Origin: Thalia democratica
Taxonomy: Eukaryota
Direction of reading: 5' to 3'
DNA length: 64,000 nucleotides
Assembly: GCA_965202585.1 (NCBI GenBank)
Contig: OZ241834.1
Coordinates: 682,001-746,000, forward strand
Shown here: positions 1-64,000 of the stretch, piece after piece
How positions within the stretch are numbered: the first letter of the stretch is position 1
Layout of the letters: the number at the start of each line of letters is the position of its first letter
Notes under the pieces: generated by a model
Told to the model about the DNA's origin: nothing
Database searches by the model: none
Seen by the model: the letters and a program-made list of their open reading frames with translations, nothing else
Made by a program: the position numbers and the translations under genes

Positions 1-3000
1 GATTAGGATGTTGGGACAATCATGGGTAGGCGAAGCTATTTCCGCACATACTTGTTTGGAATGCCGAAACCTCATTTTTCGACGGACCCGTTGATTAGGA
101 TGTTGGGACAATCATGGGTAGGCGAAGCTATTTCCGCACATACTTGTTTGGAATGCCGAAACCTCATTTTTCGACGGACCCGTTGATTAGGATGTTGGGA
201 CAATCATGGGTAGGCGAAGCTATTTCCGCACATACTTGTTTGGAATGCCCAAACCTCCTTCTTCGACGAATACGTTGATTAGGATGTTGGGACAATCATG
301 CGGTAGGCGAAGCTATTTCCGCACATACTTGTTTGAAATTCCCAAACCTCCTTTTTCGACGAATACGTTGATTAGGATGTTGGGACAATCATGGGTAGGC
401 GAAGCTATTTCCGCACATACTTGTTTGGAATGCCCAAACCTCATTTTTCGACGGACCCGTTGATTAAAATGCTGAGACAATCATGCGGTAGGCGAAGCTA
501 TTTCCGCACATACTGGTTTGGAATGCCCAAACCTCCTTTTTCGACGAACCTGTTGATTAGGATGTTGGGACAATCATGGGTAGGCGAAGCTATTTCCGTA
601 CATACTTGTTTGGAATGCCCAAACCTCATTTTTCGACGGATACGTTGATTAGGATGTTGGGACAATCATGGGTAGGCGAAGCTATTTCCGCACATACTTG
701 TTTGGAATGCCCAAACCTCCTTTTTCGACGAATACGTTGATTAGGATGTTGAGACAATCATGCGGTAGGCGAAGCTATTTCCGCACATACTTGTTTGGAA
801 TGCCCAAACCTCCTTTTTCGACGGATACGTTGATTAGGATGTTGGGACAATCATGGGTAGGCGAAGCTATTTCCGCACATACTTGTTTGGAATACCGAAA
901 CCTCATTTTTCGACGGACCCGTTGATTAGGATGTTGGGACAATCATGGGTAGGCGAAGCTATTTCCGCACATACTTGTTTGGAATGCCCAAACCTCATTT
1001 TTCGACGGACCCGTTGATTAGGATGTTGGGACAATCATGGGTAGGCGAAGCTATTTCCGCACATACTTGTTTGGAATGCCCAAACCTCCTTTTTCGACGA
1101 ATACGTTGATTAGGATGTTGGGACAATCATGCGGTAGGCGAAGCTATTTCCGCACATACTTGTTTGGAATGCCCAAACCTCCTTTTTCGACGAATACGTT
1201 GATTAGGATGTTTGGACAATCATGGGTAGGCGAAGCTATTTCCGCACATACTGGTTTGGAATGCCCAAACCTCCTTTTTCGACGGACCCGTTGATTAGGA
1301 TGTTGGGACAATCATGGGTAGGCGAAGCTATTTCCGCACATACTGGTTTGGAATGCCCAAAACTCCTTTTTCGACGGATACGTTGATTAGGATGTTGGGA
1401 CAATCATGCGGTAGGCGAAGCTATTTCCGCACATACTTGTTTGGAATGCCCAAACCTCCTTTTTCGACGAACCCGTTGATTAGGATGTTGAGACAATCAT
1501 GGGTAGGCGAAGCTATTTCCGCACATACTTGTTTGGAATGCCGAAACCTCATTTTTCGACGGACCCGTTGATTAGGATGTTGGGACAATCATGGGTAGGC
1601 GAAGCTATTTCCGAACATACTTGTTTGGAATGCCCAAACCTCATTTTTCGACGGATACGTTGATTAGGATGTTGAGACAATCATGCGGTAGGCGAAGCTA
1701 TTTCCGCACATACTTGTTTGGAATGCCGAAACCTCCTTTTTCGACGAATACGTTGATTAGGATGTTGGGACAATCATGCGGTAGGCGAAGCTATTTCCGC
1801 ACATACTTGTTTGGAATGCCGAAACCTCATTTTTCAACGGACCCGTTGATTAGGATGTTGGGACAATCATGGGTAGGCGAAGCTATTTCCGAACATACTT
1901 GTTTGGAATGCCCAAACCTCATTTTTCGACGGATACGTTGATTAGGATGTTGAGACAATCATGCGGTAGGCGAAGCTATTTCCGCACATACTTGTTTGGA
2001 ATGCCCAAACCTCCTTTTTCGACGAATACGTTGATTAGGATGTTGGGACAATCATGGGTAGGCGAAGCTATTTCCGCACATACTTGTTTGGAATGCCGAA
2101 ACCTCATTTTTCGACGGACCCGTTGATTAGGATGTTGGGACAATCATGGGTAGGCGAAGCTATTTCCGAACATACTTGTTTGGAATGCCCAAACCTCCTT
2201 TTTCGACGAATACGTTGATTAGGATGTTGGGACAATCATGCGGTAGGCGAAGCTATTTCCGCACATACTTGTTTGGAATGCCCAAACCTCGTTTTTCGAC
2301 GGATACGTTGATTAGGATGTTGAGACAATCATGGGTAGGCGAAGCTATTTCCGCACATACTGGTTTGAAATTCCCAAACCTCCTTCTTCGACGAATACGT
2401 TGATTAGGATGTTGGGACAATCATGGGTAGGCGAAGCTATTTCCGCACATACTTGTTTGGAATGCCCAAACCTCCTTTTTCGACGGACCCGTTGATTAGG
2501 ATGTTGGGACAATCATGGGTAGGCGAAGCTATTTCCGTACATACTTGTTTGGAATGCCCAAACCTCATTTTTCGACGGATACGTTGATTAGGATGTTGAG
2601 ACAATCATGCGGTAGGCGAAGCTATTTCCGCACATACTTCTTTGGAATGCCGAAACCTCCTTTTTCGACGAATACGTTGATTAGGATGTTGGGACAATCA
2701 TGGGTAGGCGAAGCTATTTCCGCACATACTGGTTTGGAATGCCCAAACCTCATTTTTCGACGGATACGTTGATTAGGATGTTGGGACAATCATGGGTAGG
2801 CGAAGCTATTTCCGCACATACTGGTTTGAAATTCCCAAACCTCCTTCTTCGACGAATACGTTGATTAGGATGTTGGGACAATCATGGGTAGGCGAAGCTA
2901 TTTCCGCACATACTTGTTTGGAATGCCCAAACCTCCTTTTTCGACGAACCCGTTGATTAGGATGTTGGGACAATCATGGGTAGGCGAAGCTATTTCCGAA

Positions 3001-3491
3001 CATACTTGTTTGGAATGCCCAAACCTCCTTTTTCGACGAATACGTTGATTAGGATGTTGGGACAATCATGCGGTAGGCGAAGCTATTTCCGCACATACTG
3101 GTTTGAAATTCCCAAACCTCCTTTTTCGACGGATACGTTGATTAGGATGTTGAGACAATCATGGGTAGGCGAAGCTATTTCCGCACATACTTGTTTGGAA
3201 TGCCCAAACCTCATTTTTCGACGGATACATTGATTAGGATGTTGGGACAATCATGGGTAGGCGAAGCTATTTCCGCACATACTTGTTTGGAATGCCCAAA
3301 CCTCCTTTTTCGACGGATACGTTGATTAGGATGTTGGGACAATCATGCGGTAGGCGAAGCTATTTCCGCACATACATGTTTGGAATGCCCAAACCTCATT
3401 TTTCGACGAATACGTTGATTAGGATGTTGGGACAATCATGGGTAGGCGAAGCTATTTCCGCACATACTTGTTTGGAATGCCCAAACCTCAT
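1..3491. repeat. Satellite array 1: ~38 tandem 92/93-bp units derived from the thumb-coding region of a non-LTR RT (RT sense on minus strand); runs off the window start
   Basis: GATTAGGATG recurs at 1, 93, 185 and onward. Units carry CATGGGTAGG (92 bp) or CATGCGGTAGG (93 bp). The reverse complement of the 93-bp unit translates to NKYVRK*LRLPHDCPNILINVFVEKGGLGIP. Confidence 0.97.
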
Positions 3492-3494
3492 AGG

Positions 3495-6400
3495 AAAGAT
3501 AATTGTAGAAATATGAAATTATTTTAATAAATGGTGTAGTTTTTTCTTTGCGTTTTCAGTTTATTCATACTTGATTATGGGGTAGCTTATATAATTGTTA
3601 GGTTGTTTATCAAAACTATAATTACTAAGATAATTTCCAAAATTGATACCTTTGTTTTTTACTTGCAATTAGCTGAAAATTGATAGAAAATATATCAGAG
3701 AGTATCAGCTTCATCAAAGCCTAATCGAAACACCTAAGAATAACAGCATTGGAAAGTTGATTGAAAAAATATGAAATTATTTTAATAAATGGTGTAGTGT
3801 TTTGTTGCGTTTTCAGTTTTTTTCTTACTTGATTATGGTGTATCTTTTATAATTGTTAAGTCGGTTATCGACACTTTAATTACTATAAGACTTCTAATAG
3901 TAATACCTTTGTTTTTCTAGTTGCATTTAGCTGACAATTATTAGAAAATATCTCATAGAGTATCAGCTTTATCAAAGCCCAGTCGAACCAGCTAAGAATG
4001 ACTGCATTGCAAAGATAATTGTAGATATATGAAATTATTTCGATAGATGGTGTAGTGTTTTGTTGCGTTTTCAGTGTTTTTCATACTTGATTATGGGGTA
4101 ATTTTTATAATTGTTAGGTCGTTTATAAACACTTTAAGTACTAAGATAATTTATAGAAGTGATATATTTGATTTTCTATTTGCATTCAGCCGAAAATTAA
4201 ATGAAATAATCTCTAAAAGTATTAGCTTTATCAAAGCCCAGTCAAACCAACTAAGAATGACTGCATTGCAAAGATAATTGTAGAAGTATGAAATTATTTT
4301 AATAAATGGTGTAGTGTTTTGTTGCGTATTTAGTTTTTTTAATACTTGATTATGGAGTAACTTTGATAATTGTTAAGTCGTTTATAAACGCTTTATTTAC
4401 TAAAATAATTTCTAAAAGTAATAACTTTGATTTTCTTGTTGCAATTAGCTGAAAATTATTAGAAAATATCTTATAGAATCTCAGCTTTATCAAAGCCCGG
4501 TCGAACCATCTAAGTATGACTGCATTGCAAAGATAATTGTAGATATATGAAATTATTTTAATAAATGGTGTAGTGTTTTGTTGCGTTTTCAGTTTTTTTC
4601 ATACTTGATTATGGGGTAAGTTTTCTAATTATTAGGTCGTTTATCAACATTTTAATCACTGTGATAATTGTAGAAGTATGAAATTATTTTAATAAATGGT
4701 TTAGTGTTTTGTTGCGTTTTCAGTGTTTTTCATATTTGATTATTGGGTAACTTTTATAATTGTTAGGTCGTTTATCAATGCATTATTTACCAAAATAATT
4801 TTTAAAAGTGATAACTTTGATTTTCTAGTCGCATTTAGCTGAAAATTATTAGAAAATATCTTATCTTATAGAATCTCAGCTTTATCAAAGCCAAGTCGAA
4901 CCAGCTAATAATGACTGCATTGAAAAGATAATTGTAAATATATGAAATAATTTGATTAATTGTGTAGTGTTTTCTTGCGTTTACAGTTTTTTTCATACTT
5001 CATTATGGGGTCACTTTTCTAAATATAAGGTCGTTTGTCAACACTTTTATTACTAGGATAACTTCTAATACTGATAACTTTGATTTTATAGTTGCATTTA
5101 GCTTATAATTATTATAAAATATATCTGAGAGTATCAGTTTTAACAAAACCCAGTCGAACCAGCTATTAATGACTGCATTGCAAAGATAATGGCAGAAATT
5201 TAAAATTATTTTAATAAATGGTGTACTGTTTTGTCGCGTTTTCAGTTTTTTTTTTTATACTTGATTATGGAGTAACTTTTATAATTGTTAGGTCGTTTAT
5301 CGACACTTTAATTACTAAGATATCTTCTTAAAGTGATACCTTTGTTTTTCTAGTTGCATTTAGCCGAAAATTATTAGAAATTATCTCTAAGAGCATTAGC
5401 TTTTTCAAAGCCCAGTCAAACCATCTAAGAATGACTGCATTGAAAATATAATTGTAGAAATATAAAATTATTTTAATAAATGGTGTAGTGTTTTGTTGCG
5501 TTTTCATTTTATTCATACTTTATTATGGTGTATCTAATATAAATGTTAGGTCGTTTATCAACACTTTAATTACTAAGATAACTTGTAAAATTGATAATTT
5601 TGATTTTATAGTCGCATTTAGCTGATAATTATTATAAAAAATATCTGAGAATTACAGTTTTATCAAAGCCGAGTTGAACCAGCTAAGAATGACTGCATTG
5701 CAAAGATAAAAATAAAAACAGAAATTTTTTTAATAAATGGTGTAGTGTTTTGTTGCATTTTCAGTTTTTTTCATACTTAATTTTTGGGTAACTTTTATAA
5801 TTGTTAGGTCGTTTCACAACACTTTAATTAATAAAATAACTTCTGGAAGTGATAACTTTGTTTTTCTAGTTGCATTTAGCTGAAGGTTATTAGAAATTAT
5901 CCTTAAGAGTATTAGCTTTTTCAAAGCCCAGTGGAACCATCTTAGAATGACTGCATTGCAAAGATAATCGTAGAAACTTAAAATTATTCTAATAAATGGT
6001 GTAGTATTTTGTTGCGTTTTCAGTTTTTTCATACTTGATTATGGGGTATATTTTATAATTGTTAGGTCGTTTATCAACGCTTTATTTACCAAAATAATTT
6101 CTAAAAGTGATAACTTTGATTTTCTTGTTGCAATTAGCTGAGAATTATTAGAAAATATTTTATCTTATAGAGTCTCAGCTTTATCGAAGCCCAGTCGAAC
6201 CAGCTAATAATGACTGCATTAAGAAAATAATTGTAGATATATGAAATTATTTTAATAAATGGTTTAGTGTTTTGTTACGTTTTCAGTGTTTTTCGTACTT
6301 GATTATGGGGTAACTTTTACAATTGTAGGTCGTTTATCAACACGTTAATTACTATGAAAACTTCTAAAAGTAATACCTTTGTTTTTCTAATTGCATTTAG

Positions 6401-7561
6401 CTGATAATTGATAGAAATATCTAAGAGAGTATCAGCTTTATCTAAGCCCACTCGAACCATCTAAGAATGACTGCATTGCAAAGATAATGGTAGAAATTTG
6501 AAATTATTTTAATAAATGGTGTAGTGTTTTTTTGCATTTTCAGTTTATTAATACTTGATTATGGGTAAATTTTATAATTGTTAGGTCGTTTCACAACACT
6601 TTAATTACTAATATAACTTCTAGAAGTATTAACTTTGTTTTTCTAGTTGCATTAAGCTGACAAATATTAGAAAATATCGTATCTTATAGAATCTCAGCTT
6701 TATCGAAGCCCAGTCGATCCAGCTAAGTATGACTGATTGCAAAGATAATTGTAGGAATATGAAATTGTTTTAATAAATGGTTTAGTGTTTTGTTGCGTTT
6801 TCAGTGTTTTTCATACTTGATTATGGGGTAACTTTTACAATTGTTAAGTCGTTTATCAACACTTAAATTACTATGAAAACTTCTTAAAGTCATACCTTTG
6901 TTTTTCTAGTTGCATTTCGCTGACAATTATTAGAAAATATCTCAGAGAGTATCAGCTTTATCAAAGCCCAGTCAAACCATCTAAGAATGACTGCATTGCA
7001 AAGATAATTGTAGAAATACGGAATTATTTTAATAAATGCTATAGTATTTTGTTGAGTTTTCAGTGTTTTTCATACTTGATTGTTGAGTAATTTTTACAAT
7101 TGTAAGTCGTTTATCAACACTTTAATTACTATAAAAACTTCTAAAGGTAATACCTTTGTTTTTCTAAATGCATTTAGCTGACAATTGATAGAAAATATCT
7201 CAGAGAGTATCAGCTTTATCTAAGCCCACTCGAACCATTTAAGAATGACTGCATTGCAAAGATAATTGTAGAAATTTAAAATTATTTTAATAAATGCTGT
7301 AGTTTTTTCTTTGCGTTTTCAGTTTCTTTATACTTGATTATTGGGTAACTATTCTAATTGTTAGGTCGTTTATCAACACTTTAATTACTAAGATAATTTA
7401 TAGAAGTGATATATTTGATTTTCTACTTGCATTTAGCCGAAAATTAATTGAAATTATCTCTAAAAGTATCAGCTTTATCAAAGCCCAGTCGAAAATCTAA
7501 GAATGACTGCATTCGAAGATAATTGTACAAGTATGAAATTATTTTAATAAATGGTGTAGTG
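3495..7561. repeat. Satellite array 2, left part: diverged ~260-bp AT-rich tandem units
   Basis: The motif GAATGACTGCATTGCAAAGATAATTGTAG recurs about every 260 bp (e.g. 3996, 4255). Monomers differ visibly by many substitutions and small indels. Confidence 0.95.
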
Positions 7562-8403
7562 CAGGGTTTCCCAAACTCATTTACTAAATCGCCCCCTTTT
7601 CAGAAATTTGAAAAAAAATCGCCCCCCACAATTTTAAAAAGTAGTTTTTCTTTTGAGTACAAACTTTTGAGCTAAAAAAAGTTGTGTACGAAATGTAATT
7701 TAGCCTGGTACATCTTATGCACGCACTTTAGTGTTCAAAGTAGTTTACAAGGCTTGAGAAAATAATTTACAGTTATTTTCTTAGAAGCCCAGTAAAGTGT
7801 ATTAAAATACTTAATTATTAAAAAGCCTTGTGTAATCTGTAATCAGTCTTGTTTAAATATGAACTGTTGTGAAACTGGTGAAACTTTAAGGCCAGTAGTG
7901 GACAACTTTTGTAGTCAGCAATTCATATTTACTAAAATATCTTTTCTAGTTTCAACTCGTTAAAAAAAGGTAAATGCGGGCTGCATGATTTTAAAAAGTA
8001 ACAAATAAGAAAATTAAAAAATTGAGCAAAATTGTAAAAAAATTATTTAGTATTATTGTGATCTAGAAAATACTATTGTGAACTGAAAGCGAAATGAAAG
8101 CGTATTTCAAAATGTTAAGTATCAAAAAACTAAATTTTATTTATTTTGCACAAGTAGTTTTCAATTTACTTAGCGGGTTGAAATTCAACTGGATCTGCGA
8201 CTCAATCTGAGCCATACGTTACCCATCTGAAATTTTAACTGAAACCTGACATTATAATAATATCACATATAACAAATTTCGGACATTTAGAAGTTAATAC
8301 TAAGTAACTTATTTAAGCCACACAAAATACTTAAATTATTTTATAAATAGGCATATTTTAAAATAACTATACCAGAGATTAAAAAACTATAAAATAATGA
8401 ACA

Positions 8404-9606
8404 CATGGTTGCCACTGGTCAAGCTGAGAAAAAATTCCTGACTTTTTACCAAAATTTTCCTGACTTTTATAAACCAAACTCTTAAATTAAACTTATTCTA
8501 AAATACATAATCTAACACTTGAAATTATATAAAGCTTTCAATCTAATTTTTATACAGGTTAAAAACAACAGTTTTTTGCTGAACTCTATCATCAAACTTC
8601 CAGTACTTAAGTGAAGTAATTTAAAAAAAAAAGACATAAAAAAGTAAACTATATATCTGATGTATAAAATATTTCCTCTAATCATTTAGTATAAAATTTG
8701 TAAAAAATAAATATACTCTTATTTACTTTAAAAACTTAAGTTACTCTACAAAAAATACAAATAATGTGTAAACTTAATCTTGGCATATACCTCTCTTAAA
8801 ACTTATTTCATAAATTTAAACAACTTTAAAAAATTATAAAGAGATAAGGTATACACATCAACTTGATCCATAAAATACTAAACTAACTGCTTAACTATAA
8901 AGAACTTAACTATTTACTTAAACAAAAAACACTTAGATTCTAAAATTATGCTAGATAAACTTCTGTGTATATATCAGTTTCACTATGGAAGTGTCCTTGC
9001 TACAGATTATCAATACTAAAAAGCTTACAAAATCTGCTTGTTAAAGTAGGGTACTTGTTCAATATGTTAATAGAAATTTTTTGCAGTTTTATAAAGGATA
9101 TTTTATTTCGAAAGCAAAATTATTGGATTCTATTAGCAAATTTCTATCGTGACGTAACTATAGTGGTAGGATGGAGCTTATTTTCATTTCTACTGATACT
9201 GACGTCGTTCCAAGGACGCATACAAATTTTCATCAACAATAACCGAGTTACTTTGCTGAAATCGTGTTCCAATTTTATTTTTACAATTTCCACTGTGAGG
9301 AGTTTTTTATCTTAACTTATACCAGGTGAAGGCTTGGAAATAAAATTGAATATTTTTGTAAATTTCTAGGAAAATTTTGGAATTTTTTTCTGACTTCAAA
9401 GGACTTTTAATTAATTTTACCCTTTGAAGGCTTTGGAAAACAAGGAATTTTGTAAAATTAAAATGACATAATCTGACTTTTTTTTAATTTTATTAAATTT
9501 CCTGACTTTTCCTGACTTTTTTCAAAACCCCCCCATTTTTCCTGATTTTTTTCTTTTTCTGACTTTTCCTGATTTCCTGACTTTTCCTGACCGAGTGGCA
9601 ACCCTG
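8404..9606. mobile_element. Nested non-autonomous TIR element (hAT-like, CAGGGTTGCCACT ends), 1.2 kb
   Basis: Left end CATGGTTGCCACTGGTCA; right end TGACCGAGTGGCAACCCTG. Subterminal TTCCTGACTTTT repeats at both ends. Flanked by the direct repeat TGAACA (8398-8403, 9607-9612). Confidence 0.85.
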
Positions 9607-10614
9607 TGAACAGTTTATTTTAATTTTTTATTTTATTATGTATAAAATAAACATTGAAAAATAATTTCTGATCTAGTTTAAGGAAGTTTGACCGACTGGT
9701 GATTATCTTACATGAAAAGTGGTTTCATCAACAGCTTCAATTAATGCAGTAAATTTATTAATTTCAATGCTAAGATATATTGTAAGCAAGTTAGTTGTAA
9801 AATTAAAAATTTAATTTCAATTTTTTTAAACTATTTGTTTTGTAGTACAACACCATGTAATAGTATTTGACTTGGAATAATCTTTAGGGAACTAAACCTT
9901 AATTCTAACAATTTTTTTTCTTTATTAAAATTCAAAAATAAAAAATCCAATGTTTTACAGTTAATTCTGAGAACAGAAAGTAATCAATTAAAAAAAACTT
10001 TTAACTAGATTAAATTTTTTTTTGTAACTGTAGCAGTCTTTCTGATGGCTTATTTAGTTCTGTTTAAAAAGTTTTTTTTTCTAGCTATTAGCCTCTAATA
10101 AGTTAACAGAGGAAAACAGTGAAAAACTAAAAGCTAGTGTTGAAGTATTAAAATAAACTAAGTATGTTCTAATTGCTAATATATGTTGAATTAAGATAAT
10201 ACAAAAAACAGTTGTATTAGTAGTTTAAAACTCCTTATATAATAATAATTTTTTTAACAATAATAAATAAAGTTAGAAAATAAAATTGAGTTTAAGAAAC
10301 TTTTAAATGAAAACGTAGAAGTCATTTGAAATAGAGACCTCAAATTTATACTCTTTTAAAACCGAAAAATTCTTTATAGACATAAAAACTTTAATGGTTA
10401 CCAGAACTTTACAATCAGATAATAGTTATATAGTGATATAAGTTATATACAGATTAAACAAGTAATAACAAAAACCTGTCTTTCAAACAAATATTTTAAT
10501 CACTATGCTATAAAAACTTTTAGTGTAATGTAAAACGACGAATATGAACTACAAAATTAACAAGGTCAAAATAAAACTATTAACAACTTTAAAACATAAA
10601 CCATTTAATAAATA

Positions 10615-10931
10615 TAGTTGACTTCCTCTTAAGTTCGCACTTTGAAAAAAATCAAAAAGTGCAAACTCAGAAAATTATTACAATTTTTTTTTTACAAAAT
10701 GACAAATTTCAATATGTTATATGCAATAATGTTAAGATTAAACATGAAATCCACTTCAATATAAAACAAACTTTCATTAAAAAAAAGATCTATACAAGCT
10801 TTTAAATATTATATATATTTTGTTTTATAAATATTTAGTTAGTAATAGACTTTACTTAAGTTAAATTAAAAAAAATATAAATTTGCACTTTTTTTTGGGT
10901 AAAAAAGACGAACTCAAGAGGAAGTCTACTA
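10615..10931. mobile_element. MITE (~320 bp) with TA target duplication, Tc1/mariner-like
   Basis: TAGTTGACTTCCTCTTAAGTTCG and CGAACTCAAGAGGAAGTCTACTA form a 23-bp inverted repeat with 2 mismatches. TA lies on both sides. Confidence 0.75.
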
Positions 10932-11111
10932 TAATTAATATTTATTAGGCATTATGCAAACCTGTTGTAGAATAAATAACTTAATAAAGTTATTATTTTA
11001 AAAAGACTACTGAAATACAATACAAACCGGGCTAAATAAGAAATATTTCAAAAGATCAAATAAAATTAAAAAACTTTCAAAAAATAATGTCTGCTACTGA
11101 AGTCTAATAAT

Positions 11112-11443
11112 ATGTGAAGGATAAGGTTCATGACTGCTTGCAAGTTTTTCTAATCTGATTCTTAATCAGTAAAATAGAGCCTTAAGTCACCTCTTCTATA
11201 AATATCTAGATTAGATCTTTTGCTCAAGATGCTGATAACTGAACTGAAAGCTTTCTCAACATTATAGCTAAAAGGAAAAGCTATAAACAACAGTCTTAAT
11301 TCCTCTCAAATGATTGGATACTTTTGCCTTAGTTTTTGTTAAGTCCAAAAGCTTTCATATCGTTATTTGGAAGAACTTTCTTTAAGTTCAAGGTCAGTTT
11401 GTAAGTCGTTTACTTCAAAAGTATCTGCCTCGAAAGGATCCAT
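11112..11443 (-). pseudogene. hAT transposase C-terminal (dimerisation) remnant with several stops
   Basis: Minus-strand translation ...ESFWT*QKLRQKYPII*EELRLLFIAFPFSYNVEKAFSSVISILSKRSNLDIYRRGDLRLYFTD..., then KLASSHEPYPSH after a frameshift. This matches the FPSSYLVERGFS...RGDLRL...HPSH end of Charlie/ZBED-type transposases. Confidence 0.88.
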
Positions 11444-12097
11444 ATTTTTATCTATCTGATAGCTTTTTTGTGTCAAATCTAAATTTAACTACTTAATATG
11501 TTAAAATTGTTAAAAATTCCAGATTTTTTCTAAGTTATTTTTTTGCCTAAATTGTCAAATTTCAGAATTTTCCAGGTTTCTAGGTAAATTGGCAACTCTG
11601 TATAGTTTTATTTCTTAGTCTAACTTAGTGACTTTTCAAAAAAAAAAAAAAACTGGAAATATCATGAGGTGATAGTTAATAATAAATAACATAGATTTTT
11701 ACAAACCATTTATGATCCCAAATAACATATATGTCAGGTTATAAAATAGTGAGAGGGATTTAAATCGTCTATGATCTATGTAATTGTTAAATAAGGAAAT
11801 ATTTACTTGAAAGTAGGAGTCATAAGCACTTGATTTTTTTTTCTATCTGTTACATAAATAAAAGAAACTTTTTTTTTCAAGTTTCACCTCAGGGTCAAAT
11901 AAATAATAGCAAGCTAAAATTAGTAAAATAGCAAGAAAAAAAGTAAAAATCTTATGACAGCCCAAAATTTTAAAATCGCCCTCTTTTCGCCCTCTTACTA
12001 GTTATCGCCCACCCTTTCGCCCCCTTACTAATTATCGCCCCCCAAATTACTAAAATCGCCCCCAGGGGGGCGATATCGCCCACTTTGGGAAACCCTG

Positions 12098-15000
12098 GTG
12101 TAGTGTTTTGTTGCGTATTCAGTTTTTTTAATACTTAATTATGGGGTAAATTTTATAATTGTTAAGTCATTTAGAAACGCTTTATTTACCAAAATAATTT
12201 CAAAAAGTGATAACTTTGATTTTCTTGTTGCAATTAGCTGAAAATTATTCGAAAATATCTTATAGAATCTCAGCTTTATGAAAGCCCAGTCGAACCATCT
12301 AAGAATGACTGCATTGCAAAGATAATTGTAGATATATGAAATTATTTTAACAAATGGTCTAGTGTTTTGTTGCGTTTTCAGTTTTTTTCATACTTGATTA
12401 ACGCGTAACTTTTCTAATTATTAGGTCGTTTATCAACACTTTAATTACTGTGAAAACTTCTAAAAGCAATAACTTTGATTTTAAAGTTACATTTAGCTGA
12501 TAATTATAGGAAATCATATCTGAGAGTATCAGCTTTATAAAAACCCAGTCGAACCAGCTAAGAATGACTGCATTGTAAAGATAATGGTAGATATATAATA
12601 TTATGTTAATAAATGGTGTAGTGTTTTGTTGCGTTTTCAGTTTTTTTTATACTTGATTATGGGGTAACTTTTATAATTGTTAGGTTGTTTATCAATACTA
12701 TAATTACTAAGATAACTTCTAAAACTGATACCTTTGTTTATTCTAGTTGCGTTTAGCTGAAAATTAATTAAAATTATCTCTAAGAGTATCAGCTTTACTA
12801 AAGCCCAGTTGAATTATCTAAGAATGACTGCATTCTAAAGATAACTGTAAAAATATAAAATTATTTAATAAATGGTGTAGTGTTTTGTTGCGTTTTCAGT
12901 TTATTCATACTTTATTATGGGGTAACTTTTATAATTGTTAGGTCGTTTCACAACACTTTAATTAATAAGAAATCTTCTAGAAAATATAACTTTTTTTTTA
13001 TAGTTGCATTTAGCTGAAAGTTATTAGAAATTATCTTTAAGAGTATTACCTTTTTCAAAGCTCAGTCGAACCATCTTAGAATGAACGCATTAAAAAGATA
13101 ATTGTAGAAATATGAAATTATTTTAATAAATGGTTTAGTGTTTTGTTGCGTTTTCAGTGTTTTTCATACTTGATTATGGAGTAACTTTTACAATTGTAGG
13201 TCGTTTATCAACACTTTAATTACTATGAAAACTTTTAAAAGTAATACCTTTGTTTTTCTTGGTGCATTTAGCTGACAATTGATAAAAAATATCTCAGAGA
13301 GTATCAGCTTTATCTAAGCCCACTCGAACCATCTAAGAATGACTGCATTGCAAACATAATTGTAGAAATTTAAAATTATTTTAATAAATGGTTTAGTATT
13401 TTGTTGCGTTTTCAGTTTTTTCATACTTGATTATGGGGTAACTTTTATAATAGTTAGGTCGTTTATCAACGCTTTATTTACCAAAATATTTTTTAAAAGT
13501 GATAACTTTGATTTTCTAGTCGCATTTAGCTAAAATTTTTAGAAAATATCTTATCTTATAGAATCTCAGCTTTATCGAAACCCAGTCGAACCAGCTAATA
13601 ATGACTGCATTGAAAAGATAATTGTAGAAATATGAAATTATTTTAATATATGGTTTAGTGTTTTGTTTCGTTTTCAGTGTTTTTCATACTTGATTATGGG
13701 GTAACTTTTACAATTGTAGGACGTTTATCAACACGTTAATTACTATGAAAACTTCTAAAAGTACTACGTTTGTTTTTTTAATTGCATTTAGCTGATAATT
13801 GATAGAAAATATCTCAGAGAGTATCAGCTTTATCTAAGCCAATTCGAACCATCTAAGAATGACTGCATTGCAAAGATAATTGTAGAAATATGAAATTATT
13901 TTAATAAATAGTGTAGTGTTTTTATGCGTTTTCAGTTTATTAATACTTGATTATGGGTAACTTTTATAAATGTTAGGTCGTTTCACAACACTTTAATTAC
14001 TAAGATAACTTCTAGAAGTGATAACTTTGTTTTTTAGTTGCATTTAGCTGACAATTATTAGAAAATATCGTATCTTATAGAATCTCAGCTATATCGAAGC
14101 CCATTCGATGCAGCTAATAATGACTGATTGCAAAGATAATTGTAGAAATATGAGATTATTTTAATAAATGCTTTAGTGTTTTGTTGCGTTTTCAGTGTTT
14201 TTCATACTTGATTATGGGGTAACTTTTACAATTGTTAAGTCGTTTATCAACACTTTGATTACTATAAAAACTTCATAAAGTCATACCTTTGTTTTTCTAG
14301 TTGCTTTTAGCTGACAATTATTAGAAAATATCTCAGAGAGTATCAGATTTATCAAAGCCCAGTCAAACCATCTAAGAATGACTGCATTGCAAAGATAATT
14401 GTAGATATATGAAATAATTTGATTAATGGTGTAGTGTTTTCTTGCGTATACAGTTTTTTTTCATACTTGATTATGGGGTCACTTTTCTAAATATTAGGTC
14501 GTTTTTCAACAATTTTTTACTAGGATAACCTCTAATACTGATAACTTTGATTTTATAGTTGCATTTAGCTTACAATTATTAGAAAATATATCTGAGAGTA
14601 TCAGCTTTAACAAAACCCAGTCGAACCAGCTATTAATGACTGCATTGCAAAGATAATGGTAGAAATTTAAAATTATTTTAATAAATGGTGTACTGTTTTG
14701 TTGCGTTTTCAATTTTTTTTATACTTGATTATGGGGTTACTTTTATAATTGTTAGGTCGTTTATCAACACTTAAATTACTAAGATATCTTCTAGAAGTGA
14801 TACCTTTGTTTTTCTAGTTGCATTTAGCTGAAAATTATTAGAAATTATCTCTAAGAGTATTAGCTTTATCTAAGCCCAGTCAAACAATCTAAGAATGACT
14901 GTATTGCAAACATAATTGTAGAAATATGAAATAACTTTAATAAATGGTGTAGTGTTTTGTTGCGTTTTCAGTTTATTCATTCTTGATTATGGGGTAGCTT

Positions 15001-17182
15001 TTATAATTGTTAGGTCGTTTATAAACGCTTTATTTACTAAGATATCTTCTAAAAGTGATAACTTCGAGTTTCTAGTTGTATTTAGCCGATAATTATTAGA
15101 AAACATCTCATAGAAACTCAGCTTTATTGAAGCTCAGTCGAACCAGCTAAGAATGACTGCATTGCAAGGATAATTGTAGAAATATAAAACTATTTTAATA
15201 AATGGTGTATTATTTTATTGCCTTTTCAGTTTTTTTCAAACTTGATAATGGGGTAACTTTTATAATAGTTAGGTTGTTTATCAACGCTTTAATTACTAAG
15301 ATAACTTCTAAAAGTGATACCTTTGTTTTTCTAGCTGCATTTGGTTGAAAATTGTTAGAAAATATATCTGAGATTATCAGCTTAGGAAAGCCCAGTCGAA
15401 CTAACTAAGAATCACTGCATTGCAAAGATAATTGTAGAAATATAAAATTATTTTAATAAATGTTGTAGTTTTTTCTTTGCGTTTTCAGTTTATTCATACT
15501 TGATTATGGGGTAGCTATTTTAATTGTTAAGTCGTTTATAAACGCTTTATTTACCAAAATAATTTCTTAAAGTGATAACTTTGATTTTCTAGTTGCATTT
15601 AGCTAAAAATTAATAGAAAATATCTTATCTTATAGAATCTCAGCTTTATTGAAGCCCAGTCGAACCAGCTAAGAATGACTTCATTGCAAAGATAATTGTA
15701 GAAATATGAAATTTTTGTAATAAATAGTGCAGTTTTTTTTCTGTGTTTTCAGTTTTTTTCATACTTGATTATGGGGTAACTTTTGTAATTGTTAGGTCGT
15801 TTATCAACACTTTAATTACTAAGATATCTTCTAGAAGTGATACCTTTGTGTTTCTAGTTGCATTTAGCCGAAAATTAATTGAAATTATCTCAAAAAGTGT
15901 AAGCTGTATTAAAGCCCAGTCGAACCATCTAAGAATGACTGAATTGAAAAGATAATTGTAGAAGTATGAAATTATTTTAATAAATGGTGTAGTGTTTTGT
16001 TGCGTATTCAGTTTATTTCATACTTCATTATGGGGAAACTTTTATTATTGTTAGGTCGTTTATAAACGCTTTATTTAACAAAATAATTTCTAAAAGTGAT
16101 ACCTTTGATTTTCTTGTTGCAATTAGCTGAAAATTATTAGAAAATATCTTATACAATCTCAGCTTTTTCAAAGGTCAGTCGAACCATCTATGAATGACTG
16201 CATTGCAAAGATAATTGTAGATATATGAAATTAATTCGATAGATTGTGTAGTGTTTTGTTGCGTTTACAGTTTTTATCAAACTTGATTATGGGGTAACTT
16301 TAATAATTGTTAGGTCGTTTATCAACATTTTTGTTACTAAGATAACTTCTAAAAGTGATAACTTTTATTTTATAGTTGCATTTAGCTGATAATTATTAGA
16401 AAATATATCTGAGAGTATCAGCTTTATAAAAACTCATTCGAACCAGCTAAGAATGACTGCATTGCAAAGATAATGGTAGAAATATGAAATTATTTTAATA
16501 AATGGTGTAGTGTTTTGTTGCGTTTTCAGTGTTTTTCATACTGATTATGGGGTAATTTTTACAATCGTTAAGTCGTTTATCAACACTTTATATACCAAGA
16601 TAACTTTTAAAAGTGATACCTTTGTTTTTCTAGTTGCATTTAGCTGAAAGTTAATTGAAATTATATCTAAGAGTATCAGCTTTATCAAAGCCCAGTCAAA
16701 CCATCTAAGAATGACTCCATTGCAAAGATAATTGTAGAAATATAAAATTATTTTAATAAATGGTGTAGTGTTTTGTTGCGTTTTCATTTTATTCATACTT
16801 GATTATGGTGTATCTTTTATAATTGTTAGGTCGTTTATCAACACTTTAATTACTAAGATAACTTCTCAAATTGATACCTTTGATTTTAAAGTTGCATTTA
16901 GCTCATAATTTTTAGAAAATATATCTTAGAGTATCAGTTTTATCAAAACCCAGTCGAACCAGCTAAGAATGACTGCATTGCCAAGATAATGGTAGAAATA
17001 TGAAATTATTTTAATAAATGGTGTAGTGTTTTGTTGCGTTTTCAGTGTTTTTCATACTTATTTATGGGGTAAATTTTATTATTGTTAGGTCGTTTCACAA
17101 CCCAGAAGTAATAACTTTGTTTTTCTAGTTGCATTTAGCTGAAAATTATTAGAATTTATCTTTAAGAGTAAAATGGTGTAGT
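12098..17182. repeat. Satellite array 2, right part (~260-bp units)
   Basis: Same monomer as 3495-7561. It resumes in register at the TSD GTGTAGTG and ends with a truncated unit near 17100-17182. Confidence 0.95.
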
Positions 17183-19225
17183 ATAAAGAAGAGTTATGAT
17201 GTGGTTAAATTATGCATTATAATGGTTGAAATAGTTTTTAATTATTAAAAAAAAATAAGTAGTGTAGCAGTTTATGAAATTTACAAAAGTTAATAATATT
17301 ATTTTAAAAACAGTTATTTATGTTAAATATTATTTAAAAATATGTTGTTTTATTTATATTTCTAAGTTAGGACATAAAAATATTCTATTTTAGGAGTGTA
17401 AGCTAGATTGAAGATAAATTAGTTTTATAATGCAAATTTTTTTGCGGGTTGATAATCAACCATCTTTTTATAAAGAAGAATTATGAAGTCTGTAGGTAGA
17501 ATAATCTAAAGATGAGACAATTTATATAATTATAATATTTATTTGAAAATAATTTGTCAAGCAGCTCATGCAACAAGCTTGACTTAATGAATAATTATAT
17601 TTAAAATATAGTTAAATGATATTATTTAAATAATCTTGTACCTAAAATTATCCTGAAATTATTCTTTACAATTTCCTCTGTAAATATTACAACTGTACTA
17701 CAGCTAAATTAAAATAAAATGTCCTTCAAAGCGTTATGTAAATTTTGTACTTTACATAAATATTTAGTTAGCAGACTAAAATTGCTATCTAAACTTTGTT
17801 TTTAAAGACTTAGTATTTCTATAAATTTTCAAGAAAAAAATTTACAAACCGCTAAACTGAAACATACTAGCTTAACCGTAGTATAGTAATAGCAAATTAT
17901 AGGTCAGCGGGGCGAAAGTATCAAAAAAAAAAAAAACTTGCCAACATTTGATACCAATGCATATATTTTCTCCATGTACCTAGAGTTTTAAAAGTATTAC
18001 AAATTGTTTGTTACCACCTAAATAGTTTGTCTAAATGTTCTGAAGTGGTAAATTAAATTAAACCTTTTTTTAATTATTCCCTTAACTTCATGGATTACTT
18101 AAACAAAGATCTTCAAAAATACTTTTTAGTCCCATGGTCATGTGTACAGCTCCAAGTTTTCTTTAAACTAAGTAAGTGGTTTATTGAACAAAATCAAAAA
18201 ATCGCTCAAAAATTTGTGGTTCAAGGACCTAGATACGCAAAACGAGGATACTCGGTCATCGAGTTGCAGAATTGTAGCGGACACGAAATATTTTTTGCAG
18301 ACTTTATGTAGGCAGGATAATATGGAAACAGGACAATTTTTTATATATAAATAATTATTGAAAATAGTTTATCAAGCGACTTTTTTAATAAGCGGGTTGT
18401 CTAAAATATAATTAAAAGCATATTTAAGAATAAACTATTCAAAATATAAATTAAAGCGTTGACTAATACAGATCATTGCGATACAAGTTCACTGGAGTAT
18501 ATAATAATAATAAACTTAGACTGTATTCTTTATGTAGAAAGAAAGAATAGTGGTATATTAGTTGTTATTATTTAGGAGGACTTTTCAACATTCGTTTAAG
18601 TAATACTTTTTTACTCTATTAGCATCAACTTCTTACCAGACTTCAATCATTTAAAATCCAATTAAGTGAAAACAAACAAAGACTTTGACATCAACCTACT
18701 TATTAATTTTTGATATCAACCTTCAAAATATTTAGTTGTTTACAAAAAATATATAATGCTTTAGTCCGGTTATAATATAATTATTTGTCATCATTAATAA
18801 TGTCTTCATTTAAGTTTAATGGTTGCAATTCTATGAAGTATGTTGAATTAAGATCTTTTTATCATTTATTGCATTGCCAAGGCATAATCGATACAATTAC
18901 AACCGTACAATATCAAGACTATTTCAATAAAACATTAAAAGTTTAAATGCATTGACTAGCAATGAAATTATAAGCCCCAAGCACATTAAGAATAGACAGG
19001 CCTAGTAAATTTTAACGAACACATTGTAAAGGATTTTATTAAGCGAATATTTTATAAAGGAAAAGCGCTGCTAATAAAATCGAACTATGGATTAAATCAA
19101 GTCTTACAAGTTTAATCAATTGTTGATAAAAAAACAGCAAACTTAAATTTTTAACTTTAATCGAAAATTTTTAACGTTTTTTGCAAGACACTAAATTATT
19201 TTAAAGTTTGTTCCAAGTTTTAACT

Positions 19226-22200
19226 CAGCGGTCGGCAGGCAGTTGGTGGTCGCGGGCCAAATTTCAAGTTTCCAAAGTCTTTGCGGGCCGCAGTTTTAGA
19301 TTTGGTGACATTTGAATAATCTTATGGTTTTAGTTTTAGTCACACTAGAGAAAAGTTTTACTTTTATTCACCTTATTATTTAAAATGTCTTTTAGCTGTA
19401 CATGTAATACCTACTCAAATTAATATTCACTAGATTATGATTTACATTGACTAATATACTTTAATAAATATGTACTAATATTGTTAACAAAATATGTACT
19501 TTCATAAGCACTAAATAAGGTAAACCTAATACTTTTTTAATTTTACTTACAACCTAACTCTCTATAAAAACCTAACTTAAAAGACAATTTATGGGTTACT
19601 TTTATACATTTGTTATGTCATCAACTCTTTTTCATATTTCTAGGAATATTTGTTTCTAAAAAAGTTTTTGCGAGTTAAGTAATTTACACTTATTAAGAAA
19701 TTTAGTAATTAGTTAACATAATAAAATTAATACCTGTTTGTGTTCCAGAACGCTAAAACAAATGATTTAACACAATTAATTCTCAAACACTTTAATAAAA
19801 TATTTCATTAGTTATTACACTTTTACATTGTTGCCACTTAAAAAGCAAAAATGTCTGAGATGTATCAAACCAGCTTAAATTTATTAAAATTTGAATAAGG
19901 TAATAAATAGTTGTTGATCAAGCTTAAATACTTAGTTAAAATATCATCATTATCAAAATATACACAAAGTGTAAGAAAACAAGAAAAAAATGCAATTAGT
20001 AAACTACACAACAGTCATAAAAACTATTCTGAGAATTGGAAGATTTTTTTGAAGTGTTTGAAATAAAAGCTTCACACACACCTGAGTTTTCAAGCTTTTA
20101 AAATAGCCTGTTTGTGTAGCAACCCAGTTAGTATAAAGTTCACTACATAAAGAAATAATAACAAAGGTTATTAACAGTAAATAAGTTATATGCCAAAAAA
20201 ATATAAGTCAGCTGGAATGGACAATTAAGTTTTTTAAACAAGTTTAACAAAAGTGTAAAATTTTATTGAGTCATTAGCAAAGTAGAAATTTTCTTTTTAT
20301 TATGCATGATAGCAAATCTTTATTTGCAATTAGATTATTATTGCATTTAAAAATATTAATTGTAAAATATAAGACGCGCTACATGAATAAAAAAAGCGTT
20401 AGTTAGGAGTCATTGCAAGAAACAATAAAAAAATTACCAAAGTCATTTCCGACAAAGCACATCATTATCTTCAGTAACTACAGAATAATCAGAAAAAATT
20501 GTTAAGGCAAGTAATAAAGTATCAAAATTTATTACCTAAAATGAGATATCGTTTATAATTGAAAACTTTTATAAAGAATTGATGTTCGCGGTAATGAAAA
20601 ACTTTGTTTATTTCTTCGATGACAACATGAAGTCGTGTTTTAGAAAAGGTTATAAAGTCTCATAAATCAAATTAGGACTTTAATCAAACTGTTAAGATGA
20701 GAGAAAAACTATGATAGAAAAACTATTGCTCTTCTGAGAATTTTTATTAGAGATGTTTTTACTAACTTTGACATTTTAGTAGAATTTCTTGGTTTAGTTC
20801 CAACGCGAATCACAACAATCGGTGAAATTTTTCAAGTAAAAGTGCAATGTACCAATACGGAGTTTTTGGAAGTCCAATTCCTTCTTTTATTTTTAGTATT
20901 AAGTTTAATTAAAGTTTTGAAAAATGTCTTAAAACATTTATCAATATTAAAAAATACTGTTAAGCTACTATAATATATTTTTTAATAAAAAAACATTTAT
21001 TTGGTAATTTTTTTGAGTCAAATCGAAATTTCATTACTTTAAATGTAAAAATTGTTTTAAATTCTAGGTATTTTCAAAAATTCTCAAATTCAAGTTTTTT
21101 TCTAGAATTTTAAACCGTAATTTAAAAAATCAAAACTTTTCCGGGATTCAACTTGTTTGGCAAAACTGATTGTTCATTCTTTAATGTACACAATAATATA
21201 AATGATGTTTTGAACTATATCAGCTGCAAGACTTAAAATTTAACATATATTAAATCTCAAACTAACACTGTGGATTAAGCAAAACATACATCATAAGTTT
21301 AATTTGCCACTCTTTCAAGCAAAAATGCCAGCCTGAGTCAACAAAAACATTCCTGATATTTTTGTATACAAAAAGCAATTCTAGCCAAAAACTTAAAAAA
21401 TGGCTTAGTTGGCCTGAGATTTGAAGTGTTCAAACAGTGATAGTCTGAGTGTGTGGCAATGTTTAATTGTTTGTTTGCTTGAATTTGAACTATTTTGATT
21501 AACAATGTACAAACATTATAAATTTACCATCCCTATATCTAGTTTATATTAAATAGTATATATATCCAAAAAACAGCAATTGTGTGTATTGATATGCAAG
21601 GCATAAAAATTAACTTAGCTTGAAAAAAACAATGTTTGAAAAATGGAATGCATACCTAACAAAAACTATATTAACTTATGTAATATATATTGTTTTAAAT
21701 GTGTCTGTACAAATTTAGATATGACACGTAAAATAAAAATGTTAGAAAAGTATGCATAAACCAAACTTAAACTGACTAAAGTATTAAATAAAAAGTGGTT
21801 TAAAATATAAGCATTTTTTTAAGTTGGTGTGCATAGAAAACTTATAAGAAATTAAAATGTGTCAAAACAAAAATCAAATGAACCTTATTTCTTGTTACTA
21901 TGTTATTTTAAATGTTTTCACACTAAAATATAACACTTACAAATTAAAAATTTATAAAAGAAACTGAGGTATAAAAAATATTAAAAAAGAATATCTAAGC
22001 TAAAAAGAAATGACACTTTAATTAATTACTGTGCATTACTTTTGAACAAAATGGAAAATATTTGCATTTAGTTTATTTAATAAATAGGTATAATATAACT
22101 AATTTATTAAATTCAAGCACTCTTGACACTCTTTTTTCCAAAAATTACTTACTGTTGTAAAAAAGAAGTAATTATGTATCTGAGAAACATATCCTGTTAG

Positions 22201-22489
22201 AACGCTAATCTGTCTATTTCACTTTTTTAAACTAAAGCAGTAATTTCTTGAAATTATTTTGAAATGTCATAGAGAGATTTAAAATCAAACTAATCAAATT
22301 AAGTCGAATTACCGAAAGAATTGAAATAGAAATATAATTTTGCTCAGCGGGCCACATTTACATGCTCGCGGGCCACAAGATTTTCTTTCGAGGGCCGCAT
22401 TCCATTCAAAAAAATGACACGCTCGCGGGCCGCAGATTTACCCTTCGCGGGCCGCAATTGGCCCGCGGGCCGCAGTTTGCCGACCCCTG
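19226..22489 (+). mobile_element. hAT transposon (Charlie/SPIN-like), 3.26 kb, decayed; present in the left arm only
   Basis: TIR CAGCGGTCGGCA / TGCCGACCCCTG. 8-bp TSD TTTTAACT (19218-19225, 22490-22497). Subterminal GCGGGCC repeats. The right arm near 38765 shows the empty site. Confidence 0.93.
20492..20839 (+). pseudogene. Degenerate hAT transposase fragments (GTF2IRD2/SPIN-like)
   Basis: Translations EKIVKASNKVSKFIT*NEISFIIENFYKELMFAVMKNF and FIRDVFTNFDILVEFLGLVPTRITTIGEIFQV. These resemble the ASY.VS..IAK and FIRGV...EELL.LVP...TTTGEDIF motifs of this family. Confidence 0.7.
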
Positions 22490-22727
22490 TTTTAACTGAA
22501 CGATAAATCAAAGAATTATGCCAAACATCATTATTGAAATGATATATAAACATAATGTTCTTGTTTTTACACTTAAGAATATAAATTATTTTATAAGATT
22601 CAGAAATGGATGGTAAATTAGTTGTAGTTTAACCTTAACCTAGTTTAAAAAAAGTAATGAGGTTAAGTTTTCTATGTTATTAAAATTTAAATTATGTGTT
22701 TGTAGTCTATTAAGGTAAAGCGTATAA

Positions 22728-23058
22728 CAGAGGTCGGTAAACTGCGGACTTCAAAGTCAAAATCTGCCGCTCCTAGTTAGCATGAAACATACATTTTTAA
22801 AACATAAGAAATTAAATATTTTGTAATAAAAACTTACAGTTAGGCTCTTATTTCAATAAATACTCTTTATTAGTCCTCTAATATTGCTTAAATTATTATA
22901 TTTTTGATCTTAAATTATGTATTTTTCTGATTACTAGAACCTTTTTTTAATAAATGATAAATGCGGCCCTCAAAGGTCTTTTTCCAAGTAATGCGGCCCG
23001 TGAGATATTCTTTTTTAAGAAAGTTGGCCGGCGAGTTACATAAGGCTGCCGACCCCTG
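22728..23058. mobile_element. hAT MITE (331 bp), left-arm copy
   Basis: TIR CAGAGGTCGGTA / TGCCGACCCCTG. 8-bp TSD GCGTATAA (22720-22727, 23059-23066). Confidence 0.9.
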
Positions 23059-26000
23059 GCGTATAAGAAACATTGCAGCGGTTGAAGATTATTCTGGTAC
23101 ATAAATTTTAAAAATTTCTATATGATTGATATCTTTTAAAGTATGGAGACCAGATTGGTGTGTTGTATTCCAACTTAGGACGAGTTTATAAGAAGTACAA
23201 CTCTTTTAAGATGTTATATCCGTGTATTTAAAACTTTAATACATATAGCCGATATTAATCGGCAAAGCTTATTAGTATGGTGGTTCTATTTTAAATTTTC
23301 AGCAAAAAAATTCAAAAATCTTTAAACACTTATTTTAAAGATAAGTTTTTTTTTCAAGTCAAAAGTAGAGATAAAGGTATTTTTTGAAAACATGACATCT
23401 ACTACGCCACTAGAAGTTTAAGCTAAATTTTCTTCTTTTAGCCAAAGGTAAACTTTATCTAAGAATTTTTTAAGGCTATATTAGTATCGTTAAAACTTTT
23501 TTGTGTCGTTAGTAGAGATTAGTATAGCTGCTTACATCGACTTCAGAAGCTACATCAATCATACAATTAACATACCTTTCTTGAGGCACTCCATTTGACC
23601 GGTAAAGGTTTAAATTGTGTTATTAATTACTACTTCTTGGGTTATAATATGAAGAAACCCTTTAAACTAACTAGACTAATACAAATTTTGCACTGAAAAA
23701 ATGTTTTTGTTAATTTGAAATGAATACAGAGTCGAAATCTTTTGGATTTCTGTATAAATTACTTCAGTACACTTATTAGAGAGAAAACCAAATTGTTTAG
23801 GTAAAATAAGGTTTAAAAAATTACCACGTGACTTAAAAAACTTACATGTTCAAAGATAATGCAAAAACTACTCATCAAAAAGATTGGTTCGAAATTTCAA
23901 AGGTTGTATTTGCTACCTTTTTGTTACCTTAGTGATCTTACTTCAGTGATATTTGCCATTGTTTTGGCGCAAAGTATATAACCAATAAACAATTTAAAAT
24001 TACTTGAAAGAATAAATTGTGCGCTTAATAAATATGAAAGAATATTTTATGAAGAAATATTTTCGGTGTCCTTATAATTTCATCTTTCAAAAAGTTAAAA
24101 GAATTAATTTTTTCATCATTGCTTTTAAATAAACTTTGCATTTATAGACAGTTTTTCTAAAAATATTTCAAATTTTCGTCTTTATCATCTTCATCAAATA
24201 CTTTTTGAGAGGATTTGTTAATAAAAGAGTTTTTATCAAATTCAGATACTATTGGAAAATTGTTTCTATCAAACAATAAATTAAAAGATATATAATAGAT
24301 AAAATGCTTACTTACCTTATAATCCTAAGATAGTTTATGCTCTCAACTTTTTATTTAGTATTACAGTAAGATTTAGTTGTTTAATATTAAAAAATTCATG
24401 TCATGTTTTTCACAGAATGAATGTTTTAAATTAATGCAAAATAAAGTTGTAACAGTTTTCCTGTTTTGTTTCCATAAATATCTAAACTGTTTTTTAGTGC
24501 AAATATTACACCTATAAATTAAGGAAACTTTAAGGCAAGATTAAACATTTAAACTGATATAATTTAATTATCAATCGTTGATTTAGCTTAAAGCGTTATA
24601 GCATTTAGACTTTTTTCTCTAACTTGTAACCTATTTATATATAAACGAACAGTTTAAACTTAAACAGTTTTAAATTCATAAAAATAACGTTTAAAATAGA
24701 TTTGAAAAAGTTTACTTAAATGTCTTACTTTACTAAATCTGTAAACTTTATTAAAAAACACCGACGAAAGTCGAACAGAGCTGAAGGACTTTCGTGTGCC
24801 GTGAGACAACATCAAGTTTTACAAAAGGGTTGATCATGCCAATAAGATCGTCTAGATTTCGGTAGAATGAGACCCCGATTTTGTTTTTATTTAAAGTTCT
24901 AACTACCGAAAGCTTGTGGTTTGAACGTCCAAATGTTATGACCAAAATTTTATATTAAAAATTTTAATATGAAGTTACCCGAAAAAAAATATTTAGTAGC
25001 ACTTTAATTATATGTTGTAAAGAAGTTATAAAAGTGATGTATCTTAATTTTTCTTAATCTAGATTTTATTTAAAAAAATACCAGCTTAAATTATGCACTT
25101 AAAAAAAAATATTTTGAAAAGCTACTATATCATTTAGATAATTTGCTTGACAGTTTTAGAAATGTTTATCCAAGATACAATTTAATATTTAAAAGTTTTA
25201 GTTAAAGATCATTTATAATTCATGTAAAGTAATTACAGATTATTTTTTACTTTATTAATACATTGCATTTTTTTTTCCTATAACCAAGTTTTTTTGAAGT
25301 TAATCTTGTAAAAGTATATTGATCAAGTTAATACTTAAAAAAAGTATTTTGAGGTATTAGACCAGTTTTAAGAATAAAGTCTTTCTCATTTTAAAAGTGT
25401 CAAAATAATGATGTTGGTCATTAGGACGTTTATAATGACCAGTTGAACTTGTGCTGGAAATTCTTCTCAATATGTTTATATTACGTACTTTCCCGTATAA
25501 AAGCTATCATGAGTCGTTTTTTTCAGGCTCACTAGTTTCAATACAAATAAACTAAAATCAATATAATGATAGTTTAATTCAATTGTAAGTTAAAGTTGCT
25601 GCTATCTAGTATTTTATTGTTTAAATCAATTAGTTGAACGTTTCAATAAATTTTCCTTTATTTTATGTACTTCATAAAGTAATAATTATTTTAGCAAAAA
25701 CAATGAAACTACTTCTTGGTTATGAGTTATACAATATCAAACAAACTAAAATGTGCCTAGTACTTTTAAAATTAATTATTTAGTAAACTTATACAGGCAT
25801 GAACTTTTAATTGCAATAAAGCTGTTTAGGAACTTTTTTCCCTGACGAGTTAACGTTGAATCCAAAAGTATTTCATACTTTGTTTGACAATCTCGAACTT
25901 TTCTGATGGTTATTAAGTTTTTTTTTCGTACAGTATCTACTATTTATAAATTTACTTCTTAGAACACTAGTTTAAATATCTCTTAATATAGAGATTTATT

Positions 26001-27876
26001 TATTTTGCTGAAAATAGAACGTAATTAAGAATAAGCAGTTTGTTTGAAACCAGCATTTCTAAAATCTATTGAATATTCTTAAATTAGACTTATGTGTCGT
26101 ACTTAACTTCAATATTTTAAATATCTTTTACTTTTTTAAGACAGTAAGAAAACTGCTGTATTACCTTTGATTTATAACTAGTTTCAAAGTTATTTTTACT
26201 ACATTTTTGCAGTTTATAATTTTTACACAAGATTTAAAGACGTAAGCATCTTAAAGAACCACCTTTGTAGTAAAAATAAATCTTTTACAGATTATTTTCT
26301 TCAGTGCGTATTAAGGTGATTAAGAAATACAATGAATTACTTGATATAAATAAAACTATTAATTAACAATAAAGCTGTATAGATCTAAGCCAAATAGTAA
26401 AGATGTTAGTAATTAACATTGAGTTTTTTTTTGGATATAATTTACTTTTGTTTAAAGCTACTCCCAGAATAAATCAGAACCTAAAGTAAGCTAACTTTCA
26501 ATGAATGTGAACAAGGTTTGGATGCAGTATTTTCTATTTACTTATTAACAAAGAGTCATATTTAGGTTATAAATTGAAATAATTCACTTCAGTTTATAAT
26601 TAAACTTGATTCTAATGTAACCTAACTGTTAATGTTTATATGGACGTGATAAACAAAGTTTTGATGCAACATTGACTGATGAAACACACTTAAAGTTGTA
26701 ATTTTGTTTCAAACGTGTAGTGTAGCTATGTTAAAATAAATAAATTAAATTGAAATAAAAAACTTTCAAAATCTTGTTTTATAAAACTAGTTTGAAAACA
26801 TGTTACTTAAATATTTCAGTTTTTATACTAGTTGAAATTTTCGGTAACAAAACTTCCTTACTAAAGAACTTTTGATTAAAATGTAACATTAACAAAACAA
26901 CTTTATAAAAAATTATCATAAGTTGTTACTGACATCTTTCTAAGTTTTTATTAACTACCATATATTAAGTGTTTTTATAGAAGTTTATTGAAGGACTAAA
27001 AGCTTATCACTTTTAGAAGTTATCTTAGAAATTATAGCGTTAGACTAAACAAATTCTAAAGTTGCTTCACAATCAAACATCAATAAAATTAAAAAGACTA
27101 CTAAACAATACAAACTTTCTTTAAATAATTTTGTATATTTACAACTATCTTTTCAATGAAGTCATCCTCGGCCAGTACGACTGTACTGTGAGAAACACGT
27201 TTTAATTTAAAAGTTGAAAACTGTTGTTATTTATACTAAAACTAAGTTATACTAAGTTGATTTTAAATAAAAAAAGTTTATAAAGTCATGTTTGACATAT
27301 TGAAGCTGTTCAAGGTCAAATTTTAAATGTAATACTTTTATAAGTAATTTTACTCGATGAAAACATAAAGTTTCGACATATTCAAATTTATGTTGTGTAT
27401 ACTTACTTAAGTCGATTTTTTTTTCTTTTTATGTTTTGTAATAAAAAATAATTGTAAATATTTTTATCGATAATGCTTTCTTTCAATAAACTTGCTAACA
27501 TCGAAATAAAACGTTTCATAATTTAATCTTATAACATATCATAAATACAAATATAAGCTACATTAAGTACTATATATATGCTTACATTTTTGTTATAAAA
27601 ACTTAATATATAAAATACTTAAACTACAAGTTTTCAATATACCAAATGTTTATTATTGAACATAAAAGTATGTACAAATGAAATGAATATGTTATTTTCG
27701 AAAACATGTTTTGTTTTTAGTTACACAATAATGTATAGTAGGGTCGTAAAGTCAACTGTAGTTAACTTATATAAACTTTAAATTTTTAAAAAATTAACTA
27801 AAGACAAGAGTATAAAACTTAAAAATTTATTTAAGTTGGCTTGTTCAACTCGAAGTTTATATATCCGACAACAATT

Positions 27877-28204
27877 TTAGTAAAACATTAAGGTTGTAAA
27901 GTGTTCCACAATATCAAAAGTAAATTTTCTTTTTAATTTCGCAAAACCATGGAAATCAGCTTGCCAATTTAATCTTGTGCAAGAAACGTCGTTCAGCGCT
28001 TTATTATTTGTTCCGCTTACTATTTGTTTCGGCATGTAATGAACGCATTCCCCGTCAAAACTCGGTTGGTTACCATGGAAATCGTACAAAAGGGAGTTAC
28101 CCCAATCAACAGTTTCCCCGTTCAGATACTTGTAAACTCTCTGGTTGCCACGGATACCAACCCACATGTTTTTTCCTGACGATTCCACCAACTTCCTGAT
28201 CTCT
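27877..28204 (-). CDS. Collectin-like gene, coding exon 4: C-terminal part of the C-type lectin domain, with a probable frameshift near its end
   Basis: Acceptor ctttcaatcag|A, phase 2. Translates EIRKLVESSGKNMWVGIRG...WGNSLLYDFHGNQPSFDGECVHY...LNDVSCTRLNWQADFHGF. The expected terminal CEIKKKIYF* is in another frame (27943-27914). Confidence 0.85.
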
Positions 28205-29140
28205 CTGATTGAAAGTTTTTTTTTAATATAGCAACCACTGCTAAATGTTTATTAAGTTATATAAGTTTATACAAAGTTAAAAATTTAATTTCTAAATTTT
28301 ATATCAAACAACGTTAACTCTAATAAAAGTTAAATGGTTTATGTTTTATTTTAATTTCTAATTTGTTTACTGATTTTTATGCTTTCATTCTTTTTTTTTT
28401 CTGTTAAGCCAACTTTTATAATTTTAGAACATTTGATTAACGGTAAAAAGTTTTCGTTGTAGTTAAAATATGTAAGTCTACCTTCTTAAATAAGCTTAAA
28501 TCGCACAATATTTTAATTCATTTTTAAATTTTGTTAAAAAAATCAGTAAAGTTTCGATTTTAGTAGAGTAATTTAATGAACAAACTAATATAAACTTTAA
28601 ACATAGATTAGTTTAGTACTAATCTTAAGCTGGAATACTTGTTGGATTATATTGTCTTAATGAAATTTTAAACATTATTATATTCTATTAATTGAAGAAT
28701 TCTAAACATTATTATATTCTATTAATTGAAGAACTACAAGTTTGTTAGTTACTTCAACAAAAATCCTTTATGTAGTATATTTCATGATAAACTTTAATAT
28801 TTTTTATATTCGTTATTGAAAGTTTGTTTGATATGAAAGTTTTAACTTTTTAATTCATTGGAACAATTTGTTTTTTTTTCTAACAGCTAAAACATAATCT
28901 TTTTTTTTTAAACAATGATTTATAATTTTGAATACTTGTTAAATACCATAGTTTTGTGAAGTTTTACACAATTAAGTTACAAAAAAGTTTTAAGTTATAA
29001 ACAGTTTTCATCGTCACGCAAAGTTTCACACTATAAGTAACAATAATTTAAAAACTTTTTATTGAATAAAAAACTGTCAATAATCATAATTTTGCCAAAA
29101 ATATTATTTTATTGCATTTATAATTATCAAAATAACCAAC

Positions 29141-29267
29141 GAATGATAATAAGCTCCTTCAACACCAAAGTTCAAATAAATTAGATCACCTCCCATTGAT
29201 CTACATTGGTCTCTACAGGCATCAAAAGTTCCTCTGTTAGCTGTTATCTTGAACTCATACCCAAATA
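29141..29267 (-). CDS. Collectin-like gene, coding exon 3: N-terminal part of the C-type lectin domain
   Basis: Acceptor aacag|TA and donor TC|gttggt; 127 nt, phase 1 to 2. Translates (L)FGYEFKITANRGTFDACRDQCRSMGGDLIYLNFGVEGAYYH(S). Confidence 0.85.
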
Positions 29268-29444
29268 CTGTTCAATGTTCAACATTTAAAAATTCAATTA
29301 TAAAGTATTCAAAGCTGTTGGAAAATTTTTTTGTTAATTAAAACAAAAGGAAAGCTCAAACCCTCAAATTGAAACTTATTTATGTGTTTTATAATTTTAC
29401 AACTAACATAATAAAGAACATGGTTATTATTATATACCACTAAC

Positions 29445-29585
29445 GTGTTTTATTCAATGTGTTTACAATATTTCCAACAGTTTGTTCTAACACTAAAACT
29501 TTTTCTTTTAAAAGTTTATTTTCAACAGTGAGCTCATCAATTTGGTTTGTTACGTCACAATCAACTCCAGGCTCTCCTTTGTCAC
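29445..29585 (-). CDS. Collectin-like gene, coding exon 2: end of the collagen segment plus coiled-coil neck
   Basis: Acceptor ctaacttcag|GT and donor C|gttagt; 141 nt, phase 1 to 1. Translates (G)DKGEPGVDCDVTNQIDELTVENKLLKEKVLVLEQTVGNIVNTLNKT. Confidence 0.88.
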
Positions 29586-30128
29586 CTGAAGTTAGTATAG
29601 AGAAATATTAAGTTTTTAAATATTGATAAAATTAGATAGAATAAATTTTCAATAATCTTTAAAGTTGTTGTTTTTTATTAAACCTTCTTACTTTTTTTTC
29701 TTAGTTACTGTTACAAAAGTATTAAATAATGTCGAGCTACCAAACCTTTTTGTAATTTTTATTAGATTCAATTCGATGTAATTTAAATAATTTAAGTTTT
29801 GAAATCAATTTTTGTATACTAATATTATTTATTGATTTTATATTAGAAAAAAGTTTAATGTAAATTTTACTTATAAATTTTACGAAAATAGTTGTTAGAG
29901 TTTTTTCGAAAATATCATTTAAATTTAAAAGTACAATATAGGCTAAGCCTAAAGATAAACAAGTAGCACAAAAAAGGTTTAAAACTTTTTTTTAAATTAC
30001 GTAACAAAAAACGTAAATATAAAACTAAATGATTTGACTTTAAAAACCTATGTTGAGCTGAAAATAAAAATTTTAAATCTTAATTGTTAAACTCTAATTA
30101 AATTTACTGTTTAATACAAACTAATCAC

Positions 30129-30300
30129 CTTTAGGGCCCTGTTTACCCCTTTTCAAAGTTGGACCACTAATTGGCTGATTTTGACCATTACAAACCAAGT
30201 TTGCCACCTGTGTAAGAATGTCTTCATTTTGGTAACTATTTTCATCAGTTGATTGAACTCGACCGGTTGTTAAAATAAATATTACAAGCAATTCCTTCAT
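30129..30300 (-). CDS. Collectin-like gene, coding exon 1: signal peptide, N-terminal segment and start of collagen
   Basis: Start context acaATG; translates MKELLVIFILTTGRVQSTDENSYQNEDILTQVANLVCNGQNQPISGPTLKRGKQGPK; donor G|gtgatt; 172 nt. An acceptor tttag at 30313-30314 implies an upstream UTR exon. The four exons sum to 768 nt = 256 codons in one frame. Confidence 0.87.
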
Positions 30301-32750
30301 TGTTGAATAAACCTAAAGTAACTTTATTTCTAGTTATGAAAGGAAAACTTTTAAAGGTTTTTAACACTAAGTTTTTAAAAATTTTAGTGATAATTTATAA
30401 AACTAAAATTGTATCGTATTTTGTTTTTTGCTTTTTATCAAAAGAAGTTTTGTACATCTACAAAAAGAAGTTAAAAAAAAAGCTCTCTTCCAAATGCATT
30501 TATGCATAAAAAAAAGCCTTAATTTTATTTATTATTAAAAACTTTCAAATTAATATATGTACATAACAATGTTTAATGTCAATTTGCGAGTAGCATCTGT
30601 TTAAAATCAAATTTTAAAAACTTTGCTTTTAAAACAAACAACATACTTCAACACACTTAAAGTTAAGTTTTCTAACTTCAGTCAAAACTTTTTTTTTTAA
30701 TTTTAAAACTAATGAAAAATACTTAACATTTTTTTTATTTTTATTAGCTGTTAGAAATTTTAAAACAAAGCATTTTAATAATTTGTTTTTGTAAGTTTAT
30801 AACGTACCACATAGCCACTATATTTTTGAAATTTTGTCTTTGTGGAGCTGTTTACATTCTATAAGGAGCAGATTGCCGTCAGGCAAATAAAGTACTTGCA
30901 AAAACAACAGTTTTGATGGTTTTATTTGTTTGAATTTCTAGGATATAATTCTTAATAAATTAGGTATGTAACATATCAAATGTTTAATTTATCAAAAGTA
31001 TTAAGGAATATTTTATTTTTGATTGCTGTACAAATTAAGAACTATATTTTTCGTTTTAAAACACAGCTAATAAAAAACTTGGCAGTCAACTGATATGAAA
31101 AACTTCTTAAAAAAATTGCATACTTTTATAAAATGTACTTGAATTGATGACAAATTTACATTTTATAAAAATTACTAATATATTTTTGAGTGTCTTAAAA
31201 AAGTAAAAGATATTTAAAATATTGAAGTTAAGTACGACACATAAGTCTAGTTTAAGAATATTCAATAGATTTTAGAAATAATGGTTTCAAACAAACTGCT
31301 TATTCTTAATTACGTTCTATTTTCAGCAAAATAAATAAATCTCTATATTAAGAGATATTTAAACTAGTGTTCTAAGAAGTAAATTTATAAATAGTAGATA
31401 CTGTACGAAAAAAAAAACTTAATAACCATCAGAAAAGTTCGAGATTGTCAAACAAAGTATGAAATACTTCTGGATTCAACGTTAACTCGTCAGGGAAAAA
31501 AGTTCCTAAACAGCTTTATTGCAATTAAAAGTTCATGCCTGTATAATTTTATTAAATAATTAATTTTAAAAGTACTAGGCACATTTTAGTTTGTTTGTTA
31601 TTGTATAACTCATAACCAAGAAGTAGTTTCATTGTTTTTGCTAAAATAATTATTACTTTATGAAGTACATAAAATAAAGGAAAATTTATTGAAACGTTCA
31701 ACTAATTGATTTAAACAATAAAATACTAGACAGCAGCAACTTTAACTTACAATTGATTTGAAAAAGTTTACTTAAATGTCTTACTTTACTAAATCTGTAA
31801 ACTTTATTAAAAAACACCGACGAAAGTCGAACAGTATTTGATATCATTATATTGATTTTAGTTTATTTGAATTGAAACTAGTGAGCCTGAAAAAAACGAC
31901 TCATGATAGCTTTTATACGGGAAAGTACGTAATATAAACATATTGAGAAGAATTTCCAGCACAAGTTCAACTGGTCATTATAAACGTCCTTATGACCAAC
32001 ATCATTCTTTTGACACTTTTAAAATGAGAAAGACTTTATTCTTAAAACTGGTCTAATACCTCAAAATACTTTTTTTAAGTATTAACTTGATCAATATACT
32101 TTTACAACATTAACATCAAAAAAACTTGGTTATAGGAAAAAATAATGCAATGTATTAATAAAGTAAAAAATAATCTGTAATTACTTTACATGAATTATAA
32201 ATGATCTTTAACTAAAACTTTTAAATATTAAATTATATCTTGGATAAACATTTCTAAAACTGTCAAGCAAATTATCTAAATGATACAGTAGCTTTTCAAA
32301 ATACTTTTTTTTAAGTGCATAATTTAAGCTGGTATTTTTTAAAATAAAATCTAGATTAAGAAAAATTAAGATACATCACTTTTATAACTTCTTTACAACA
32401 TATACTTAAAGTGCTACTAAATTTTTTTTTTCTGGTAACTTCATATCAAAATTTTTAATATAAAGTTTTGGTCATAACATTTGGACGTTCAAACCACAAG
32501 CTTTCGGTTGTGGTTTGAATTTAAATAAAAACAAAATCGGGGTCTCATTCTACCGAAAGCTTGTGGTCTGACAATCTACTTGGCATTATCAACCCTTTTG
32601 TTAAACTTGATGTTGTCTCACGGCACACGAAAGTCCTTCAGCTCTGTTCGACTTTCGTCGGTGTTTTTTAATAAAGTTTACAGATTTAGTAAAGTAAGAC
32701 ATTTAAGTAAACTTTTTCAAATCTATTTTAAACGTTATTTTTATTAACAG

Positions 32751-35425
32751 TGTAATGAAACTAACATTTCATTTTAGTATTTTAAAGCTTGTGAATAAAT
32801 ATGGAATTTTTTGTAAAAATAAAAGCTTTTCCAAAACATTTTTCATTATTTTCAAAACAAGCTTTTCCAAAACAATTTTTATAACTCTTAAAACAATTTT
32901 CTAAAACAATAAACAATATTGTTTACTTAAAGGAGTTACATTTGTTTTAGTGCTTATAAAACGGAATTTTACTTGCAATTACTTGCAGTAGCAGTTTCGG
33001 CAGAGCATTCGGCAAGTGTGCTTTAAGTTAAAATGCATTTTAAACACGTTAGATTTAAGAACTAATATTTTCTTGTGTGTTTAACTTTAGTTCTCATATA
33101 GAGTGATGTAATTGTATCTTTGTGTTGTTTAGTTTATGTAAATAAAATATAAGTGTTGTTTTGATTGTTGTATTAATCTACTTTACTAATCCCTATTACC
33201 CCCGTAAACATCTGTGTAACGAGACATTGGAAACCATGTGTGGCCTGTATTTTAGGAATCTTCTGATATTTAGGAATTAGGTGCCTTATCAATTAAAAAA
33301 CGCAGCGAAAAAAAAAACTTTAGTTTATTACTAAACAACTTTTTAACGAGTTTAAAATTTTGACAGTATAATTTGCGATAATAATTTACTTTGCGACATT
33401 TCACTATGATAATAGTAAGAAAAATTGTGTGAATAACATTCTACTTTTAAACAGCAAGTCTACAATTATAATACAAGTGTGTGGTAGTGGTTTATTTAGT
33501 TTTGTTAAAAGTGAAGCTTGATGTCAAGGATTTTTTGCTGGAAGTACTATATAATTTTTGCGGTTATTTCTATGTATAGTTTTATATATGTTTTTTTAGT
33601 GCTTAGGTGCACATTTTATGTGCTAACGAGCGTAATATTTCTTCTTCTTAGTGCACAATATAAGTTGCAACTAACATAAGTCGCATGGGTGCGCAGTTTT
33701 TCGATCCTAAAAAGCTTAATCTTTTTAGCTAAGGGTATAATATAAGTTGCAATTAACATAAGTCGCATAGGGGCGCAGTATTTTGATTATAAAAAGCACA
33801 GTCTTTTTACTCTAGTGCACAATGTTCTTTGAAGATGTTACAATTTACATAAGTCGTCAGGGGACGCAGTACTTTAGTGCAAAATTGCATTTTATAAGTT
33901 GCCAAGAGAGCGCAGTTATTATATTTTTCTAAGCATAGAAATGTAAAGTAAGAACCGCAATAAAATTTAGAATTACAACAGCAGAATAGTTGTTCTTAAT
34001 AACGTCTGAGTTTTAGCTAATAAAACAAATTTGTCTATTTGTTTACTACTACTAGTTTATTGTTTTGATCTGCTGATTGATTGTACTAAAGTATAGATTG
34101 TATTTGTTTTAAATCAGAATGTTTCTGAAGTTTAAAAGTATATTTGAATGAGTTTTCATCTTTCTTAGTCGTAAAAAGATAAGTTTCTTGCTACATTTTA
34201 TTACTCGTTTCAAGTTCAAGTATAAAGTTGTGTTAAAATTTTTCCTTTGAAAGAAATCAAAAATAAACTCCCCTTAAATTTAGCAGTCGTTGTTTGTTAA
34301 ATAAATTGTTGCGTTTATATCTTTTTAACGTTGTTTGAAGCAAATTGTTGTTTGATAACCACAACTTTTAAGCACACCTAACACCTTGCTGCTGCATGAA
34401 ACTTTAAAACTTTTTTTGTTTATAAGTACGACAATAAACAAAAGATTGAATGAAGATTTTGTGTTTGTTCTATTACGTCACAATCAAGTTCCTGCTGTCA
34501 TTGTTTCCAAAGCCAATCGATGTGGTGTTTTGCTGATTCAACAAACCAGCTAGAAGACAGAAAGTCAAATGTTCCCTAAAAGAAACAAGACGTTGTCAAT
34601 GATCCAATTGATGGTTCATAAGCCTCTATTAACAACCTGAGGATAACAACCTGAGGATAACAGCCCGACGACAAGCCCGAGGACAACAAGCCCAAGGACA
34701 AGAACTTCGAGGACAACAAGCCAGAAGCCAACTAAATGACTATCATTGTTATCTTGTTGTGTTTTATCAAAGTTTTTGTAAATTATGTAATTTTTAAGAT
34801 AATAAGAAATACAATTTCTTTTTCTTACTTTTTTTAAACCGGACTTTTGATAATGTCTAAAAAGTTTAAAGTTAAGTAGGATTTTAAGGATTTAAATTAT
34901 TTAAAACCAGGCTTTAAACGTTAAAATTGAAAATTAAAAAAGAAACAATGTAATGAAACTAACATTTCATTTTAGTATTTTAAAGCTTGTGAATAAATAT
35001 GGAATTTTTTGTAAAAATAAAAGCTTTTCCAAAACATTTTTCATTATTTTCAAAACAAGCTTTTCCAAAACAATTTTTATAACTCTTAAAACAATTTTCT
35101 AAAACAATAAACAATATTGTTTACTTAAAGGAGTTACATTTGTTTTAGTGCTTATAAAACGGAATTTTACTTGCAATTACTTGCAGTAGCAGTTTCGGCA
35201 GAGCATTCGGCAAGTGTGCTTAAAGTTAAGATGCATTTTAAACAAGTTAGATTTAAGAACTAATATTTTCATGTATGTTTAACTTTAGTTCTCGTATAGA
35301 GTGATGTAATTGTAATTGTGTTGTTTAGTTTATGTAAATAAAATATAAGTGTTGTTTTGATTGTTGTACTAATCTACTTTACTAATCCCTATTACCCCCC
35401 TTAATAACATCTTTGTAACGAGACA
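32751..35425 (+). mobile_element. Non-autonomous LTR retroelement (2.7 kb, two ~476-bp LTRs, non-coding interior); right arm only
   Basis: Direct repeats 32751-33226 and 34949-35425, each TGTAATG...GAGACA (TG...CA). 4-bp TSD ACAG (32747-32750, 35426-35429). TTGG follows the 5' LTR and an A/G-rich tract precedes the 3' LTR. No gag or pol motifs recognised. Confidence 0.88.
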
Positions 35426-35520
35426 ACAGTTAAAACTGTTTATATTTAAACTGTTCGTTTATGAACAGTATAATATAAAACATGACATGAATTTTTTAAT
35501 TCTAAACAATTAAATTTTAC

Positions 35521-36975
35521 AACATTTAGAGAAGAATAATTTTAAATAACATTTTTATCAACGTTTTTAAATAATTTAGAGAAGAATAATTTTATAAAGC
35601 TAATGAAAATAGCAACGAGTGATGTACAGTTTAATTTCAATAATACAATTTACAGTCAGATAGACGGCGTAGCCATGGGGTCACCTTTGGGTCCTACTCT
35701 AGCGAATATTTTTATCGGATATTTAGAATCCAAAATTGCTGACGACTTATCTTCACAGGTTGTCTACATAAGATACGTCGACGATTGTTTGGTTATATCC
35801 AAAACAGAAAGTTAAAACGAAGCTGTTTTTCAAAAATTAAACTCTTTACATGAAAAGATTTCTTTTACTAGAGAAGTAGAAGAGAACAACCAGCTGCCAT
35901 TTCTGGATATATTAATAATAAAAGATAAAACAAGCTTCTTAACGAATGTCTATAGAAAAACAACTTTCACTGGGCAATACTTACACTACCAATCGTTTTG
36001 TAGTAAGAAACGAAAAGTAAACCTAATCAAAAACTGTACCATAGAGCATACAGAATCTGTTCGAAAGAATTACTTCATTCAGAGGTTAAGAGAATAAAAA
36101 AAATTTTAATAAAAAATGGTTACCCACCAGATTTGATTAAGAAGGTGATAAAATCACACCACAATAACATAAATCAACCTAGGCTATTTGGACCGGAGAA
36201 GTTCCCAGCAATATTAAAACTACCTTATATTGGAGAAAAATCACGAGTATTTGAGAGCAAACTAAAAGACTTAACAAAAACATCTTACAATCAAGTGCTT
36301 CCAAGAGTTATATTTCTTTCAAAATCTTTATTAAAAGTGCAGTTGAAGGACCCGATACCAGACCAAGACAAAAGTTGTGTAGTATACAAGTTTAATTACT
36401 CTTGCGAAAAGAGCTATATCGGTCAGACCTCTAGGCACTTAAAAACCAGGATAAAAGAACATCTACCTGCTTGTGTATTAAAATTCATCGAACATAAACC
36501 TGAAATTAAGACAATAGCAACAAAAAACGCAGCAAAAAGATCTTCAGTTGCAGAACATCTAACAAATAATAGAGATTGTGCTAGGAAATATGACATATCC
36601 AGATTTGGAATAATCAATCATTGCAATAGTGTGTTTGATCTCGTGAAGTTGGAGGCTATCTCTATATTTTTGGAGAAACCAGAACTGTCTAAACAGAAGG
36701 AATTTGATTAAAAAGTGTTACTTATTATTTATTTAGTTAAATTATCTATTTTTTATCCGTTAGTAGTATTTGAGTTTAATTATTTATTACTTTACACTGA
36801 TTATTTATTGTGCTTAACACTTTGTTAGTTTTAACTTTTTGTGTTTTTGTTTAAAAACTTATTCACAGTTTTAAATTTGTTCTACTATTAAGTTCTGACG
36901 AAAAGTAGTGTAATACGTATAAACTATCACAGAAAAAACTTGAGAGAGTGTTTTATTTATTTGTTTTTGCATTAA
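35521..36975 (+). mobile_element. Penelope-like retroelement, 5'-truncated; right arm only
   Basis: Interrupts sequence that is contiguous in the left arm (~24364). Carries Penelope RT and GIY-YIG remnants and a T-rich 3' region. Possible degenerate TSD ATTAAATTTT(T)A. Confidence 0.9.
35576..36711 (+). pseudogene. Penelope RT + GIY-YIG endonuclease ORF remnant (in-frame stop at 35813, frameshifts near 36030-36130)
   Basis: YSQIDGVAMGSPLGPTLANIF, YIRYVDDCL, NNQLPFLDI, VYRKTTFTGQYL and VVYKFNYSCEKSYIGQTSRHLKTRIKEH are diagnostic Penelope RT and GIY-YIG motifs. Confidence 0.95.
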
Positions 36976-38238
36976 ATTAAATTTTTATGTAATACTAAAT
37001 ATAAAGTTGAGAGCATAAACTATCTTAAGATAATAAGGTAAGTAGGAACCTTCTTTTTATTTATTATTTGATAGAAACAACTTTCCAATAGTATCTGAAT
37101 TTGATAAAGCTTTTTTTTTTAACAAGTTTTAACAAGTCCTCTCAAAAAATATTTGATGAAGATGATAAAGACAAAAATTTGAAATATATTTATAAAAACT
37201 GTCTATAAATGCAAAATTTATTTATAAGCATTGATGAAAAAATTCATTCTCTTAATTTTTTGAAAGATGAAATAATAAGGACACCGAAAATGTTCTATAT
37301 ATTTGTTAAGCGCACTATTTATTCTTTCAAGTAATTTTAAATTGTTCTTTGGCTATATACTTTGCGCCAAAACAATGGAAATATCAAACATTATACAAAA
37401 AAGGTAGCAAGTACAACCTTTGAAATTTCGAACTAATCTTTTTGATGAGTAGGTAAGTTTTTTAAGTCACGTGGTAATTTTTTAAACCTTATTTTACCTA
37501 AACAATTTGGTTTTCTTTCTAATAAGTGTACTGAAGTAATTTATACAGAAATCCAAAAATGTTCGACTCTGTCTTTCATTTCAAATTAACAAAAACATTT
37601 TTTGAGTGCAAAATTTATATTAGTCTAGTTAGTTTAAAGGGTTTCTTCATATTATAACCCAAAAAGTAGTAATTAATAACACAATTTAAACCTTTACCGG
37701 TCAAATGGAGTGCCTCAAGAAAGGTATTTAATTGTATGATTGATGTAGCTTCTGAAGTCGATGTAAGCAGCTATACTAATCTCTACTAACGACACAAAAA
37801 AGTTTTAACGATACTAATATAGCCTTAAAAAATTCTTAGATAAAGTTTACCTTTGGCTAAAAGAAGAAAATTTAGCTTAAACTTCTAGTGGCGTAGTAGA
37901 TGTCATGTTTTCAAAAAATACCTTTATCTCTACTTTTGACTTAAAAATAAACTTATCTTTAAAATAAGTGTTTAAAGATTTTTGAATTTTTTTGCTGAAA
38001 ATTTAAAATAGAACCACCATACTAATTAGCTTTACCGATTCATATCGGCTATATGTTTTAAAGTTTTAAATACACGGATATAACATCTTAAAAAAGTTGT
38101 ACTTCTTATAAACTCATCATAAGTTGGAATACAACACACCAGTCTGGTCTCCATACTTTAAAAGATATTATTTATATAGAAATGTTTAAAATTTATATAC
38201 CAGAATAATCTTCAACCGCTGCAATGTTTCTTATACGC

Positions 38239-38533
38239 CAGGGGTCGGCAGCCTTATGTAACTCGCCGGCCAACTTTCTTAAAAAAAAAATTTCTAACGG
38301 GCCGCATTTATTAAAAAAAGGTTCTAGTAATCAGGAAAAATACATTATTTAAGATCAAAAATATAACAATTTAAGCAATATTAGAGGACTAATAAAAAGT
38401 ATTTATTGAAGTAAGAGCCTTACTGTAAGTTTTTATTACAAAATATTTAATTTTTATGTTTTAAAAATGTATGTTTCAGGTTAACTAGGAGCCGCAGATT
38501 TTGACTTTGAAGTCCGCAGTTTACCGACCTCTG
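38239..38533. mobile_element. hAT MITE, right-arm mirror copy of 22728-23058
   Basis: TIR CAGGGGTCGGCA / TACCGACCTCTG. TSD TTATACGC (38231-38238, 38534-38541). Confidence 0.9.
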
Positions 38534-41149
38534 TTATACGCTTTACCTTGATAGACTACAAACACATAATTTAAATTTTAAGAACATAGAAAACTTAACC
38601 TCATTACTTTTTTTAAACTAGGTTAAGGTTAAACTACAATTAATTTACTATCCATTTCTGAATCTTATAAAATAATTTATATTCTTAAGTGTAAAAACAA
38701 GAACATTATATTTATATATCATTTCAATAATGATGTTCGGCATAATTCTTTGTTTTATCGTTCAGTTAAAAATTGGAACAAACTTTAAAATAATTTAGTG
38801 TCTTGCAAAAAAGTTAAACATTTTCGATTAAAGTTAAAAACTTAGGTTTGCTGTTCTTTTATCAACAATTGATTTAATCCATAGTTCGATTATATTAGCA
38901 GCGCTTTTCCTCTATGATTAATAAAACCCTTTACAATGTGTTCGTTAAGATTTACTAGGCCTGTCTATTCTTAATGTGCTTGGGGCTTATAATTTCATTG
39001 CTAGTCAATGCATTTAATCTTTTAATGTTTTATTGAAATATTTTGTATATCTTGATATTGTACGTTTGTAATTGTATCGATTATGCCTTGGCAATGCAAT
39101 AAATGATAATAAGATCTTAATTCAACATATTTCATAGAATTGCAACTTAAATACATACATTATTAATGATGACAAATAACTATATTATAACCGGACTAAA
39201 GCACTATATATTTTTTTGTAAACAATTAAATATTTTGAAGGTTGATATCAAAAATTAATAAGTAGGTTGATGCCAAAGTCTTTGTTTGTTTTCACTTAAT
39301 TGGATTTTAAATGATTGAAGTCTGGTAAGAAGTTGATGCTAATAGAGGAAAAAGTAATACTTTAACGAATGATGAAAAGTCCCCCATAAGGGTCTTCTTT
39401 ACAACGTTGTTTCAACTATTTTAGTACAACCCTAATATCAATGCGACACACTTGGTAATTTTTACTCAACTGGCACTTATGCTAATAATCTTAATCAATC
39501 AAATTGACAACAAACGTTTTAGATTTCGTTAACTTTCGAATATTCTAAATGCTTAAATATATTGCTATGAACCTAAAATTCTTAAACTACACGCGTACTG
39601 ATCAGTATGTACTTAAAGTAAAGTGTAAAACACTAACAACGAATTAATGTACTCCTAAATAATAACAACTAATATACCATTATTTTTCTTTGTACATAAA
39701 GAATACTGTTTAAATTTATTATTATTATATATTCCAGTTAACTTGTATCGCAATGATCTGTATTAGTTTACGCTTTAATTTATATTTTGAATAGTTTATT
39801 CTTAAATATGCTTTTAATTATATTTTAGACAACCCGCTTACTAAAAAAGTCGCTTGATAAACTATTTTCAATAATTATTTATATATATATAATCAGTATG
39901 TATTAGTGCTTATTGTATTAATCAGTATGTAAGCACTTAAAGCTTAAAATTGTAATTAATTTAGTTTTACTTTTATTGAAACATTATGAACCCAAATTAA
40001 ATTTTAAATAGTAAATATGAAGATATTGGTAGTATAAAATGAAGATATAAAGTGATTTACCAAAAATAATTTTGCACATATTAATTAATAAATTTTCAAT
40101 CTTTTAACTTCAATTTTTAATTAGAATAATACATTACATAGTATATAGTAATAATACCAATAAATTAAATAGAATTTAACATTATATTTTAACAAATTTA
40201 TGGTTTCAGAAAACTTTAAATTGCTTAAACAAAATGCTCTTTGCAGCACATAAAACAAATAAATTATCCCAAATAATATTTACATTCATCTGTTCCAACA
40301 GGTAATTGAAACTGAACTTTACAGCAGGTGTGCCAACCTTTTGCTTATATGTGAAAAGAATGAAAATTGTTGAACTAAGTAACAATCATATGAAATTTAT
40401 GTCTTAATAAAATTACTTTGTAATATAAGAAGTAGTTTGTAGTTTAAACTTTTATTAAAGTTATTAATTGCTGAATATTATAGAAATTATGTCAATAAAG
40501 CATGATTATCTTACTAAGGGCTTAAAAGACAAATCATTAGTTATACAAGTGTTACCAGATTGTTAAATAATAAAGTAATAAATAATAAGATTGTCTCCTT
40601 GGTTATTTAATCAACAAACTTTTATCTAAAAAAGTATGTATGTATGAAATAAACAAATTTAAAGATACATCAATGGTATATTTATAATAATCAAAAATAG
40701 ACGACTTTTTATAGAAAAACACGCTAAACTATTTTTAAAATATTACTAAGCTTTACCACCATAAGTCTATACAATTTAACAAACGTCAAAAAAGTTTATT
40801 TGAACTTGTGTAAAAAGATCTTTGAAACTTAGGATACAAAGAACTATTAACATTGAAAGTAATAATTAAACAAATTGCTGTAGATCATTAAAAAAGGAGA
40901 GATTTTTCAGTAAACGTTTCCATTTTTTCTTAATTTTAAACTATCATTAATAATTTATGATATTAAAGTAAACTTATTTTGTAGTTACTTTAAAAATATA
41001 AACTATTTTTTAAATTAAAAAATCACGTAACTTAATTTTAACATCATAAAATGTGACTAAAGTATTTAGAAATATTGTGTGTGATTTATAAATGATCTCC
41101 ATCGAGATAGTTTTCAAAAATGATTCGTCAAAGTTTAAACATCATTTCA

Positions 41150-41935
41150 TGATTCTTTAAAGAGACAAAGCACCTGCCCAGTCTCCCATGAACTCCACAT
41201 TCGTGGAAGATGTTGTTTCCATTTGTTCACGAGTGAGATGTCATATTTTCCACTTTGCCGTCGTGAGCCTTGTTGAGGTCTTTGATGAAATCAGCAAAGA
41301 AATCTGTCCAATCTGCATATAGTGTCATGCTTGGAATGTGTAAACCTCATTTTGAAACGGATACATTGATTAAGATATTAGGACAATCAGGCGAAGCCAT
41401 CTCCGCACACTCTTGTTTAAAAGGCGGTCAAAATTTCCCATCACGTTTTGCTGGTCTCCGTGAAGTTGAGTTGATTTTTGTCGTGAGGATCTCCCTGATT
41501 TCAGCGGGCAGCGACTGATTTTTTTGAGTTTACTCTACATGTCTTCCAAACTGATTTTTTGTCTCCTGCAGTGTTAATAGAGCTCCAAGATATTTATACT
41601 CGACATGCATTCCATCTGAGGGATTTCAACACCATTAATTATGTAAGATTCTGCCATGTTGTCAATGGTGTATTTGCTTATGGGAAAACAAAGTGGCATA
41701 TTGCGCTTTTTACTGTGTTTATTTGTAGGCTTAACCTCAGTAATTTTTTTAACTAAGATTTCGATTTTTTGGTTGATTTGTGAGTTGTTATTAGCAAAAA
41801 TCACGAGCGCGTCAGCAAATTTATGGCCAACTTTTGTTTTTCCAAAGGAAACTTCATCTTGATTCGTGATAGAGTTCAGGGCTTCGTCTAGCATCAGGTT
41901 GAATAAAAGTGGGGAGAGGGGATCTCCCCAAAAAA
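41150..41935 (-). pseudogene. Non-LTR (R2-like) RT relic, motif 4 to thumb
   Basis: GDPLSPLLFNLMLDEALNSI (motif 4), HKFADALVIF (motif 5, normally FADD), EYKYLG after a frameshift (motif 7), then NKSVRRWLRL/DCPNILINVSVSK*GLHIPS (thumb). Confidence 0.9.
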
Positions 41936-41994
41936 CTTAATCCGGCTAGTTAACAGAATCAAACCGAAAACTATCTAAACTGGAGCATGTACAA

Positions 41995-42095
41995 TAACTA
42001 AAACTGGAAAGAGGGGTAATACAAGGCGACCTCTCTCACTGTTCAACATGGTACTGGACGAAGCACTCAGTAGCATCAAGGACCAAGGAGAGGTA
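41995..42095 (+). pseudogene. Short paralogous RT motif-4 fragment in the opposite orientation
   Basis: KLERGVIQGD, then LFNMVLDEALSSIKDQGEV after a small deletion; homologous to 41850-41930 on the other strand. Confidence 0.8.
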
Positions 42096-42195
42096 CTTTA
42101 ATTTAGTAATTAATGGTTGGCTCTCGTCTTTTATTTCTGGATAACTTTTTTCTAATATATTAGATTTTTTCAAGTCTTTATTTGTTCGTTACAAC

Positions 42196-42275
42196 TGGGT
42201 GTGTGTTGTGCATGTGGAGTCATAAAGAGCGGTTGTTGCTAAATATTTGTTAAATGTGGTTTGACATAATTCGCA
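42196..42275 (-). pseudogene. CCHH zinc-finger remnant of the R2 N-terminal type
   Basis: CELCQTT, then FSNNRSL*LHMHNTHP across an 11-nt insertion. This gives C-x2-C-x3-F-x5-L-x2-H-x4-H-P spacing. Confidence 0.7.
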
Positions 42276-42874
42276 TAATTTGAGTTATGTCGGATGCCGA
42301 GGCGCGATAATCTAACATTCAGCTTTTATGTTCAGGGCTTTCTGTGAGCTGAAGACTTGTTCGTTTCATAATTCGGAATCGGTAAATATCGGAATTTAGC
42401 TGTTACTATTCCAAAAATCAAACTTATTAAATAAAACAGAGAAAAAGAAAGTTTTCATAATTTTTTTTTATCTTTCCTTTTTATAAGAAACCTGAATGAT
42501 CAAAAAAAAATTCATATTTTGTTTAGAATATAGTTTTTTTGTTCAATTTTTATATATGCAAATATAAAATATAACAAAATGTGAGCTAAAAAAACAATAA
42601 TCAGACTAACTGAGATGCAAACCGAAAACTTAATGAAATACAAAGTAAAAAAAAATAATGCTTTGATAATTTTTTTAATTGCAATTTGGGTTTGTCTGAT
42701 AGAATCTATGAAGTTTTTTTTTGAGTCAAAGGGTGTTGATATGTGTTTAATTTTTTTAGTTTTTCTTCTTTTTACTATTATTATTTTTATTTATTGTAGG
42801 ACTGTATAATTGTTTTGTTTCGTTGACTTTAGGGAATTCTGTTCAAGTCTCTTACATTTTCTTTCAAACATTTT

Positions 42875-43093
42875 TCTGTCTAGCACAGCTTGTTAGTTTC
42901 CTTCAATTCCTACGTGGGCTTTTACGTGGGAGAATTTTAATTTTAAATTCTGTTTAATATTCGCATTAGTATGTCTCGGTTTATTACTTAAGTTTTGTTT
43001 TTGGTTAGCCAGCACCTTTTTATATTCTGGTATTTTTTCTATCATAGTTATTGAATATTGGTTATCGGATTTAATGCGAATGTGTTTAAGATT
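42875..43093 (-). pseudogene. Ribonuclease H domain remnant
   Basis: Single frame NLKHIRIKSDNQYSITMIEKI...LKLKFSHVKAHVGIEGN*QA. Matches the RNase HI motifs I.I.SDSQY and HVKAH.G..GNE.AD. Confidence 0.85.
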
Positions 43094-43094
43094 A

Positions 43095-44215
43095 ACAAGT
43101 CATAGACAAACTGACTAAAGAAGGTATCTCAAAGATGGATACTAAGTTGTTGATGAAATGCTTCCTAGATGAAAGAAAAATGCCTCTTGAAAGGTTTAAC
43201 ATGGTTCTGATCCCAAAGCATGAGAGGACAAATCATCCGAACTACTTTATTTTGTCGATAGGGCTAAATTTATTCATTGATATGTATCTATGACAAAAAG
43301 AGCTCTGGAATGCTGAAAGTTATCCCAAATAAAAACAGATAGCTTGCAGCGTGGATTTAAAGCTAAGGAAGGAATCTTGGCGAGGGCAGCGAAGAAAGTA
43401 ATAAAAGTATGTCAGTATCATAAATTAAAAATATATCTGAAGTTCGACAGTGAGAATCACCTGAGGCTGACGGAGGTGCTCAACTGGCACCAACTCAACA
43501 CTCAACTGAAAGATAATTACAAACATGTACAACAGTTCATGTTTGAGAACTTGGTTAAAGAATTTCAATAGGATCTTGTAAGACATAGTGAAGAAAGTAA
43601 TCAACGAAGGAAGAAGTAAATAGCATGTTTAGACCTGAAGAAAGAATTCGACTCGGTTAATCACCTAAAGCTGGTTGAACTCGTCTGGAATACTAAGAAA
43701 AATAAAGGTTCAGACAACGAATTACTAACATGTATAGAGGTAACAGCTTATTCCTGAAAACAGGAGAACAAATCCCGATAGAAAAAGCTACGAAAAAATC
43801 AAATGTCGCCTACGCTCTTCAACCTTACCCTTAACGAAGGCAGAAAATTATCAATATCATGGATAGATCTGAAGAAATCAATCGACTCGGTCAATAATCA
43901 TAAACTGATTGAAGTCCTCAACTCGACTGGCATTCCAAGAAAGATAACTCGACAAATTACTAACATGTATGGTGGAAACAGCTTATATTTGAGAACTGAT
44001 AAAAAAATTCCAATTAAACGTGGGGTACTCCAAGGCGATGTAAATAACAATGATCAATCTTAAATGAAGCGCTTAGAGGTTTCACGGAAGGAATTAAATC
44101 AAAACTACTTTCGCAGTGAACACGGACTTTGGAAGAACTTTGGAAGGTTATAAACAGGGAACCGAAAAACCGATCCACCTGAACATCTGGAAAACCTCGA
44201 GTTCACCACCAACAA
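43095..44215 (+). pseudogene. Non-LTR RT relic, motifs 1-6, scrambled, with a duplicated motif 3-4 segment
   Basis: NMVLIPK, LQRGFKAKEG, IACLDLKKEFDSVNHLKL...ITNMYRGNSLFLKTGEQIPIEK, SPTLFNLTLNE, ISWIDLKKSIDSVNNHKLIEVLNSTGIPRKITRQITNMYGG...IPIKRGVLQGD, NEALRG, IHLNIWKT. Confidence 0.9.
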
Positions 44216-44299
44216 TCATTATAAGTTATTAAAGATCGTGAAGAACAAGTTTATACTTATTTTTTGTAACTTTATTAAAACCGGTTGAAACTATCAAAG

Positions 44300-47200
44300 G
44301 TAAATTTGATAAAATGAATTACTTATGAGTAAATGGAGTACCTTCGTAAAGTGTCGATAGTGTAAACCATCTCAAGATGGTCGAAGTATTGAATTCGCGT
44401 GGAGTATGCAAAATGACTCGTATAATAGCGCATATGAGGTATAGGTGCAATTCTGTCACGCAAAGAACGAATAGCAATAGAACGGGGAAAGAGTTCCAAA
44501 AGAAACATGGATTGTAACAGGAACCAAAATTGACCAACTTTAAACCAGTTGACCCACTCAAGGGTAAGAGTATATTTGAGAAAATGAATTACTTATGAGT
44601 AAATGGAGTACCTTCGTAAAGTGTTCGATAGTGTCAACCATCTCAAGATAGTCGAGGTGTTGAATTCGCGTGGGGTACGAAAAATGACTCGTATAATAGC
44701 GCAAATGTACTGAGGTAACGGTGCATTTCTGCAAATAACAGATAGCAATAAAAGGCGGAAAGAGCTCCAATATAAACATGGATTGTAACAGGAAGCAAAA
44801 ATTGACCAACTTTAAACCAGTTGACCCACTCAAGGGTAAGAGTATATTTGAGAAAATGAATTACTTATGAGTAAATGGAGTACCTTCGTAAAACGTTCGA
44901 TAGTGTCAACCATCTCAAGATAGTCGAGGTGTTGTATTCGGGTGGGGTACGAAAAATGACTCGTATAATAGCGCAAATGTACCGAGGTAAAAGTGCATTT
45001 CTGCAAAGAACAGATAGCAATAAAAGGCGGAAAGAGCTCAAATATAAACATGGATTGTAACAGGAAGCAAAGTTGACCAACTTTAAACCAGTTGACCCAC
45101 TCAAGGGTAAGAGTAAATTTGAGAAAATGAATTACTTATGAGTAAATAAAGTACCTTCGTAAAGTGTTCGATAGTGTCAACCATCTCAAGATAGTCGAGG
45201 TGTTGAATTCGCGTGGGGTACGAAAAATGACTCGTATAATAGCGCAAATGTACCGAGGTAACGGTGCATTTCTGCAAATAACAGATAGCAATAAAAGGCG
45301 GAAAGAGCTCCAATATAAACATGGATTGTAACAGGAGGCAAAATTGACCAACTTTAAACCAGTTGACCCACTCAAGGGTAAGAGTAAATTTGATAAAATC
45401 AATTACTTATGAGTAAATGGAGTACCTTCGTAAAGTGTTCGATAGTGTCAACCATCTCAAGATAGTCGAGGTGTTGAATTTGCGTGGGGTACGAAAAATG
45501 ACTCGTATAATAGCGCAAATGTACCGAGGTAACGGTGCATTTCTGCAAAGAACAGATAGCAATAAAAGGCGGAAAGAGCTCAAATATAAACATGAATTGT
45601 AATAGGAAGCAAAAATTGACCAACTTTAAACCAATTGACCCACTCAAGGGTAAGAGTAAATTTGAGAAAATGAATTACTTATGAGTAAATGGAGTACCTT
45701 CGTAAAGTGTTCGATAGTGTCAACCATCTCAAGATAGTCGAAGTATTGAATTCGCGTTGAGTAGGCAAAATGACTCGTATAATAGCGCATATGAGGTATA
45801 GGTGCAATTCTGTCACGAAAAGAACGAATAGCAATAGAACGGGGAAAGAGTTCCAAAAGAAACATGGATTGTAACAGGAGGCAAAATTGACCAACTTTAA
45901 ACCAGTTGACCCACTCAAGGGTAAGAGTAAATTTGAGAAAATGAATTACTTATGAATAAATGGAGTACCTTCGTAAAGAGTTCGATAGTGTCAATCATCT
46001 TAAGATAGTCGAGGTGTTGAATTCGCGTGGGGTACGAAAAATGACTCGTATAATAGCGCAAATGTACTGAGGTAACGGTGCATTTCTGCAAAGAACAGAT
46101 AGCAATAAAAGGCGGAAAGAGCTCCAATATAAACATGGATTGTAACAATAAGCAAAGTTGACCAACTTTAAACTAGTTGACCCACTCAAGGGTAAGAGTA
46201 AATTTGAGAAAATGAATTACTTATGAGTAAATGGAGTACCTTCGTAAAGTGTTCGATAGTGTCAATCATCTCAAGATAGTCGAGGTGTTGAATTCGCGTG
46301 GGGTACGAAAAATGACTCGTATAATAGCGTATATGAGGTATAGGTGCAATTCTGTCACGAAAAGAACGAATAGCAATAGAACGGGGAAAGAGTTCCAAAA
46401 GAAACATGGATTGTAACAGGAGGCAAAATTGACCAACTTTAAACCAGTTGACCCACTCAAGGGTAAGAGTAAATTTGAGAAAATGAATTACTTATGAATA
46501 AATGGAGTACCTTCGTAAAGAGTTCGATAGTGTCAATCATCTCAAGAGAGTCGAGGTGTTGAATTCGCGTGGGGTACGAAAAATGACTCGTATAATAGCG
46601 CAAATGTACCGAGGTAACGGTGCATTTCTGCAAAGAACAGATAGCAATAAAAGGCGGAAAGAGTTCGAATATAAACATGGATTGTAACAATAAGCAAAGT
46701 TGACCAACTTTAAACCAGTTGACCCACTCAAGGGTAAGAGTAAATTTGAGAAAATGAATTACTTATGAATAAATGGAGTACCTTCGTAAAGTGTTTGATA
46801 GTGTCAACCATCTCAAGATAGTCGAGGTGTTGAATTCGCGTGGGGTACGAAAAATGATTCGTATAATAGCGCAAATGTACCGAGGTAACGGTGCATTTCT
46901 GCAAAGAACAGATAGCAATAAAAGGCGGAATAGCTCCAATATAAACATAGATTCTAACAATAAGCAAAGTTGACCAACTTTAAACCAGTTGACCCACTCA
47001 AGGGTAAGAGTAAATTTGAGAAAATGAACTACTGATGAGTAAATGGAGTACCTTCGTAAAGTGTTCGATAGTGTCAACCATCTCAAGATAGTCGAGGTGT
47101 TGAATTCGCGTGGGGTACGAAAAATGACTCGTATAATAGCGCAAATGTACCGAGGTAACGGTGCATTTCTGCAAAGAACAGATAGCAATAAAAGGCGGAA

Positions 47201-50200
47201 AGAGCTCCAATATAAACATGGATTGTAACAATAAGCAAAGTTGACCAACTTTAAACCAGTTGACCAACTCAAGGGTAAGAGTAAATTTGATAAAATGAAT
47301 TACTTATGAGTAAATGGAGTACCTTCGTAAAGTGTTCGATAGTGTAAACCATCTCAAGTTAGTCGAGGTGTTGAATTCGCGTTGGGTACGAAAAATGACT
47401 CGTATAATAGCGCAAATGTACCGAGGTAACGGTGCATTTCTGCAAATAACAGATAGCAATAAAAGGCGGAAAGAGCTCCAATATAAACATGGATTGTAAC
47501 AATAAGCAAAGTTGACCAACTTTAAACCAGTTGACCCACTCAAGGGTAAGAGTAAATTTGAGAAAATGAATTACTTATGAGTAAATGGAGTACCTTCGTA
47601 AAGTGTTCGATAGTGTCAACCATCTCAAGATAGTCGAGGTGTTGAATTCGCGTGGGGTCCCAAGCAAAATAACTCGAATAATAGCGCAAACGTACCAAGG
47701 TAACGGAGCATTTTTGCAAATAATAGATAGCAATAAAAGGCGGAAAGAGCTCAAATATAAACATGAATTGTAACAGGAGGCAAAGTTGACCAACTTTAAA
47801 CCAGTTGACCCACTCAAGGGTTAGAGTAAATTTGAGAAAATGAATTACTTATGAGTAAATGGAGTACCTTCGTAAAACGTTCGATAGTGTCAACCATCTC
47901 AAGATAGTCGAGGTGTTGAATTCGCGTGGGGTACGAAAAATGACTCGTATAATAGCGCAAATGTACCGAGGTAACGGTGCATTTCTGCAAAGAACAGATA
48001 GCAATAAAAGGCGGAAAGAGCTCAAATATAAACATGAATTGTAACAGGAGGCAAAGTTGACCAACTTTAAACCAGTTGACCCACTCAAGGGTAAGAGTAA
48101 ATTTGAGAAAATGAATTACTTATGAGTAAATGGAGTACCTTCGTAAAACGTTCGATAGTGTCAACCATCTCAAGATAGTCGAGGTGTTGAATTCGCGTGG
48201 GGTACGAAAAATGACTCGTATAATAGCGCAAATGTACCGAGGTAACGGTGCATTTCTGCAAAGAACAGATAGCAATAAAAGGCGGAAAGAGCTCAAATAT
48301 AAACATGAATTGTAACAGGAGGCAAAGTTGACCAACTTTAAACCAGTTGACCCACTCAAGGGTAAGAGTAAATTTGAGAAAATGAATTACTTATGAGTAA
48401 ATGGAGTACCTTCGTAAAGTGTTCGATAGTGTCAACCATCTCAAAATAGTCGAGGTGTTGAATTCGCGTGGGGTACGAAAAATGACTCATATAATAGCGC
48501 AAATGTACCGAGGTAACGGTGCATTTCTGCAATTAACAGATAGCAATAAAAGGCGGAAAGAGCTCAAATATAAACATGAATTGTAACAGGAGGCAAAGTT
48601 GACCAACTTTAAACCAGTTGACCCACTCAAGGGTTAGAGTAAATTTGAGAAAATGAATTACTTATGAGTAAATGGAGTACCTTCGTAAAACGTTCGATAG
48701 TGTCAACCATCTCAAGATAGTCGAGGTGTTGAATTCGCGTGGGGTACGAAAAATGACTCATATAATAGCGCAAATGTACCGAGGTAACGGTGCATTTCTG
48801 CAAATAACAGATAGCAATAAAAGGCGGAAAGAGCTCCAATATAAACATGGATTGTAACAATAAGCAAAGTTGACCAACTTTAAACCAGTTGACCCACTCA
48901 AGGGTAAGAGTAAATTTGATAAAATGAATTACTTATGAGTAAATGGAGTACCTTCGTAAAGTGTTCGATAGTGTCAACCATCTCAAGATAGTCGAGGTGT
49001 TGAATTCGCGTGGGATACGAAAAATGACTCGTATAATAGCGCAAATGTACCGAGGTAACGGTGCATTTCTGCAAATAACAGATAGCAATAAAAGGCGGAA
49101 AGACCTCAAATATAAACATGGATTGTAACAATAAGCAAAGTTGACCAACTTTAAACCAGTTGACCCACTCAAGGGTAAGAGTAAATTTGATAAAATGAAT
49201 TACTTATGAGTAAATGGAGTACCTTCGTAAAGTGTTCGATAGTGTCAATCATCTCAAGATAGTCGAGGTGTTGAATTCGCGTGGGGTACGAAAAATGACT
49301 CGTATAATAGCGCAAATGTACCGAGGTAACGGTGCATTTCTGCAAAGAGCAGATAGCAATAAAAGGCGGAAAGAGCTCCAATATAAACATGGATTGTAAC
49401 AGGAGGCAAAGTTGACCAACTTTAAACCAGTTGACCCACTCAAGGGTAAGAGTAAATTTGAGAAAATGAATTACTTATGAGTAAATGGAGTACCTTCGTA
49501 AAGTGTTCGATAGTGTCAACCATCTCAAGATAGTCGAAGTATTGAATTGGCGTTGAGTAGGCAAAATGACTCGTATAATAGCGCATATGAGGTATAGGTG
49601 CAATTCTGTCACAAAAAGAACGAATAGCAATTGAACGGGGAAAGAGTTCCAAAAGAAACATGGATTGTAACAGGAGGCAAAATTGACCAACTTTAAACCA
49701 GTTGACCCACTCAAGGGTAAGAGTAAATTTGAGAAAATGAATTACTTATGAGTAAATGGAGTACCTTCGTAAAGTGTTCGATAGTGTCAACCATCTCAAG
49801 AGAGTCGAGGTGTTGTATTCGCGTGGGGTACGAAAAATGACTCGTATAATAGCGCAAATGTACCGAGGTAACGGTGCATTTCTGCAAAGAACAGATAGCA
49901 ATAAAAGGCGGAAAGAGCTCAAATATAAACATGGATTGTAACAGGAGGCAAAGTTGACCAACTTTAAACCAGTTGACCCACTCAAGGGTAAGAGTAAATT
50001 TGAGAAAATGAATTACTTATGAGTAAATGGAGTACCTTCGTAAAGTGTTCGATAGTGTCAACCATTTCAAGATAGTCGAGGTGTTGTATTCGCGTGGGGT
50101 ACGAAAAATGACTCGTATAATAGCGCAAATGTACCGAGGTAACAGTGCATTTCTGCAAAGAACAGATAGCAATAAAAGGCGGAAAGAGCTCAAATATAAA

Positions 50201-53200
50201 CATGGATTGTAACAGGAAGCAAAAGTTGACCAACTTTAAACCAGTTGACCCACTCAAGGGTAAGAGTAAATTTGAGAAAATGAATTACTTATGAGTAAAT
50301 GAAGTACCTTCGTAAAACGTTCGATAGTGTCAACCATCTCAAGATAGTCGAGGTGTTGAATTCGCGTGGGGTACGAAAAATAACTCGTATAATAGCGCAA
50401 ATGTACCGAGGTAACGGTGCATTTCTGCAAAGAACAGATAGCAATAAAAGGCGGAAACAGCTTAAATATAAACATGGATTGTAACAGGAGGCAAAGTTGA
50501 CCAACTTTAAACCAGTTGACCCACTCAAGGGTAAGAGTAAATTTGAGAAAATGAATTACTTATGAGTAAATGGAGTACCTTCGTAAAGTGTTCGATAGTG
50601 TCAACCATCTCAAGAGAGTCGAGGTGTTGTATTCGCGTGGGGTACGAAAAATGACTCGTATAATAGCGCAAATGTACCGAGGTAACGGTGCATTTCTGCA
50701 AAGAACAGATAGCAATAAAAGGCGGAAAGAGCTCAAATATAAACATGGATTGTAACAGGAGGCAAAGTTGACCAACTTTAAACCAGTTGACCCACTCAAG
50801 GGTAAGAGTAAATTTGAGAAAATGAATTACTTATGAGTAAATGGAGTACCTTCGTAAAGTGTTCGATAGTGTCAACCATTTCAAGATAGTCGAGGTGTTG
50901 TATTCGCGTGGGGTACGAAAAATGACTCGTATAATAGCGCAAATGTACCGAGGTAACAGTGCATTTCTGCAAAGAACAGATAGCAATAAAAGGCGGAAAG
51001 AGCTCAAATATAAACATGGATTGTAACAGGAAGCAAAAGTTGACCAACTTTAAACCAGTTGACCCACTCAAGGGTAAGAGTAAATTTGAGAAAATGAATT
51101 ACTTATGAGTAAATGAAGTACCTTCGTAAAACGTTCGATAGTGTCAACCATCTCAAGATAGTCGAGGTGTTGAATTCGCGTGGGGTACGAAAAATAACTC
51201 GTATAATAGCGCAAATGTACCGAGGTAACAGTGCATTTCTGCAAAGAACAGATAGCAATAAAAGGCGGAAAGAGCTTAAATATAAACATGGATTGTAACA
51301 GGAGGCAAAGTTGACCAACTTTAAACCAGTTGACCCACTCAAGGGTAAGAGTAAATTTGAGAAAATGAATTACTTATGAGTATATGAAGTACCTTCGTAA
51401 AGTGTTCGATACTATCAACCATTTCAAGATAGTCGAGGTGTTGGATTCGCTTGGGGTACGAAAAATGACTCGTATAATAGCGCAAATGTACCGAGGTAAC
51501 GGTGCATTTCTGCAAAGAACAGATAGCAATAAAAGGCGGAAAGAGCTCAAATATAAACATGGATTGTAACAGGAGGCAAAGTTGACCAACTTTAAACCAG
51601 TTGACCCACTCAGCGGTAAGAGTAAATTTGAGAAAATGAATTACTTATGAGTATATGGAGTACCTTCGTAAAGTGTTCGATACTGTCAACCATCTCAAGA
51701 TAGTCGAGGTGTTGTATTCGCGTGGGATACGATAAATGACTCGTATAATAGCGCAAATGTACCGAGGTAACGGTGCATTTCTGCAAAGAACAGATAGCAA
51801 TAAAAGGCGGAAAGAGCTCCAATATAAACATGGATTGTAACAGGAAGCAAAAGTTGACCAACTTTAAACCAGTTGACCCACTCAAGGGTAAGAGTAAATT
51901 TGAGAAAATGAATTACTTATGAGTATATGGAGTACCTTCGTAAAGTGTTCGATAGTGTCAACCATCTCAAGATAGTCGAGGTGTTGAATTCGCGTGGGGT
52001 ACGAAAAATGACTCGTATAATAACGCAAATGTACCGAGGTAACGGTGCATTTCTGCAAATAACAGATAGCAATAAAAGGCGGAAAGAGCTCAAATATAAA
52101 CATGGATTGTAACAGGAAGCAAAATTGACCAACTTTAAACCAGTTGACCCAATAAAGGGTAAGAGTAAATTTGAGAAAATGAACTACTTATGAGTAAATG
52201 GAGTACCTTCGTAAAGTGTTCGATACTGTCAACCATCTCAAGATAGTCGAGGTGTTGAATTCGCGTTGGGTACGAAAAATGACTCGTACAATAGCGCAAA
52301 TGTACCGAGGTAACGATGCATTTCTGCAAAGAACAGATAGCAATAAAAGGCGGAAAGAACTCCAATATAAACATGGATTGTAACAATAAGCAAAGTTGAC
52401 CAACTTTAAACCAGTTGACCCACTCAAGGGTAAGAGTAAATTTGAGAAAATGAATTACTTATGAGCAAATGGAGTACCTTCGTAAAGTGTTCGATAGTGT
52501 CAACCATCTCAAGATAGTCGAGGTGTTGAATTTGCGTGGGGTACGAAAAATGACTCGTATAATAGCGCAAATGTACCGAGGTAACGGTGCATTTTTGCAA
52601 AGAACAGATAGCAATAAAAGGCGGAAAGAGCTCCAATATAAACATGGATTGTAACAATAAGCAAAGTTGACCAACTTTAAACCAGTTGACCCACTCAAGG
52701 GTAAGAGTAAATTTGAGAAAATGAATTACTTATGAGTAAATGGAGTACCTTCGTAAAGTGTTCGATAGTGTCAACCATCTCAAGATAGTCGAGGTGTTGA
52801 ATTCGCGTGGGGTACGAAAAATGACTCGTACAATAGCGCAAATGTACCGAGGTAACGGTGCATTTTTGCAAAGAACAGATAGCAATAAAAGGCGGAAAGA
52901 GCTCCAATATAAACATGGATTGTAACAATAAGCAAAGTTGACCAACTTTAAACCAGTTGACCCACTCAAGGGTAAGAGTAAATTTGAGAAAATGAATTAC
53001 TTATGAGTAAATGGAGTACCTTCGTAAAGTGTTCGATAGTGTCAACCATCTCAAGATAGTCGAGGTGTTGAATTCGCGTGGGGTACGAAAAATGACTCGT
53101 ACAATAGCGCAAATGTACCGAGGTAACGGTGCATTTCTGCAAAGAACAGATAGCAATAAAAAGCGGAAAGAGCTCCAATATAAACATAGATTGTAACAAT

Positions 53201-56200
53201 AAGCAAAGTTGACCAACTTTAAACCAGTTGACCCACTCAAGGGTAAGAGTAAATTTGAGAAAATGAAATACTTATGAGTAAATGGAGTACCTTCGTAAAG
53301 TGTTCGATAGTGTCAACCATCTCAAGATAGTCGAGGTGTTGAATTCGCGTGGGGTACGAAAAATAACTTGTATAATAGCGCAAATGTACCGAGGTAACGG
53401 TGCATTTCTGCAAATAACAGATAGCAATAAAAGGCGGAAAGAGCTCCAATATAAACATGGATTGTAACAATAAGCAAAGTTGACCAACTTTAAACCAGTT
53501 GACCCACTCAAGGGTAAGAGTAAATTTGATAAAATGAAATACTTATGAGTAAATGGAGTACCTTCGTAAAGTGTTCGATAGTGTCAACCATCTCAAGATA
53601 GTCGAGGTGTTGAATTCGCGTGGGGTACGAAAAATGACTCGTATAATAGCGCAAATGTACCGAGGTAACGGTGCATTTCTGCAAATAACAGATAGCAATA
53701 AAAGGCGGAAAGAGCTCCAATATAAACATGGATTGTAACAATAAGCAAAGTTGACCAACTTTAAACCAGTTGACCCACTCAAGGGTAAGAGTAAATTTGA
53801 GAAAATGAATTACTTATGAGTAAATGGAGTACCTTCGTAAAGTGTTCGATAGTGTCAACCATCTCAAGATAGTCGAGGTGTTGAATTCGCGTGGGGTACG
53901 AAAAATGACTCGTATAATAGCGCAAATGTACCGAGGTAACGGTGCATTTCTTTAAAGAACAGATAGCAATAAAAGGCGAAAGAGCTCCATAGATTGTAAC
54001 AATAAGCAAAATTGACCAACAAAAAACCAATTGACCCACTCAAGGGTAAGAGTAAATTTGAGAAAATGAATTACTTATGAGTAAATTGAATTCCTTCGTA
54101 AAGTGTTCGATAGTGTAAACCATCTCAAGATAGTCGAGGTGTTGAATTCGCGTGGGGTACGAAAAATGACTCGTATAATAGCGCAAATGTACCGAGGTAA
54201 CGGTGCATTTCTGCAAAGAACAGATAGCAATAAAAGGCGGAAAGAGCTCCAATATAAACATGGATTGTAACAATAAGCAAAGTTGACCAACTTTAAACCA
54301 ATTGACCCACTCAAGGGTAAGAGTAAATTTGAGAAAATGAAATACTTATGAGTAAATGGAGTACCTTCGTAAAGTGTTCGATAGTGTCAACCATCTCAAG
54401 ATAGTCGAGGTGTTGAATTCGCGTGGGGTACGAAAAATGACTCGTATAATAGCGCAAATGTACCGAGGTAACGGTGCATTTCTGCAAATAACAGATAGCA
54501 ATAAAAGGCGGAAAGAGCTCCAATATAAACATGGATTGTAACAGGAAGCAAAGTTGACCAACTTTAAACCAGTTGACCCACTCAAGGGTAAGAGTAAATT
54601 TGAGAAAATGAATTACTTATGAGTAAATGGAGTACCTTCGTAAAGTGTTCGATAGTGTCAACCATCTCAAGATAGTCGAGGTGTTAAATTCGCGTGGGGT
54701 ACGAAAAATGACTCGTATAATAGCGCAAATGTACCGAGGTAACGGTGCATTTCTGCAAAGAACAGATTACAATAAAAGGCGGAAAGAGCTCCAATATAAA
54801 CATGGATTGTAACAGGAGGCAAAGTTGACCAACTTTAAACTAGTTGACCCACTCAAGGGTAAGAGTAAATTTGAGAAAATGAAACACTTATGAGTAAATG
54901 GAGTACCTTCGTAAAGTGTTCGATAGTGTCAACCATCTCAAGATAGTCGAGGTGTTGAATTCGCGTGGGGTACGAAAAATGACTCGTACAATAGCGCAAA
55001 TGTACCGAGGTAACGGTGCATTTCTGCAAAGAACAGATAGCAATAAAAGGCGGAAAGAGCTCCAATATAAACATAGATTGTAACAATAAGCAAAGTTGAC
55101 CAACTTTAAACCAGTTGACCAATTTAAGGGTAAGAGTAAATTTGAGAAAATGAATTACTTATGAGTAAATGGAGTACCTTCGTAAAACGTTCGATAGTGT
55201 CAACCATCTCAAGATAGTCGAGGTGTTGAATTCGCGTGGGGTACGAAAAATGAGTATAATAGCGCATATGTACAGAGGTAACGGTGCATTTCTGCAAAGA
55301 ACAGATAACAATAAAAGGCGGAAAGAGCTCCAATATAAACATGGATTGTAACAATAAGCAAAGTTGACCAACTTTAAACCAGTTGACCAACTCAAGGGTA
55401 AGAGTAAATTTGAGAAAATGAATTACTATGAGTAAATGGAGTACCTTCGTAAAGTGTTCGATAGTGTCAACCATCTCAAGATAGTCGAGGTGTTGAATTC
55501 GCGTGGGGTACGAAAAATGACTCGTATAATAGCGTATATGAGGTATAGGTGCAATTCTGTCACGAAAAGAACGAATAGCAATAGAACGGGGAAAGAGTTC
55601 CAAAAGAAACATGGATTGTAACAGGGGGCAAAGTTGACCAACTTTAAACCAGTTGACCCACTCAAGGGTAAGAGTAAATTTGAGAAAATGAATTACTTAT
55701 GAGTAAATGGGGTACCTTCGTAAAGTGTTCGATAGTGTCAACCATCTCAAGATAGTCGAGGTGTTGAATTCGCGTGGGGTACGAAAAATGACTCGTATAA
55801 TAGCGCAAATGTACCGAGGTAACGGTGCATTTCTGCAAATAACAGATAGCAATAAAAGGCGGAAAGAGCTCCAATATAAACATGGATTGTAACAGGAAGC
55901 AAAGTTGACCAACTTTAAACCAGTTGACCCACTCAAGGGTAAGAGTAAATTTGATAAAATGAATTACTTATGAGTAAATGGAGTACCTTCGTAAAGTGTT
56001 CGATAGTGTCAACCATCTCAAGATAGTCGAGGTGTTAAATTCGCGTGGGGTACGAAAAATGACTCGTATAATAGCGCAAATGTACCGAGGTAACGGTGCA
56101 TTTCTGCAAAGAACAGATTACAATAAAAGGCGGAAAGAGCTCCAATATAAACATGGATTGTAACAGGAGGCAAAGTTGACCAACTTTAAACTAGTTGACC

Positions 56201-59200
56201 CACTCAAGGGTAAGAGTAAATTTGAGAAAATGAAACACTTATGAGTAAATGGAGTACCTTCGTAAAGTGTTCGATAGTGTCAACCATCTCAAGATAGTCG
56301 AGGTGTTGAATTCGCGTGGGGTACGAAAAATGACTCGTACAATAGCGCAAATGTACCGAGGTAACGGTGCATTTCTGCAAAGAACAGATAGCAATAAAAG
56401 GCGGAAAGAGCTCCAATATAAACATAGATTGTAACAATAAGCAAAGTTGACCAACTTTAAACCAGTTGACCAATTTAAGGGTAAGAGTAAATTTGAGAAA
56501 ATGAATTACTTATGAGTAAATGGAGTACCTTCGTAAAACGTTCGATAGTGTCAACCATCTCAAGATAGTCGAGGTGTTGAATTCGCGTGGGGTACGAAAA
56601 ATGACTCGTATAATAGCGCATATGTACAGAGGTAACGGTGCATTTCTGCAAAGAACAGATAACAATAAAAGGCGGAAAGAGCTCCAATATAAACATGGAT
56701 TGTAACAATAAGCAAAGTTGACCAACTTTAAACCAGTTGACCAACTCAAGGGTAAGAGTAAATTTGAGAAAATGAATTACTATGAGTAAATGGAGTACCT
56801 TCGTAAAGTGTTCGATAGTGTCAACCATCTCAAGATAGTCGAGGTGTTGAATTCGCGTGGGGTACGAAAAATGACTCGTATAATAGCGTATATGAGGTAT
56901 AGGTGCAATTCTGTCACGAAAAGAACGAATAGCAATAGAACGGGGAAAGAGTTCCAAAAGAAACATGGATTGTAACAGGAGGCAAAGTTGACCAACTTTA
57001 AACCAGTTGACCCACTCAAGGGTAAGAGTAAATTTGAGAAAATGAATTACTTATGAGTAAATGGGGTACCTTCGTAAAGTGTTCGATAGTGTCAACCATC
57101 TCAAGATAGTCGAGGTGTTGAATTCGCGTGGGGTACGAAAAATGACTCGTATAATAGCGCAAATGTACCGAGGTAACGGTGCATTTCTGCAAAGAACAGA
57201 TAGCAATAAAAGGCGGAAAGAGCTCAAATATAAACATGGATTGTAACAGGAAGCAAAGTTGACAAAATTTAAACCAGTTGACCCACTCAAGGGTAAGAGT
57301 AAATTTGATAAAATGAATTACTTATGAGTAAATGGAGTACCTTCGTAAAGTGTTCGATAGTGTCAACCATCTCAAGATAGTCGAGGTGTTGTATTCGCGT
57401 GGGGTATGAAAAATGACTCGTATAATAGCACAAATGTACCGAGGTAACGGTGCATTTCTGCAAAGAACAGATAGCAATAAAAGGCGGAAAGAGCTCCAAT
57501 ATAAACATGGATTGTAACAGGAAGCAAAGTTGTAAAAATTTAAACCAGTTGACCCACTCAAGGGTAAGAGTAAATTTGAGAAAATGAATTACTTATGAGT
57601 AAATGGAGTACCTTCGTAAAGTGTTCGATAGTGTCAACCATCTCAAGATAGTCGAGTTGTTAATTTGCGTGGGGTACGAAAAATGACTCGTATAATAGCG
57701 CATATGTACCGAGGTAACGGTGCATTTCTGCAAAGAACGGATAGCAATAAAAGGCGGAAAGAGCTCCAATATAAACATGGATTGTAACAGAAGGCAAAGT
57801 TGACCAACTTTAAACCAGTTGACCCACTCAAGGGTAAGAGTAAATTTGAGAAAATGAATTACTTATGAGTAAATGGAGTACCTTCGTAAAGTGTTCGATA
57901 GTGTCAACCATCTCAAGATAGTCGAGGTGTTGAATTTGCGTGGGGTACGAAAAATGACTCGTATAATAGCGCAAATGTACCGAGGTAACGGTGCATTTCT
58001 GCAAAGAACAGATAGCAATAAAAGGCGGAAAGAGCTCCAATATAAACATGGATTGTAACAATAAGCAAAGTAGACCAACTTTAAACCAGTTGACCAACTC
58101 AAGGGTAAGAGTAAATTTGATAAAATGAATTACTTATGAGTAAATGCAGTACCTTCGTAAAGTGTTCGATAGTGTCAACCATCTCAAGATAGTCGAGGTG
58201 TTGAATTCGCGTGGGGTACGAAAAATGACTCGTATAATAGCGCAAATGTACCGAGGTAACGGTGCATTTCTGCAAAGAACAGATAGCAATAAAAGGCGGA
58301 AAGAGCTCAAATATAAACATGGATTGTAACAGGAAGCAAAGTTGACCAACTTTAAACCAGTTGACCCACTCAAGGGTAAGAGTAAATTTGAGAAAATGAA
58401 TTACTTATGAGTAAATGGAGTACCTTCGTAAAGTGTTCGATAGTGTCAACCATCTCAAGATAGTCGAGGTGTTGAATTCGCGTGGGGTACAAAAAATGAC
58501 TCGAATAATAGCGCAAATGTACCGAGGTAACGGTGCATTTCTGCAAATAACAGATAGCAATAAAAGGCGGAAAGAGCTCCAATATAAACATGGATTGTAA
58601 CAATAAGCAAAGTTGACCAACTTTAAACCAGTTGACCAACTCAAGGGTAAGAGTAAATTTGATAAAATGAATTACTTATGAGTAAATGCAGTACCTTCGT
58701 AAAGTGTTCGATAGTGTCAACCATCTCAAGTTAGTCGAGGTGTTGAATTCGCGTGGGGTACGAAAAATGACTCGTATAATAGCGCAAATGTACCGAGGTA
58801 ACGGTGCATTTCTGCAAAGAACAGATAGCAATAAAAGGCGGAAAGAGCTCCAATATAAACATGGATTGTAACAATAAGCAAAGTTGACCAACTTTAAACC
58901 AATTGACCCACTCAAGGGTAAGAGTAAATTTGAGAAAATGAATTACTTATGAGTAAATGCAGTACCTTCGTAAAGTGTTCGATAGTGTCAACCATCTCAA
59001 GTTAGTCGAGGTGTTGTATTCGCGTGGGGTACGAAAAATGACTCGTATAATAGCGCAAATGTACCGAGGTAACGATGCACTTCTGCAAAGAACAGATAGC
59101 AATAAAAAGTGGAAAGAACTCCAATATAACCATGGATTGTAACAGGAGGCAAAATTGACCAACTTTAAACCAGTTGACCCACTCAAGGGTAAGAGTAAAT

Positions 59201-62200
59201 TTGAGAAAATGAATTACTTATGAGTAAATGGAGTACCTTCGTAAAGTGTTCGATAGTGTCAACCATCTCAAGATAGTCGAGGTGTTAAATTCGCGTGGGG
59301 TACGAAAAATGACTCGTATAATACCGCAAATGTACCGAGGTAACGGTGCATTTCTGCAAAGAACAGATAGCAATAAAAGGCGGAAAGAGCTCCAATATAA
59401 ACATGGATTGTAACAATAAGCAAAGTTGACCAACTTTAAACCAGTTGACCCACTCAAGGGTAAGAGTAAATTTGAGAAAATGAAATACTTATGAGTAAAT
59501 GGAGTACCTTCGTAAAACGTTCGATAGTGTCAACCATCTCAAGAGAGTCGAGGTGTTGAATTCGCGTGGGGTACGAAAAATGACTCGTATAATAGCGCAA
59601 ATGTACCGAGGTAACGGTGCATTTCTGCAAAGAACAGATAGCAATAAAAGGCGGAAAGAGCTCCAATATAAACATAGATTGTAACAATAAGCAAAGTTGA
59701 CCAACTTTAAACCAGTTGACCAATTTAAGGGTAAGAGTAAATTTGAGAAAATGAATTACTTATGAGTAAATGGAGTACCTTCGTAAAACGTTCGATAGTG
59801 TCAACCATCTCAAGATAGTCGAGGTGTTGAATTCGCGTGGGGTACGAAAAATGACTCGTATAATAGCGCATATGTACAGAGGTAACGGTGCATTTCTGCA
59901 AAGAACAGATAACAATAAAAGGCGGAAAGAGCTCCAATATAAACATGGATTGTAACAATAAGCAAAGTTGACCAACTTTAAACCAGTTGACCAACTCAAG
60001 GGTAAGAGTAAATTTGAGAAAATGAATTACTATGAGTAAATGGAGTACCTTCGTAAAGTGTTCGATAGTGTCAACCATCTCAAGATAGTCGAGGTGTTGA
60101 ATTCGCGTGGGGTACGAAAAATGACTCGTATAATAGCGTATATGAGGTATAGGTGCAATTCTGTCACGAAAAGAACGAATAGCAATAGAACGGGGAAAGA
60201 GTTCCAAAAGAAACATGGATTGTAACAGGAGGCAAAGTTGACCAACTTTAAACCAGTTGACCCACTCAAGGGTAAGAGTAAATTTGAGAAAATGAATTAC
60301 TTATGAGTAAATGGGGTACCTTCGTAAAGTGTTCGATAGTGTCAACCATCTCAAGATAGTCGAGGTGTTGAATTCGCGTGGGGTACGAAAAATGACTCGT
60401 ATAATAGCGCAAATGTACCGAGGTAACGGTGCATTTCTGCAAAGAACAGATAGCAATAAAAGGCGGAAAGAGCTCAAATATAAACATGGATTGTAACAGG
60501 AAGCAAAGTTGACAAAATTTAAACCAGTTGACCCACTCAAGGGTAAGAGTAAATTTGATAAAATGAATTACTTATGAGTAAATGGAGTACCTTCGTAAAG
60601 TGTTCGATAGTGTCAACCATCTCAAGATAGTCGAGGTGTTGTATTCGCGTGGGGTATGAAAAATGACTCGTATAATAGCACAAATGTACCGAGGTAACGG
60701 TGCATTTCTGCAAAGAACAGATAGCAATAAAAGGCGGAAAGAGCTCCAATATAAACATGGATTGTAACAGGAAGCAAAGTTGTAAAAATTTAAACCAGTT
60801 GACCCACTCAAGGGTAAGAGTAAATTTGAGAAAATGAATTACTTATGAGTAAATGGAGTACCTTCGTAAAGTGTTCGATAGTGTCAACCATCTCAAGATA
60901 GTCGAGTTGTTAATTTGCGTGGGGTACGAAAAATGACTCGTATAATAGCGCATATGTACCGAGGTAACGGTGCATTTCTGCAAAGAACGGATAGCAATAA
61001 AAGGCGGAAAGAGCTCCAATATAAACATGGATTGTAACAGAAGGCAAAGTTGACCAACTTTAAACCAGTTGACCCACTCAAGGGTAAGAGTAAATTTGAG
61101 AAAATGAATTACTTATGAGTAAATGGAGTACCTTCGTAAAGTGTTCGATAGTGTCAACCATCTCAAGATAGTCGAGGTGTTGAATTTGCGTGGGGTACGA
61201 AAAATGACTCGTATAATAGCGCAAATGTACCGAGGTAACGGTGCATTTCTGCAAAGAACAGATAGCAATAAAAGGCGGAAAGAGCTCCAATATAAACATG
61301 GATTGTAACAATAAGCAAAGTTGACCAACTTTAAACCAGTTGACCAACTCAAGGGTAAGAGTAAATTTGATAAAATGAATTACTTATGAGTAAATGCAGT
61401 ACCTTCGTAAAGTGTTCGATAGTGTCAACCATCTCAAGATAGTCGAGGTGTTGAATTCGCGTGGGGTACGAAAAATGACTCGTATAATAGCGCAAATGTA
61501 CCGAGGTAACGGTGCATTTCTGCAAAGAACAGATAGCAATAAAAGGCGGAAAGAGCTCAAATATAAACATGGATTGTAACAGGAAGCAAAGTTGACCAAC
61601 TTTAAACCAGTTGACCCACTCAAGGGTAAGAGTAAATTTGAGAAAATGAATTACTTATGAGTAAATGGAGTACCTTCGTAAAGTGTTCGATAGTGTCAAC
61701 CATCTCAAGATAGTCGAGGTGTTGAATTCGCGTGGGGTACAAAAAATGACTCGAATAATAGCGCAAATGTACCGAGGTAACGGTGCATTTCTGCAAATAA
61801 CAGATAGCAATAAAAGGCGGAAAGAGCTCCAATATAAACATGGATTGTAACAATAAGCAAAGTTGACCAACTTTAAACCAGTTGACCAACTCAAGGGTAA
61901 GAGTAAATTTGATAAAATGAATTACTTATGAGTAAATGCAGTACCTTCGTAAAGTGTTCGATAGTGTCAACCATCTCAAGTTAGTCGAGGTGTTGAATTC
62001 GCGTGGGGTACGAAAAATGACTCGTATAATAGCGCAAATGTACCGAGGTAACGGTGCATTTCTGCAAAGAACAGATAGCAATAAAAGGCGGAAAGAGCTC
62101 CAATATAAACATGGATTGTAACAATAAGCAAAGTTGACCAACTTTAAACCAATTGACCCACTCAAGGGTAAGAGTAAATTTGAGAAAATGAATTACTTAT

Positions 62201-64000
62201 GAGTAAATGCAGTACCTTCGTAAAGTGTTCGATAGTGTCAACCATCTCAAGTTAGTCGAGGTGTTGTATTCGCGTGGGGTACGAAAAATGACTCGTATAA
62301 TAGCGCAAATGTACCGAGGTAACGATGCACTTCTGCAAAGAACAGATAGCAATAAAAAGTGGAAAGAACTCCAATATAACCATGGATTGTAACAGGAGGC
62401 AAAATTGACCAACTTTAAACCAGTTGACCCACTCAAGGGTAAGAGTAAATTTGAGAAAATGAATTACTTATGAGTAAATGGAGTACCTTCGTAAAGTGTT
62501 CGATAGTGTCAACCATCTCAAGATAGTCGAGGTGTTAAATTCGCGTGGGGTACGAAAAATGACTCGTATAATACCGCAAATGTACCGAGGTAACGGTGCA
62601 TTTCTGCAAAGAACAGATAGCAATAAAAGGCGGAAAGAGCTCCAATATAAACATGGATTGTAACAATAAGCAAAGTTGACCAACTTTAAACCAGTTGACC
62701 CACTCAAGGGTAAGAGTAAATTTGAGAAAATGAAATACTTATGAGTAAATGGAGTACCTTCGTAAAACGTTCGATAGTGTCAACCATCTCAAGAGAGTCG
62801 AGGTGTTGAATTCGCGTGGGGTACGAAAAATGACTCGTATAATAGCGCAAATGTACCGAGGTAACGGTGCATTTCTGCAAAGAACAGATAGCAATAAAAG
62901 GCGGAAAGAGCTCCAATATAAACATGGATTGTAACAATAAGCAAAGTTGACCAACTTTAAACCAGTTGACCAACTCAAGGGTAAGAGTAAATTTGATAAA
63001 ATGAATTACTTATGAGTAAATGGAGTACCTTCGTAAAACGTTCGATAGTGTCAACCATCTCAAGAGAGTCGAGGTGTTGAATTCGCGTGGGGTACGAAAA
63101 ATGACTCGTATAATAGCGCAAATGTACCGAGGTAACGGTGCATTTCTGCAAAGAACAGATTACAATAAAAGGCGGAAAGAGCTCCAATATAAACATGGAT
63201 TGTAACAGGAGGCAAAGTTGACCAACTTTAAACCAGTTGACCCACTCAAGGGTAAGAGTAAATTTGAGAAAATGAATTACTTATGAGTAAATGGAGTACC
63301 TTCGTAAAGTGTTCGATAGTGTCAACCATCTCAAGATAGTCGAGGTGTTAATTTGCGTGGGGTACGAAAAATGACTCGTATAATAGCGCAAATGTACCGA
63401 TGTAACGGTGCATTTCTGCAAATAACAGATAGCAATAAAAGGCGGAAAGAGCTCCAATATAAACATGGATTGTAACAGGAGGCAAAGTTGACCAACTTTA
63501 AACCAGTTGACCCACTCAAGGGTAAGAGTAAATTTGAGAAAATGAATTACTTATGAGTAAATGGAGTACCTTCGTAAAGTGTTCGATAGTGTCAACCATC
63601 TCAAGATAGTCGAGGTGTTAATTTGCGTGGGGTACGAAAAATGACTCGTATAATAGCGCAAATGTACCGATGTAACGGTGCATTTCTGCAAAGAACAGAT
63701 AGCAATAAAAGGCGGAAAGAGCTCAAATATTAACATGGATTGTAACAATAAGCAAAGTTGACCAACTTTAAACCAGTTGACCAACTCAAGGGTAAGAGTA
63801 AATTTGAGAAAATGAATTACTTATGAGTAAATGGAGTACCTTCGTAAAGTGTTCGATAGTGTCAACCATCTCAAGATAGTCGAGGTGTTGTATTCGCGTG
63901 GGGTACGAAAAATGACTCGTATAATAGCGCAAATGTACCGAGGTAACGGTGCATTTCTGCAAAGAACAGATAGCAATAAAAGGCGGAAAGAGCTCCAATA
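44300..64000. repeat. Satellite array 3: ~72 tandem 271-bp units derived from RT motif 3-4 sequence (RT sense on plus strand); runs off the window end
   Basis: ORF starts are spaced 270-272 bp (46231, 46502, 46773, 47043, 47314...). Units translate YLRKVFDSVNHLKIVEVLNSRGVRKMTRIIAQMYRGN, which aligns to the adjacent relic DLKK(E/S)(F/I)DSVN...EVLNSTGIPRKITRQITNMY(R/G)GN. Confidence 0.97.

What the first reader, a model, noticed from the sequence alone, without database searches (positions are those of the whole stretch)
1..3491. Satellite whose monomer is exactly 31 codons of a retrotransposon RT thumb
Seen: the reverse complement of the 93-bp unit reads NKYVRK*LRLPHDCPNILINVFVEKGGLGIP, and consecutive 93-bp units stay in frame. 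Known: VR.WL.LP.D.P...(I/L)......GGLGIP is the conserved thumb segment of R2-like non-LTR RTs. In the units I inspected the Trp codon is TAG, so the stop appears to pre-date amplification and the array is unlikely to code. Inference: a small, precisely bounded piece of RT coding DNA seeded a homogeneous satellite.
Basis: partly seen in the sequence, partly recalled or inferred. Interest (0 to 1): 0.85.

Follow-up and report, generated by a model that had tools for sequence, protein, structure and literature searches.

The report
Tandem array born from R2-like RT
A 25-kb non-coding tandem repeat whose 92/93-bp unit is a 31-codon piece of the reverse-transcriptase thumb of a dead R2-type retrotransposon, with a relic of that element still attached at one end: a clean but not new example of a jumping-gene fragment becoming satellite DNA.

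Summary
The array is real and comes from an RT, but it is not a uniform 93-bp, in-frame satellite.

- **Extent:** window 1-3491 is the right end of one 24,933-bp array (C10:660,559-685,491) of 270 units. A unit 23-mer occurs nowhere else in the 802-Mb assembly.
- **Unit length:** only about a quarter of units are 93 bp. Most are 92 bp through a 1-bp deletion, so consecutive units do not stay in frame.
- **Source:** Dispersed, decayed copies of an RLE-type (R2-superfamily) LINE carry the same segment once, at about 82-84% DNA identity, with TGG where the array has TAG.
- **Link to R2:** that relic ORF aligns to R2Bm residues 718-791. The satellite peptide aligns to the thumb of this genome's own 28S-inserted R2 (pairwise E 6e-7).
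- **Attached relic:** the array's left end runs in phase into a relic of the same family (thumb, linker, CCHC, RLE). Its terminal unit alone keeps TGG.
- **Origin:** unit ends coincide with two TGTTT microhomologies 93 bp apart.

It is a new member of a known kind, a satellite derived from a LINE ORF. Two further arrays in this genome (271 bp and 211 bp) also consist of R2 RT coding pieces. Other first-stage notes of this scan flagged the same array and the 271-bp one.

The parts
1..3491 (-). Right-hand 3.5 kb (about 38 units) of the 24.9-kb 92/93-bp array. The parental RT sense is on the minus strand. The last unit is cut off at 3491, where an unrelated 258/259-bp satellite begins.
   Evidence: TRF period 92 with 277/369 higher periods; unit lengths; translation; whole-array extent C10:660,559-685,491.
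40549..41937 (-). Decayed copy of the same parent LINE family, of a different subfamily from the relic at the array's left end.
   Evidence: blastn collinear with relics L018, L012, L011, L013 and L034; tblastn to the R2 ORF aa 385-577; protein hit at C10:723,388-723,657.
41333..41418 (-). Single-copy counterpart of the satellite unit inside that relic. It is 76% identical over the blastn alignment with an 8-bp gap (82.6% over ungapped columns) and has the TGG-type codon (GCCAT on the + strand).
11197..12103 (+). Piece of the parent family's RT lying upstream of the thumb, in inverted orientation relative to the array, between two blocks of the 258-bp satellite. It could be a displaced remainder of the progenitor or another relic.
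   Evidence: blastn to L018 1925-2444 (77%) and 3090-3296 (85%).

Best explanation
Window 1-3491 is the end of a single-locus, non-coding tandem array of 24.9 kb and 270 units. Its unit is a 93-bp internal segment (31 codons, NKYVRKWLRLPHDCPNILIN..GGLGIP) of the RT thumb of an extinct RLE-type (R2-superfamily) non-LTR retrotransposon.

Shown:
- The segment occurs once in each dispersed relic of that element, inside the RT-to-CCHC-to-RLE reading frame.
- The array joins, in phase and in the same orientation, a 1.3-kb relic that carries thumb, linker, CCHC knuckle and RLE.
- Unit boundaries fall at two TGTTT microhomologies 93 bp apart in the parent.

Inferred:
- A microhomology-mediated tandem duplication in a resident dead copy made a dimer. 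The cause may have been replication slippage or unequal exchange.
- Unequal crossing-over and segmental duplication within the array then expanded and homogenised it.
- Along the way a TGG-to-TAG change and a 1-bp deletion (the 92-bp form, now 73% of units) spread through the array.
- The array has no coding capacity, and no function is indicated.
For: - **Array anatomy:**. Mean pairwise identity is 94.7%, with length classes 92/93/94.
- **Single locus:** a unit 23-mer has 262 forward and 0 reverse hits in the genome, and a backwards-read control has none. The 100 hits listed all lie at C10:660,717-669,961, and 270 units were counted locally at C10:660,559-685,491.
- **Parent copies:** 81-84% DNA identity, E 1e-17 to 1e-22. 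They read FDRLFNKYVRKWLRLPHDCPNILING... with TGG.
- **Parent architecture:** the relics are collinear with an R2 ORF across RT, thumb, CCHC and RLE (L011 E 6e-43, L013 E 7e-34).
- **Reference R2:** that ORF matches R2Bm 8GH6 at E 1.7e-90 and interrupts the 28S gene.
- **Relic ORF to R2Bm:** residues 718-791, E 1e-4.
- **Satellite peptide to the R2 thumb:** aa 575-598, E 6e-7.
- **Left-flank relic:** collinear with five parent copies up to the first junction.
- **Terminal unit:** it alone keeps TGG.
- **Junction:** TGTTT microhomology at both parental breakpoints, and an ungapped 93-bp parental span.
- **Composition:** array GC is 45% against 31% for the window.
- **Independent data:** the flank and array units are also seen in public runs, including a marine plankton metagenome.
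Against: - The flanking terminal unit is no closer to the array consensus (82.8%) than other relics are (80-83%). At several sites it shares subfamily-specific states with relics L011 and L010 that the satellite lacks.
- All 16 of its differences lie in its left 71 nt, and its last 22 nt are identical to the satellite. So the flank copy may not be the direct progenitor. The join could be a later homologous recombination or conversion event.
- The right side of the presumed progenitor is missing, because the array is cut off by an unrelated satellite at 3491.
- No read or contig bridged the relic-array junction in independent data.
- The monomer peptide alone has no hit in Pfam or PDB searches.
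Confidence: 0.85

Rival explanations
1. Same RT origin, but the array did not arise in the relic that now flanks it. It was born in another copy of the family, closer to the family's ancestral sequence, and was joined to this relic later. The join would be homologous recombination or gene conversion within the shared 93-bp segment.
For: Unit 1 is 82.8% identical to the array consensus, no better than unrelated relics. The satellite keeps GGLGIP and ..ACGGATAC.. states that unit 1, L011 and L010 have lost. Differences are confined to the left 71 nt of unit 1, which suggests a breakpoint.
Against: An in-phase, same-orientation join exactly at a unit boundary is also what in-situ birth predicts. 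Long concerted evolution of the array, with the edge unit left out, can produce the same pattern. No other array or dimer of this unit exists in the genome.
Confidence: 0.3
2. The founding duplication was made by the element's own reverse transcriptase. A backward template switch at the TGTTT microhomology during target-primed reverse transcription would have inserted a copy that already carried a tandem thumb duplication.
For: The junction shows microhomology. Three separate arrays in this genome are built from R2-type RT coding pieces. One relic (L003/L004) carries a separate partial tandem duplication of the same segment. That R2 RT performs template jumping is from my own knowledge and was not tested here.
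Against: Microhomology is equally typical of replication slippage and of microhomology-mediated repair. Nothing here distinguishes an RNA-level event from a DNA-level one. The arrays are old and their founders are lost.
Confidence: 0.1
3. The array is maintained for a function, for example as a source of antisense or small RNAs against R2-type elements (a 'retroelement memory' locus), or as a structural chromosomal repeat.
For: Several RT-derived arrays cluster in one subterminal region. Homogeneity is high at 94.7%.
Against: No RNA run holding the sequence was found. Identity to the dead parent is only about 82%, and there is no DNA similarity to the intact R2 copies, which makes it a poor guide for silencing. 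Homogeneity is expected from unequal exchange alone.
Confidence: 0.05
4. The array encodes a repetitive protein, or the resemblance to an RT is chance.
For: The ancestral unit is a multiple of three. The plus strand has stop-free runs of up to 121 codons.
Against: There is a stop in 266/269 units on the RT strand, and 73% of units are frameshifting 92-mers. DNA-level E-values to parent copies are 1e-17 to 1e-22, and homology continues into the flank.
Confidence: 0.01

Closest known systems
LINE-ORF-derived satellites: chicken HinfI/SCR1 (CR1 3'UTR plus part of ORF2), hamster PROsat and harbour-seal Pvc20 (L1 ORF2), as listed in the review PMC9659126
   Same: The tandem-repeat monomer contains a fragment of a non-LTR retrotransposon's RT-encoding ORF and is non-coding after amplification.
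   Different: Here the parent is an RLE-type, R2-superfamily element, and the whole unit is one 31-codon thumb segment. The array is a single 25-kb locus still attached to a relic, and the breakpoints with their microhomology are readable. A literature search found no R2-derived satellite.
R2Bm protein (PDB 8GH6, 8IBW), residues about 773-801 (..AVGQWLRLPADVPKAYYHAAVQDGGLAIP)
   Same: This is the protein segment homologous to the satellite unit, with the VRxWLxLPxDxP...GGLxIP motif. It lies between thumb residues L732/K733 (PMC10499050) and the CCHC knuckle.
   Different: The satellite copy is a dead fragment (TAG, frameshifts) from a lineage only about 30% identical to R2 in this region. The exact thumb/linker boundary was not found in the papers read.
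TE-to-satellite transitions from non-coding TE parts (Ogre 3'UTR satellites, cetacean common satellite from the L1 3' end, Drosophila 18HT from HeT-A/TART; PMC9659126)
   Same: The general process is the same: a TE fragment is tandemly duplicated, expanded and homogenised.
   Different: According to the review, those cases mostly start from repeats or UTRs already present in the TE. Here an ordinary unique coding segment was the seed.
Tandem TE arrays formed by repeated insertion into the same target (double-insertion model; from my own knowledge, McGurk and Barbash 2018)
   Same: Site-specific non-LTR elements can form tandem arrays.
   Different: Such units carry the element's 3' end and the target site. 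This unit is purely internal, roughly 1 kb from the 3' end, so that model does not fit.

Membership tests
TE-derived satellite / tandem array | Head-to-tail array of homogeneous monomers | tested here: met
   270 units with mean pairwise identity 94.7%.
TE-derived satellite / tandem array | The monomer is homologous to a segment that occurs once per copy in a dispersed transposable element | tested here: met
   Relics on C10, C9 and C1007 hold it once at 81-84% identity, with flanking element sequence on both sides.
TE-derived satellite / tandem array | Direction of derivation is TE to satellite: the segment is an integral, conserved part of the TE protein | tested here: met
   The segment aligns to R2Bm and to this genome's 28S-inserted R2 thumb. 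The parents have TGG where the array has TAG.
TE-derived satellite / tandem array | Satellite-scale abundance: many loci or very large blocks | tested here: not met
   There is one 24.9-kb locus in 802 Mb. It is better described as a single-locus tandem array than as a major satellite.
R2-superfamily (RLE-type) non-LTR retrotransposon, as the parent element | RT followed by thumb, linker, CCHC knuckle and C-terminal restriction-like endonuclease on one frame and strand | tested here: met
   tblastn of the R2 ORF is collinear on the relics: aa 336-887 on L011 (E 6e-43) and aa 232-887 on L013 (E 7e-34). CAFCKNK...H...C and KKPDIVF motifs are present in relic ORFs. In the flank relic the matches are aa 569-605, 641-710 and 785-902. 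Pfam support is only weak (zf-RVT, E 0.017).
R2 in the strict sense | Site-specific insertion in the 28S rRNA gene | tested here: not met
   There are no rRNA matches around the parent relics or in the window. The intact reference R2 (L022 in L035) does interrupt the LSU rRNA gene.
R2 in the strict sense | Phylogenetic placement within the R2 clade rather than R4, NeSL, CRE, Utopia and others | not tested
   No reference set of RLE clades was available. The only evidence is that R2Bm is the best PDB hit, with 26-31% identity to the genome's R2 copies.
Protein-coding tandem-repeat gene | Open reading frame maintained across units | tested here: not met
   There is a stop in 266/269 units, and 92-bp units shift the frame. 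The longest run on the RT strand is 80 codons.
Tandem array by repeated site-specific insertion | The unit contains the element's 3' end and target-site sequence | tested here: not met
   The unit is a purely internal 93-bp thumb segment. The relic's linker, CCHC and RLE occur only once, at the left flank.

The most novel reading that the evidence does not exclude
In this genome, coding pieces of R2-type reverse transcriptases have turned into tandem arrays at least three separate times: the 92/93-bp, 271-bp and 211-bp arrays. Two of them overlap the same WLxLPxDxP thumb motif, although they come from lineages with no DNA similarity to each other. One relic carries a further partial duplication of that segment. 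This could reflect a specific mechanism rather than chance. One candidate is RT template jumping at microhomologies during target-primed reverse transcription, seeding internal duplications. Another is retention of such arrays as RNA sources against R2.
Probability: 0.1. Interest if true: 0.7.

Novelty: new member of a known kind. Interest (0 to 1): 0.4.

Why it matters
Most satellites have lost all trace of their origin. Here the seed, its reading frame, the breakpoints with their microhomology, an attached relic, a terminal unit with the ancestral codon, and the later spread of a stop codon and a 1-bp deletion can all be read from one locus. That makes it a useful worked example of satellite birth from unique coding DNA. 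It is also the first example I could find with an R2-superfamily parent. It does not change current understanding: satellites derived from TEs, and from LINE ORFs, are established. The recurrence of RT-derived arrays in this genome is the one aspect that might repay further study.

Tried and rejected
- **Short-peptide searches:** Pfam hmmscan of the 30/31-aa monomer peptide found no family at E<=10. phmmer against PDB sequences found nothing at E<=10. The peptide is too short, so I went through the parent copies and a pairwise test instead.
- **Relic ORFs in Pfam:** only weak or noise hits.
- **Intact parent copy:** none was found. The best own-genome hits all carry stops, and the long intact ORFs are only 26-31% identical.
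- **258-bp satellite as part of the parent:** no similarity to the parent.
- **Shared origin with the 271- and 211-bp arrays:** no DNA similarity to this array.
- **Expression:** no RNA run holds the stretch. This says little either way.
- **Read laying on the left junction:** the flank and array units were recovered separately, but no contig bridges them. The tool warns that its depths are not copy numbers.
- **Thumb boundaries:** a residue-level thumb/linker boundary for R2Bm was not stated in five papers. The 'thumb' label therefore rests on position. The segment lies 45-70 residues after L732/K733, which PMC10499050 assigns to the thumb. It also lies before the point (about aa 624-630 of the R2 ORF) where alignments to A-clade R2 proteins break, which probably corresponds to the post-thumb insertion described in PMC12180492.
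- **Literature:** a search for R2-derived satellites found none.
- **Rejected readings:** coding, chance resemblance and the repeated-insertion model are rejected (see rival explanations and membership tests).

Full report
**1. The observation**

Window 1-3491 is a tandem array. TRF gives period 92 with higher periods 277 and 369 and 94-95% matches. Splitting at a fixed anchor gives 36 unit intervals in the window, 24 of 92 bp and 12 of 93 bp. The two forms differ by one base: CATGCGGTAGG in the 93-mer and CATGGGTAGG in the 92-mer.

Because two-thirds of the units are 92 bp and the two lengths are irregularly interspersed, consecutive units do not stay in frame. The longest stop-free run on that strand is 80 codons.

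**2. Extent of the array**

- The window is G000:C10:682,001-746,000.
- Fetching upstream sequence shows the array starts at C10:660,559 and ends at C10:685,491. That is 24,933 bp and 270 units: 197 of 92 bp, 69 of 93 bp and 3 of 94 bp.
- A unit 23-mer with up to one mismatch occurs 262 times forward and 0 times reverse in the 802-Mb assembly, and a backwards-read control has none. The listed hits lie inside the array, and the total is close to the 270 units counted locally. It is therefore one locus, not a genome-wide satellite.
- Mean pairwise identity is 94.7%. There is no strict higher-order repeat, but identity rises weakly at lags of 80, 110, 30 and 127 units, which points to segmental duplication inside the array.
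- Array GC is 45% against 31% for the window.

**3. The parent element**

A DNA search of the same genome with three units found single, non-tandem matches of 77-96 bp at 81-84% identity on C10, C9 and C1007 (E 1e-12 to 1e-17; 1e-17 to 1e-22 with local blastn). On the strand corresponding to the array's minus strand these loci read ...FDRLFNKYVRKWLRLPHDCPNILINGYVAKGDLSISN... and ...KFDGLFNRCVRKWLCLPHNCPNILINR... within a 118-aa ORF. All carry TGG (GCCAT on the plus strand) where the array has TAG.

Downstream ORFs contain a CAFCKNK...H...C knuckle and a KKPDIVF motif. All copies found are broken by stops, and no intact member of the family was seen.

**4. What the parent is**

The genome has intact ORFs that are distantly related to the relics (26-31% identity). 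One of them (L022, 908 aa) has the following properties:
- It has Pfam RVT_1 at aa 253-505.
- It matches the Bombyx R2 protein 8GH6 at E 1.7e-90 over RT, thumb, CCHC and RLE.
- It sits inside a 28S gene, where the LSU rRNA model is split across 7.9 kb. It is therefore a bona fide R2.

tblastn of this ORF is collinear on the parent relics from the RT through the RLE: aa 336-887 on L011 (E 6e-43) and aa 232-887 on L013 (E 7e-34). The 118-aa relic ORF has R2Bm as its best PDB hit (residues 718-791, E 1e-4).

The satellite's own 30-aa stop-free piece found nothing in Pfam or PDB searches. In the pre-specified pairwise test it aligns to the R2 ORF at aa 575-598: LRLPHDCPNILINVFVEKGGLGIP against LKLPNDFPSAMIHAGIRFGGLGIP, 12/24 identical, E 6e-7. 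The matching R2Bm stretch is WLRLPADVPKAYYHAAVQDGGLAIP.

No rRNA lies near the parent relics. I therefore call the parent an RLE-type, R2-superfamily LINE, not R2 in the strict sense.

**5. The 'thumb' label**

Wilkinson et al. (PMC10499050) place R2Bm L732/K733 in the thumb, followed by a linker and the CCHC finger. The unit corresponds to R2Bm residues about 771-801. It lies before the point where alignments to vertebrate A-clade R2 proteins break. That break probably corresponds to the post-thumb insertion described in PMC12180492. The label is a positional inference. I did not find a stated residue boundary.

**6. The left end of the array**

From about C10:659,327 to 660,651 the sequence is a relic of the same family, collinear with five other copies. 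Read on the minus strand it runs through thumb, linker, CCHC, RLE and the C-terminus. tblastn to the R2 ORF hits aa 569-605, 641-710 and 785-902 in order.

The relic's own copy of the segment (unit 1, C10:660,559-660,651) is in phase with the array and reads NKYVRKWLCLPHDCFNILINSYVAKGDLDIPN. It is the only unit with TGG. The other states are TAG 264, TAA 2 and GAG 2. The stop is therefore older than the bulk expansion but is absent from the edge copy.

At the right end the array is cut within a unit at window 3491, where an unrelated 258/259-bp satellite begins.

**7. Breakpoints**

In the parents the unit spans 93 bp without gaps. It is preceded by ...(A/G)TGTTT|GGAATG and ends ...CTTGTT(T/A)|AAAGAGG. 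The array junction is CTTGTTT|GGAATG, so the two breakpoints share TGTTT. The 93-bp ancestral length is simply the spacing of these microhomologies. Its divisibility by three has a one-in-three prior and no coding meaning. The parents have the CATG/CGTGCGG form, so the 93-mer is ancestral and the 92-mer is derived.

**8. In-situ birth or later joining**

- Unit 1 is 82.8% identical to the array consensus. That is no closer than other relics (80-83%).
- Unit 1 shares subfamily states with L011 and L010 (for example ..GCGACATAAC..) that the satellite lacks. The satellite keeps the conserved GGLGIP, which those relics have lost.
- All 16 differences lie in the left 71 nt of unit 1, and its last 22 nt equal the satellite.

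This pattern fits two histories. One is in-situ duplication followed by long concerted evolution that left out the edge unit. The other is homologous recombination or conversion between an array born in another copy and this relic. I favour in-situ birth at about 0.6 to 0.3. The RT origin holds under both.

**9. Independent data**

Public runs contain the sequence. One run has a 660-nt contig identical to the flank (L036 300-597), together with array units at much higher word depth. Two other coded organisms and a marine plankton metagenome hold array units at 95-100% identity. No contig bridges the junction, the best holder may be the source sample, and the tool warns that its depths are not copy numbers. 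No RNA run was found.

**10. Context**

- The 271-bp array at window 44,300-64,000 runs on to about C10:758,964. It reads ...LRKVFDSVNHLKIVEVLNSRGVPSKITRIIAQMYRGNGAFL, which is R2 ORF aa 333-377 at 62-73% amino-acid and 70-75% DNA identity. An R2-like relic lies at its left edge, at 43,102-44,565.
- A 211-bp array on C10:3.46-3.48 Mb, C1007 and C9:0.70 Mb reads R2 aa 514-590 at about 65% identity and includes the same thumb motif.
- Neither array shares DNA similarity with the 92/93-bp array. RT coding pieces therefore became tandem arrays at least three times in this genome, mostly within the first few Mb of contigs C9 and C10.

**11. Comparison with known cases and verdict**

Satellites derived from TEs are well documented, including some from LINE ORF2: HinfI/CR1, PROsat and Pvc20 from L1 (PMC9659126). 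My searches found no R2-derived case.

The repeated-insertion model does not fit, because the unit lacks the element's 3' end. A coding role is excluded by the stops and frameshifts.

The finding is a new member of a known kind and a good worked example, but it does not change current understanding. Interest 0.4.

Noticed in passing
window 44300-64000 (continues to about C10:758,964): The 271-bp array is also built from R2 RT coding sequence. Each unit reads ...LRKVFDSVNHLKIVEVLNSRGVPSKITRIIAQMYRGNGAFL, which is aa 333-377 of the genome's 28S-inserted R2 (62-73% amino-acid, 70-75% DNA identity). A second piece of the unit matches another part of an R2 copy (L029 2904-3010). A unit 24-mer has 122 genome hits, nearly all at this locus.
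   Followed up: partly
window 43102-44565 (+): R2-like RT relic (aa about 212-406 of the R2 ORF) abutting the left edge of the 271-bp array. This is the same relic-plus-array layout as at the 92/93-bp array.
   Followed up: partly
L010 37-6300 (C1007); L034 7514-10000 (C10:3,459,500 to beyond 3,480,500); C9:701-703 kb: A third RT-derived array of 211-bp units reads KMSWSNEINNISTSPLKTYHKMEVLRTHLIQKILYETTHEEVSHIALKSLYTEIRIAVRN..QPNDYPSAMIHA. This is R2 aa 514-590 at about 65% identity and overlaps the same WLxLPxDxP thumb motif. A unit 24-mer has 240 genome hits.
   Followed up: partly
L003 1501-1630 and L004 1448-1577 (C1007:10,009; C10:3,457,999): These relic copies carry a partial tandem duplication of about 50 bp of the same thumb segment. 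They read NKHVWRWLPNDCPNIL followed by KYVRKWLRLPHDCPNILINSYVAKGDL. This is a dimer-like state with different boundaries from the 93-bp unit, or a junction between two subfamilies.
   Followed up: no
window 3495-7561 and 12096-17095; also L008 and L013 (C9:1.162-1.165 Mb): A 258/259-bp AT-rich satellite (81-83% matches) truncates the 92/93-bp array. It recurs next to another relic of the parent family on C9, but has no similarity to the element itself.
   Followed up: partly
L035 132-8981 (C79:91,132-99,981): An rDNA unit whose 28S gene is interrupted by an apparently intact R2 (908-aa ORF). It is followed within 1 kb by U2 and U5 snRNA genes (Rfam 138.8 and 79.8 bits), which suggests that snRNA genes are linked to the rDNA repeat.
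   Followed up: no
C10:660,559-685,491 (array as a whole): Rare unit variants recur at a spacing of 7,382 bp (80 units), for example at 670,555/677,937 and 671,016/678,398. Identity peaks at lags of 80, 110, 30 and 127 units, which points to recent large segmental duplications inside the array.
   Followed up: partly
public runs X4-X9, X11-X13; X9 laid: Array words occur in several marine and marine-plankton metagenomes. One 123-nt contig differs from the array by a single base. The host, called a pelagic tunicate in another agent's note, is thus detectable in environmental DNA through this repeat.
   Followed up: no

What the first reader, a model, noticed from the sequence alone, without database searches (positions are those of the whole stretch)
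1..64000. Two independent RT-derived satellites bracket the locus: candidate retroelement-memory system
Seen: the arrays at the two ends derive from different RT segments (thumb on minus, motifs 3-4 on plus), and relics of both segments lie in 41150-44215. Two such events in one window suggest a recurrent mechanism. Inference only: options are RT template jumping (known for R2 RT), rolling-circle amplification of excised circles, or break repair. Transcription of the arrays could supply abundant sense or antisense small RNA against the active family, like a piRNA cluster.
Basis: inference. Interest (0 to 1): 0.8.

Follow-up and report, generated by a model that had tools for sequence, protein, structure and literature searches.

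The report
Satellite arrays born from dead R2 retrotransposons
The two big tandem arrays at the ends of this window are non-coding satellites that grew out of short pieces of the protein-coding region of dead R2-type retrotransposon copies. The same thing happened at least four times in this marine animal's genome, but nothing shows that the arrays act as a small-RNA "memory" against the element.

Summary
Observation confirmed. Array A (92-bp unit, 1-3491) is part of one 24.9-kb array. It copies about 30 codons just after the RT palm (thumb) of an R2-clade element, coding sense on the minus strand. Array B (271-bp unit, 44300-64000) is 32.7 kb in all. It copies RT motifs 3-4 plus a short upstream ORF piece, sense on the plus strand. 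A and B come from different R2 lineages.

The genome holds at least two more R2-ORF satellites, D (211 bp, about 52 kb) and E (163 bp, 3.9 kb). These are thumb-derived too, from two further lineages. So recurrence is real.

The arrays still join single-copy R2 sequence in ORF order: A on its 3' side, B and D on their 5' side. They lie in a block duplicated at least three times. This favours in-place DNA-level amplification inside dead copies over reverse-transcriptase jumping.

The "memory/piRNA" reading is unsupported:
- No RNA run holds the arrays.
- The parent lineages have no intact copy.
- A and B share no word of 18 nt or more with the most complete R2 copies found (three uninterrupted ORFs and the C6 copy).

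"Bracketing" is a window-edge artefact. This is a new member of a known kind (TE-derived satellite DNA). The scan's first readers had already noted these same arrays, here and in the adjoining window.

The parts
1..3491 (-). Array A: 92-bp satellite, the right-hand 3.5 kb of a single 24.9-kb array (C10:660554-685491). The unit is about 30 codons of the R2 lineage-X region just after the RT palm (thumb). It is non-coding: 92 is not a multiple of 3 and stops are present.
   Evidence: (262 pattern hits, all at one locus and on one strand)
3495..7561 (.). Satellite C: 258-bp AT-rich unit, abutting array A. No detectable R2 similarity. It belongs to the duplicated block.
   Evidence: no tblastn hit in 3400-41000; copies at C9:723-730k, C10:3.517-3.519M, C10:339-344k
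12096..17095 (.). Satellite C, second stretch.
40042..41264 (-). 3' part of the lineage-X relic plus flank. It is 85% identical over 1267 bp to the DNA that follows array A (C10:658819-660043), so it is a paralogue of the array's host copy.
41328..41418 (-). Single-copy counterpart of the array A unit, 76% identical with a 7-bp deletion.
41388..41936 (-). R2 lineage-X relic, RT motif 4/5 to thumb (rDNA R2 ORF aa 467-659), broken by stops and frameshifts.
43101..43839 (+). Fragment of a C6-like R2 copy, colinear with the ORF (C6 element positions 1555-2133; aa ~294-487 on the rDNA R2 ORF scale). It leads into array B.
43317..44094 (+). Three decayed proto-units of RT motifs 3-4, period about 240-250 bp. 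The best preserved is the ORF at 43803-44060.
44166..44226 (+). Out-of-order piece of the same ORF (C6 N-terminal ORF aa ~257-291), between the proto-units and the array.
44300..64000 (+). Array B: 271-bp satellite, the first 19.7 kb of a 32.7-kb array. The unit joins two non-adjacent pieces of the C6-like ORF: element positions ~1205-1285, then ~1915-2085 (motifs 3-4). About 630 bp of the ORF between them is missing.

Best explanation
Arrays A and B are ordinary, non-coding satellite DNAs. Each arose by in-place, DNA-level tandem amplification of a short internal segment of a dead R2-clade retrotransposon copy lying outside the rDNA. The likely route is a first duplication at a short direct repeat, followed by unequal exchange or replication slippage.

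A grew from a lineage-X copy whose 3' part still follows the array. B grew from an internally deleted fragment of a C6-like copy whose 5' part still precedes it.

Both lie in a satellite-rich block with the layout [satellite C ... X relic ... B]. That block has been copied to at least three places, all within 0.7-3.5 Mb of the starts of contigs C9 and C10. The block also spawned two further R2-ORF satellites, D and E. No host function is needed to explain any of this.

Shown: derivation, lineage assignment, contiguity with flanking R2 sequence, and block duplication. Inferred: the amplification mechanism and the lack of function.
For: **The parent family is R2.** A 990-aa ORF matches Bombyx R2 structure 8gh6 at E=2e-90. 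It and a 978-aa copy on C37 both sit inside 28S rRNA genes.

**Lineage assignment.**
- A is 80-83% identical to lineage-X relics.
- D is 68-70% identical to the rDNA R2.
- E is 76-77% identical to the C6 copy.
- A, D and E are only 52-57% identical to each other.
- B's oldest unit is 75% identical in protein to C6, against about 32% for C6 versus lineage X over the same RT stretch.

**In-place origin.**
- The last A unit runs without a break into the rest of an X copy. The join is colinear with four other X copies up to the ORF end.
- B is preceded by a colinear R2 fragment and proto-units.
- D is preceded by single-copy aa 545-595.

**Microhomology.**
- The parental X sequence has a CAAA-type direct repeat of about 7-8 bp at both ends of the 92-bp segment.
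- The internal deletion junction in B shares ATGGA.

**Block duplication.** Satellite C, the X relic and the B proto-units recur in the same order at C9:723-744k. They recur inverted at C10:3.506-3.519M.

**Scale.** R2-like copies are few, about a dozen. A is confined to one locus.
Against: - Three of the four satellites overlap the same ~15 codons (aa ~655-670), although they come from different lineages. Under random placement this has a rough probability of 0.01-0.03 (my estimate). It hints at something specific to that segment.
- Array A does have the polarity expected from an RT-made concatemer at the 5' end of a truncated insertion.
- Absence of function is not demonstrated. No germline or small-RNA data for this species were available.
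Confidence: 0.7

Rival explanations
1. The first few tandem copies were made by the R2 reverse transcriptase itself, through repeated template switching or end-to-end template jumping during target-primed reverse transcription. They were later expanded by unequal exchange.
For: - Array A lies at the 5' end of a 5'-truncated X copy with a contiguous 3' part.
- Three lineages produced arrays from the same thumb-coding stretch.
- Two single-copy relics (C1007 and C10:3.458M) carry a partial ~45-bp duplicate of that stretch.
- Template jumping by R2 RT is established biochemistry (my own knowledge, not checked in papers here).
Against: - B and D have the opposite polarity. Their contiguous single-copy R2 sequence is on the 5' side, and there is no matching 3' part.
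- The unit junction in A falls at a short direct repeat already present in the parent, as expected for DNA slippage.
- The arrays are too old (94-95% within an array) to read original junctions.
Confidence: 0.15
2. The arrays are kept because their transcripts feed a piRNA-type pathway against R2.
For: - Both sense-derived (B) and antisense-derived (A) arrays exist on the plus strand.
- They lie in a TE-relic and satellite-rich block, like known piRNA clusters.
- Satellites and TE-fragment clusters make piRNAs in Drosophila (my own knowledge).
Against: - No RNA run was listed as holding A or B.
- Two metatranscriptomes from a sample whose DNA holds B gave no contig on the arrays. This is weak evidence, because contigs miss short RNAs.
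- A and B share no word of 18 nt or more with the four most complete R2 copies found.
- Nucleotide identity to those copies is only 41-54% for A. For B it is 68-87% in local matches of 31-157 bp, and 68-78% for those longer than 50 bp.
- The parental lineages have no intact member.
- A is a single-locus array.
Confidence: 0.1
3. Excised circles of R2 fragments were amplified by rolling-circle replication and re-inserted as ready-made arrays.
For: Homogeneous long arrays (24.9, 32.7 and 41 kb) from very short segments. A is present at one locus only.
Against: - Each array remains joined in ORF order to single-copy R2 sequence on one side.
- Decayed proto-units grade into B. This looks like growth in place, not insertion of a finished array.
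Confidence: 0.05

Closest known systems
LINE ORF2-derived satellite DNAs (PROsat of Phodopus roborovskii, Pvc20 of harbour seal, chicken HinfI/CR1 repeat), as tabulated in the review PMC9659126
   Same: Tandem arrays whose monomer is a piece of the coding region of a non-LTR retrotransposon, with coding capacity lost.
   Different: - Here the parent is the R2 clade, not L1 or CR1.
- At least four satellites arose from at least three lineages of a family with only about a dozen copies.
- Three of the four overlap the same thumb codons.
- The review states that non-coding, already repetitive TE parts are the usual source.
Double-insertion model for TE-to-satellite conversion (McGurk and Barbash 2018, PMC5932611)
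   Same: TE sequence is the substrate for new tandem arrays, later expanded by unequal exchange.
   Different: That model starts from whole-element tandem dimers made by nested or site-specific insertion. Here the units are 92-275-bp internal ORF segments. I listed this paper from a search and did not read it in detail.
piRNA clusters and piRNA-producing satellites (Drosophila; my own knowledge)
   Same: TE-relic-rich, repeat-rich locus containing TE-derived sequence in both orientations.
   Different: No small-RNA evidence exists here. The arrays are too diverged from intact R2 copies to guide slicing.
Canonical R2 elements in 28S rDNA
   Same: The rDNA copies on C79 and C37 have the R2 architecture and sit inside 28S. 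The satellites' parents are relatives of these.
   Different: The parental copies of A, B and E lie outside rDNA. All copies found of their lineages are interrupted by stops or frameshifts.

Membership tests
TE-derived satellite DNA | Long head-to-tail tandem array | tested here: met
   A is 24.9 kb (about 270 units). B is 32.7 kb (about 120 units).
TE-derived satellite DNA | Monomer homologous to an internal TE sequence, beyond chance | tested here: met
   E-values range from 1e-12 to 1e-32, and each satellite is closest to one specific R2 lineage.
TE-derived satellite DNA | No retained coding capacity or mobility | tested here: met
   Unit lengths 92, 163, 211 and 271 are not multiples of 3. 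Stops occur in the RT-sense frames.
R2 clade (parent elements) | Single ORF with N-terminal zinc finger, RT and C-terminal restriction-like endonuclease region | tested here: met
   - The 990-aa ORF aligns to R2Bm 8gh6 over residues 188-969 at E=2e-90.
- RVT_1 covers aa 335-587, and a weak C2H2 hit appears in the C37 copy.
- The lineage-X C-terminal ORF hits R2 chain 9nl2_A residues 918-1009 at E=0.0017.
- The X relic matches the rDNA R2 ORF at E=1e-43.
R2 clade (parent elements) | Site-specific insertion in 28S rDNA | tested here: inconclusive
   Met for the C79 and C37 copies. Not met for the C9:6.3M copy. Lineage X and the C6-like copies that gave A, B and E lie in non-rDNA sequence.
piRNA cluster / small-RNA memory locus | 24-31-nt PIWI-bound small RNAs mapping to the locus | not testable with these tools
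   No small-RNA or germline RNA run of this species was offered.
piRNA cluster / small-RNA memory locus | Transcription of the locus | tested here: inconclusive
   Two metatranscriptome runs gave no contig on the relics or on array B. This is not proof of silence.
piRNA cluster / small-RNA memory locus | Near-perfect complementarity to an active element | tested here: not met
   No shared 18-mers between A or B and the four most complete R2 copies. The longest exact matches are 12 and 17 nt. No closer element was found by genome DNA search.
RT template-jump concatemer | Array at the 5' end of a 5'-truncated insertion, with a contiguous 3' part | tested here: inconclusive
   Met for A. Not met for B and D, whose contiguous flank is on the 5' side.

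The most novel reading that the evidence does not exclude
The stretch of R2 that encodes the start of the thumb (about aa 655-670 on the rDNA R2 ORF scale) may be an intrinsic hotspot for satellite birth. Three R2 lineages each turned it into a separate array (A 92 bp, E 163 bp, D 211 bp). The cause could be that the R2 enzyme or its RNA/DNA stalls and switches template there. The resulting arrays, together with B, might then be used as a standing source of sense and antisense small RNA against R2.
Probability: 0.1. Interest if true: 0.65.

Novelty: new member of a known kind. Interest (0 to 1): 0.35.

Why it matters
Satellite DNA usually comes from the non-coding, already repetitive parts of transposons. 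Here a very low-copy, rDNA-specialised family (R2) gave at least four satellites from its coding region. Together they total well over 100 kb, more DNA than all R2 copies found in the assembly combined.

Host copies, proto-repeats and paralogous blocks are preserved, so the early steps can be read directly. This gives a clean natural series for studying how a satellite starts.

The finding also cautions against reading function, such as piRNA memory, from TE-derived arrays without RNA data.

Tried and rejected
- **Twin-priming idea.** I asked whether the minus-strand relic (41388-41936) and the plus-strand fragment (43101-43839) are the two halves of one 5'-inverted insertion. The topology fits, but the halves belong to different R2 lineages: about 28% versus 63-75% protein identity to the C6 copy. 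Rejected.
- **Common ancestry of A, D and E.** Rejected. They are 52-57% identical to each other, and each is much closer to a different parent.
- **Satellite C as a third R2-derived array.** No protein or DNA similarity to R2.
- **RNA evidence.** Both run searches listed no RNA holder. The one read-laying run showed RNA contigs only on an AT-rich stretch at 42452-42796, at 85-90% likeness. That match is not meaningful.
- **Periodicity.** Ungapped shift analysis for higher-order repeats was blurred by indels, apart from a weak 12-unit (3250-bp) signal in B.
- **Pfam on long antisense ORFs in B** (up to 169 aa) gave nothing.
Full report
**What is in the window.**
- Tandem Repeats Finder finds a 92-bp array at 1-3491, with 277- and 369-bp higher-order periods.
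- It finds a 258-bp AT-rich satellite (C) at 3495-7561 and 12096-17095.
- It finds a 271-bp array at 44300-64000.
- The two end arrays are much richer in G+C (38-45%) than the rest of the window (about 25%).
- The window is C10:682001-746000 of an 802-Mb assembly.
- Array A continues upstream to C10:660554 and is 24,938 bp in all.
- A 31-nt pattern from its unit occurs 262 times in the genome, all at this locus and on one strand.
- Array B continues 13 kb past the window and is 32,691 bp in all.
- 'Two satellites bracket the locus' therefore only describes where the window was cut.

**The parent family.**
- Searching the genome with the relic peptides found a few long ORFs.
- A 990-aa ORF on contig C79 has RVT_1 at aa 335-587. 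It aligns to the Bombyx R2 protein structure 8gh6 over almost its full length, E=2e-90.
- That ORF and a 978-aa relative on C37 both lie inside 28S rRNA genes. They are canonical R2 elements.
- R2-like copies are few, about a dozen hits for either the N- or the C-terminal third.
- They fall into distinct lineages: the rDNA pair, a C6-like group (C6, C9:3.63M, C9:3.685M), a C9:6.3M copy, and 'lineage X'.
- Lineage X is known only from relics broken by stops. It is 27-36% identical in protein to the rDNA R2 but alignable from the RT to the C-terminal endonuclease region, E=1e-43. One of its ORF fragments hits R2 chain 9nl2_A at E=0.0017.

**Array A.**
- Read on the minus strand, its unit spells the conserved stretch that follows the RVT_1 match. 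By position this is the start of the thumb. That assignment is an inference from RT architecture.
- The peptide is nearly identical to that of lineage-X relics.
- At DNA level A is 80-83% identical to four X relics and 41-54% to other lineages.
- The counterpart inside the window (41328-41418) is real but more distant, at 76% with a 7-bp deletion.
- The last unit of the array (C10:660557-660648) runs straight into the remainder of an X copy. That join is colinear with four other X copies up to the end of the ORF.
- The array therefore grew inside a resident copy.
- The 3' part of that host copy, plus about 1 kb beyond the point where the other X copies stop aligning, is 85% identical to window 40042-41264. 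The window relic and the host of array A are thus paralogues, probably from a local segmental duplication.
- In the parental sequence the 92-bp segment is flanked by a short CAAA-type direct repeat. This is what slippage or microhomology-mediated duplication would use.

**Array B.**
- Its unit joins two non-adjacent pieces of a C6-like ORF: element positions about 1205-1285, then about 1915-2085 (motifs 3-4). About 630 bp is missing between them, and the junction shares ATGGA.
- To its left, 43101-43839 is colinear with the same ORF. It is followed by a second and third decayed copy of the motif-3/4 segment and an out-of-order piece at 44166-44226.
- The best-preserved proto-unit (43803-44060) still hits RVT_1 at E=5.9e-5. 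It is 75% identical in protein to the C6 copy, whereas C6 and lineage X are about 32% identical over the same RT stretch.
- A and B therefore come from different R2 lineages.

**More of the same elsewhere.** The loci reached from A- and B-like hits contain further R2-ORF satellites.
- D has a 211-bp unit covering aa ~596-675 and is closest to the rDNA R2 (68-70%). It occurs 248 times: 195 in one 41-kb array at C10:3459494-3500585, about 40 on C1007 and about 13 at C9:701-703k.
- E has a 163-bp unit covering aa ~616-678 and is closest to C6 (76-77%). It spans 3.9 kb at C10:3502386-3506296.
- B variants of 264, 265 and 275 bp lie on C9 and C10.
- A, D and E are 52-57% identical to each other, so they are three separate births.
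- All three overlap at about aa 655-670. By my rough estimate this has a probability of 0.01-0.03 under random placement. It would be less surprising if 5'-truncated copies over-represent the 3' part of the element.

**Context.**
- Satellite C, the X relic and the B proto-units recur in the same order at C9:723-744k. They recur inverted at C10:3.506-3.519M.
- The junction of B with a tail-to-tail X relic is shared by the window's right flank, C1007 and C10:3.458M.
- The whole arrangement is a duplicated block, within 0.7-3.5 Mb of the starts of two large contigs. Each copy's arrays were homogenised separately: 94-97% identity within arrays, 80-93% between loci.

**Mechanism.**
- A has a contiguous 3' flank, the polarity expected if reverse transcriptase stuttered at the 5' end of a truncated insertion.
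- B and D have contiguous 5' flanks and no matching 3' part.
- With no consistent polarity, proto-units grading into B, and microhomology at junctions, DNA-level growth in place is the simplest reading.
- An RT-made seed for A cannot be excluded.
- Earlier notes of this scan report other large local tandem arrays in this genome. This suggests a general propensity, which I did not test.

**The memory hypothesis.**
- No RNA run was listed as holding A or B.
- I laid two metatranscriptomes on 41000-46000. They came from a sample whose DNA carries some B words. They gave contigs only on an AT-rich stretch, while a DNA run of the organism covered 29 of 30 bins, with much higher word depth on B.
- A and B share no exact 18-mer with the four most complete R2 copies. 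The longest shared words are 12 and 17 nt.
- DNA searches of the genome found no closer element.
- The parental lineages are represented only by broken copies.
- This does not prove silence. It does remove the sequence basis for slicing of a currently intact R2.

**Comparison with the literature.**
- The review PMC9659126 lists satellites derived from LINE ORF2 (PROsat, Pvc20, chicken HinfI/CR1). It notes that non-coding repetitive TE parts are the usual source.
- A full-text search for R2 retrotransposon together with satellite DNA returned no title or abstract describing an R2 ORF-derived satellite. The papers were not read, so this is not proof of novelty.
- I therefore file the finding as a new member of a known kind, with a modestly unusual recurrence.

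Noticed in passing
window 18336-26151 and 31183-39893: A large inverted duplication, arms 96-98% complementary in 11 blocks. The ~5-kb spacer holds the collectin-like ORF (27877-28191 -, Lectin_C E=0.0013). The paralogous blocks elsewhere appear to be about 16 kb shorter between satellite C and the X relic, so this palindrome may be specific to this copy.
   Followed up: partly
window 32746-37129: About 3.9 kb of extra DNA in the right arm only. It has 300-nt direct repeats (32746-33045 and 34944-35243, 99%) and an ORF at 36133-36711 (+) with a weak GIY-YIG hit (E=0.005). It may be a Penelope-like insertion.
   Followed up: no
window 42896-43045 (-): A 50-aa ORF with a weak RNase H match (E=0.014), lying between the X relic and the plus-strand R2 fragment. 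Probably debris of another element.
   Followed up: partly
L031:8589-8980 and L032:1266-1657: The rDNA units on contigs C79 and C37 carry U2 and U5 snRNA genes within about 1 kb of the 28S gene.
   Followed up: no
G000:C9:3684396-3716269: RT-like hits recur every ~4-5 kb on one strand. This may be a tandem series of R2-like or other LINE copies in a repeated target.
   Followed up: no
L003+L009 (C1007:~10770-10815) and L004:~7955-8000: Two single-copy lineage-X relics carry a partial ~45-bp direct duplicate of the same thumb segment that forms array A. The duplicate resembles the window relic's version.
   Followed up: partly
window 46763-47272, 55124-55612, 56475-56966, 59725-60216 (-): Open frames of 162-169 aa on the antisense strand of array B, running through almost two units. 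There is no Pfam match, so they are probably chance.
   Followed up: partly

Follow-up and report, generated by a model that had tools for sequence, protein, structure and literature searches.

The 21.5-kb inverted repeat that encloses a collectin-like lectin gene in a 64,000-nucleotide stretch of Thalia democratica DNA (contig OZ241834.1, positions 682,001 to 746,000; hereafter the window) is most probably an old palindromic, that is inverted, segmental duplication, formed among clustered low-copy repeats that lie in satellite DNA close to the starts of the chromosome-scale contigs C10 and C9. The inverted repeat itself is real, as a sequence-only reading of this DNA had proposed: a repeat search and self-BLAST resolve it into four collinear inverted blocks, arranged as two interrupted arms around a central loop.

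18336-26143, + strand: left arm (repeat search and self-BLAST)
31191-39893, - strand: right arm (repeat search and self-BLAST)
26144-31190: spacer (loop) between both arms, 5,047 bp
18336-18636 / 39893-39605: inverted block 1
18575-19230 / 39385-38759: inverted block 2
22490-24378 / 38771-36975: inverted block 3
24675-26151 / 32747-31183: inverted block 4
about 26916-27284: degenerate 259-bp satellite monomer within the spacer

The arms share a core of about 4.3 kb, slightly less than the ~4.5 kb first estimated, with identities of 87-98% in ungapped segments and 89-92% in gapped blocks. Divergence between the arms falls from about 5% on the outside to 1.8% beside the loop, with K2P distances of 0.046 (outer), 0.052 (mid), 0.033 (inner) and 0.018 (innermost). 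This gradient is compatible both with copying of the left arm and with the joining of pre-existing copies. Rfam and tRNA scans found no RNA genes in 17000-44400.

Each arm is interrupted by a transposon that the other arm does not carry.

19226-22489, + strand: hAT-like non-autonomous DNA transposon, 3,264 bp, left arm only
32748-36974, + strand: Penelope-like retroelement, 4.2 kb, right arm only
35603-35815: reverse transcriptase (RT) ORF of the Penelope-like element (Pfam RVT_1, E 6e-9)
36133-36711: GIY-YIG-like ORF of the same element (E 0.0048, weak and below the Pfam cut-off)
32666-33226 and 34845-35425: its pseudo-LTR direct repeats, 560 bp, 90% identical (self-BLAST)

The left-arm insertion is bounded by an 8-bp target-site duplication (TSD), TTTTAACT, at 19218-19225 and 22490-22497, and by a 12-bp terminal inverted repeat (TIR), CAGSGGTCGGCA, matched at 11 of 12 positions, while the right arm keeps the empty site. 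It probably belongs to the hAT superfamily, because it combines an 8-bp TSD with a TIR beginning CAG; hAT elements have 8-bp TSDs and short TIRs starting with CAG or TAG, and their autonomous members encode a hAT transposase. This copy has no transposase; near-full-length copies of the element, 40 or more of them (85-93%), are scattered over many chromosomes. The right-arm insertion, which takes the place of 297 bp retained in the left arm at 24379-24675, has the RT, the following GIY-YIG-like ORF and the pseudo-LTRs of a Penelope-like element; its ORFs are fragmented, and the copy is therefore degenerate. At 32600-33200, contig depth exceeds that of the loop roughly 100- to 600-fold, which marks this segment as a high-copy repeat. 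The private transposons are later arrivals, one per arm. Since the arms are diverged and each bears its own insertion, a palindrome artefact produced by chimeric reads is excluded.

Evidence for a segmental duplication comes from the relatives of the arms and of their flanks elsewhere in the assembly. The arms belong to a low-copy family that has at least six more members (89-96% identity), each of them located in satellite-rich DNA close to where C10 and C9 begin.

17171-18335: left flank outside the inverted repeat, from a 259-bp satellite to the left arm, common to 'L-type' copies
39894-44270: right flank outside the inverted repeat, up to a 271-bp satellite, common to 'R-type' copies
C10:577562-582808, C10:644535-649768, C9:684837-690079, C9:721881-734321 and C10:3511225-3516661: arm copies elsewhere (89-96%)

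These copies run past the equivalents of 18336 or 39893 into flanks homologous to those of the window. The L-type copies (C10:581585-582808, C10:648544-649768, C9:733082-734321 and C10:3515438-3516661) align through 18336 and outward to about 17300-17350 with 88-94% identity. The entire 4,377-bp right flank aligns to C10:3507836-3512222 at 91%, and parts of it align to C9:736142-740580, C9:689428-691505 and C10:658819-660043. A second, smaller palindrome at C10:3.51 Mb, with 1.36-kb arms and a 732-bp spacer, has the same outer ends and both flanks and carries no lectin. The arms do thus occur elsewhere in the genome, though their flanks are shared and mark these occurrences as segmental duplicates rather than transposed copies. 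Together with the spacer, which also recurs elsewhere, these homologous flanks support the inverted segmental duplication that had been one of the two readings first offered.

The other of these readings, in which an immune gene was captured and is mobilised by the long terminal inverted repeats of a giant Foldback or Pack-type DNA transposon, is highly improbable. As in such elements (Pack-MULE and similar), host-gene sequence lies between long inverted repeats, and the coexistence of a repeat-only version (C10:3.51 Mb) with a cargo version (the window) superficially recalls Foldback families. Unlike them, the window has no TSD, in agreement with the earlier observation: no direct repeat is common to the flanks at 18336 and 39893, and the outer ends of the inverted repeat bear no terminal signature. 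Conserved termini and subrepeated TIRs are lacking as well, TRF finding no tandem arrays or subrepeats in the arms, and 17200-44200 contains no transposase-like ORF of at least 50 aa; coding ORFs in that interval are confined to the lectin exons, the Penelope-like element and RT-like fragments of the right flank. The flanks were co-duplicated, with homology between copies extending over 1 to 4.4 kb (at least 1 kb on the left, the full 4.4 kb on the right), and single-arm copies pass straight over the supposed termini. The family further includes the lectin spacer with one arm (C9) and with none (C470, in the ~6.8 kb read), and its copies are limited to two satellite-rich regions and one unplaced contig. 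The tempting claim of a giant mobile element that captured an immune gene is thus unsupported and has been removed. A Polinton/Maverick-like or other large DNA element, a candidate prompted by size, was rejected for want of matching ORFs.

The spacer shows which part of the inverted segmental duplication is the older. Its limits had been placed exactly, but it is not unique in the genome, with copies at ~94-97% identity on C9 and C470.

C9:716686-721880 and C470:36715-40571: spacer paralogues
31187-31190: palindrome-specific junction, a 4-nt filler (TGAG) between the last position homologous to C9 and C470 (31186) and the first of the right arm (31191)

C9:722460-720755 aligns unbroken across 25573-27292, i.e., the left arm is continuous with the spacer, and C9 stays collinear from the arm via the spacer to window position 31186. 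Beyond the equivalent of 31186, C9 enters 2.47 kb of unique sequence, which is common to C470 (97%) and absent from the window; the C470 copy lacks any arm within the ~6.8 kb read (35219-42053). These alignments show that the left arm and spacer represent the older, continuous arrangement, and that the right arm meets the spacer's far end at a single breakpoint, where 4 nt of filler are inserted. The sole palindrome-specific junction is thus 31187-31190, and its 36-mer occurs once in the assembly.

A misjoin at 31187-31191, by which a C9-like left arm and spacer would have been wrongly fused to a separate family copy, so that the palindrome would be absent as a single molecule, is unlikely, even though the region is rich in paralogues of 94-98% identity and in satellites. 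Read-level data consisted of short k-mer Logan contigs from three runs (X1, X2 and X3) and from metagenomes. Among the contigs listed, none bridges 31043-31190, so the assembly is the sole source for the palindrome-specific junction, and a marine-metagenome contig (X4) carries the C9-type junction. Two contigs (X1 record 6 and X3 record 23) exit the right-arm-type inner end into other sequence, continuing for 659 and 636 letters, respectively, off the stretch 27201-33200, as expected if they follow the path from the left arm to the start of the loop. The absence of the junction 30-mer from JGI metagenome contigs is uninformative, since the genome may be left out there. Against a misjoin, the inner end of the right arm is a third copy in its own right: 571 bp of it show 10 differences from the left arm and 13 from the C9 copy, and its private variants are matched exactly over 31191-31416 by contigs of X1 and X2. 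Moreover, this inner segment elsewhere occurs only beside the spacer, the junction has a specific 4-nt filler instead of a switch within shared repeat sequence, the homologous palindrome at C10:3.51 Mb shows the identical pairing of L-type and R-type flanks, and the assembled structure itself would lead contigs to branch exactly at 31191.

The arms do not have a single history along their length. Only in the inner block do trees place the two window arms as sisters (support 100/99). The mid-block tree puts the right arm outside the remaining copies, and that of the outer block unites it with the upstream copies. Such a pattern requires later exchange or a chimeric origin. Over 18336-25594 the informative sites are nearly star-like (58, 91 and 56). 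All four combinations of inner-end and outer-end type are present among the arm copies, which points to exchange between copies. At C10:3.51 Mb, the arms are sisters about 1% apart in the tree, and either gene conversion or an independent origin is needed; this palindrome appears to be a centre-deleted paralogue. An origin by joining or non-allelic recombination of two pre-existing, diverged copies in opposite orientation, with the inner identity due to later conversion only, is nevertheless rather improbable. It would fit the mid and outer blocks, where distant copies are at least as close to either arm as the other arm is, as well as the roughly 3-kb 'R-type' outer deletion common to the right arm, C9:684-690 kb and one arm at 3.51 Mb. 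In addition, window positions 7557-12097 match C10:609260-612619 in inverted orientation, a hint that the left arm belongs to a larger block whose orientation is opposite to that of the upstream units. However, the right arm ends exactly at the spacer-adjacent segment (25594-26143 equivalent) that is missing from single 'U-type' copies, so that the source of its inner 0.56-1.5 kb, at the least, was a copy with the spacer.

For the favoured inverted segmental duplication, the junction may have arisen by a fold-back or template-switch event, with a break at 31186 and priming back at 26143, or, alternatively, by end-joining of two inverted family members. The outer part of the right arm would then have been exchanged with, or derived from, an 'R-type' paralogue, and arm-to-arm gene conversion may now act mainly on the uninterrupted 1.5-kb inner block. 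In fold-back inverted duplications, the reported spacer length ranges from 766 to 70,466 bp, and the reported junctions show short insertions or microhomology of 2-8 bp (Hermetz et al. 2014, PMC3907307). The window resembles them in its inverted arms, in a kilobase-scale spacer (5.05 kb, within that range) that, where unrearranged, runs on from one arm without a break (C9, to 31186), and in a single novel junction at the spacer's distal end (31186/31187) with a short insertion, TGAG. In contrast to these de novo events, the window repeat is present in an assembly and old (arms 2-5% diverged), its arms share ~4.3 kb and not megabases, no terminal deletion or telomere healing is visible, and the outer part of the right arm looks exchanged with a paralogue.

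The lectin gene is a passenger in the loop, one of three young duplicates, two of which, including that of the window, are damaged.

27877-30300, - strand: collectin-like lectin gene (splice sites and translation)
30300-30129, 29585-29445, 29267-29141 and 28204-27877, - strand: its exons, a 255-codon frame
27943-27944, - strand: exon 4 deletion of 1 bp, with GGTTT-TGCGAA in place of the GGTTTGTGCGAA of the other copies

All four coding exons lie inside the spacer with GT-AG borders, as first noted. The predicted protein begins with a signal-like N-terminus, followed by five Gly-X-Y triplets, a coiled-coil neck and finally a C-type lectin domain, an architecture that is collectin-like but whose collagen part comprises those five triplets only. 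The gene had been called complete, which holds for its exon count but not for its last exon, where the 1-bp deletion turns the conserved tail ending in DFHGLCEIKKKIYF before the stop into one ending in DFHGFAKLKRKFTFDIVEHFTTLMFY (three-way alignment). The extra base at 27943 is present in an X3 contig and absent from X1 and X2 contigs. Pfam Lectin_C matches exon 4 alone with E values of 1.6e-4 to 3.2e-4, about at the Pfam threshold, and both the frameshifted and the intact exon 4 align only to profile position 100 of 107. Pfam is thus blind to the effect of the frameshift, and paralogue C-termini were used instead: the motif DFHGLCE[IM]K forms the C-terminus in three of three distant paralogues and is lost from the window copy. 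The frameshift removes the strand with the last conserved cysteine, and QPD has become QPS, so the window copy lacks part of what defines collectin-like C-type lectins, namely an N-terminal signal with a Cys region, collagen Gly-X-Y repeats, a coiled-coil neck and, at the C-terminus, a C-type lectin domain with four conserved cysteines. The C9 copy has a stop codon, and the C470 copy, with both QPD and the last cysteine strand kept, is the sole intact member of the trio. Among the three copies, dN/dS ranges from 0.7 to 1.6. Past constraint on the gene is possible, because the exons diverge less between copies (2%) than the whole spacer does (about 5%). Exon 4 has no match in the RNA runs, and a protein search with the intact exon 4, whose length window excludes full-length relatives, returned only one 54-aa ENA fragment. 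An annotation of the window should mark its lectin model as frameshifted; the intact gene of the three is on an unplaced contig.

Palindromic low-copy repeats occur in repeat-rich settings and are prone to inversion, conversion and deletion of their centre. Among palindromic segmental duplications of this kind, those of primate sex chromosomes undergo arm-to-arm gene conversion and have arms more than 99.9% identical. The window likewise has inverted arms, a spacer, a repeat-rich surrounding, higher identity where the arms are uninterrupted, and a lectin-free paralogue at C10:3.51 Mb that is read as a centre deletion. Its arms are, however, much shorter and 95-98% identical, and its gene lies in the spacer, where it is not duplicated by the arms and is decaying instead of being preserved. 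Inversion of the loop by recombination between the arms is mechanistically possible and would keep the lectin gene with its 890-bp upstream region, which also lies inside the loop. A role of the palindrome as a functioning inversion switch or hotspot of recombination that drives the birth and death of a heterochromatin-resident lectin subfamily is very unlikely; if it had this role, the loop would flip between individuals via arm-to-arm exchange, and centre-deleted or single-arm derivatives would recur, such as those at C10:3.51 Mb and on C9.

Altogether, the locus offers a base-resolved case in which palindromes are built, exchanged and eroded by the low-copy repeats of satellite-rich DNA, with a breakpoint marked by filler, private transposons that date the arms, an identity gradient towards the loop and an apparently centre-deleted paralogue. 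If both orientations of the loop exist, it would provide a natural, if modest, system in which to study the palindrome dynamics of a marine animal.

The sequence-only reading had described an inverted repeat enclosing a complete lectin gene. The repeat itself is borne out by a repeat search, which found 14 inverted pairs between window positions 18336 and 39893; in self-BLAST, these pairs merge into four collinear blocks:

18336-18636 / 39893-39605, inverted, outermost block
18575-19230 / 39385-38759, inverted, second block
22490-24378 / 38771-36975, inverted, third block
24675-26151 / 32747-31183, inverted, innermost block

Base-level comparison places the inner arm ends at 26143 and 31191, exactly as the proposed spacer limits (26144-31190) had it. 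The core common to both arms amounts to ~4.3 kb, with K2P distances of 0.046 in the outer block, 0.052 in the mid block, 0.033 in the inner block and 0.018 across the innermost 571 bp, and neither a direct repeat nor a terminal signature was found at the outer ends. The structure lies in a 27-kb non-satellite island bracketed by three satellite arrays:

1-3491, 92-bp satellite units
3489-7561 and 12096-17170, 259-bp satellite units
44275-64000, 271-bp satellite units

The window (C10:682001-746000) belongs to an AT-rich, eukaryotic assembly of 802 Mb, and its DNA is also found in marine metagenomes. The arms are patchworks built from older dispersed repeats (22740-23060, 24755-24890), including a unit of roughly 320 bp with dozens of genome-wide copies at 76-83% and a MITE-like unit of roughly 140 bp, often present as close inverted pairs. 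The spacer contains a degenerate 259-bp satellite monomer in inverted orientation (26916-27284, about 64-74% identity).

Each arm carries a private insertion:

19226-22489, left arm: 3,264-bp element with 8-bp TSD TTTTAACT and 12-bp TIR CAGSGGTCGGCA
32748-36974, right arm: 4.2-kb insertion with an RT ORF, a downstream GIY-YIG-like ORF and 560-bp direct repeats

The empty site of the left-arm element is kept in the right arm. At least 40 near-full-length copies (85-93%) are spread across many chromosomes, and the TSD length and TIR start suggest that the element is hAT-like. The right-arm insertion stands in place of 297 bp kept by the left arm and other family copies. Its RT ORF matches Pfam RVT_1 (E 6e-9), its GIY-YIG-like ORF scores below the Pfam cut-off (E 0.0048), and its layout points to a Penelope-like element; contig depth at its edge is roughly 100-600x that of the loop, indicating a high-copy repeat. 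Both insertions are younger than the duplication and, together with the 2-5% divergence between arms, exclude a palindrome artefact created by chimeric reads.

Searching the organism's own assembly with each arm block, and aligning the matches to the window, revealed further copies of the arm family on contigs C9 and C10:

C10:577562-582808 (U1), inverted relative to the left arm: matches 25594 down to 17350, without both insertions
C10:644535-649768 (U2), inverted relative to the left arm: matches 25594 down to 17350, without both insertions
C9:684837-690079 (C9a): tracks the right arm to 40550, beyond the right outer end
C9:721881-734321 (C9b): arm in two pieces, reaching 17330, with 259-bp satellite between them
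C10:3511225-3516661 (F): second palindrome, one side running from 40903 through 39893, the other from 18336 to 17296

U1 and U2, which lie within a 15.6-kb segment duplicated at 99.5% and 66,970 bp apart (C10:570001-585611 vs C10:636971-652572), reach 1 kb into the left flank, past the left outer end, and the full right flank (39894-44270, 4,377 bp) adjoins F at C10:3507836-3512222 (91%). Because copies continue through the outer ends into homologous flanks, these ends are not element termini. Instead, they are the points where two versions of the unit differ: the R-type (right arm, C9a, one F arm) lacks about 3 kb retained by the L-type (left arm, U1, U2, C9b, the other F arm). In C9b, the arm is split between window equivalents 25128 and 19225 by 6.7 kb of arrayed 259-bp satellite (C9:723188-729898), the satellite having apparently expanded within a former arm copy.

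The spacer is also duplicated, on C9:716686-721880 (about 94-97%) and on a third contig at C470:36715-40571 (95%); the latter copy departs from the window sequence at 27272, i.e., at the degenerate satellite monomer. Since C9 is collinear from arm into spacer, 26143/26144 is not a breakpoint. Past 31186, both contigs run into 2.47 kb of unique sequence, with 97% identity between C9:714217-716685 and C470:35219-36714. This sequence is absent from the window and its upstream 112 kb, and the C9-type junction also occurs in a contig of a marine-metagenome run (X4). The window instead reads ...TTACTAATATATTTT, then TGAG, then the start of the right arm, and this junction 36-mer occurs once in the assembly. 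The continuity of C9 and C470 and the uniqueness of the 36-mer thus indicate a palindrome with a single novel junction and a 4-nt filler. The filler and the 5.05-kb spacer match published descriptions of fold-back inverted duplications, whose spacers measure 766-70,466 bp with a median of 3.4 kb and whose junctions show short insertions or microhomology of 2-8 bp (PMC3907307). Copies with homologous flanks and a single novel junction support the inverted segmental duplication that had been offered as one alternative, while the other, a giant foldback or Pack-type element, fails every defining test run.

K-mer contigs from independent or source samples, compared over a stretch starting at 27201, confirm the spacer and the right-arm-specific variants, with zero differences over 31191-31416. 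They end at 31042 and 31191, and among the contigs listed none crosses the palindrome junction. One contig each from the organism runs X1 and X3 leaves the arm end for sequence outside the compared stretch, as would be expected of the left-arm-to-loop-start path given the start at 27201.

Maximum-likelihood trees recover the left and right arms as a sister pair for the inner block alone, 24675-25594 (support 100/99). For the mid block, the right arm branches outside every other copy, and for the outer block it joins U1 and U2, though weakly. Informative sites over 18336-25594 are near a star (58 left=right, 91 left=U1, 56 right=U1). U1, U2 and C9a break off at 25594, beyond which they have another 460-bp continuation in common, while the spacer-adjacent segment 25594-26143 is common to both arms and C9b. 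All four combinations of inner-end and outer-end types occur, so copies have exchanged parts. We conclude from these comparisons that the palindrome is about as old as the arm family's expansion. Either the uninterrupted inner 1.5 kb has been kept more alike by gene conversion, or the right arm is chimeric, with a copied inner part joined to an R-type paralogue that already existed. The trees change topology where the Penelope-like element is inserted, in keeping with both explanations.

F comprises inverted arms at C10:3512233-3513577 and 3515668-3514310 (96.3%) around a 732-bp spacer composed of arm sequence. It matches the window palindrome in its outer ends and its R-type/L-type flank pairing and lacks window positions 22703-37851, lectin included. 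In the simplest reading, the whole palindrome and its flanks would have been duplicated as a segment, one copy then losing its centre. With only about 1% divergence between them, the two F arms form a sister pair, and this calls for either gene conversion or a separate origin.

Upstream, the 15.6-kb duplication may extend further left than the sequence compared, and the duplicated region includes a 3.6-kb tandem unit (C10:649233-655682 vs C10:652847-659278, 97.7%). Non-satellite positions 7557-12097, between the 259-bp arrays, are an inverted copy of C10:609260-612619 (89-91%); the window's left part may therefore belong to a far larger block inverted relative to the upstream units. A small palindrome (C10:601394-602569 / C10:603810-604985; 1.18-kb arms at 99.9%, 1.2-kb spacer) and an exact 1,444-bp tandem duplication (C10:633909-636796) also lie upstream.

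The lectin gene and its two close copies are as follows:

Window, minus strand: four GT-AG exons, 255 codons; frameshift in exon 4, QPS instead of QPD
C9 copy: in-frame stop codon
C470 copy: intact

The predicted product runs from a hydrophobic N-terminus through five Gly-X-Y triplets (divided by a phase-1 intron) and a heptad-rich neck to a C-type lectin domain (Pfam). Exon 4 measures 329 nt on both C9 and C470 but 328 nt in the window, one G being missing here at plus-strand position 27943/27944, which turns the end ...DFHGLCEIKKKIYF* into ...DFHGFAKLKRKFTFDIVEHFTTLMFY*. Three of three distant paralogues (contigs C1, C5 and C1179) end in DFHGLCE[IM]K, so the window gene no longer has the final strand and cysteine that the family conserves. 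The base is present in X3 contigs and absent from X1 and X2, so the deletion is a real variant rather than an obvious assembly slip. Among the three close copies, dN/dS is 0.7-1.6, on few substitutions, and the gene was not found in any RNA run searched. In each of the three organism runs, contig depth at 30601-30800 is about 4x that of neighbouring bins, and numerous loose contig ends fall at 30684-30707; the gene's upstream region probably harbours a short dispersed repeat at this point.

Some 16 paralogues are more distantly related, with exon-4 identities of 36-53%. Most of them are clustered on C1 (22.09-22.25 Mb) and C5 (14.87-15.04 Mb), at 43-52% over the last exon; sampled members carry EPN instead of QPD and keep the DFHGLCE[IM]K end. 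The family probably has its principal euchromatic location in these clusters. The loop gene thus belongs to a trio of young copies within satellite-rich DNA and is decaying; it is not specially captured cargo. In principle, the loop could plausibly invert through recombination of the inner blocks (1.5 kb, 97-98% identical). The 890 bp upstream of the gene would move with it, so such an inversion does not imply a regulatory switch. The palindrome is a fresh instance of an already known structure type. It is useful mainly because it offers a cleanly resolved palindrome amid low-copy repeats and satellites and, for annotation, because it corrects the lectin gene model.

Follow-up and report, generated by a model that had tools for sequence, protein, structure and literature searches.

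The R2 lineage of non-LTR retrotransposons is normally specific to rDNA. Satellites have been traced to the coding regions of LINEs, with PROsat and Pvc20 derived from L1 ORF2 and the chicken HinfI repeat derived from CR1 (review PMC9659126). Copies of transposable elements can also give rise to satellites through tandem duplication and unequal exchange (McGurk and Barbash 2018, PMC5932611). Here we describe an 86-bp segment, lying in the relic of an element, that is the counterpart of the unit of a nearby satellite. We consider it probable that the segment is a non-functional, unamplified unit within a dead copy of an R2-type element, and that the satellite arose in a sister duplicate of that copy.

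The window, a stretch of 64,000 bp (G000:C10:682001-746000) from an 802-Mb, AT-rich animal genome, contains three tandem arrays (Table 1). The array called satellite 1 extends beyond the window. Its whole length spans C10:660548-685489, where 270 units are arranged head-to-tail over 24.9 kb in one continuous BLAST block, and the units are 95% alike. A 23-base pattern that includes TAG has 266 matches in the genome at one mismatch or fewer (265+1), and among the matches listed all lie in C10:660-670k. Satellite 1 appears as a single array in the assembly.

Most units of satellite 1 carry a stop codon. TAG is found in 253 of the 270 units and TGG in one, which is the unit at the array edge, and in 16 units the codon is not read by the pattern. 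The 93-bp form, represented by 72 units, translates as ...VRK*LRLPHDCLNILINVSVEKGGLGIP. In the 92-bp form (197/270 units), a 1-bp deletion inside LPH breaks the frame. The original prediction that the satellite keeps LPH and GGLG is therefore true of the 72 units that hold both motifs in one frame, but not of the 197 units whose frame is broken at LPH. At the RT-upstream edge of the array, a truncated unit abuts the 259-bp satellite and no RT sequence is left. Native element context is available on one side of the array only.

Table 1. Features of the window and of the 28S rRNA locus L055, and mean identities of single-copy counterparts to the units of satellite 1 (positions refer to the window unless L055 is named)
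Feature	Position	Strand	Remark
Satellite 1	1-3491	(-)	92/93-bp units; portion of larger array
258/259-bp satellite	3495-7561 and 12096-17095		
271-bp satellite	44300-64000	(+)	
AT-rich non-R2 flank, common to host copy and three other duplicates	40522-41068	(-)	
Decayed R2-type relic body, RT to truncated reading-frame end	41069-42300	(-)	Family copies align across
Junction of ~0.56-kb deletion, zinc knuckle/endonuclease lost just after unit	41287-41297	(-)	
Satellite-1 unit counterpart, 86 bp, R2 thumb codons, broken frame	41332-41417	(-)	81% identity, RT sequence contiguous upstream
Derived 7-bp deletion site, LPH removed	41389-41390	(-)	Gap at unit positions 29-35
TGG (Trp) codon, where satellite reads TAG	41397-41399	(-)	G at unit position 20 in 10/10 single-copy counterparts
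Open 120-codon RT palm piece (GDPLSPLLFNL ... FADALVIFA)	41577-41936	(-)	RVT_1, R2 PDB matches
Intact R2 ORF	L055 3913-6849	(-)	
LSU rRNA	L055 2112-10000	(-)	
U2	L055 1462-1657	(-)	
U5	L055 1266-1380	(-)	
Array edge unit			Mean identity to 269 units 85.7%
C10:3.457M and C1007			Mean identity to 269 units 85.2%
C9:1.169M			Mean identity to 269 units 84.9%
C10:760k			Mean identity to 269 units 84.2%
C10:7.59M			Mean identity to 269 units 83.0%
C9:737k			Mean identity to 269 units 81.0%
Window relic and C10:3.51M			Mean identity to 269 units 80.5%
C9:692k			Mean identity to 269 units 77.5%

Global alignment of the 86-bp segment to the 92- and 93-bp unit consensus sequences yields 70 identical positions of 86 (81.4%) with one gap of 6-7 bp. 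The score of this alignment is 81, compared with a mean of -35.5 (sd 8.4) and a maximum of 0 for 1000 dinucleotide-preserving shuffles. When the segment is compared with each of the 269 interior units, the identity ranges from 75.6% to 84.9%, with a mean of 80.5%. It has the orientation of the array and is separated by 37.8 kb from the array end inside the window (3489-3491). These data bear out the original prediction that the segment matches the satellite unit end to end in the same orientation and better than shuffled controls (in a periodic sequence, an end-to-end match depends on the phase chosen for the unit). As was also predicted, the segment is 7 bp short, retains TGG but has lost LPH, and resides in native RT context.

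Both flanks of the 86 bp are native, with contiguous RT sequence upstream and post-thumb sequence downstream. The segment had been called single-copy, and outside the array it is indeed the sole match to the unit in a 104-kb stretch made up of the window and 40 kb upstream. This description does not extend to the genome, where there are at least nine counterparts. Two near-identical duplicates of the relic (97.7% and 93.8% within the unit) and six more family copies were found genome-wide. The satellite-1 monomer has ten one-copy counterparts that lie within element sequence, with identities of 77-86%.

Contigs from public sequencing runs are short and confirm the presence of the family without spanning the array junction. 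Two runs from the same organism include contigs with exact pieces of the relic and its paralogs. In a run labelled as a second organism, a 706-bp contig covers positions 41262-41936 with 39 differences and 35 gap positions. One extra T at position 41390, which is the deletion site, is present in some contigs of all three runs.

Judged by its sequence, the relic is what remains, after decay and heavy deletion, of a non-LTR retrotransposon of the R2 type, a group whose members encode a restriction-like endonuclease. The open palm piece matches Pfam RVT_1 with 30.7 bits (E 3.3e-7, cut-off 29.6), and its best matches in the PDB are R2 proteins (9nl2 with E 2.6e-5, then 9nl3 and 9dou). The relic palm is 35% identical (E 8e-16) to an intact R2 borne by the 28S genes of this genome. 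The 86 bp and the satellite unit correspond to approximately 31 codons of the R2 RT thumb (WLRLPHD...GGLGIP), read on the minus strand, in a collinear order of palm, thumb, and endonuclease. In C10:760k, a better-kept family copy, the ORF reads ...FDRLFNKYVRKWLRLPHDCPNILINGYVAKGDL... and aligns to residues 641-690 of the resident intact R2 (…VRNWLKLPNDFPSAMIHAGIRFGGLGIP…) with E 8e-7. The match of this thumb ORF to residues 767-807 of R2Bm is weak (E 1.4 in a search at E <= 10), and the thumb ORF alone has no match in the PDB at the default threshold. For this reason, the thumb assignment relies on the pairwise match to the intact R2 of the genome.

The domains that follow the thumb can also be recognized in C10:760k. 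A 143-codon ORF of this copy contains a CCHC knuckle and a KPD-type endonuclease motif, and matches residues 918-1009 of 9nl2 (E 1.7e-3). The window relic has lost the knuckle/endonuclease region, and the element copy that hosts the array lacks part of it. At the deletion junction (Table 1), the end of the endonuclease domain (DLNKAHDGKV) directly follows the post-thumb sequence of the relic, and the sequence missing there is kept in C10:760k, C9:1.169M, and the array host.

We use the name R2-type, and do not claim a proven 28S-specific R2, because there is no rRNA sequence near the relic or near five of the family copies. Rfam scans revealed no rRNA next to the relic in the window, and none at E <= 0.01 around five better-kept family copies. 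There is also no long open frame among the family copies; the longest frames have 120-171 codons, and every copy is interrupted by stops or deletions. An apparently intact R2 of 978 codons interrupts a 28S rRNA gene on contig C37 (L055, G000:C37:121001-131000), and its protein is 34-39% identical to the relic family, which makes it only distantly related. Genes for U2 and U5 snRNAs are located directly downstream of this 28S gene, and the snRNA genes seem to be linked to the rDNA unit.

Several other features of the family and of the window were observed. The 271-bp satellite translates into an RT motif sequence (KVFDSVNHLKIVEVLNSRGVRKMTRII) with a strong likeness to residues 418-446 of the intact R2, and its array is preceded by diverged, degenerate units (window 43300-44300, plus strand). 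About 40 codons are missing between FDSVN and GDPLSP in the minus-strand relic, approximately the segment carried by the 271-bp satellite. An RNase H-like fragment of about 70 bp (…KFSHVKAHVGIEGN) lies upstream of the relic RT at window positions 42910-42971. In the host copy of the array, such a fragment lies between the thumb and the zinc knuckle (G000:C10:660350-660418), and it is absent from that place in C10:7.59M, C9:1.169M, and C9:692k. Such a distribution suggests a mobile patch or a rearrangement. The family copies L007, L008/L009, and L010 can be aligned for more than 500 bp beyond the R2 stop codon, whereas C10:7.59M diverges about 75 bp past the stop. Several of the seemingly independent family copies may also be DNA-level duplicates, in which case the family would stem from very few insertions.

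The array lies inside an element copy of its own, because native R2 sequence and a relic-like flank adjoin its last unit. At the left end of the array, which is the 3' side in the coding sense, native post-thumb sequence adjoins the last unit and leads into the start of the zinc-knuckle region (MKPFHYQTLLRTRGNLLETPARKNRK). More than 0.8 kb of non-R2 flank is common to this host copy and the relic. The segment C10:659300-660043 is 87% identical to window 40522-41264, and collinear matches to window 36975-39887 and 40042-41264 are present left of the array. We considered whether the 480 bp that separate the shared flank from the array are a foreign insertion. This possibility was rejected because the sequence is mostly native R2 post-thumb and zinc-knuckle sequence that has been lost from the relic lineage, with the exception of one RNase H-like patch of about 80 bp.

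Two further copies of the window 40042-40500 segment are found left of the satellite-1 array, at C10:651605-652073 and C10:655214-655682 (-30395..-29927 and -26786..-26318 in window coordinates). They are spaced 3.6 kb apart, and they point to an additional tandem duplication in the array flank.

The lesions of the host copy and the relic are shared with three other loci, namely C10:3.51M, C9:737k, and C9:692k. In all five loci, the R2 homology ends at one base (window 41068/41069) and is followed by common AT-rich non-R2 DNA. The segments S6 and S7 of this non-R2 flank are found only in these five loci; the flank is 78-89% identical among them and is absent from other family copies. When the open frame in C10:760k, C9:1.169M, C10:7.59M, and C10:3.457M is used as the reference, a 5-bp deletion is common to all five loci. 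A 2-bp insertion is common to the host copy, the relic, C10:3.51M, and C9:737k; at this site, the alignment of C9:692k is unclear. The host copy and C9:692k also have in common a deletion of about 190 bp after the unit, which is smaller than the ~0.56-kb deletion of the relic. On a larger scale, window 37852-44499 is 91.4% identical to C10:3.5 Mb over 6.8 kb and 86-87% identical to C9:731-741k.

Because the frame-breaking indels, the truncation point, and the non-R2 flank are shared, the five loci go back to a single insertion that had already died and been truncated before it was copied at the DNA level (segmental duplication). The relic is a sister duplicate of the array-bearing copy and not the source of the satellite, and the array-bearing copy begins 38 kb upstream. 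The original prediction of a related intact element as the ancestor of both relic and satellite is not supported in that form, since the array flank and the relic share dead-copy lesions, the truncation point, and non-R2 DNA.

Comparison of the copies also reveals which character states are derived. Apart from the relic, only C10:3.51M has the 7-bp gap at unit positions 29-35, and C9:737k has a 14-bp gap in the same place. The satellite and all other copies keep these bases, and outgroup proteins read LPxD there. At unit position 20, all ten single copies, including the array edge unit, have the G of TGG, and A occurs only in the satellite. The proposal that neither sequence is the direct parent of the other is supported, because the relic lineage has a derived 7-bp deletion and substitutions, whereas TAG exists in the satellite only (0/10 counterparts). 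The satellite retains the ancestral GG of GGLG and CpGs that have been lost from the single copies. T at unit positions 36 and 39 is common to the satellite, the relic lineage, and C9:692k, which fits an origin of the satellite inside the five-locus duplicate group. A copy carrying both TAG and LPH, suggested earlier as worth finding, exists trivially in the form of the satellite itself. The informative pair is TGG with LPH, which is present together in five copies (the array edge unit, C10:760k, C10:3.457M, C1007, and C10:7.59M).

In a tree built from an alignment of 93 columns, the relic clade (C9:692k, (C9:737k, (relic, C10:3.51M))) has a support of 95/92. The satellite variants form a central polytomy with near-zero branch length, and a weak branch (78/28) separates the satellite and the relic clade from the other copies. 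AU tests rejected neither a grouping of the satellite with the edge unit nor a grouping of the satellite with the three close relic copies (p 0.17 and 0.18, respectively). Since a tree of 93 columns leaves the deep branching undecided, the flank lesions carry the argument. In its similarity to the satellite, the relic ranks eighth or ninth of ten, and most counterparts are nearer (83-86% vs 80.5%). Apart from common duplicate descent, nothing links the relic to the satellite in particular. The satellite and the relic differ at 16/86 positions, which agrees with a flank divergence of 13% (P = 0.09).

The edge unit of the array keeps TGG and LPHD. Its middle contains four derived bases that otherwise occur only in C10:760k, C10:3.457M, and C1007, and the unit groups with these three copies (98/90), not with the satellite or the relic clade. 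Given the flank divergences, the distance of the edge unit is too small to the C10:760k-type copies and too large to the relic (P = 0.001 in both cases). Its first nine and last bases are satellite-like, and the sequence beyond it is not C10:760k-like; the sequence just past it resembles C9:692k, C9:1.169M, and C10:7.59M. Because of the grouping and the two deviations in distance, birth of the array in situ needs an extra conversion event. The edge unit would have been partly overwritten by a short gene-conversion tract from C10:760k-type copies. A tandem arrangement was also observed at C10:3.4579 Mb (L008 ~2076-2208) and in its C1007 duplicate, where one and a half units are present. There, a partial unit of 52 bp, which has relic-type bases and lacks 6 bp at the LPH site, precedes a full C10:760k-type unit. 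This arrangement may be a proto-repeat or a recombination scar.

The bases of the edge unit could be accommodated if a C10:760k-type copy had been the birthplace of the array and ectopic recombination had later joined the array to the relic-type flank. If this were true, then the relic-type flank would be uninformative on the source of the satellite. The 98/90 grouping and the heavily rearranged state of the region agree with such a history. However, the C10:760k-like tract is limited to the middle of one unit, and the satellite consensus lacks all four derived bases and has the GG of GGLG where that clade has GAT. We consider this history unlikely, also in view of the resemblances of the post-edge sequence, the ~190-bp deletion in common with C9:692k, and the T36/T39 states common to the satellite and the relic group. 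A different possibility is that the relic and the satellite source are separate retrotransposition products of a related intact master that decayed independently. A young element as the source could account for the satellite consensus, which keeps the ancestral-looking LPH and GGLGIP and is central in the tree, and intact R2 is present in the 28S genes of this genome. Nevertheless, independent insertions would not have in common the 2-bp insertion, the 5-bp deletion, the truncation point, and more than 0.8 kb of non-R2 DNA with kilobases of collinear flank. This evidence, together with the low protein identity of the intact R2 (only 34-39%) and the lack of a long open frame in any family copy, makes separate products very unlikely.

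It is scarcely credible that the 86 bp of the relic are the remnant of a collapsed satellite-1 array, or the seed of the array, even though a direct parent-offspring relation would agree with the shared orientation and with the proximity of the two on the chromosome (38 kb). Native RT sequence adjoins the relic upstream and post-thumb sequence downstream, and the relic reads TGG, not TAG. The 7-bp gap and substitutions such as TCCTAATATCTTA are present in 0/270 units, and the gap is also found in duplicates on another contig. Moreover, contigs of the second-organism run cover the relic, and the 1-base insertion at the gap site recurs in some contigs of all three runs.

The preferred reading, in which the satellite arose in a sister duplicate of the dead relic copy, implies an order of events. 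Death and truncation of the element would have come first, followed by DNA duplication and then by amplification in one copy. After the split, two deletions affected the relic lineage, one of 7 bp (LPH) and one of about 0.56 kb that took out the zinc knuckle and the endonuclease. The TAG codon and the 1-bp deletion arose and spread within the array only, presumably by homogenization that did not reach the edge unit.

The first dimer may have been generated by slippage or unequal exchange between imperfect direct repeats, AACA(A/T)G.ATG, that bracket the 93-bp segment, and unequal crossing-over could then have enlarged the array. In native copies, the 93-bp segment starts with AACAAGTA(C/T)G, and the sequence next to it starts with AACATGAATG, AATATGAACG, or AACACGCATG. 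The junctions between array units read AACAAG or AACATG. The bracketing microhomology is short and could be due to chance. It is highly improbable that the first tandem copies were instead produced during insertion, with the R2 reverse transcriptase switching templates between the AACA(A/T)G.ATG repeats, and not by DNA slippage. If this hypothesis is true, then R2-type elements are intrinsically prone to seed satellites, and this property could explain several R2-coding-derived satellites in the genome, including the 271-bp satellite.

The conversion of transposon debris into a satellite is an ordinary, known phenomenon, and this example does not change the knowledge of satellite origins. A shallow search of the literature found no description of a satellite made from the R2 thumb. 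The locus is an unusually complete record, since it includes the array, a host copy with a native edge, unamplified sister duplicates, and distant copies that fix the ancestral states. It demonstrates that the ancestral coding sequence can be better preserved in an array consensus than in any single-copy relic. For annotation, it is a caution that the nearest relic is not the parent, and for teaching, it is a useful example.

In its domain order, which consists of palm, thumb (WLRLPxD...GGLxIP), CCHC knuckle, and restriction-like endonuclease, the relic family resembles the R2 elements of 28S genes (R2Bm, PDB 8gh6/8ibw). Unlike those elements, the relic and five better-kept family copies are not next to rRNA, and the family has no intact copy. 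As in the model of satellite birth from transposable elements (PMC5932611), the substrate is a transposable element and the array would have expanded by recombination. That model involves double insertions of whole elements, whereas here a 93-bp internal segment appears to have been duplicated inside one dead copy. Satellite 1 is similar to PROsat, Pvc20, and the HinfI repeat, in that its monomer is a short internal piece of the RT gene of a non-LTR element, and one-copy counterparts are found in dispersed degenerate copies. It is different from these satellites in its source, which is of the R2-type (endonuclease-bearing) lineage. In contrast to genome-wide LINE satellites, satellite 1 is a single 25-kb locus with the native element at one edge.

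Follow-up and report, generated by a model that had tools for sequence, protein, structure and literature searches.

A satellite array of Thalia democratica composed of two joined pieces of an R2 retrotransposon open reading frame

Introduction

The window analyzed here, a 64,000-nucleotide stretch of the Thalia democratica genome, contains a long tandem array next to the decayed remains of a reverse transcriptase (RT) gene. A sequence-only reading placed a 271-bp satellite at 44300-64000, found in it RT motifs 3-4 of a non-LTR element, and took the locus for a snapshot of satellite birth from the relic beside it. The locus thus raises two questions, namely, where the 271-bp unit comes from and whether the neighboring relic is its source.

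Extent, structure, and coding capacity of the array

The satellite was recovered as proposed. Tandem Repeats Finder reported one array at 44300-64000 (72.7 copies, 94% matches), and BLAST against one unit detected 73 units arranged head to tail on the + strand, of which the first is the most diverged (87%). The array is longer than the window: 271-bp homology begins at 44275-44300 and extends to C10:758990 (L025:2990, window-equivalent 76990), resulting in ~120 units and 32.7 kb, the whole of L022 included. Its features within the window are as follows.

44275-64000, + strand: 271-bp satellite array, in-window part (Tandem Repeats Finder, BLAST)
44300-44563, + strand: first unit, an old or edge variant (83% identity to the core consensus, 88.7% to units of other loci)
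56488-62990, + strand: duplicated block of 12 units (3.25 kb), two copies at ~100% identity

Interior units share on average 96.8% identity with the core consensus, and units differ by ~3-6%, with positional structure. At the other end, the last two full units (window-equivalent 76239-76780) belong, like the first one, to the old type. The duplicated 12-unit block arose by recent duplication in place or is an effect of assembly. A higher-order repeat of 12 units throughout the array was considered and rejected, the lag-12 signal having been traced to this single block.

The perfectly identical 3.25-kb block, present twice, and read support that comes from short-read contigs only are what speak for the length of the array or its junctions being artefacts of assembly. 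However, the left junction was assembled three times independently, in diverged paralogues, the units show the differences and positional structure described above, and the short-read depth of units relative to the relic (~20-100 fold, a rough guide) fits ~150 units versus 3-4 relic copies. Short-read contigs of independent runs include both relic and units, and one 682-nt contig spans 43612 to 44313. We thus give an artefact almost no weight.

Near-identical units in a long head-to-tail array are characteristic of a satellite, and the units are also non-coding. All frames contain stops, and the longest open reading frames (ORFs) have ~60-90 residues. As 271 equals 3 x 90 + 1, the frame shifts by one base at each unit; given these stops and shifts, nothing is encoded. 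The single-strand fold of the unit showed nothing unusual (z -0.58), and an Rfam search of the window revealed no rRNA and no other RNA family. Evidence at the RNA level was negligible, with one fish-gut metatranscriptome containing a tenth of the words. The genome-wide count that the sequence-only reading had called for gave only about 150 units in the whole assembly, at ~5-7 loci close to the ends of two contigs, a distribution that would argue against a role as centromeric satellite.

Both parts of the unit derive from an R2 ORF

Each unit consists of two non-adjacent pieces of an R2 ORF that were joined, both in sense orientation.

44606-44759, + strand: part B of a representative unit (unit ~43-196), R2 RT motifs 3-4, ORF residues ~413-466
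44760-44876, + strand: part A of a representative unit (unit ~197-271 plus 1-42 of the next unit), R2 N-terminal linker, residues ~171-215

Part B confirms the RT motifs 3-4 initially read in the unit. It matched intact R2 ORFs in tblastn searches (E 5e-8 to 2e-11) and is closest to the rDNA-resident R2 lineage (C79/C37), with 70-76% DNA identity. The peptide resemblances noticed earlier are real: the unit translates as 'YLRKVFDSVNHLKIVEVLNSRG..QMYRGNGAFL', with 'EQIAIKGG' in a shifted frame, and the 271-bp units were retrieved at E 1e-6 to 1e-4 when the whole 800-Mb genome was searched in six frames with the relic ORF. A Pfam search with the satellite ORF alone gave no significant match (RVT_1 E 0.14); the significance of the homology came from the genome's own R2 copies.

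The remaining ~105 bp of the unit, now ~105-130 bp, had been left unassigned. BLAST identified this part A as R2 ORF residues ~171-215 ('EFQKKHG..NFKPVDPLKGKSK..LLMSKW'), a region ~630 bp upstream of the RT piece within the ORF. Its match to the C6 copy has 72% DNA identity in blastn (E 1e-19) and 81% amino-acid identity over 27 residues in tblastn, and the C6-type lineage is its closest relative (67-70% versus 39-47%). In the C6 copy, this region is a natural portion of the ORF, colinear with intact R2 copies. Both parts of the unit thus have significant homology to transposon coding sequence. At the rDNA R2 locus, only ORF positions 5004-5160 and 5547-5665 match the arrays. Since the two parts are closest to different lineages, a single source copy requires an unsampled lineage.

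The joint from B to A has only a 3-bp overlap and about 4 extra bases. The R2 enzyme can jump between templates, and a single aberrant template-switching event during reverse transcription, amplified later, might have made this mosaic of two lineages; the pieces are all in sense orientation, their order differs from that in the ORF, and sequences of the two lineages stand side by side at homologous ORF windows. However, no 3' end, poly(A), untranslated region or 28S target sequence accompanies the mosaic, the template jumps known to us are end-to-end and not internal, and ordinary deletion and duplication account for the same data. We regard such an event as highly improbable.

The source family is R2

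The source ORFs are single ORFs of 963-990 residues with an RVT_1 domain (E 1e-32) and no Exo_endo_phos match that would indicate an AP endonuclease. A single ORF with a central RT and without AP endonuclease corresponds to the R2 clade, and the closest named relatives are 'R2DM' proteins (28% identity). At the N terminus there is a weak C2H2 zinc finger match (E 0.004), and at the C terminus the pattern 'C..C..H..C, RHN, KPD, D..K', a candidate for CCHC plus restriction-like endonuclease, was recognized by eye in the translation. The insertion site is likewise specific. In L052, the interruption of the LSU rRNA gene (631-8501) extends over ~3137-7375, flanked by '..GACTCTCTT|' and '|CAAATGCCTCGTCATC..', and lies at the canonical R2 site of the 28S rRNA gene; in this copy the eight bases 'AAGGTAGC' across the insertion point are absent. 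Exact-word searches for the 28S target were without match, and both junctions were located by fuzzy matching. The ORF structure, the RT and the insertion site identify the source family as genuine R2. Further R2 copies, at C9:3.63 and 3.68 Mb, have no arrays and are ordinary elements truncated at the 5' end.

The adjacent relic is not the direct source

The sequence to the left of the array contains the following features.

37852-43100, + strand: upstream flank common to paralogous loci, 91% identity to C10:3.51 Mb (inverted)
41388-41936, - strand: distant R2-like RT fragment, residues ~466-658, 28% identity
43101-43571, + strand: first relic piece, R2 ORF residues ~294-432, RT motifs 0-3, C6/C9-type lineage, decayed
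43570-43847, + strand: second relic piece, a second copy, residues ~396-487, motifs 3-5 including 'MSPTLFNL'
43848-44099, + strand: third relic piece, a third copy, residues ~401-471, ending in 'GVLQGD'
44091-44231, + strand: fourth relic piece, R2 N-terminal linker residues ~256-290, out of order

The third piece matched Pfam RVT_1 at E 5.9e-5, which is under the gathering score, and the fourth occupies the same position in paralogous loci. At the junction, the third RT copy ends at ~44039, the linker piece follows at 44091-44231, and unit homology starts at 44275.

Left of 44275, the flank gave no match to a unit dimer in plain blastn, and a profile search was required. In the same orientation, the unit profile aligned 55-189 with 43641-43782 (E 8.6e-5), 62-196 with 43882-44024 (E 0.003) and, weakly, 60-106 with 43442-43488 (E 0.39). 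The homology to the relic claimed from the sequence is therefore genuine, over about 135-142 bp at ~52-62% identity instead of ~165 bp.

An array born at this locus from the left relic, with the serial RT copies at 43625-44035 as proto-repeats, would account for the common orientation, the direct adjacency, and the presence of three serial copies of the same RT segment. The phylogeny argues otherwise: part B of every unit variant groups with C79/C37, the three RT copies of the relic group with C6/C9 (split UFboot 100), and part B shares 71-75% identity with C79/C37 as against only 52-62% with the RT copies of the relic. Moreover, the relic starts at residue ~294 and lacks the part A region (residues ~171-215). 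Considering the difference in lineage, adjacency is no proof of parentage, and this difference and the missing part A region indicate that the relic is not the direct source. What holds of the original proposal is that the array has the orientation of the relic and is embedded in retrotransposon-ORF sequence.

The paralogous loci point in the same direction. Flank, relic and junction are common to the window locus, C10:3.51 Mb (91% over 6.9 kb) and C9:0.74 Mb (86%, from 40042), the latter two each with a short array of their own. A fourth paralogue at C9:0.697 Mb (82% to the upstream flank, from 41960) contains the relic duplications and no 271-bp units, so these duplications are older than the array. 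Birth from the adjacent relic is thus largely refuted, and we assign it very little probability. Tandem amplification within retrotransposon-ORF sequence stands as the best reading, and the idea of a snapshot at a unique birth site falls, given that three loci share the junction. The segment C10:3.459-3.509 Mb may be a full inverted paralogue of the window locus, which weakens the notion that the latter is the sole holder of both junctions.

The right edge and the shared flanks

R2-derived DNA borders the array at either end, as a scrambled relic on the left and as a continuation of the ORF on the right. At the right edge, part A continues colinearly into R2 ORF residues ~216-262; the alignment of window-equivalent 76995-77099 with the C6 copy just past the A/B break scored 37.5 (shuffles, 12.3 ± 1.8). 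Further right, at window-equivalent 77839-79506 on the minus strand, there is a longer copy of the distant R2-like RT kind seen at 41388-41936. This colinearity and the older edge units, a variant common to other loci, fit a longer ancestral repeat that was shortened by internal deletion.

Like the left junction, the right flank is common to three loci. Several paralogous loci, located towards the ends of two large contigs, have the whole module of flank, relic and array, and the number of copies differs greatly among them. The same left junction and the same right flank at three loci might reflect a composite mobile element with internal tandem repeats that was transposed and expanded later, and the growth of satellites from tandem repeats within transposons is well documented (PMC7004042, PMC9659126). 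However, the loci number only some 5-7, each of them on one small contig or close to the end of one of two contigs, and no termini or target-site duplications were recognized in a search that was not systematic. The shared flanks are also long (4.5-6.9 kb), show graded identity (82-91%) and contain unrelated element fragments, a pattern that resembles segmental duplication. A composite element is therefore improbable.

A model for the origin of the array

The best reading of the origin is tandem amplification inside a decayed element. As a whole, the data are probably best explained by a non-coding satellite derived from an R2 ORF that arose via a longer repeat, deletion, exchange and segmental duplication. 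A segment of an R2 copy covering at least residues ~171-470 (about 0.9 kb) would have been tandemly repeated, and an internal deletion between short microhomologies ('ATGGA') would have generated the 271-bp form. By unequal exchange, this form may then have taken over the interior of the array, reaching about 120 copies at this locus and leaving remnants of longer units at the array edges. The module would have been copied between loci by segmental duplication ahead of the final expansion. The source copy would belong to a lineage without surviving copy, or represent a join of two lineages, and would not be the adjacent left relic. No intact copy of the postulated ~0.9-kb unit survives, and the order at the left edge (third RT copy, residues 256-290, part A from residue ~193) obliges the model to include extra deletions.

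Other R2-derived satellites in the genome

Satellites of 211 bp, 163 bp and 92 bp are R2-ORF-derived too, so that there are at least four R2-derived satellites in this genome. The 163-bp satellite has 3 units in the natural ORF position at C9:0.698 Mb and 24 units at C10:3.50 Mb, and the 3-unit state appears to be a proto-state of this sister satellite. The 92-bp satellite lies within the window.

1-3491, - strand: 92-bp satellite, weak tblastn match to R2 ORF residues ~651-680

It shares an R2-ORF origin with the 271-bp array, of which it is not a part, and differs in its ORF window, its strand and its more distant R2-like lineage. The 258-bp satellite at 3495-17095 showed no homology to R2.

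C6-type copies are associated with the triple RT copy and the 163-bp satellite, C79-type copies with part B and the 211-bp satellite, and the distant lineage with the 92-bp satellite. R2-derived repeats of all these lineages are concentrated in the same duplicated regions close to contig ends. It is tempting, though doubtful, to propose that in this genome ORF windows ~400-490 and ~596-680 from at least three R2 lineages were converted to tandem repeats more than once and each time independently, maybe beyond chance. Should this recurrence be more than coincidence, it would indicate that R2 biology and the formation or retention of satellites are linked. R2-derived arrays might be kept because they supply small RNAs against R2; alternatively, RNA or cDNA of the active rDNA lineage of R2 might be captured repeatedly at homologous relics during break repair.

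Comparison with known systems

R2 SIDEs are short, internally deleted, non-autonomous R2 elements (PMC3414825) that arose from R2 by internal deletion, as the 271-bp unit probably did. They have the 5' ribozyme as well as the 3' end and transpose into 28S, whereas the 271-bp unit contains internal ORF sequence only, in tandem; neither the 5' ribozyme region nor the 3' end is retained in the arrays. In Drosophila melanogaster, a megabase tandem R1 array with internally deleted variants has been described (McGurk and Barbash 2018, PMC5932611). In both cases an rDNA-specific non-LTR element is tandemly arrayed outside functional rDNA, with internal deletions and internal-to-internal junctions spread by unequal exchange, for the 271-bp array probably so. 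However, the R1 units are near full-length and separated by a 33-nt 28S target duplication, as opposed to 271 bp without element ends or 28S; no R2 untranslated region or 28S sequence was found in or beside the arrays, and they are thus not of the double-insertion kind, with element ends and target-site duplication.

In Fabeae, Ogre-derived satellites expanded from tandem repeats inside retrotransposons (PMC7004042). As in the 163-bp satellite (3 versus 24 units), a few in-element tandem copies precede the long array; those arrays stem from untranslated regions of an LTR element and the ones described here from a non-LTR ORF. The closest parallels are satellites from non-LTR coding regions, namely, chicken HinfI (CR1 ORF2), Phodopus PROsat (L1 ORF2) and harbour seal Pvc20 (L1 ORF2) (PMC9659126). 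As in the 271-bp satellite, the monomer is homologous to part of a non-LTR ORF, and the array is non-coding and homogenised. In contrast to these three, the source here is R2, an element with a putative restriction-like endonuclease and 28S-specific insertion, each unit combines two non-contiguous ORF pieces, and several distinct satellites of the same ORF coexist in the genome. Literature searches retrieved no other R2-ORF satellite, which is not proof of absence. The 271-bp array is thus an instructive, not unprecedented, case of a transposon gene turned satellite, in which an unusually clear series of states can be read: intact R2 in the rDNA, decayed copies outside it, a relic in which an ORF segment is present in 2-3 tandem copies, paralogues with arrays of 5-24 units, and an array of 120 units with older, longer forms at its edges.

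Extent and structure of the 271-bp array

The window, which spans C10:682001-746000, contains a single array of 271-bp units at 44300-64000 (72.7 copies, period 271, 94% matches, Tandem Repeats Finder). BLAST with one unit returned 73 successive units on the plus strand, spaced by 270-272 bp, of which the first was the most diverged (87%). Over 20 kb read past the window, units filled piece L022 throughout, and the far end of the array was located at C10:758990 (L025:2990). The array is thus real and larger than the sequence-only reading had stated, with about 120 units over 32.7 kb in an assembly of 801.8 Mb. A 12-unit block occurs twice at ~100% identity, and the core consensus matched interior units with a mean identity of 96.8%.

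R2 as the source family

Searching the left flank with a profile of 71 units yielded matches at 43641-43782 (unit 55-189, E 8.6e-5) and 43882-44024 (unit 62-196, E 0.003), both in the same orientation, and a weak third match at 43442-43488. The unit translates into 'YLRKVFDSVNHLKIVEVLNSRG...QMYRGNGAFL', and more than 100 units scored E 1e-6 to 1e-4 in a six-frame search of the whole genome with the relic ORF 43803-44060 as query. The likeness of unit and left flank first noticed from the sequence alone is therefore correct.

Intact relatives are encoded on contigs C79, C37, and C9 (ORFs of 990, 977, and 963 residues). They match RVT_1 (E 1e-32), no AP-endonuclease domain was found in them, and the named proteins closest to them are 'R2DM' proteins (28% identity). 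At the C79 locus, L052, the element splits the large-subunit rRNA gene (matched by Rfam at 631-8501); 28S ends at '...GACTCTCTT' and restarts at 'CAAATGCCTCGTCATC...', the insertion site canonical for R2. Over 8.7 kb, L052 and the C37 locus share 93% identity. The source family of the satellite is R2. The nearest relatives of the left relic are a broken copy on C6 (L054), outside the rDNA, and 5'-truncated C9 copies.

Two non-rDNA R2 copies at C9:3.63 and 3.68 Mb (L056:4898-6833 and L057:4411-6338), which share a truncation point at residue ~325 and 99% identity across the RT core, probably reflect a segmental duplication, and further R2-like fragments are grouped at C9:3.69-3.72 Mb. Distant R2-like fragments flank the array on both sides on the minus strand (window 41388-41936; C10:759839-761506, L025:3839-5506), and are ~28% identical to the intact R2 ORFs and, at DNA level, ~69% identical to each other. 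U2 and U5 snRNA genes lie directly downstream of 28S in the rDNA unit (L052:9089-9480 and the 93%-identical C37 locus), and the L052 spacer carries a 66-bp tandem repeat (8627-8926). Outside this genome, the rDNA-resident R2 protein has its closest relative on a marine metagenome contig (L058; Tara Oceans, PRJEB4352; 55% identity); small shares of relic and array words also occur in marine metagenome runs, as would suit an animal of the marine plankton. Contig C1 begins with a long CCCTAA/TTAGGG run (C1:79-870), and six TTAGGG repeats in a row are matched about 9,500 times genome-wide; the telomere repeat is therefore the vertebrate-type hexamer.

Make-up and parentage of the unit

On sequence similarity, all 271 bp of the unit are assigned to the R2 ORF, in two parts:

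Unit ~197-271 + 1-42, part A: ORF residues ~171-215
Unit ~43-196, part B: ORF residues ~413-466

Some 105 bp had earlier been left without an origin; comparison with the C6 copy assigned that part to the R2 ORF, unit 178-271 + 1-45 showing 72% DNA identity (E 1e-19) to this copy about 630 bp upstream of the RT segment. By tblastn, the N-terminal ORF piece of this copy matched units at residues 185-211 (81% identity), with 'EFQKKHG..NFKPVDPLKGKSK..LLMSKW' in the C6 copy and 'ELQYKHGL*..NFKPVDPLKGKSK..LLMSKW' in the unit. The C6 region matching part A sits in an ORF colinear with intact R2 copies, and derivation therefore runs from R2 to satellite. The A-to-B joint falls within a shared 'ATGGA' and the B-to-A joint consists only of 'CGG' and a few extra bases, which suggests microhomology at the unit joints.

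The sequence-only reading placed the array next to its source relic, a parentage that we reject. The relic has a 5'-truncated RT (from residue ~294) in which the motif 3-5 region occurs three times, followed by a linker piece that is out of order (residues 256-290). Placed on the C6 copy, the left flank runs 4355-4870, 4654-4933, 4705-4963, about 4179-4284, and 4017-4087, the last running into the array. In an RT-core alignment (153 columns; seven unit variants, relic pieces R1-R3, C79, C37, and the C6/C9 copies), all seven variants grouped with C79 (71-75% identity) and C37 (67-69%), whereas R1-R3 grouped with the C6/C9 copies and were 52-62% identical to units; this split had an ultrafast bootstrap of 100. 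Part A is nearest to the C6 type (67-70% versus 39-47%) and lies beyond the span that the relic retains. The relic in its present form can therefore account for neither half of the unit; the source would be a lineage missing from the sample or a fusion of two lineages.

Paralogous loci and history of the array

Nor is a snapshot of satellite birth at a single site supported, because the relic-array junction recurs at C10:3.51 Mb and C9:0.74 Mb, where the same relic is followed by 5.5-12 units each. Window 37852-44600 is 91% identical to the former (inverted) over 6.9 kb, and 40042-44600 is 86% identical to the latter. A fourth paralogue, L040 (C9:0.697 Mb), shares the flank and relic duplications with the window but lacks the 271-bp unit; its relic continues colinearly via RT into the C-terminal domain, and homology to the window stops at about 44112. 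At C1007 and C10:3.459 Mb, 1.5-2.5 units are followed by DNA that shares 88% identity with the right flank of this array (from window-equivalent 77358).

The first and the last two full units represent an older variant, with 87-89% identity to units of other loci versus 74-84% to the core; some ancestral bases are retained in both variants. At the right end, part A runs on colinearly to ORF residues ~216-262 without the jump to part B (alignment score 37.5 versus 12.3 ± 1.8 for shuffles). Together with the left-edge 256-290 piece, this continuation suggests that the ancestral units were longer; the 271-bp form may have arisen from them by deletion of residues ~216-412 and would then have overrun the array interior through unequal exchange.

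Sister satellites

Two further satellites correspond to the R2 ORF:

L030:1-8328 (C1007), C10:3496001-3500585, C10:3459493-3464000, C9:700796-704412: 211-bp satellite, R2 residues 596-670
C10:3502386-3506296 (L026/L027; 24 units), L040:2074-2589 (three units): 163-bp satellite, R2 residues 616-670

The 211-bp satellite is of the C79 type, the rDNA-resident lineage (70-72% DNA identity, versus 55% for the C6 copy). At three loci it directly adjoins 271-bp units, and at C10:3.5006 Mb colinear residues 545-595 precede it. The 163-bp satellite is of the C6 type (77% versus 60%). Its C10 array is placed between two 271-bp blocks, and at L040 (C9:0.698 Mb) the only three units, 91-98% identical to that array, occupy the natural ORF position. 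A 92-bp satellite (window 1-3491) weakly matches R2 residues 651-680 on the minus strand. Neither rDNA nor R2 untranslated sequence was found beside the 271-, 211-, 163-, and 92-bp arrays. The window also holds a 258-bp satellite in two blocks (3495-7561 and 12096-17095, 81-83% matches), for which no homology to the R2 ORFs used in this analysis was detected.

Independent data and comparison with known satellites

Relic and units were present in short-read contigs of four runs, from up to four organisms, and one 682-nt contig covers 43612-44313. In the likely source sample, the summed contig depth of units versus relic was roughly 20-100x. A search of RNA data gave no convincing dataset with relic or array sequence.

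Satellites from non-LTR ORFs are already known, for example, chicken HinfI/CR1, Phodopus PROsat/L1, and seal Pvc20/L1 (PMC9659126). In Drosophila, the rDNA-specific element R1 forms a huge tandem array in which deletion variants spread (PMC5932611), and R2 derivatives with internal deletions have been described (PMC3414825). The 271-bp array is therefore placed within a known class of phenomena; no satellite from an R2 ORF was found in the literature searched. Its unusual features are the two-piece unit, the mixed lineage affinities, and the clustering of at least four satellites derived from R2.
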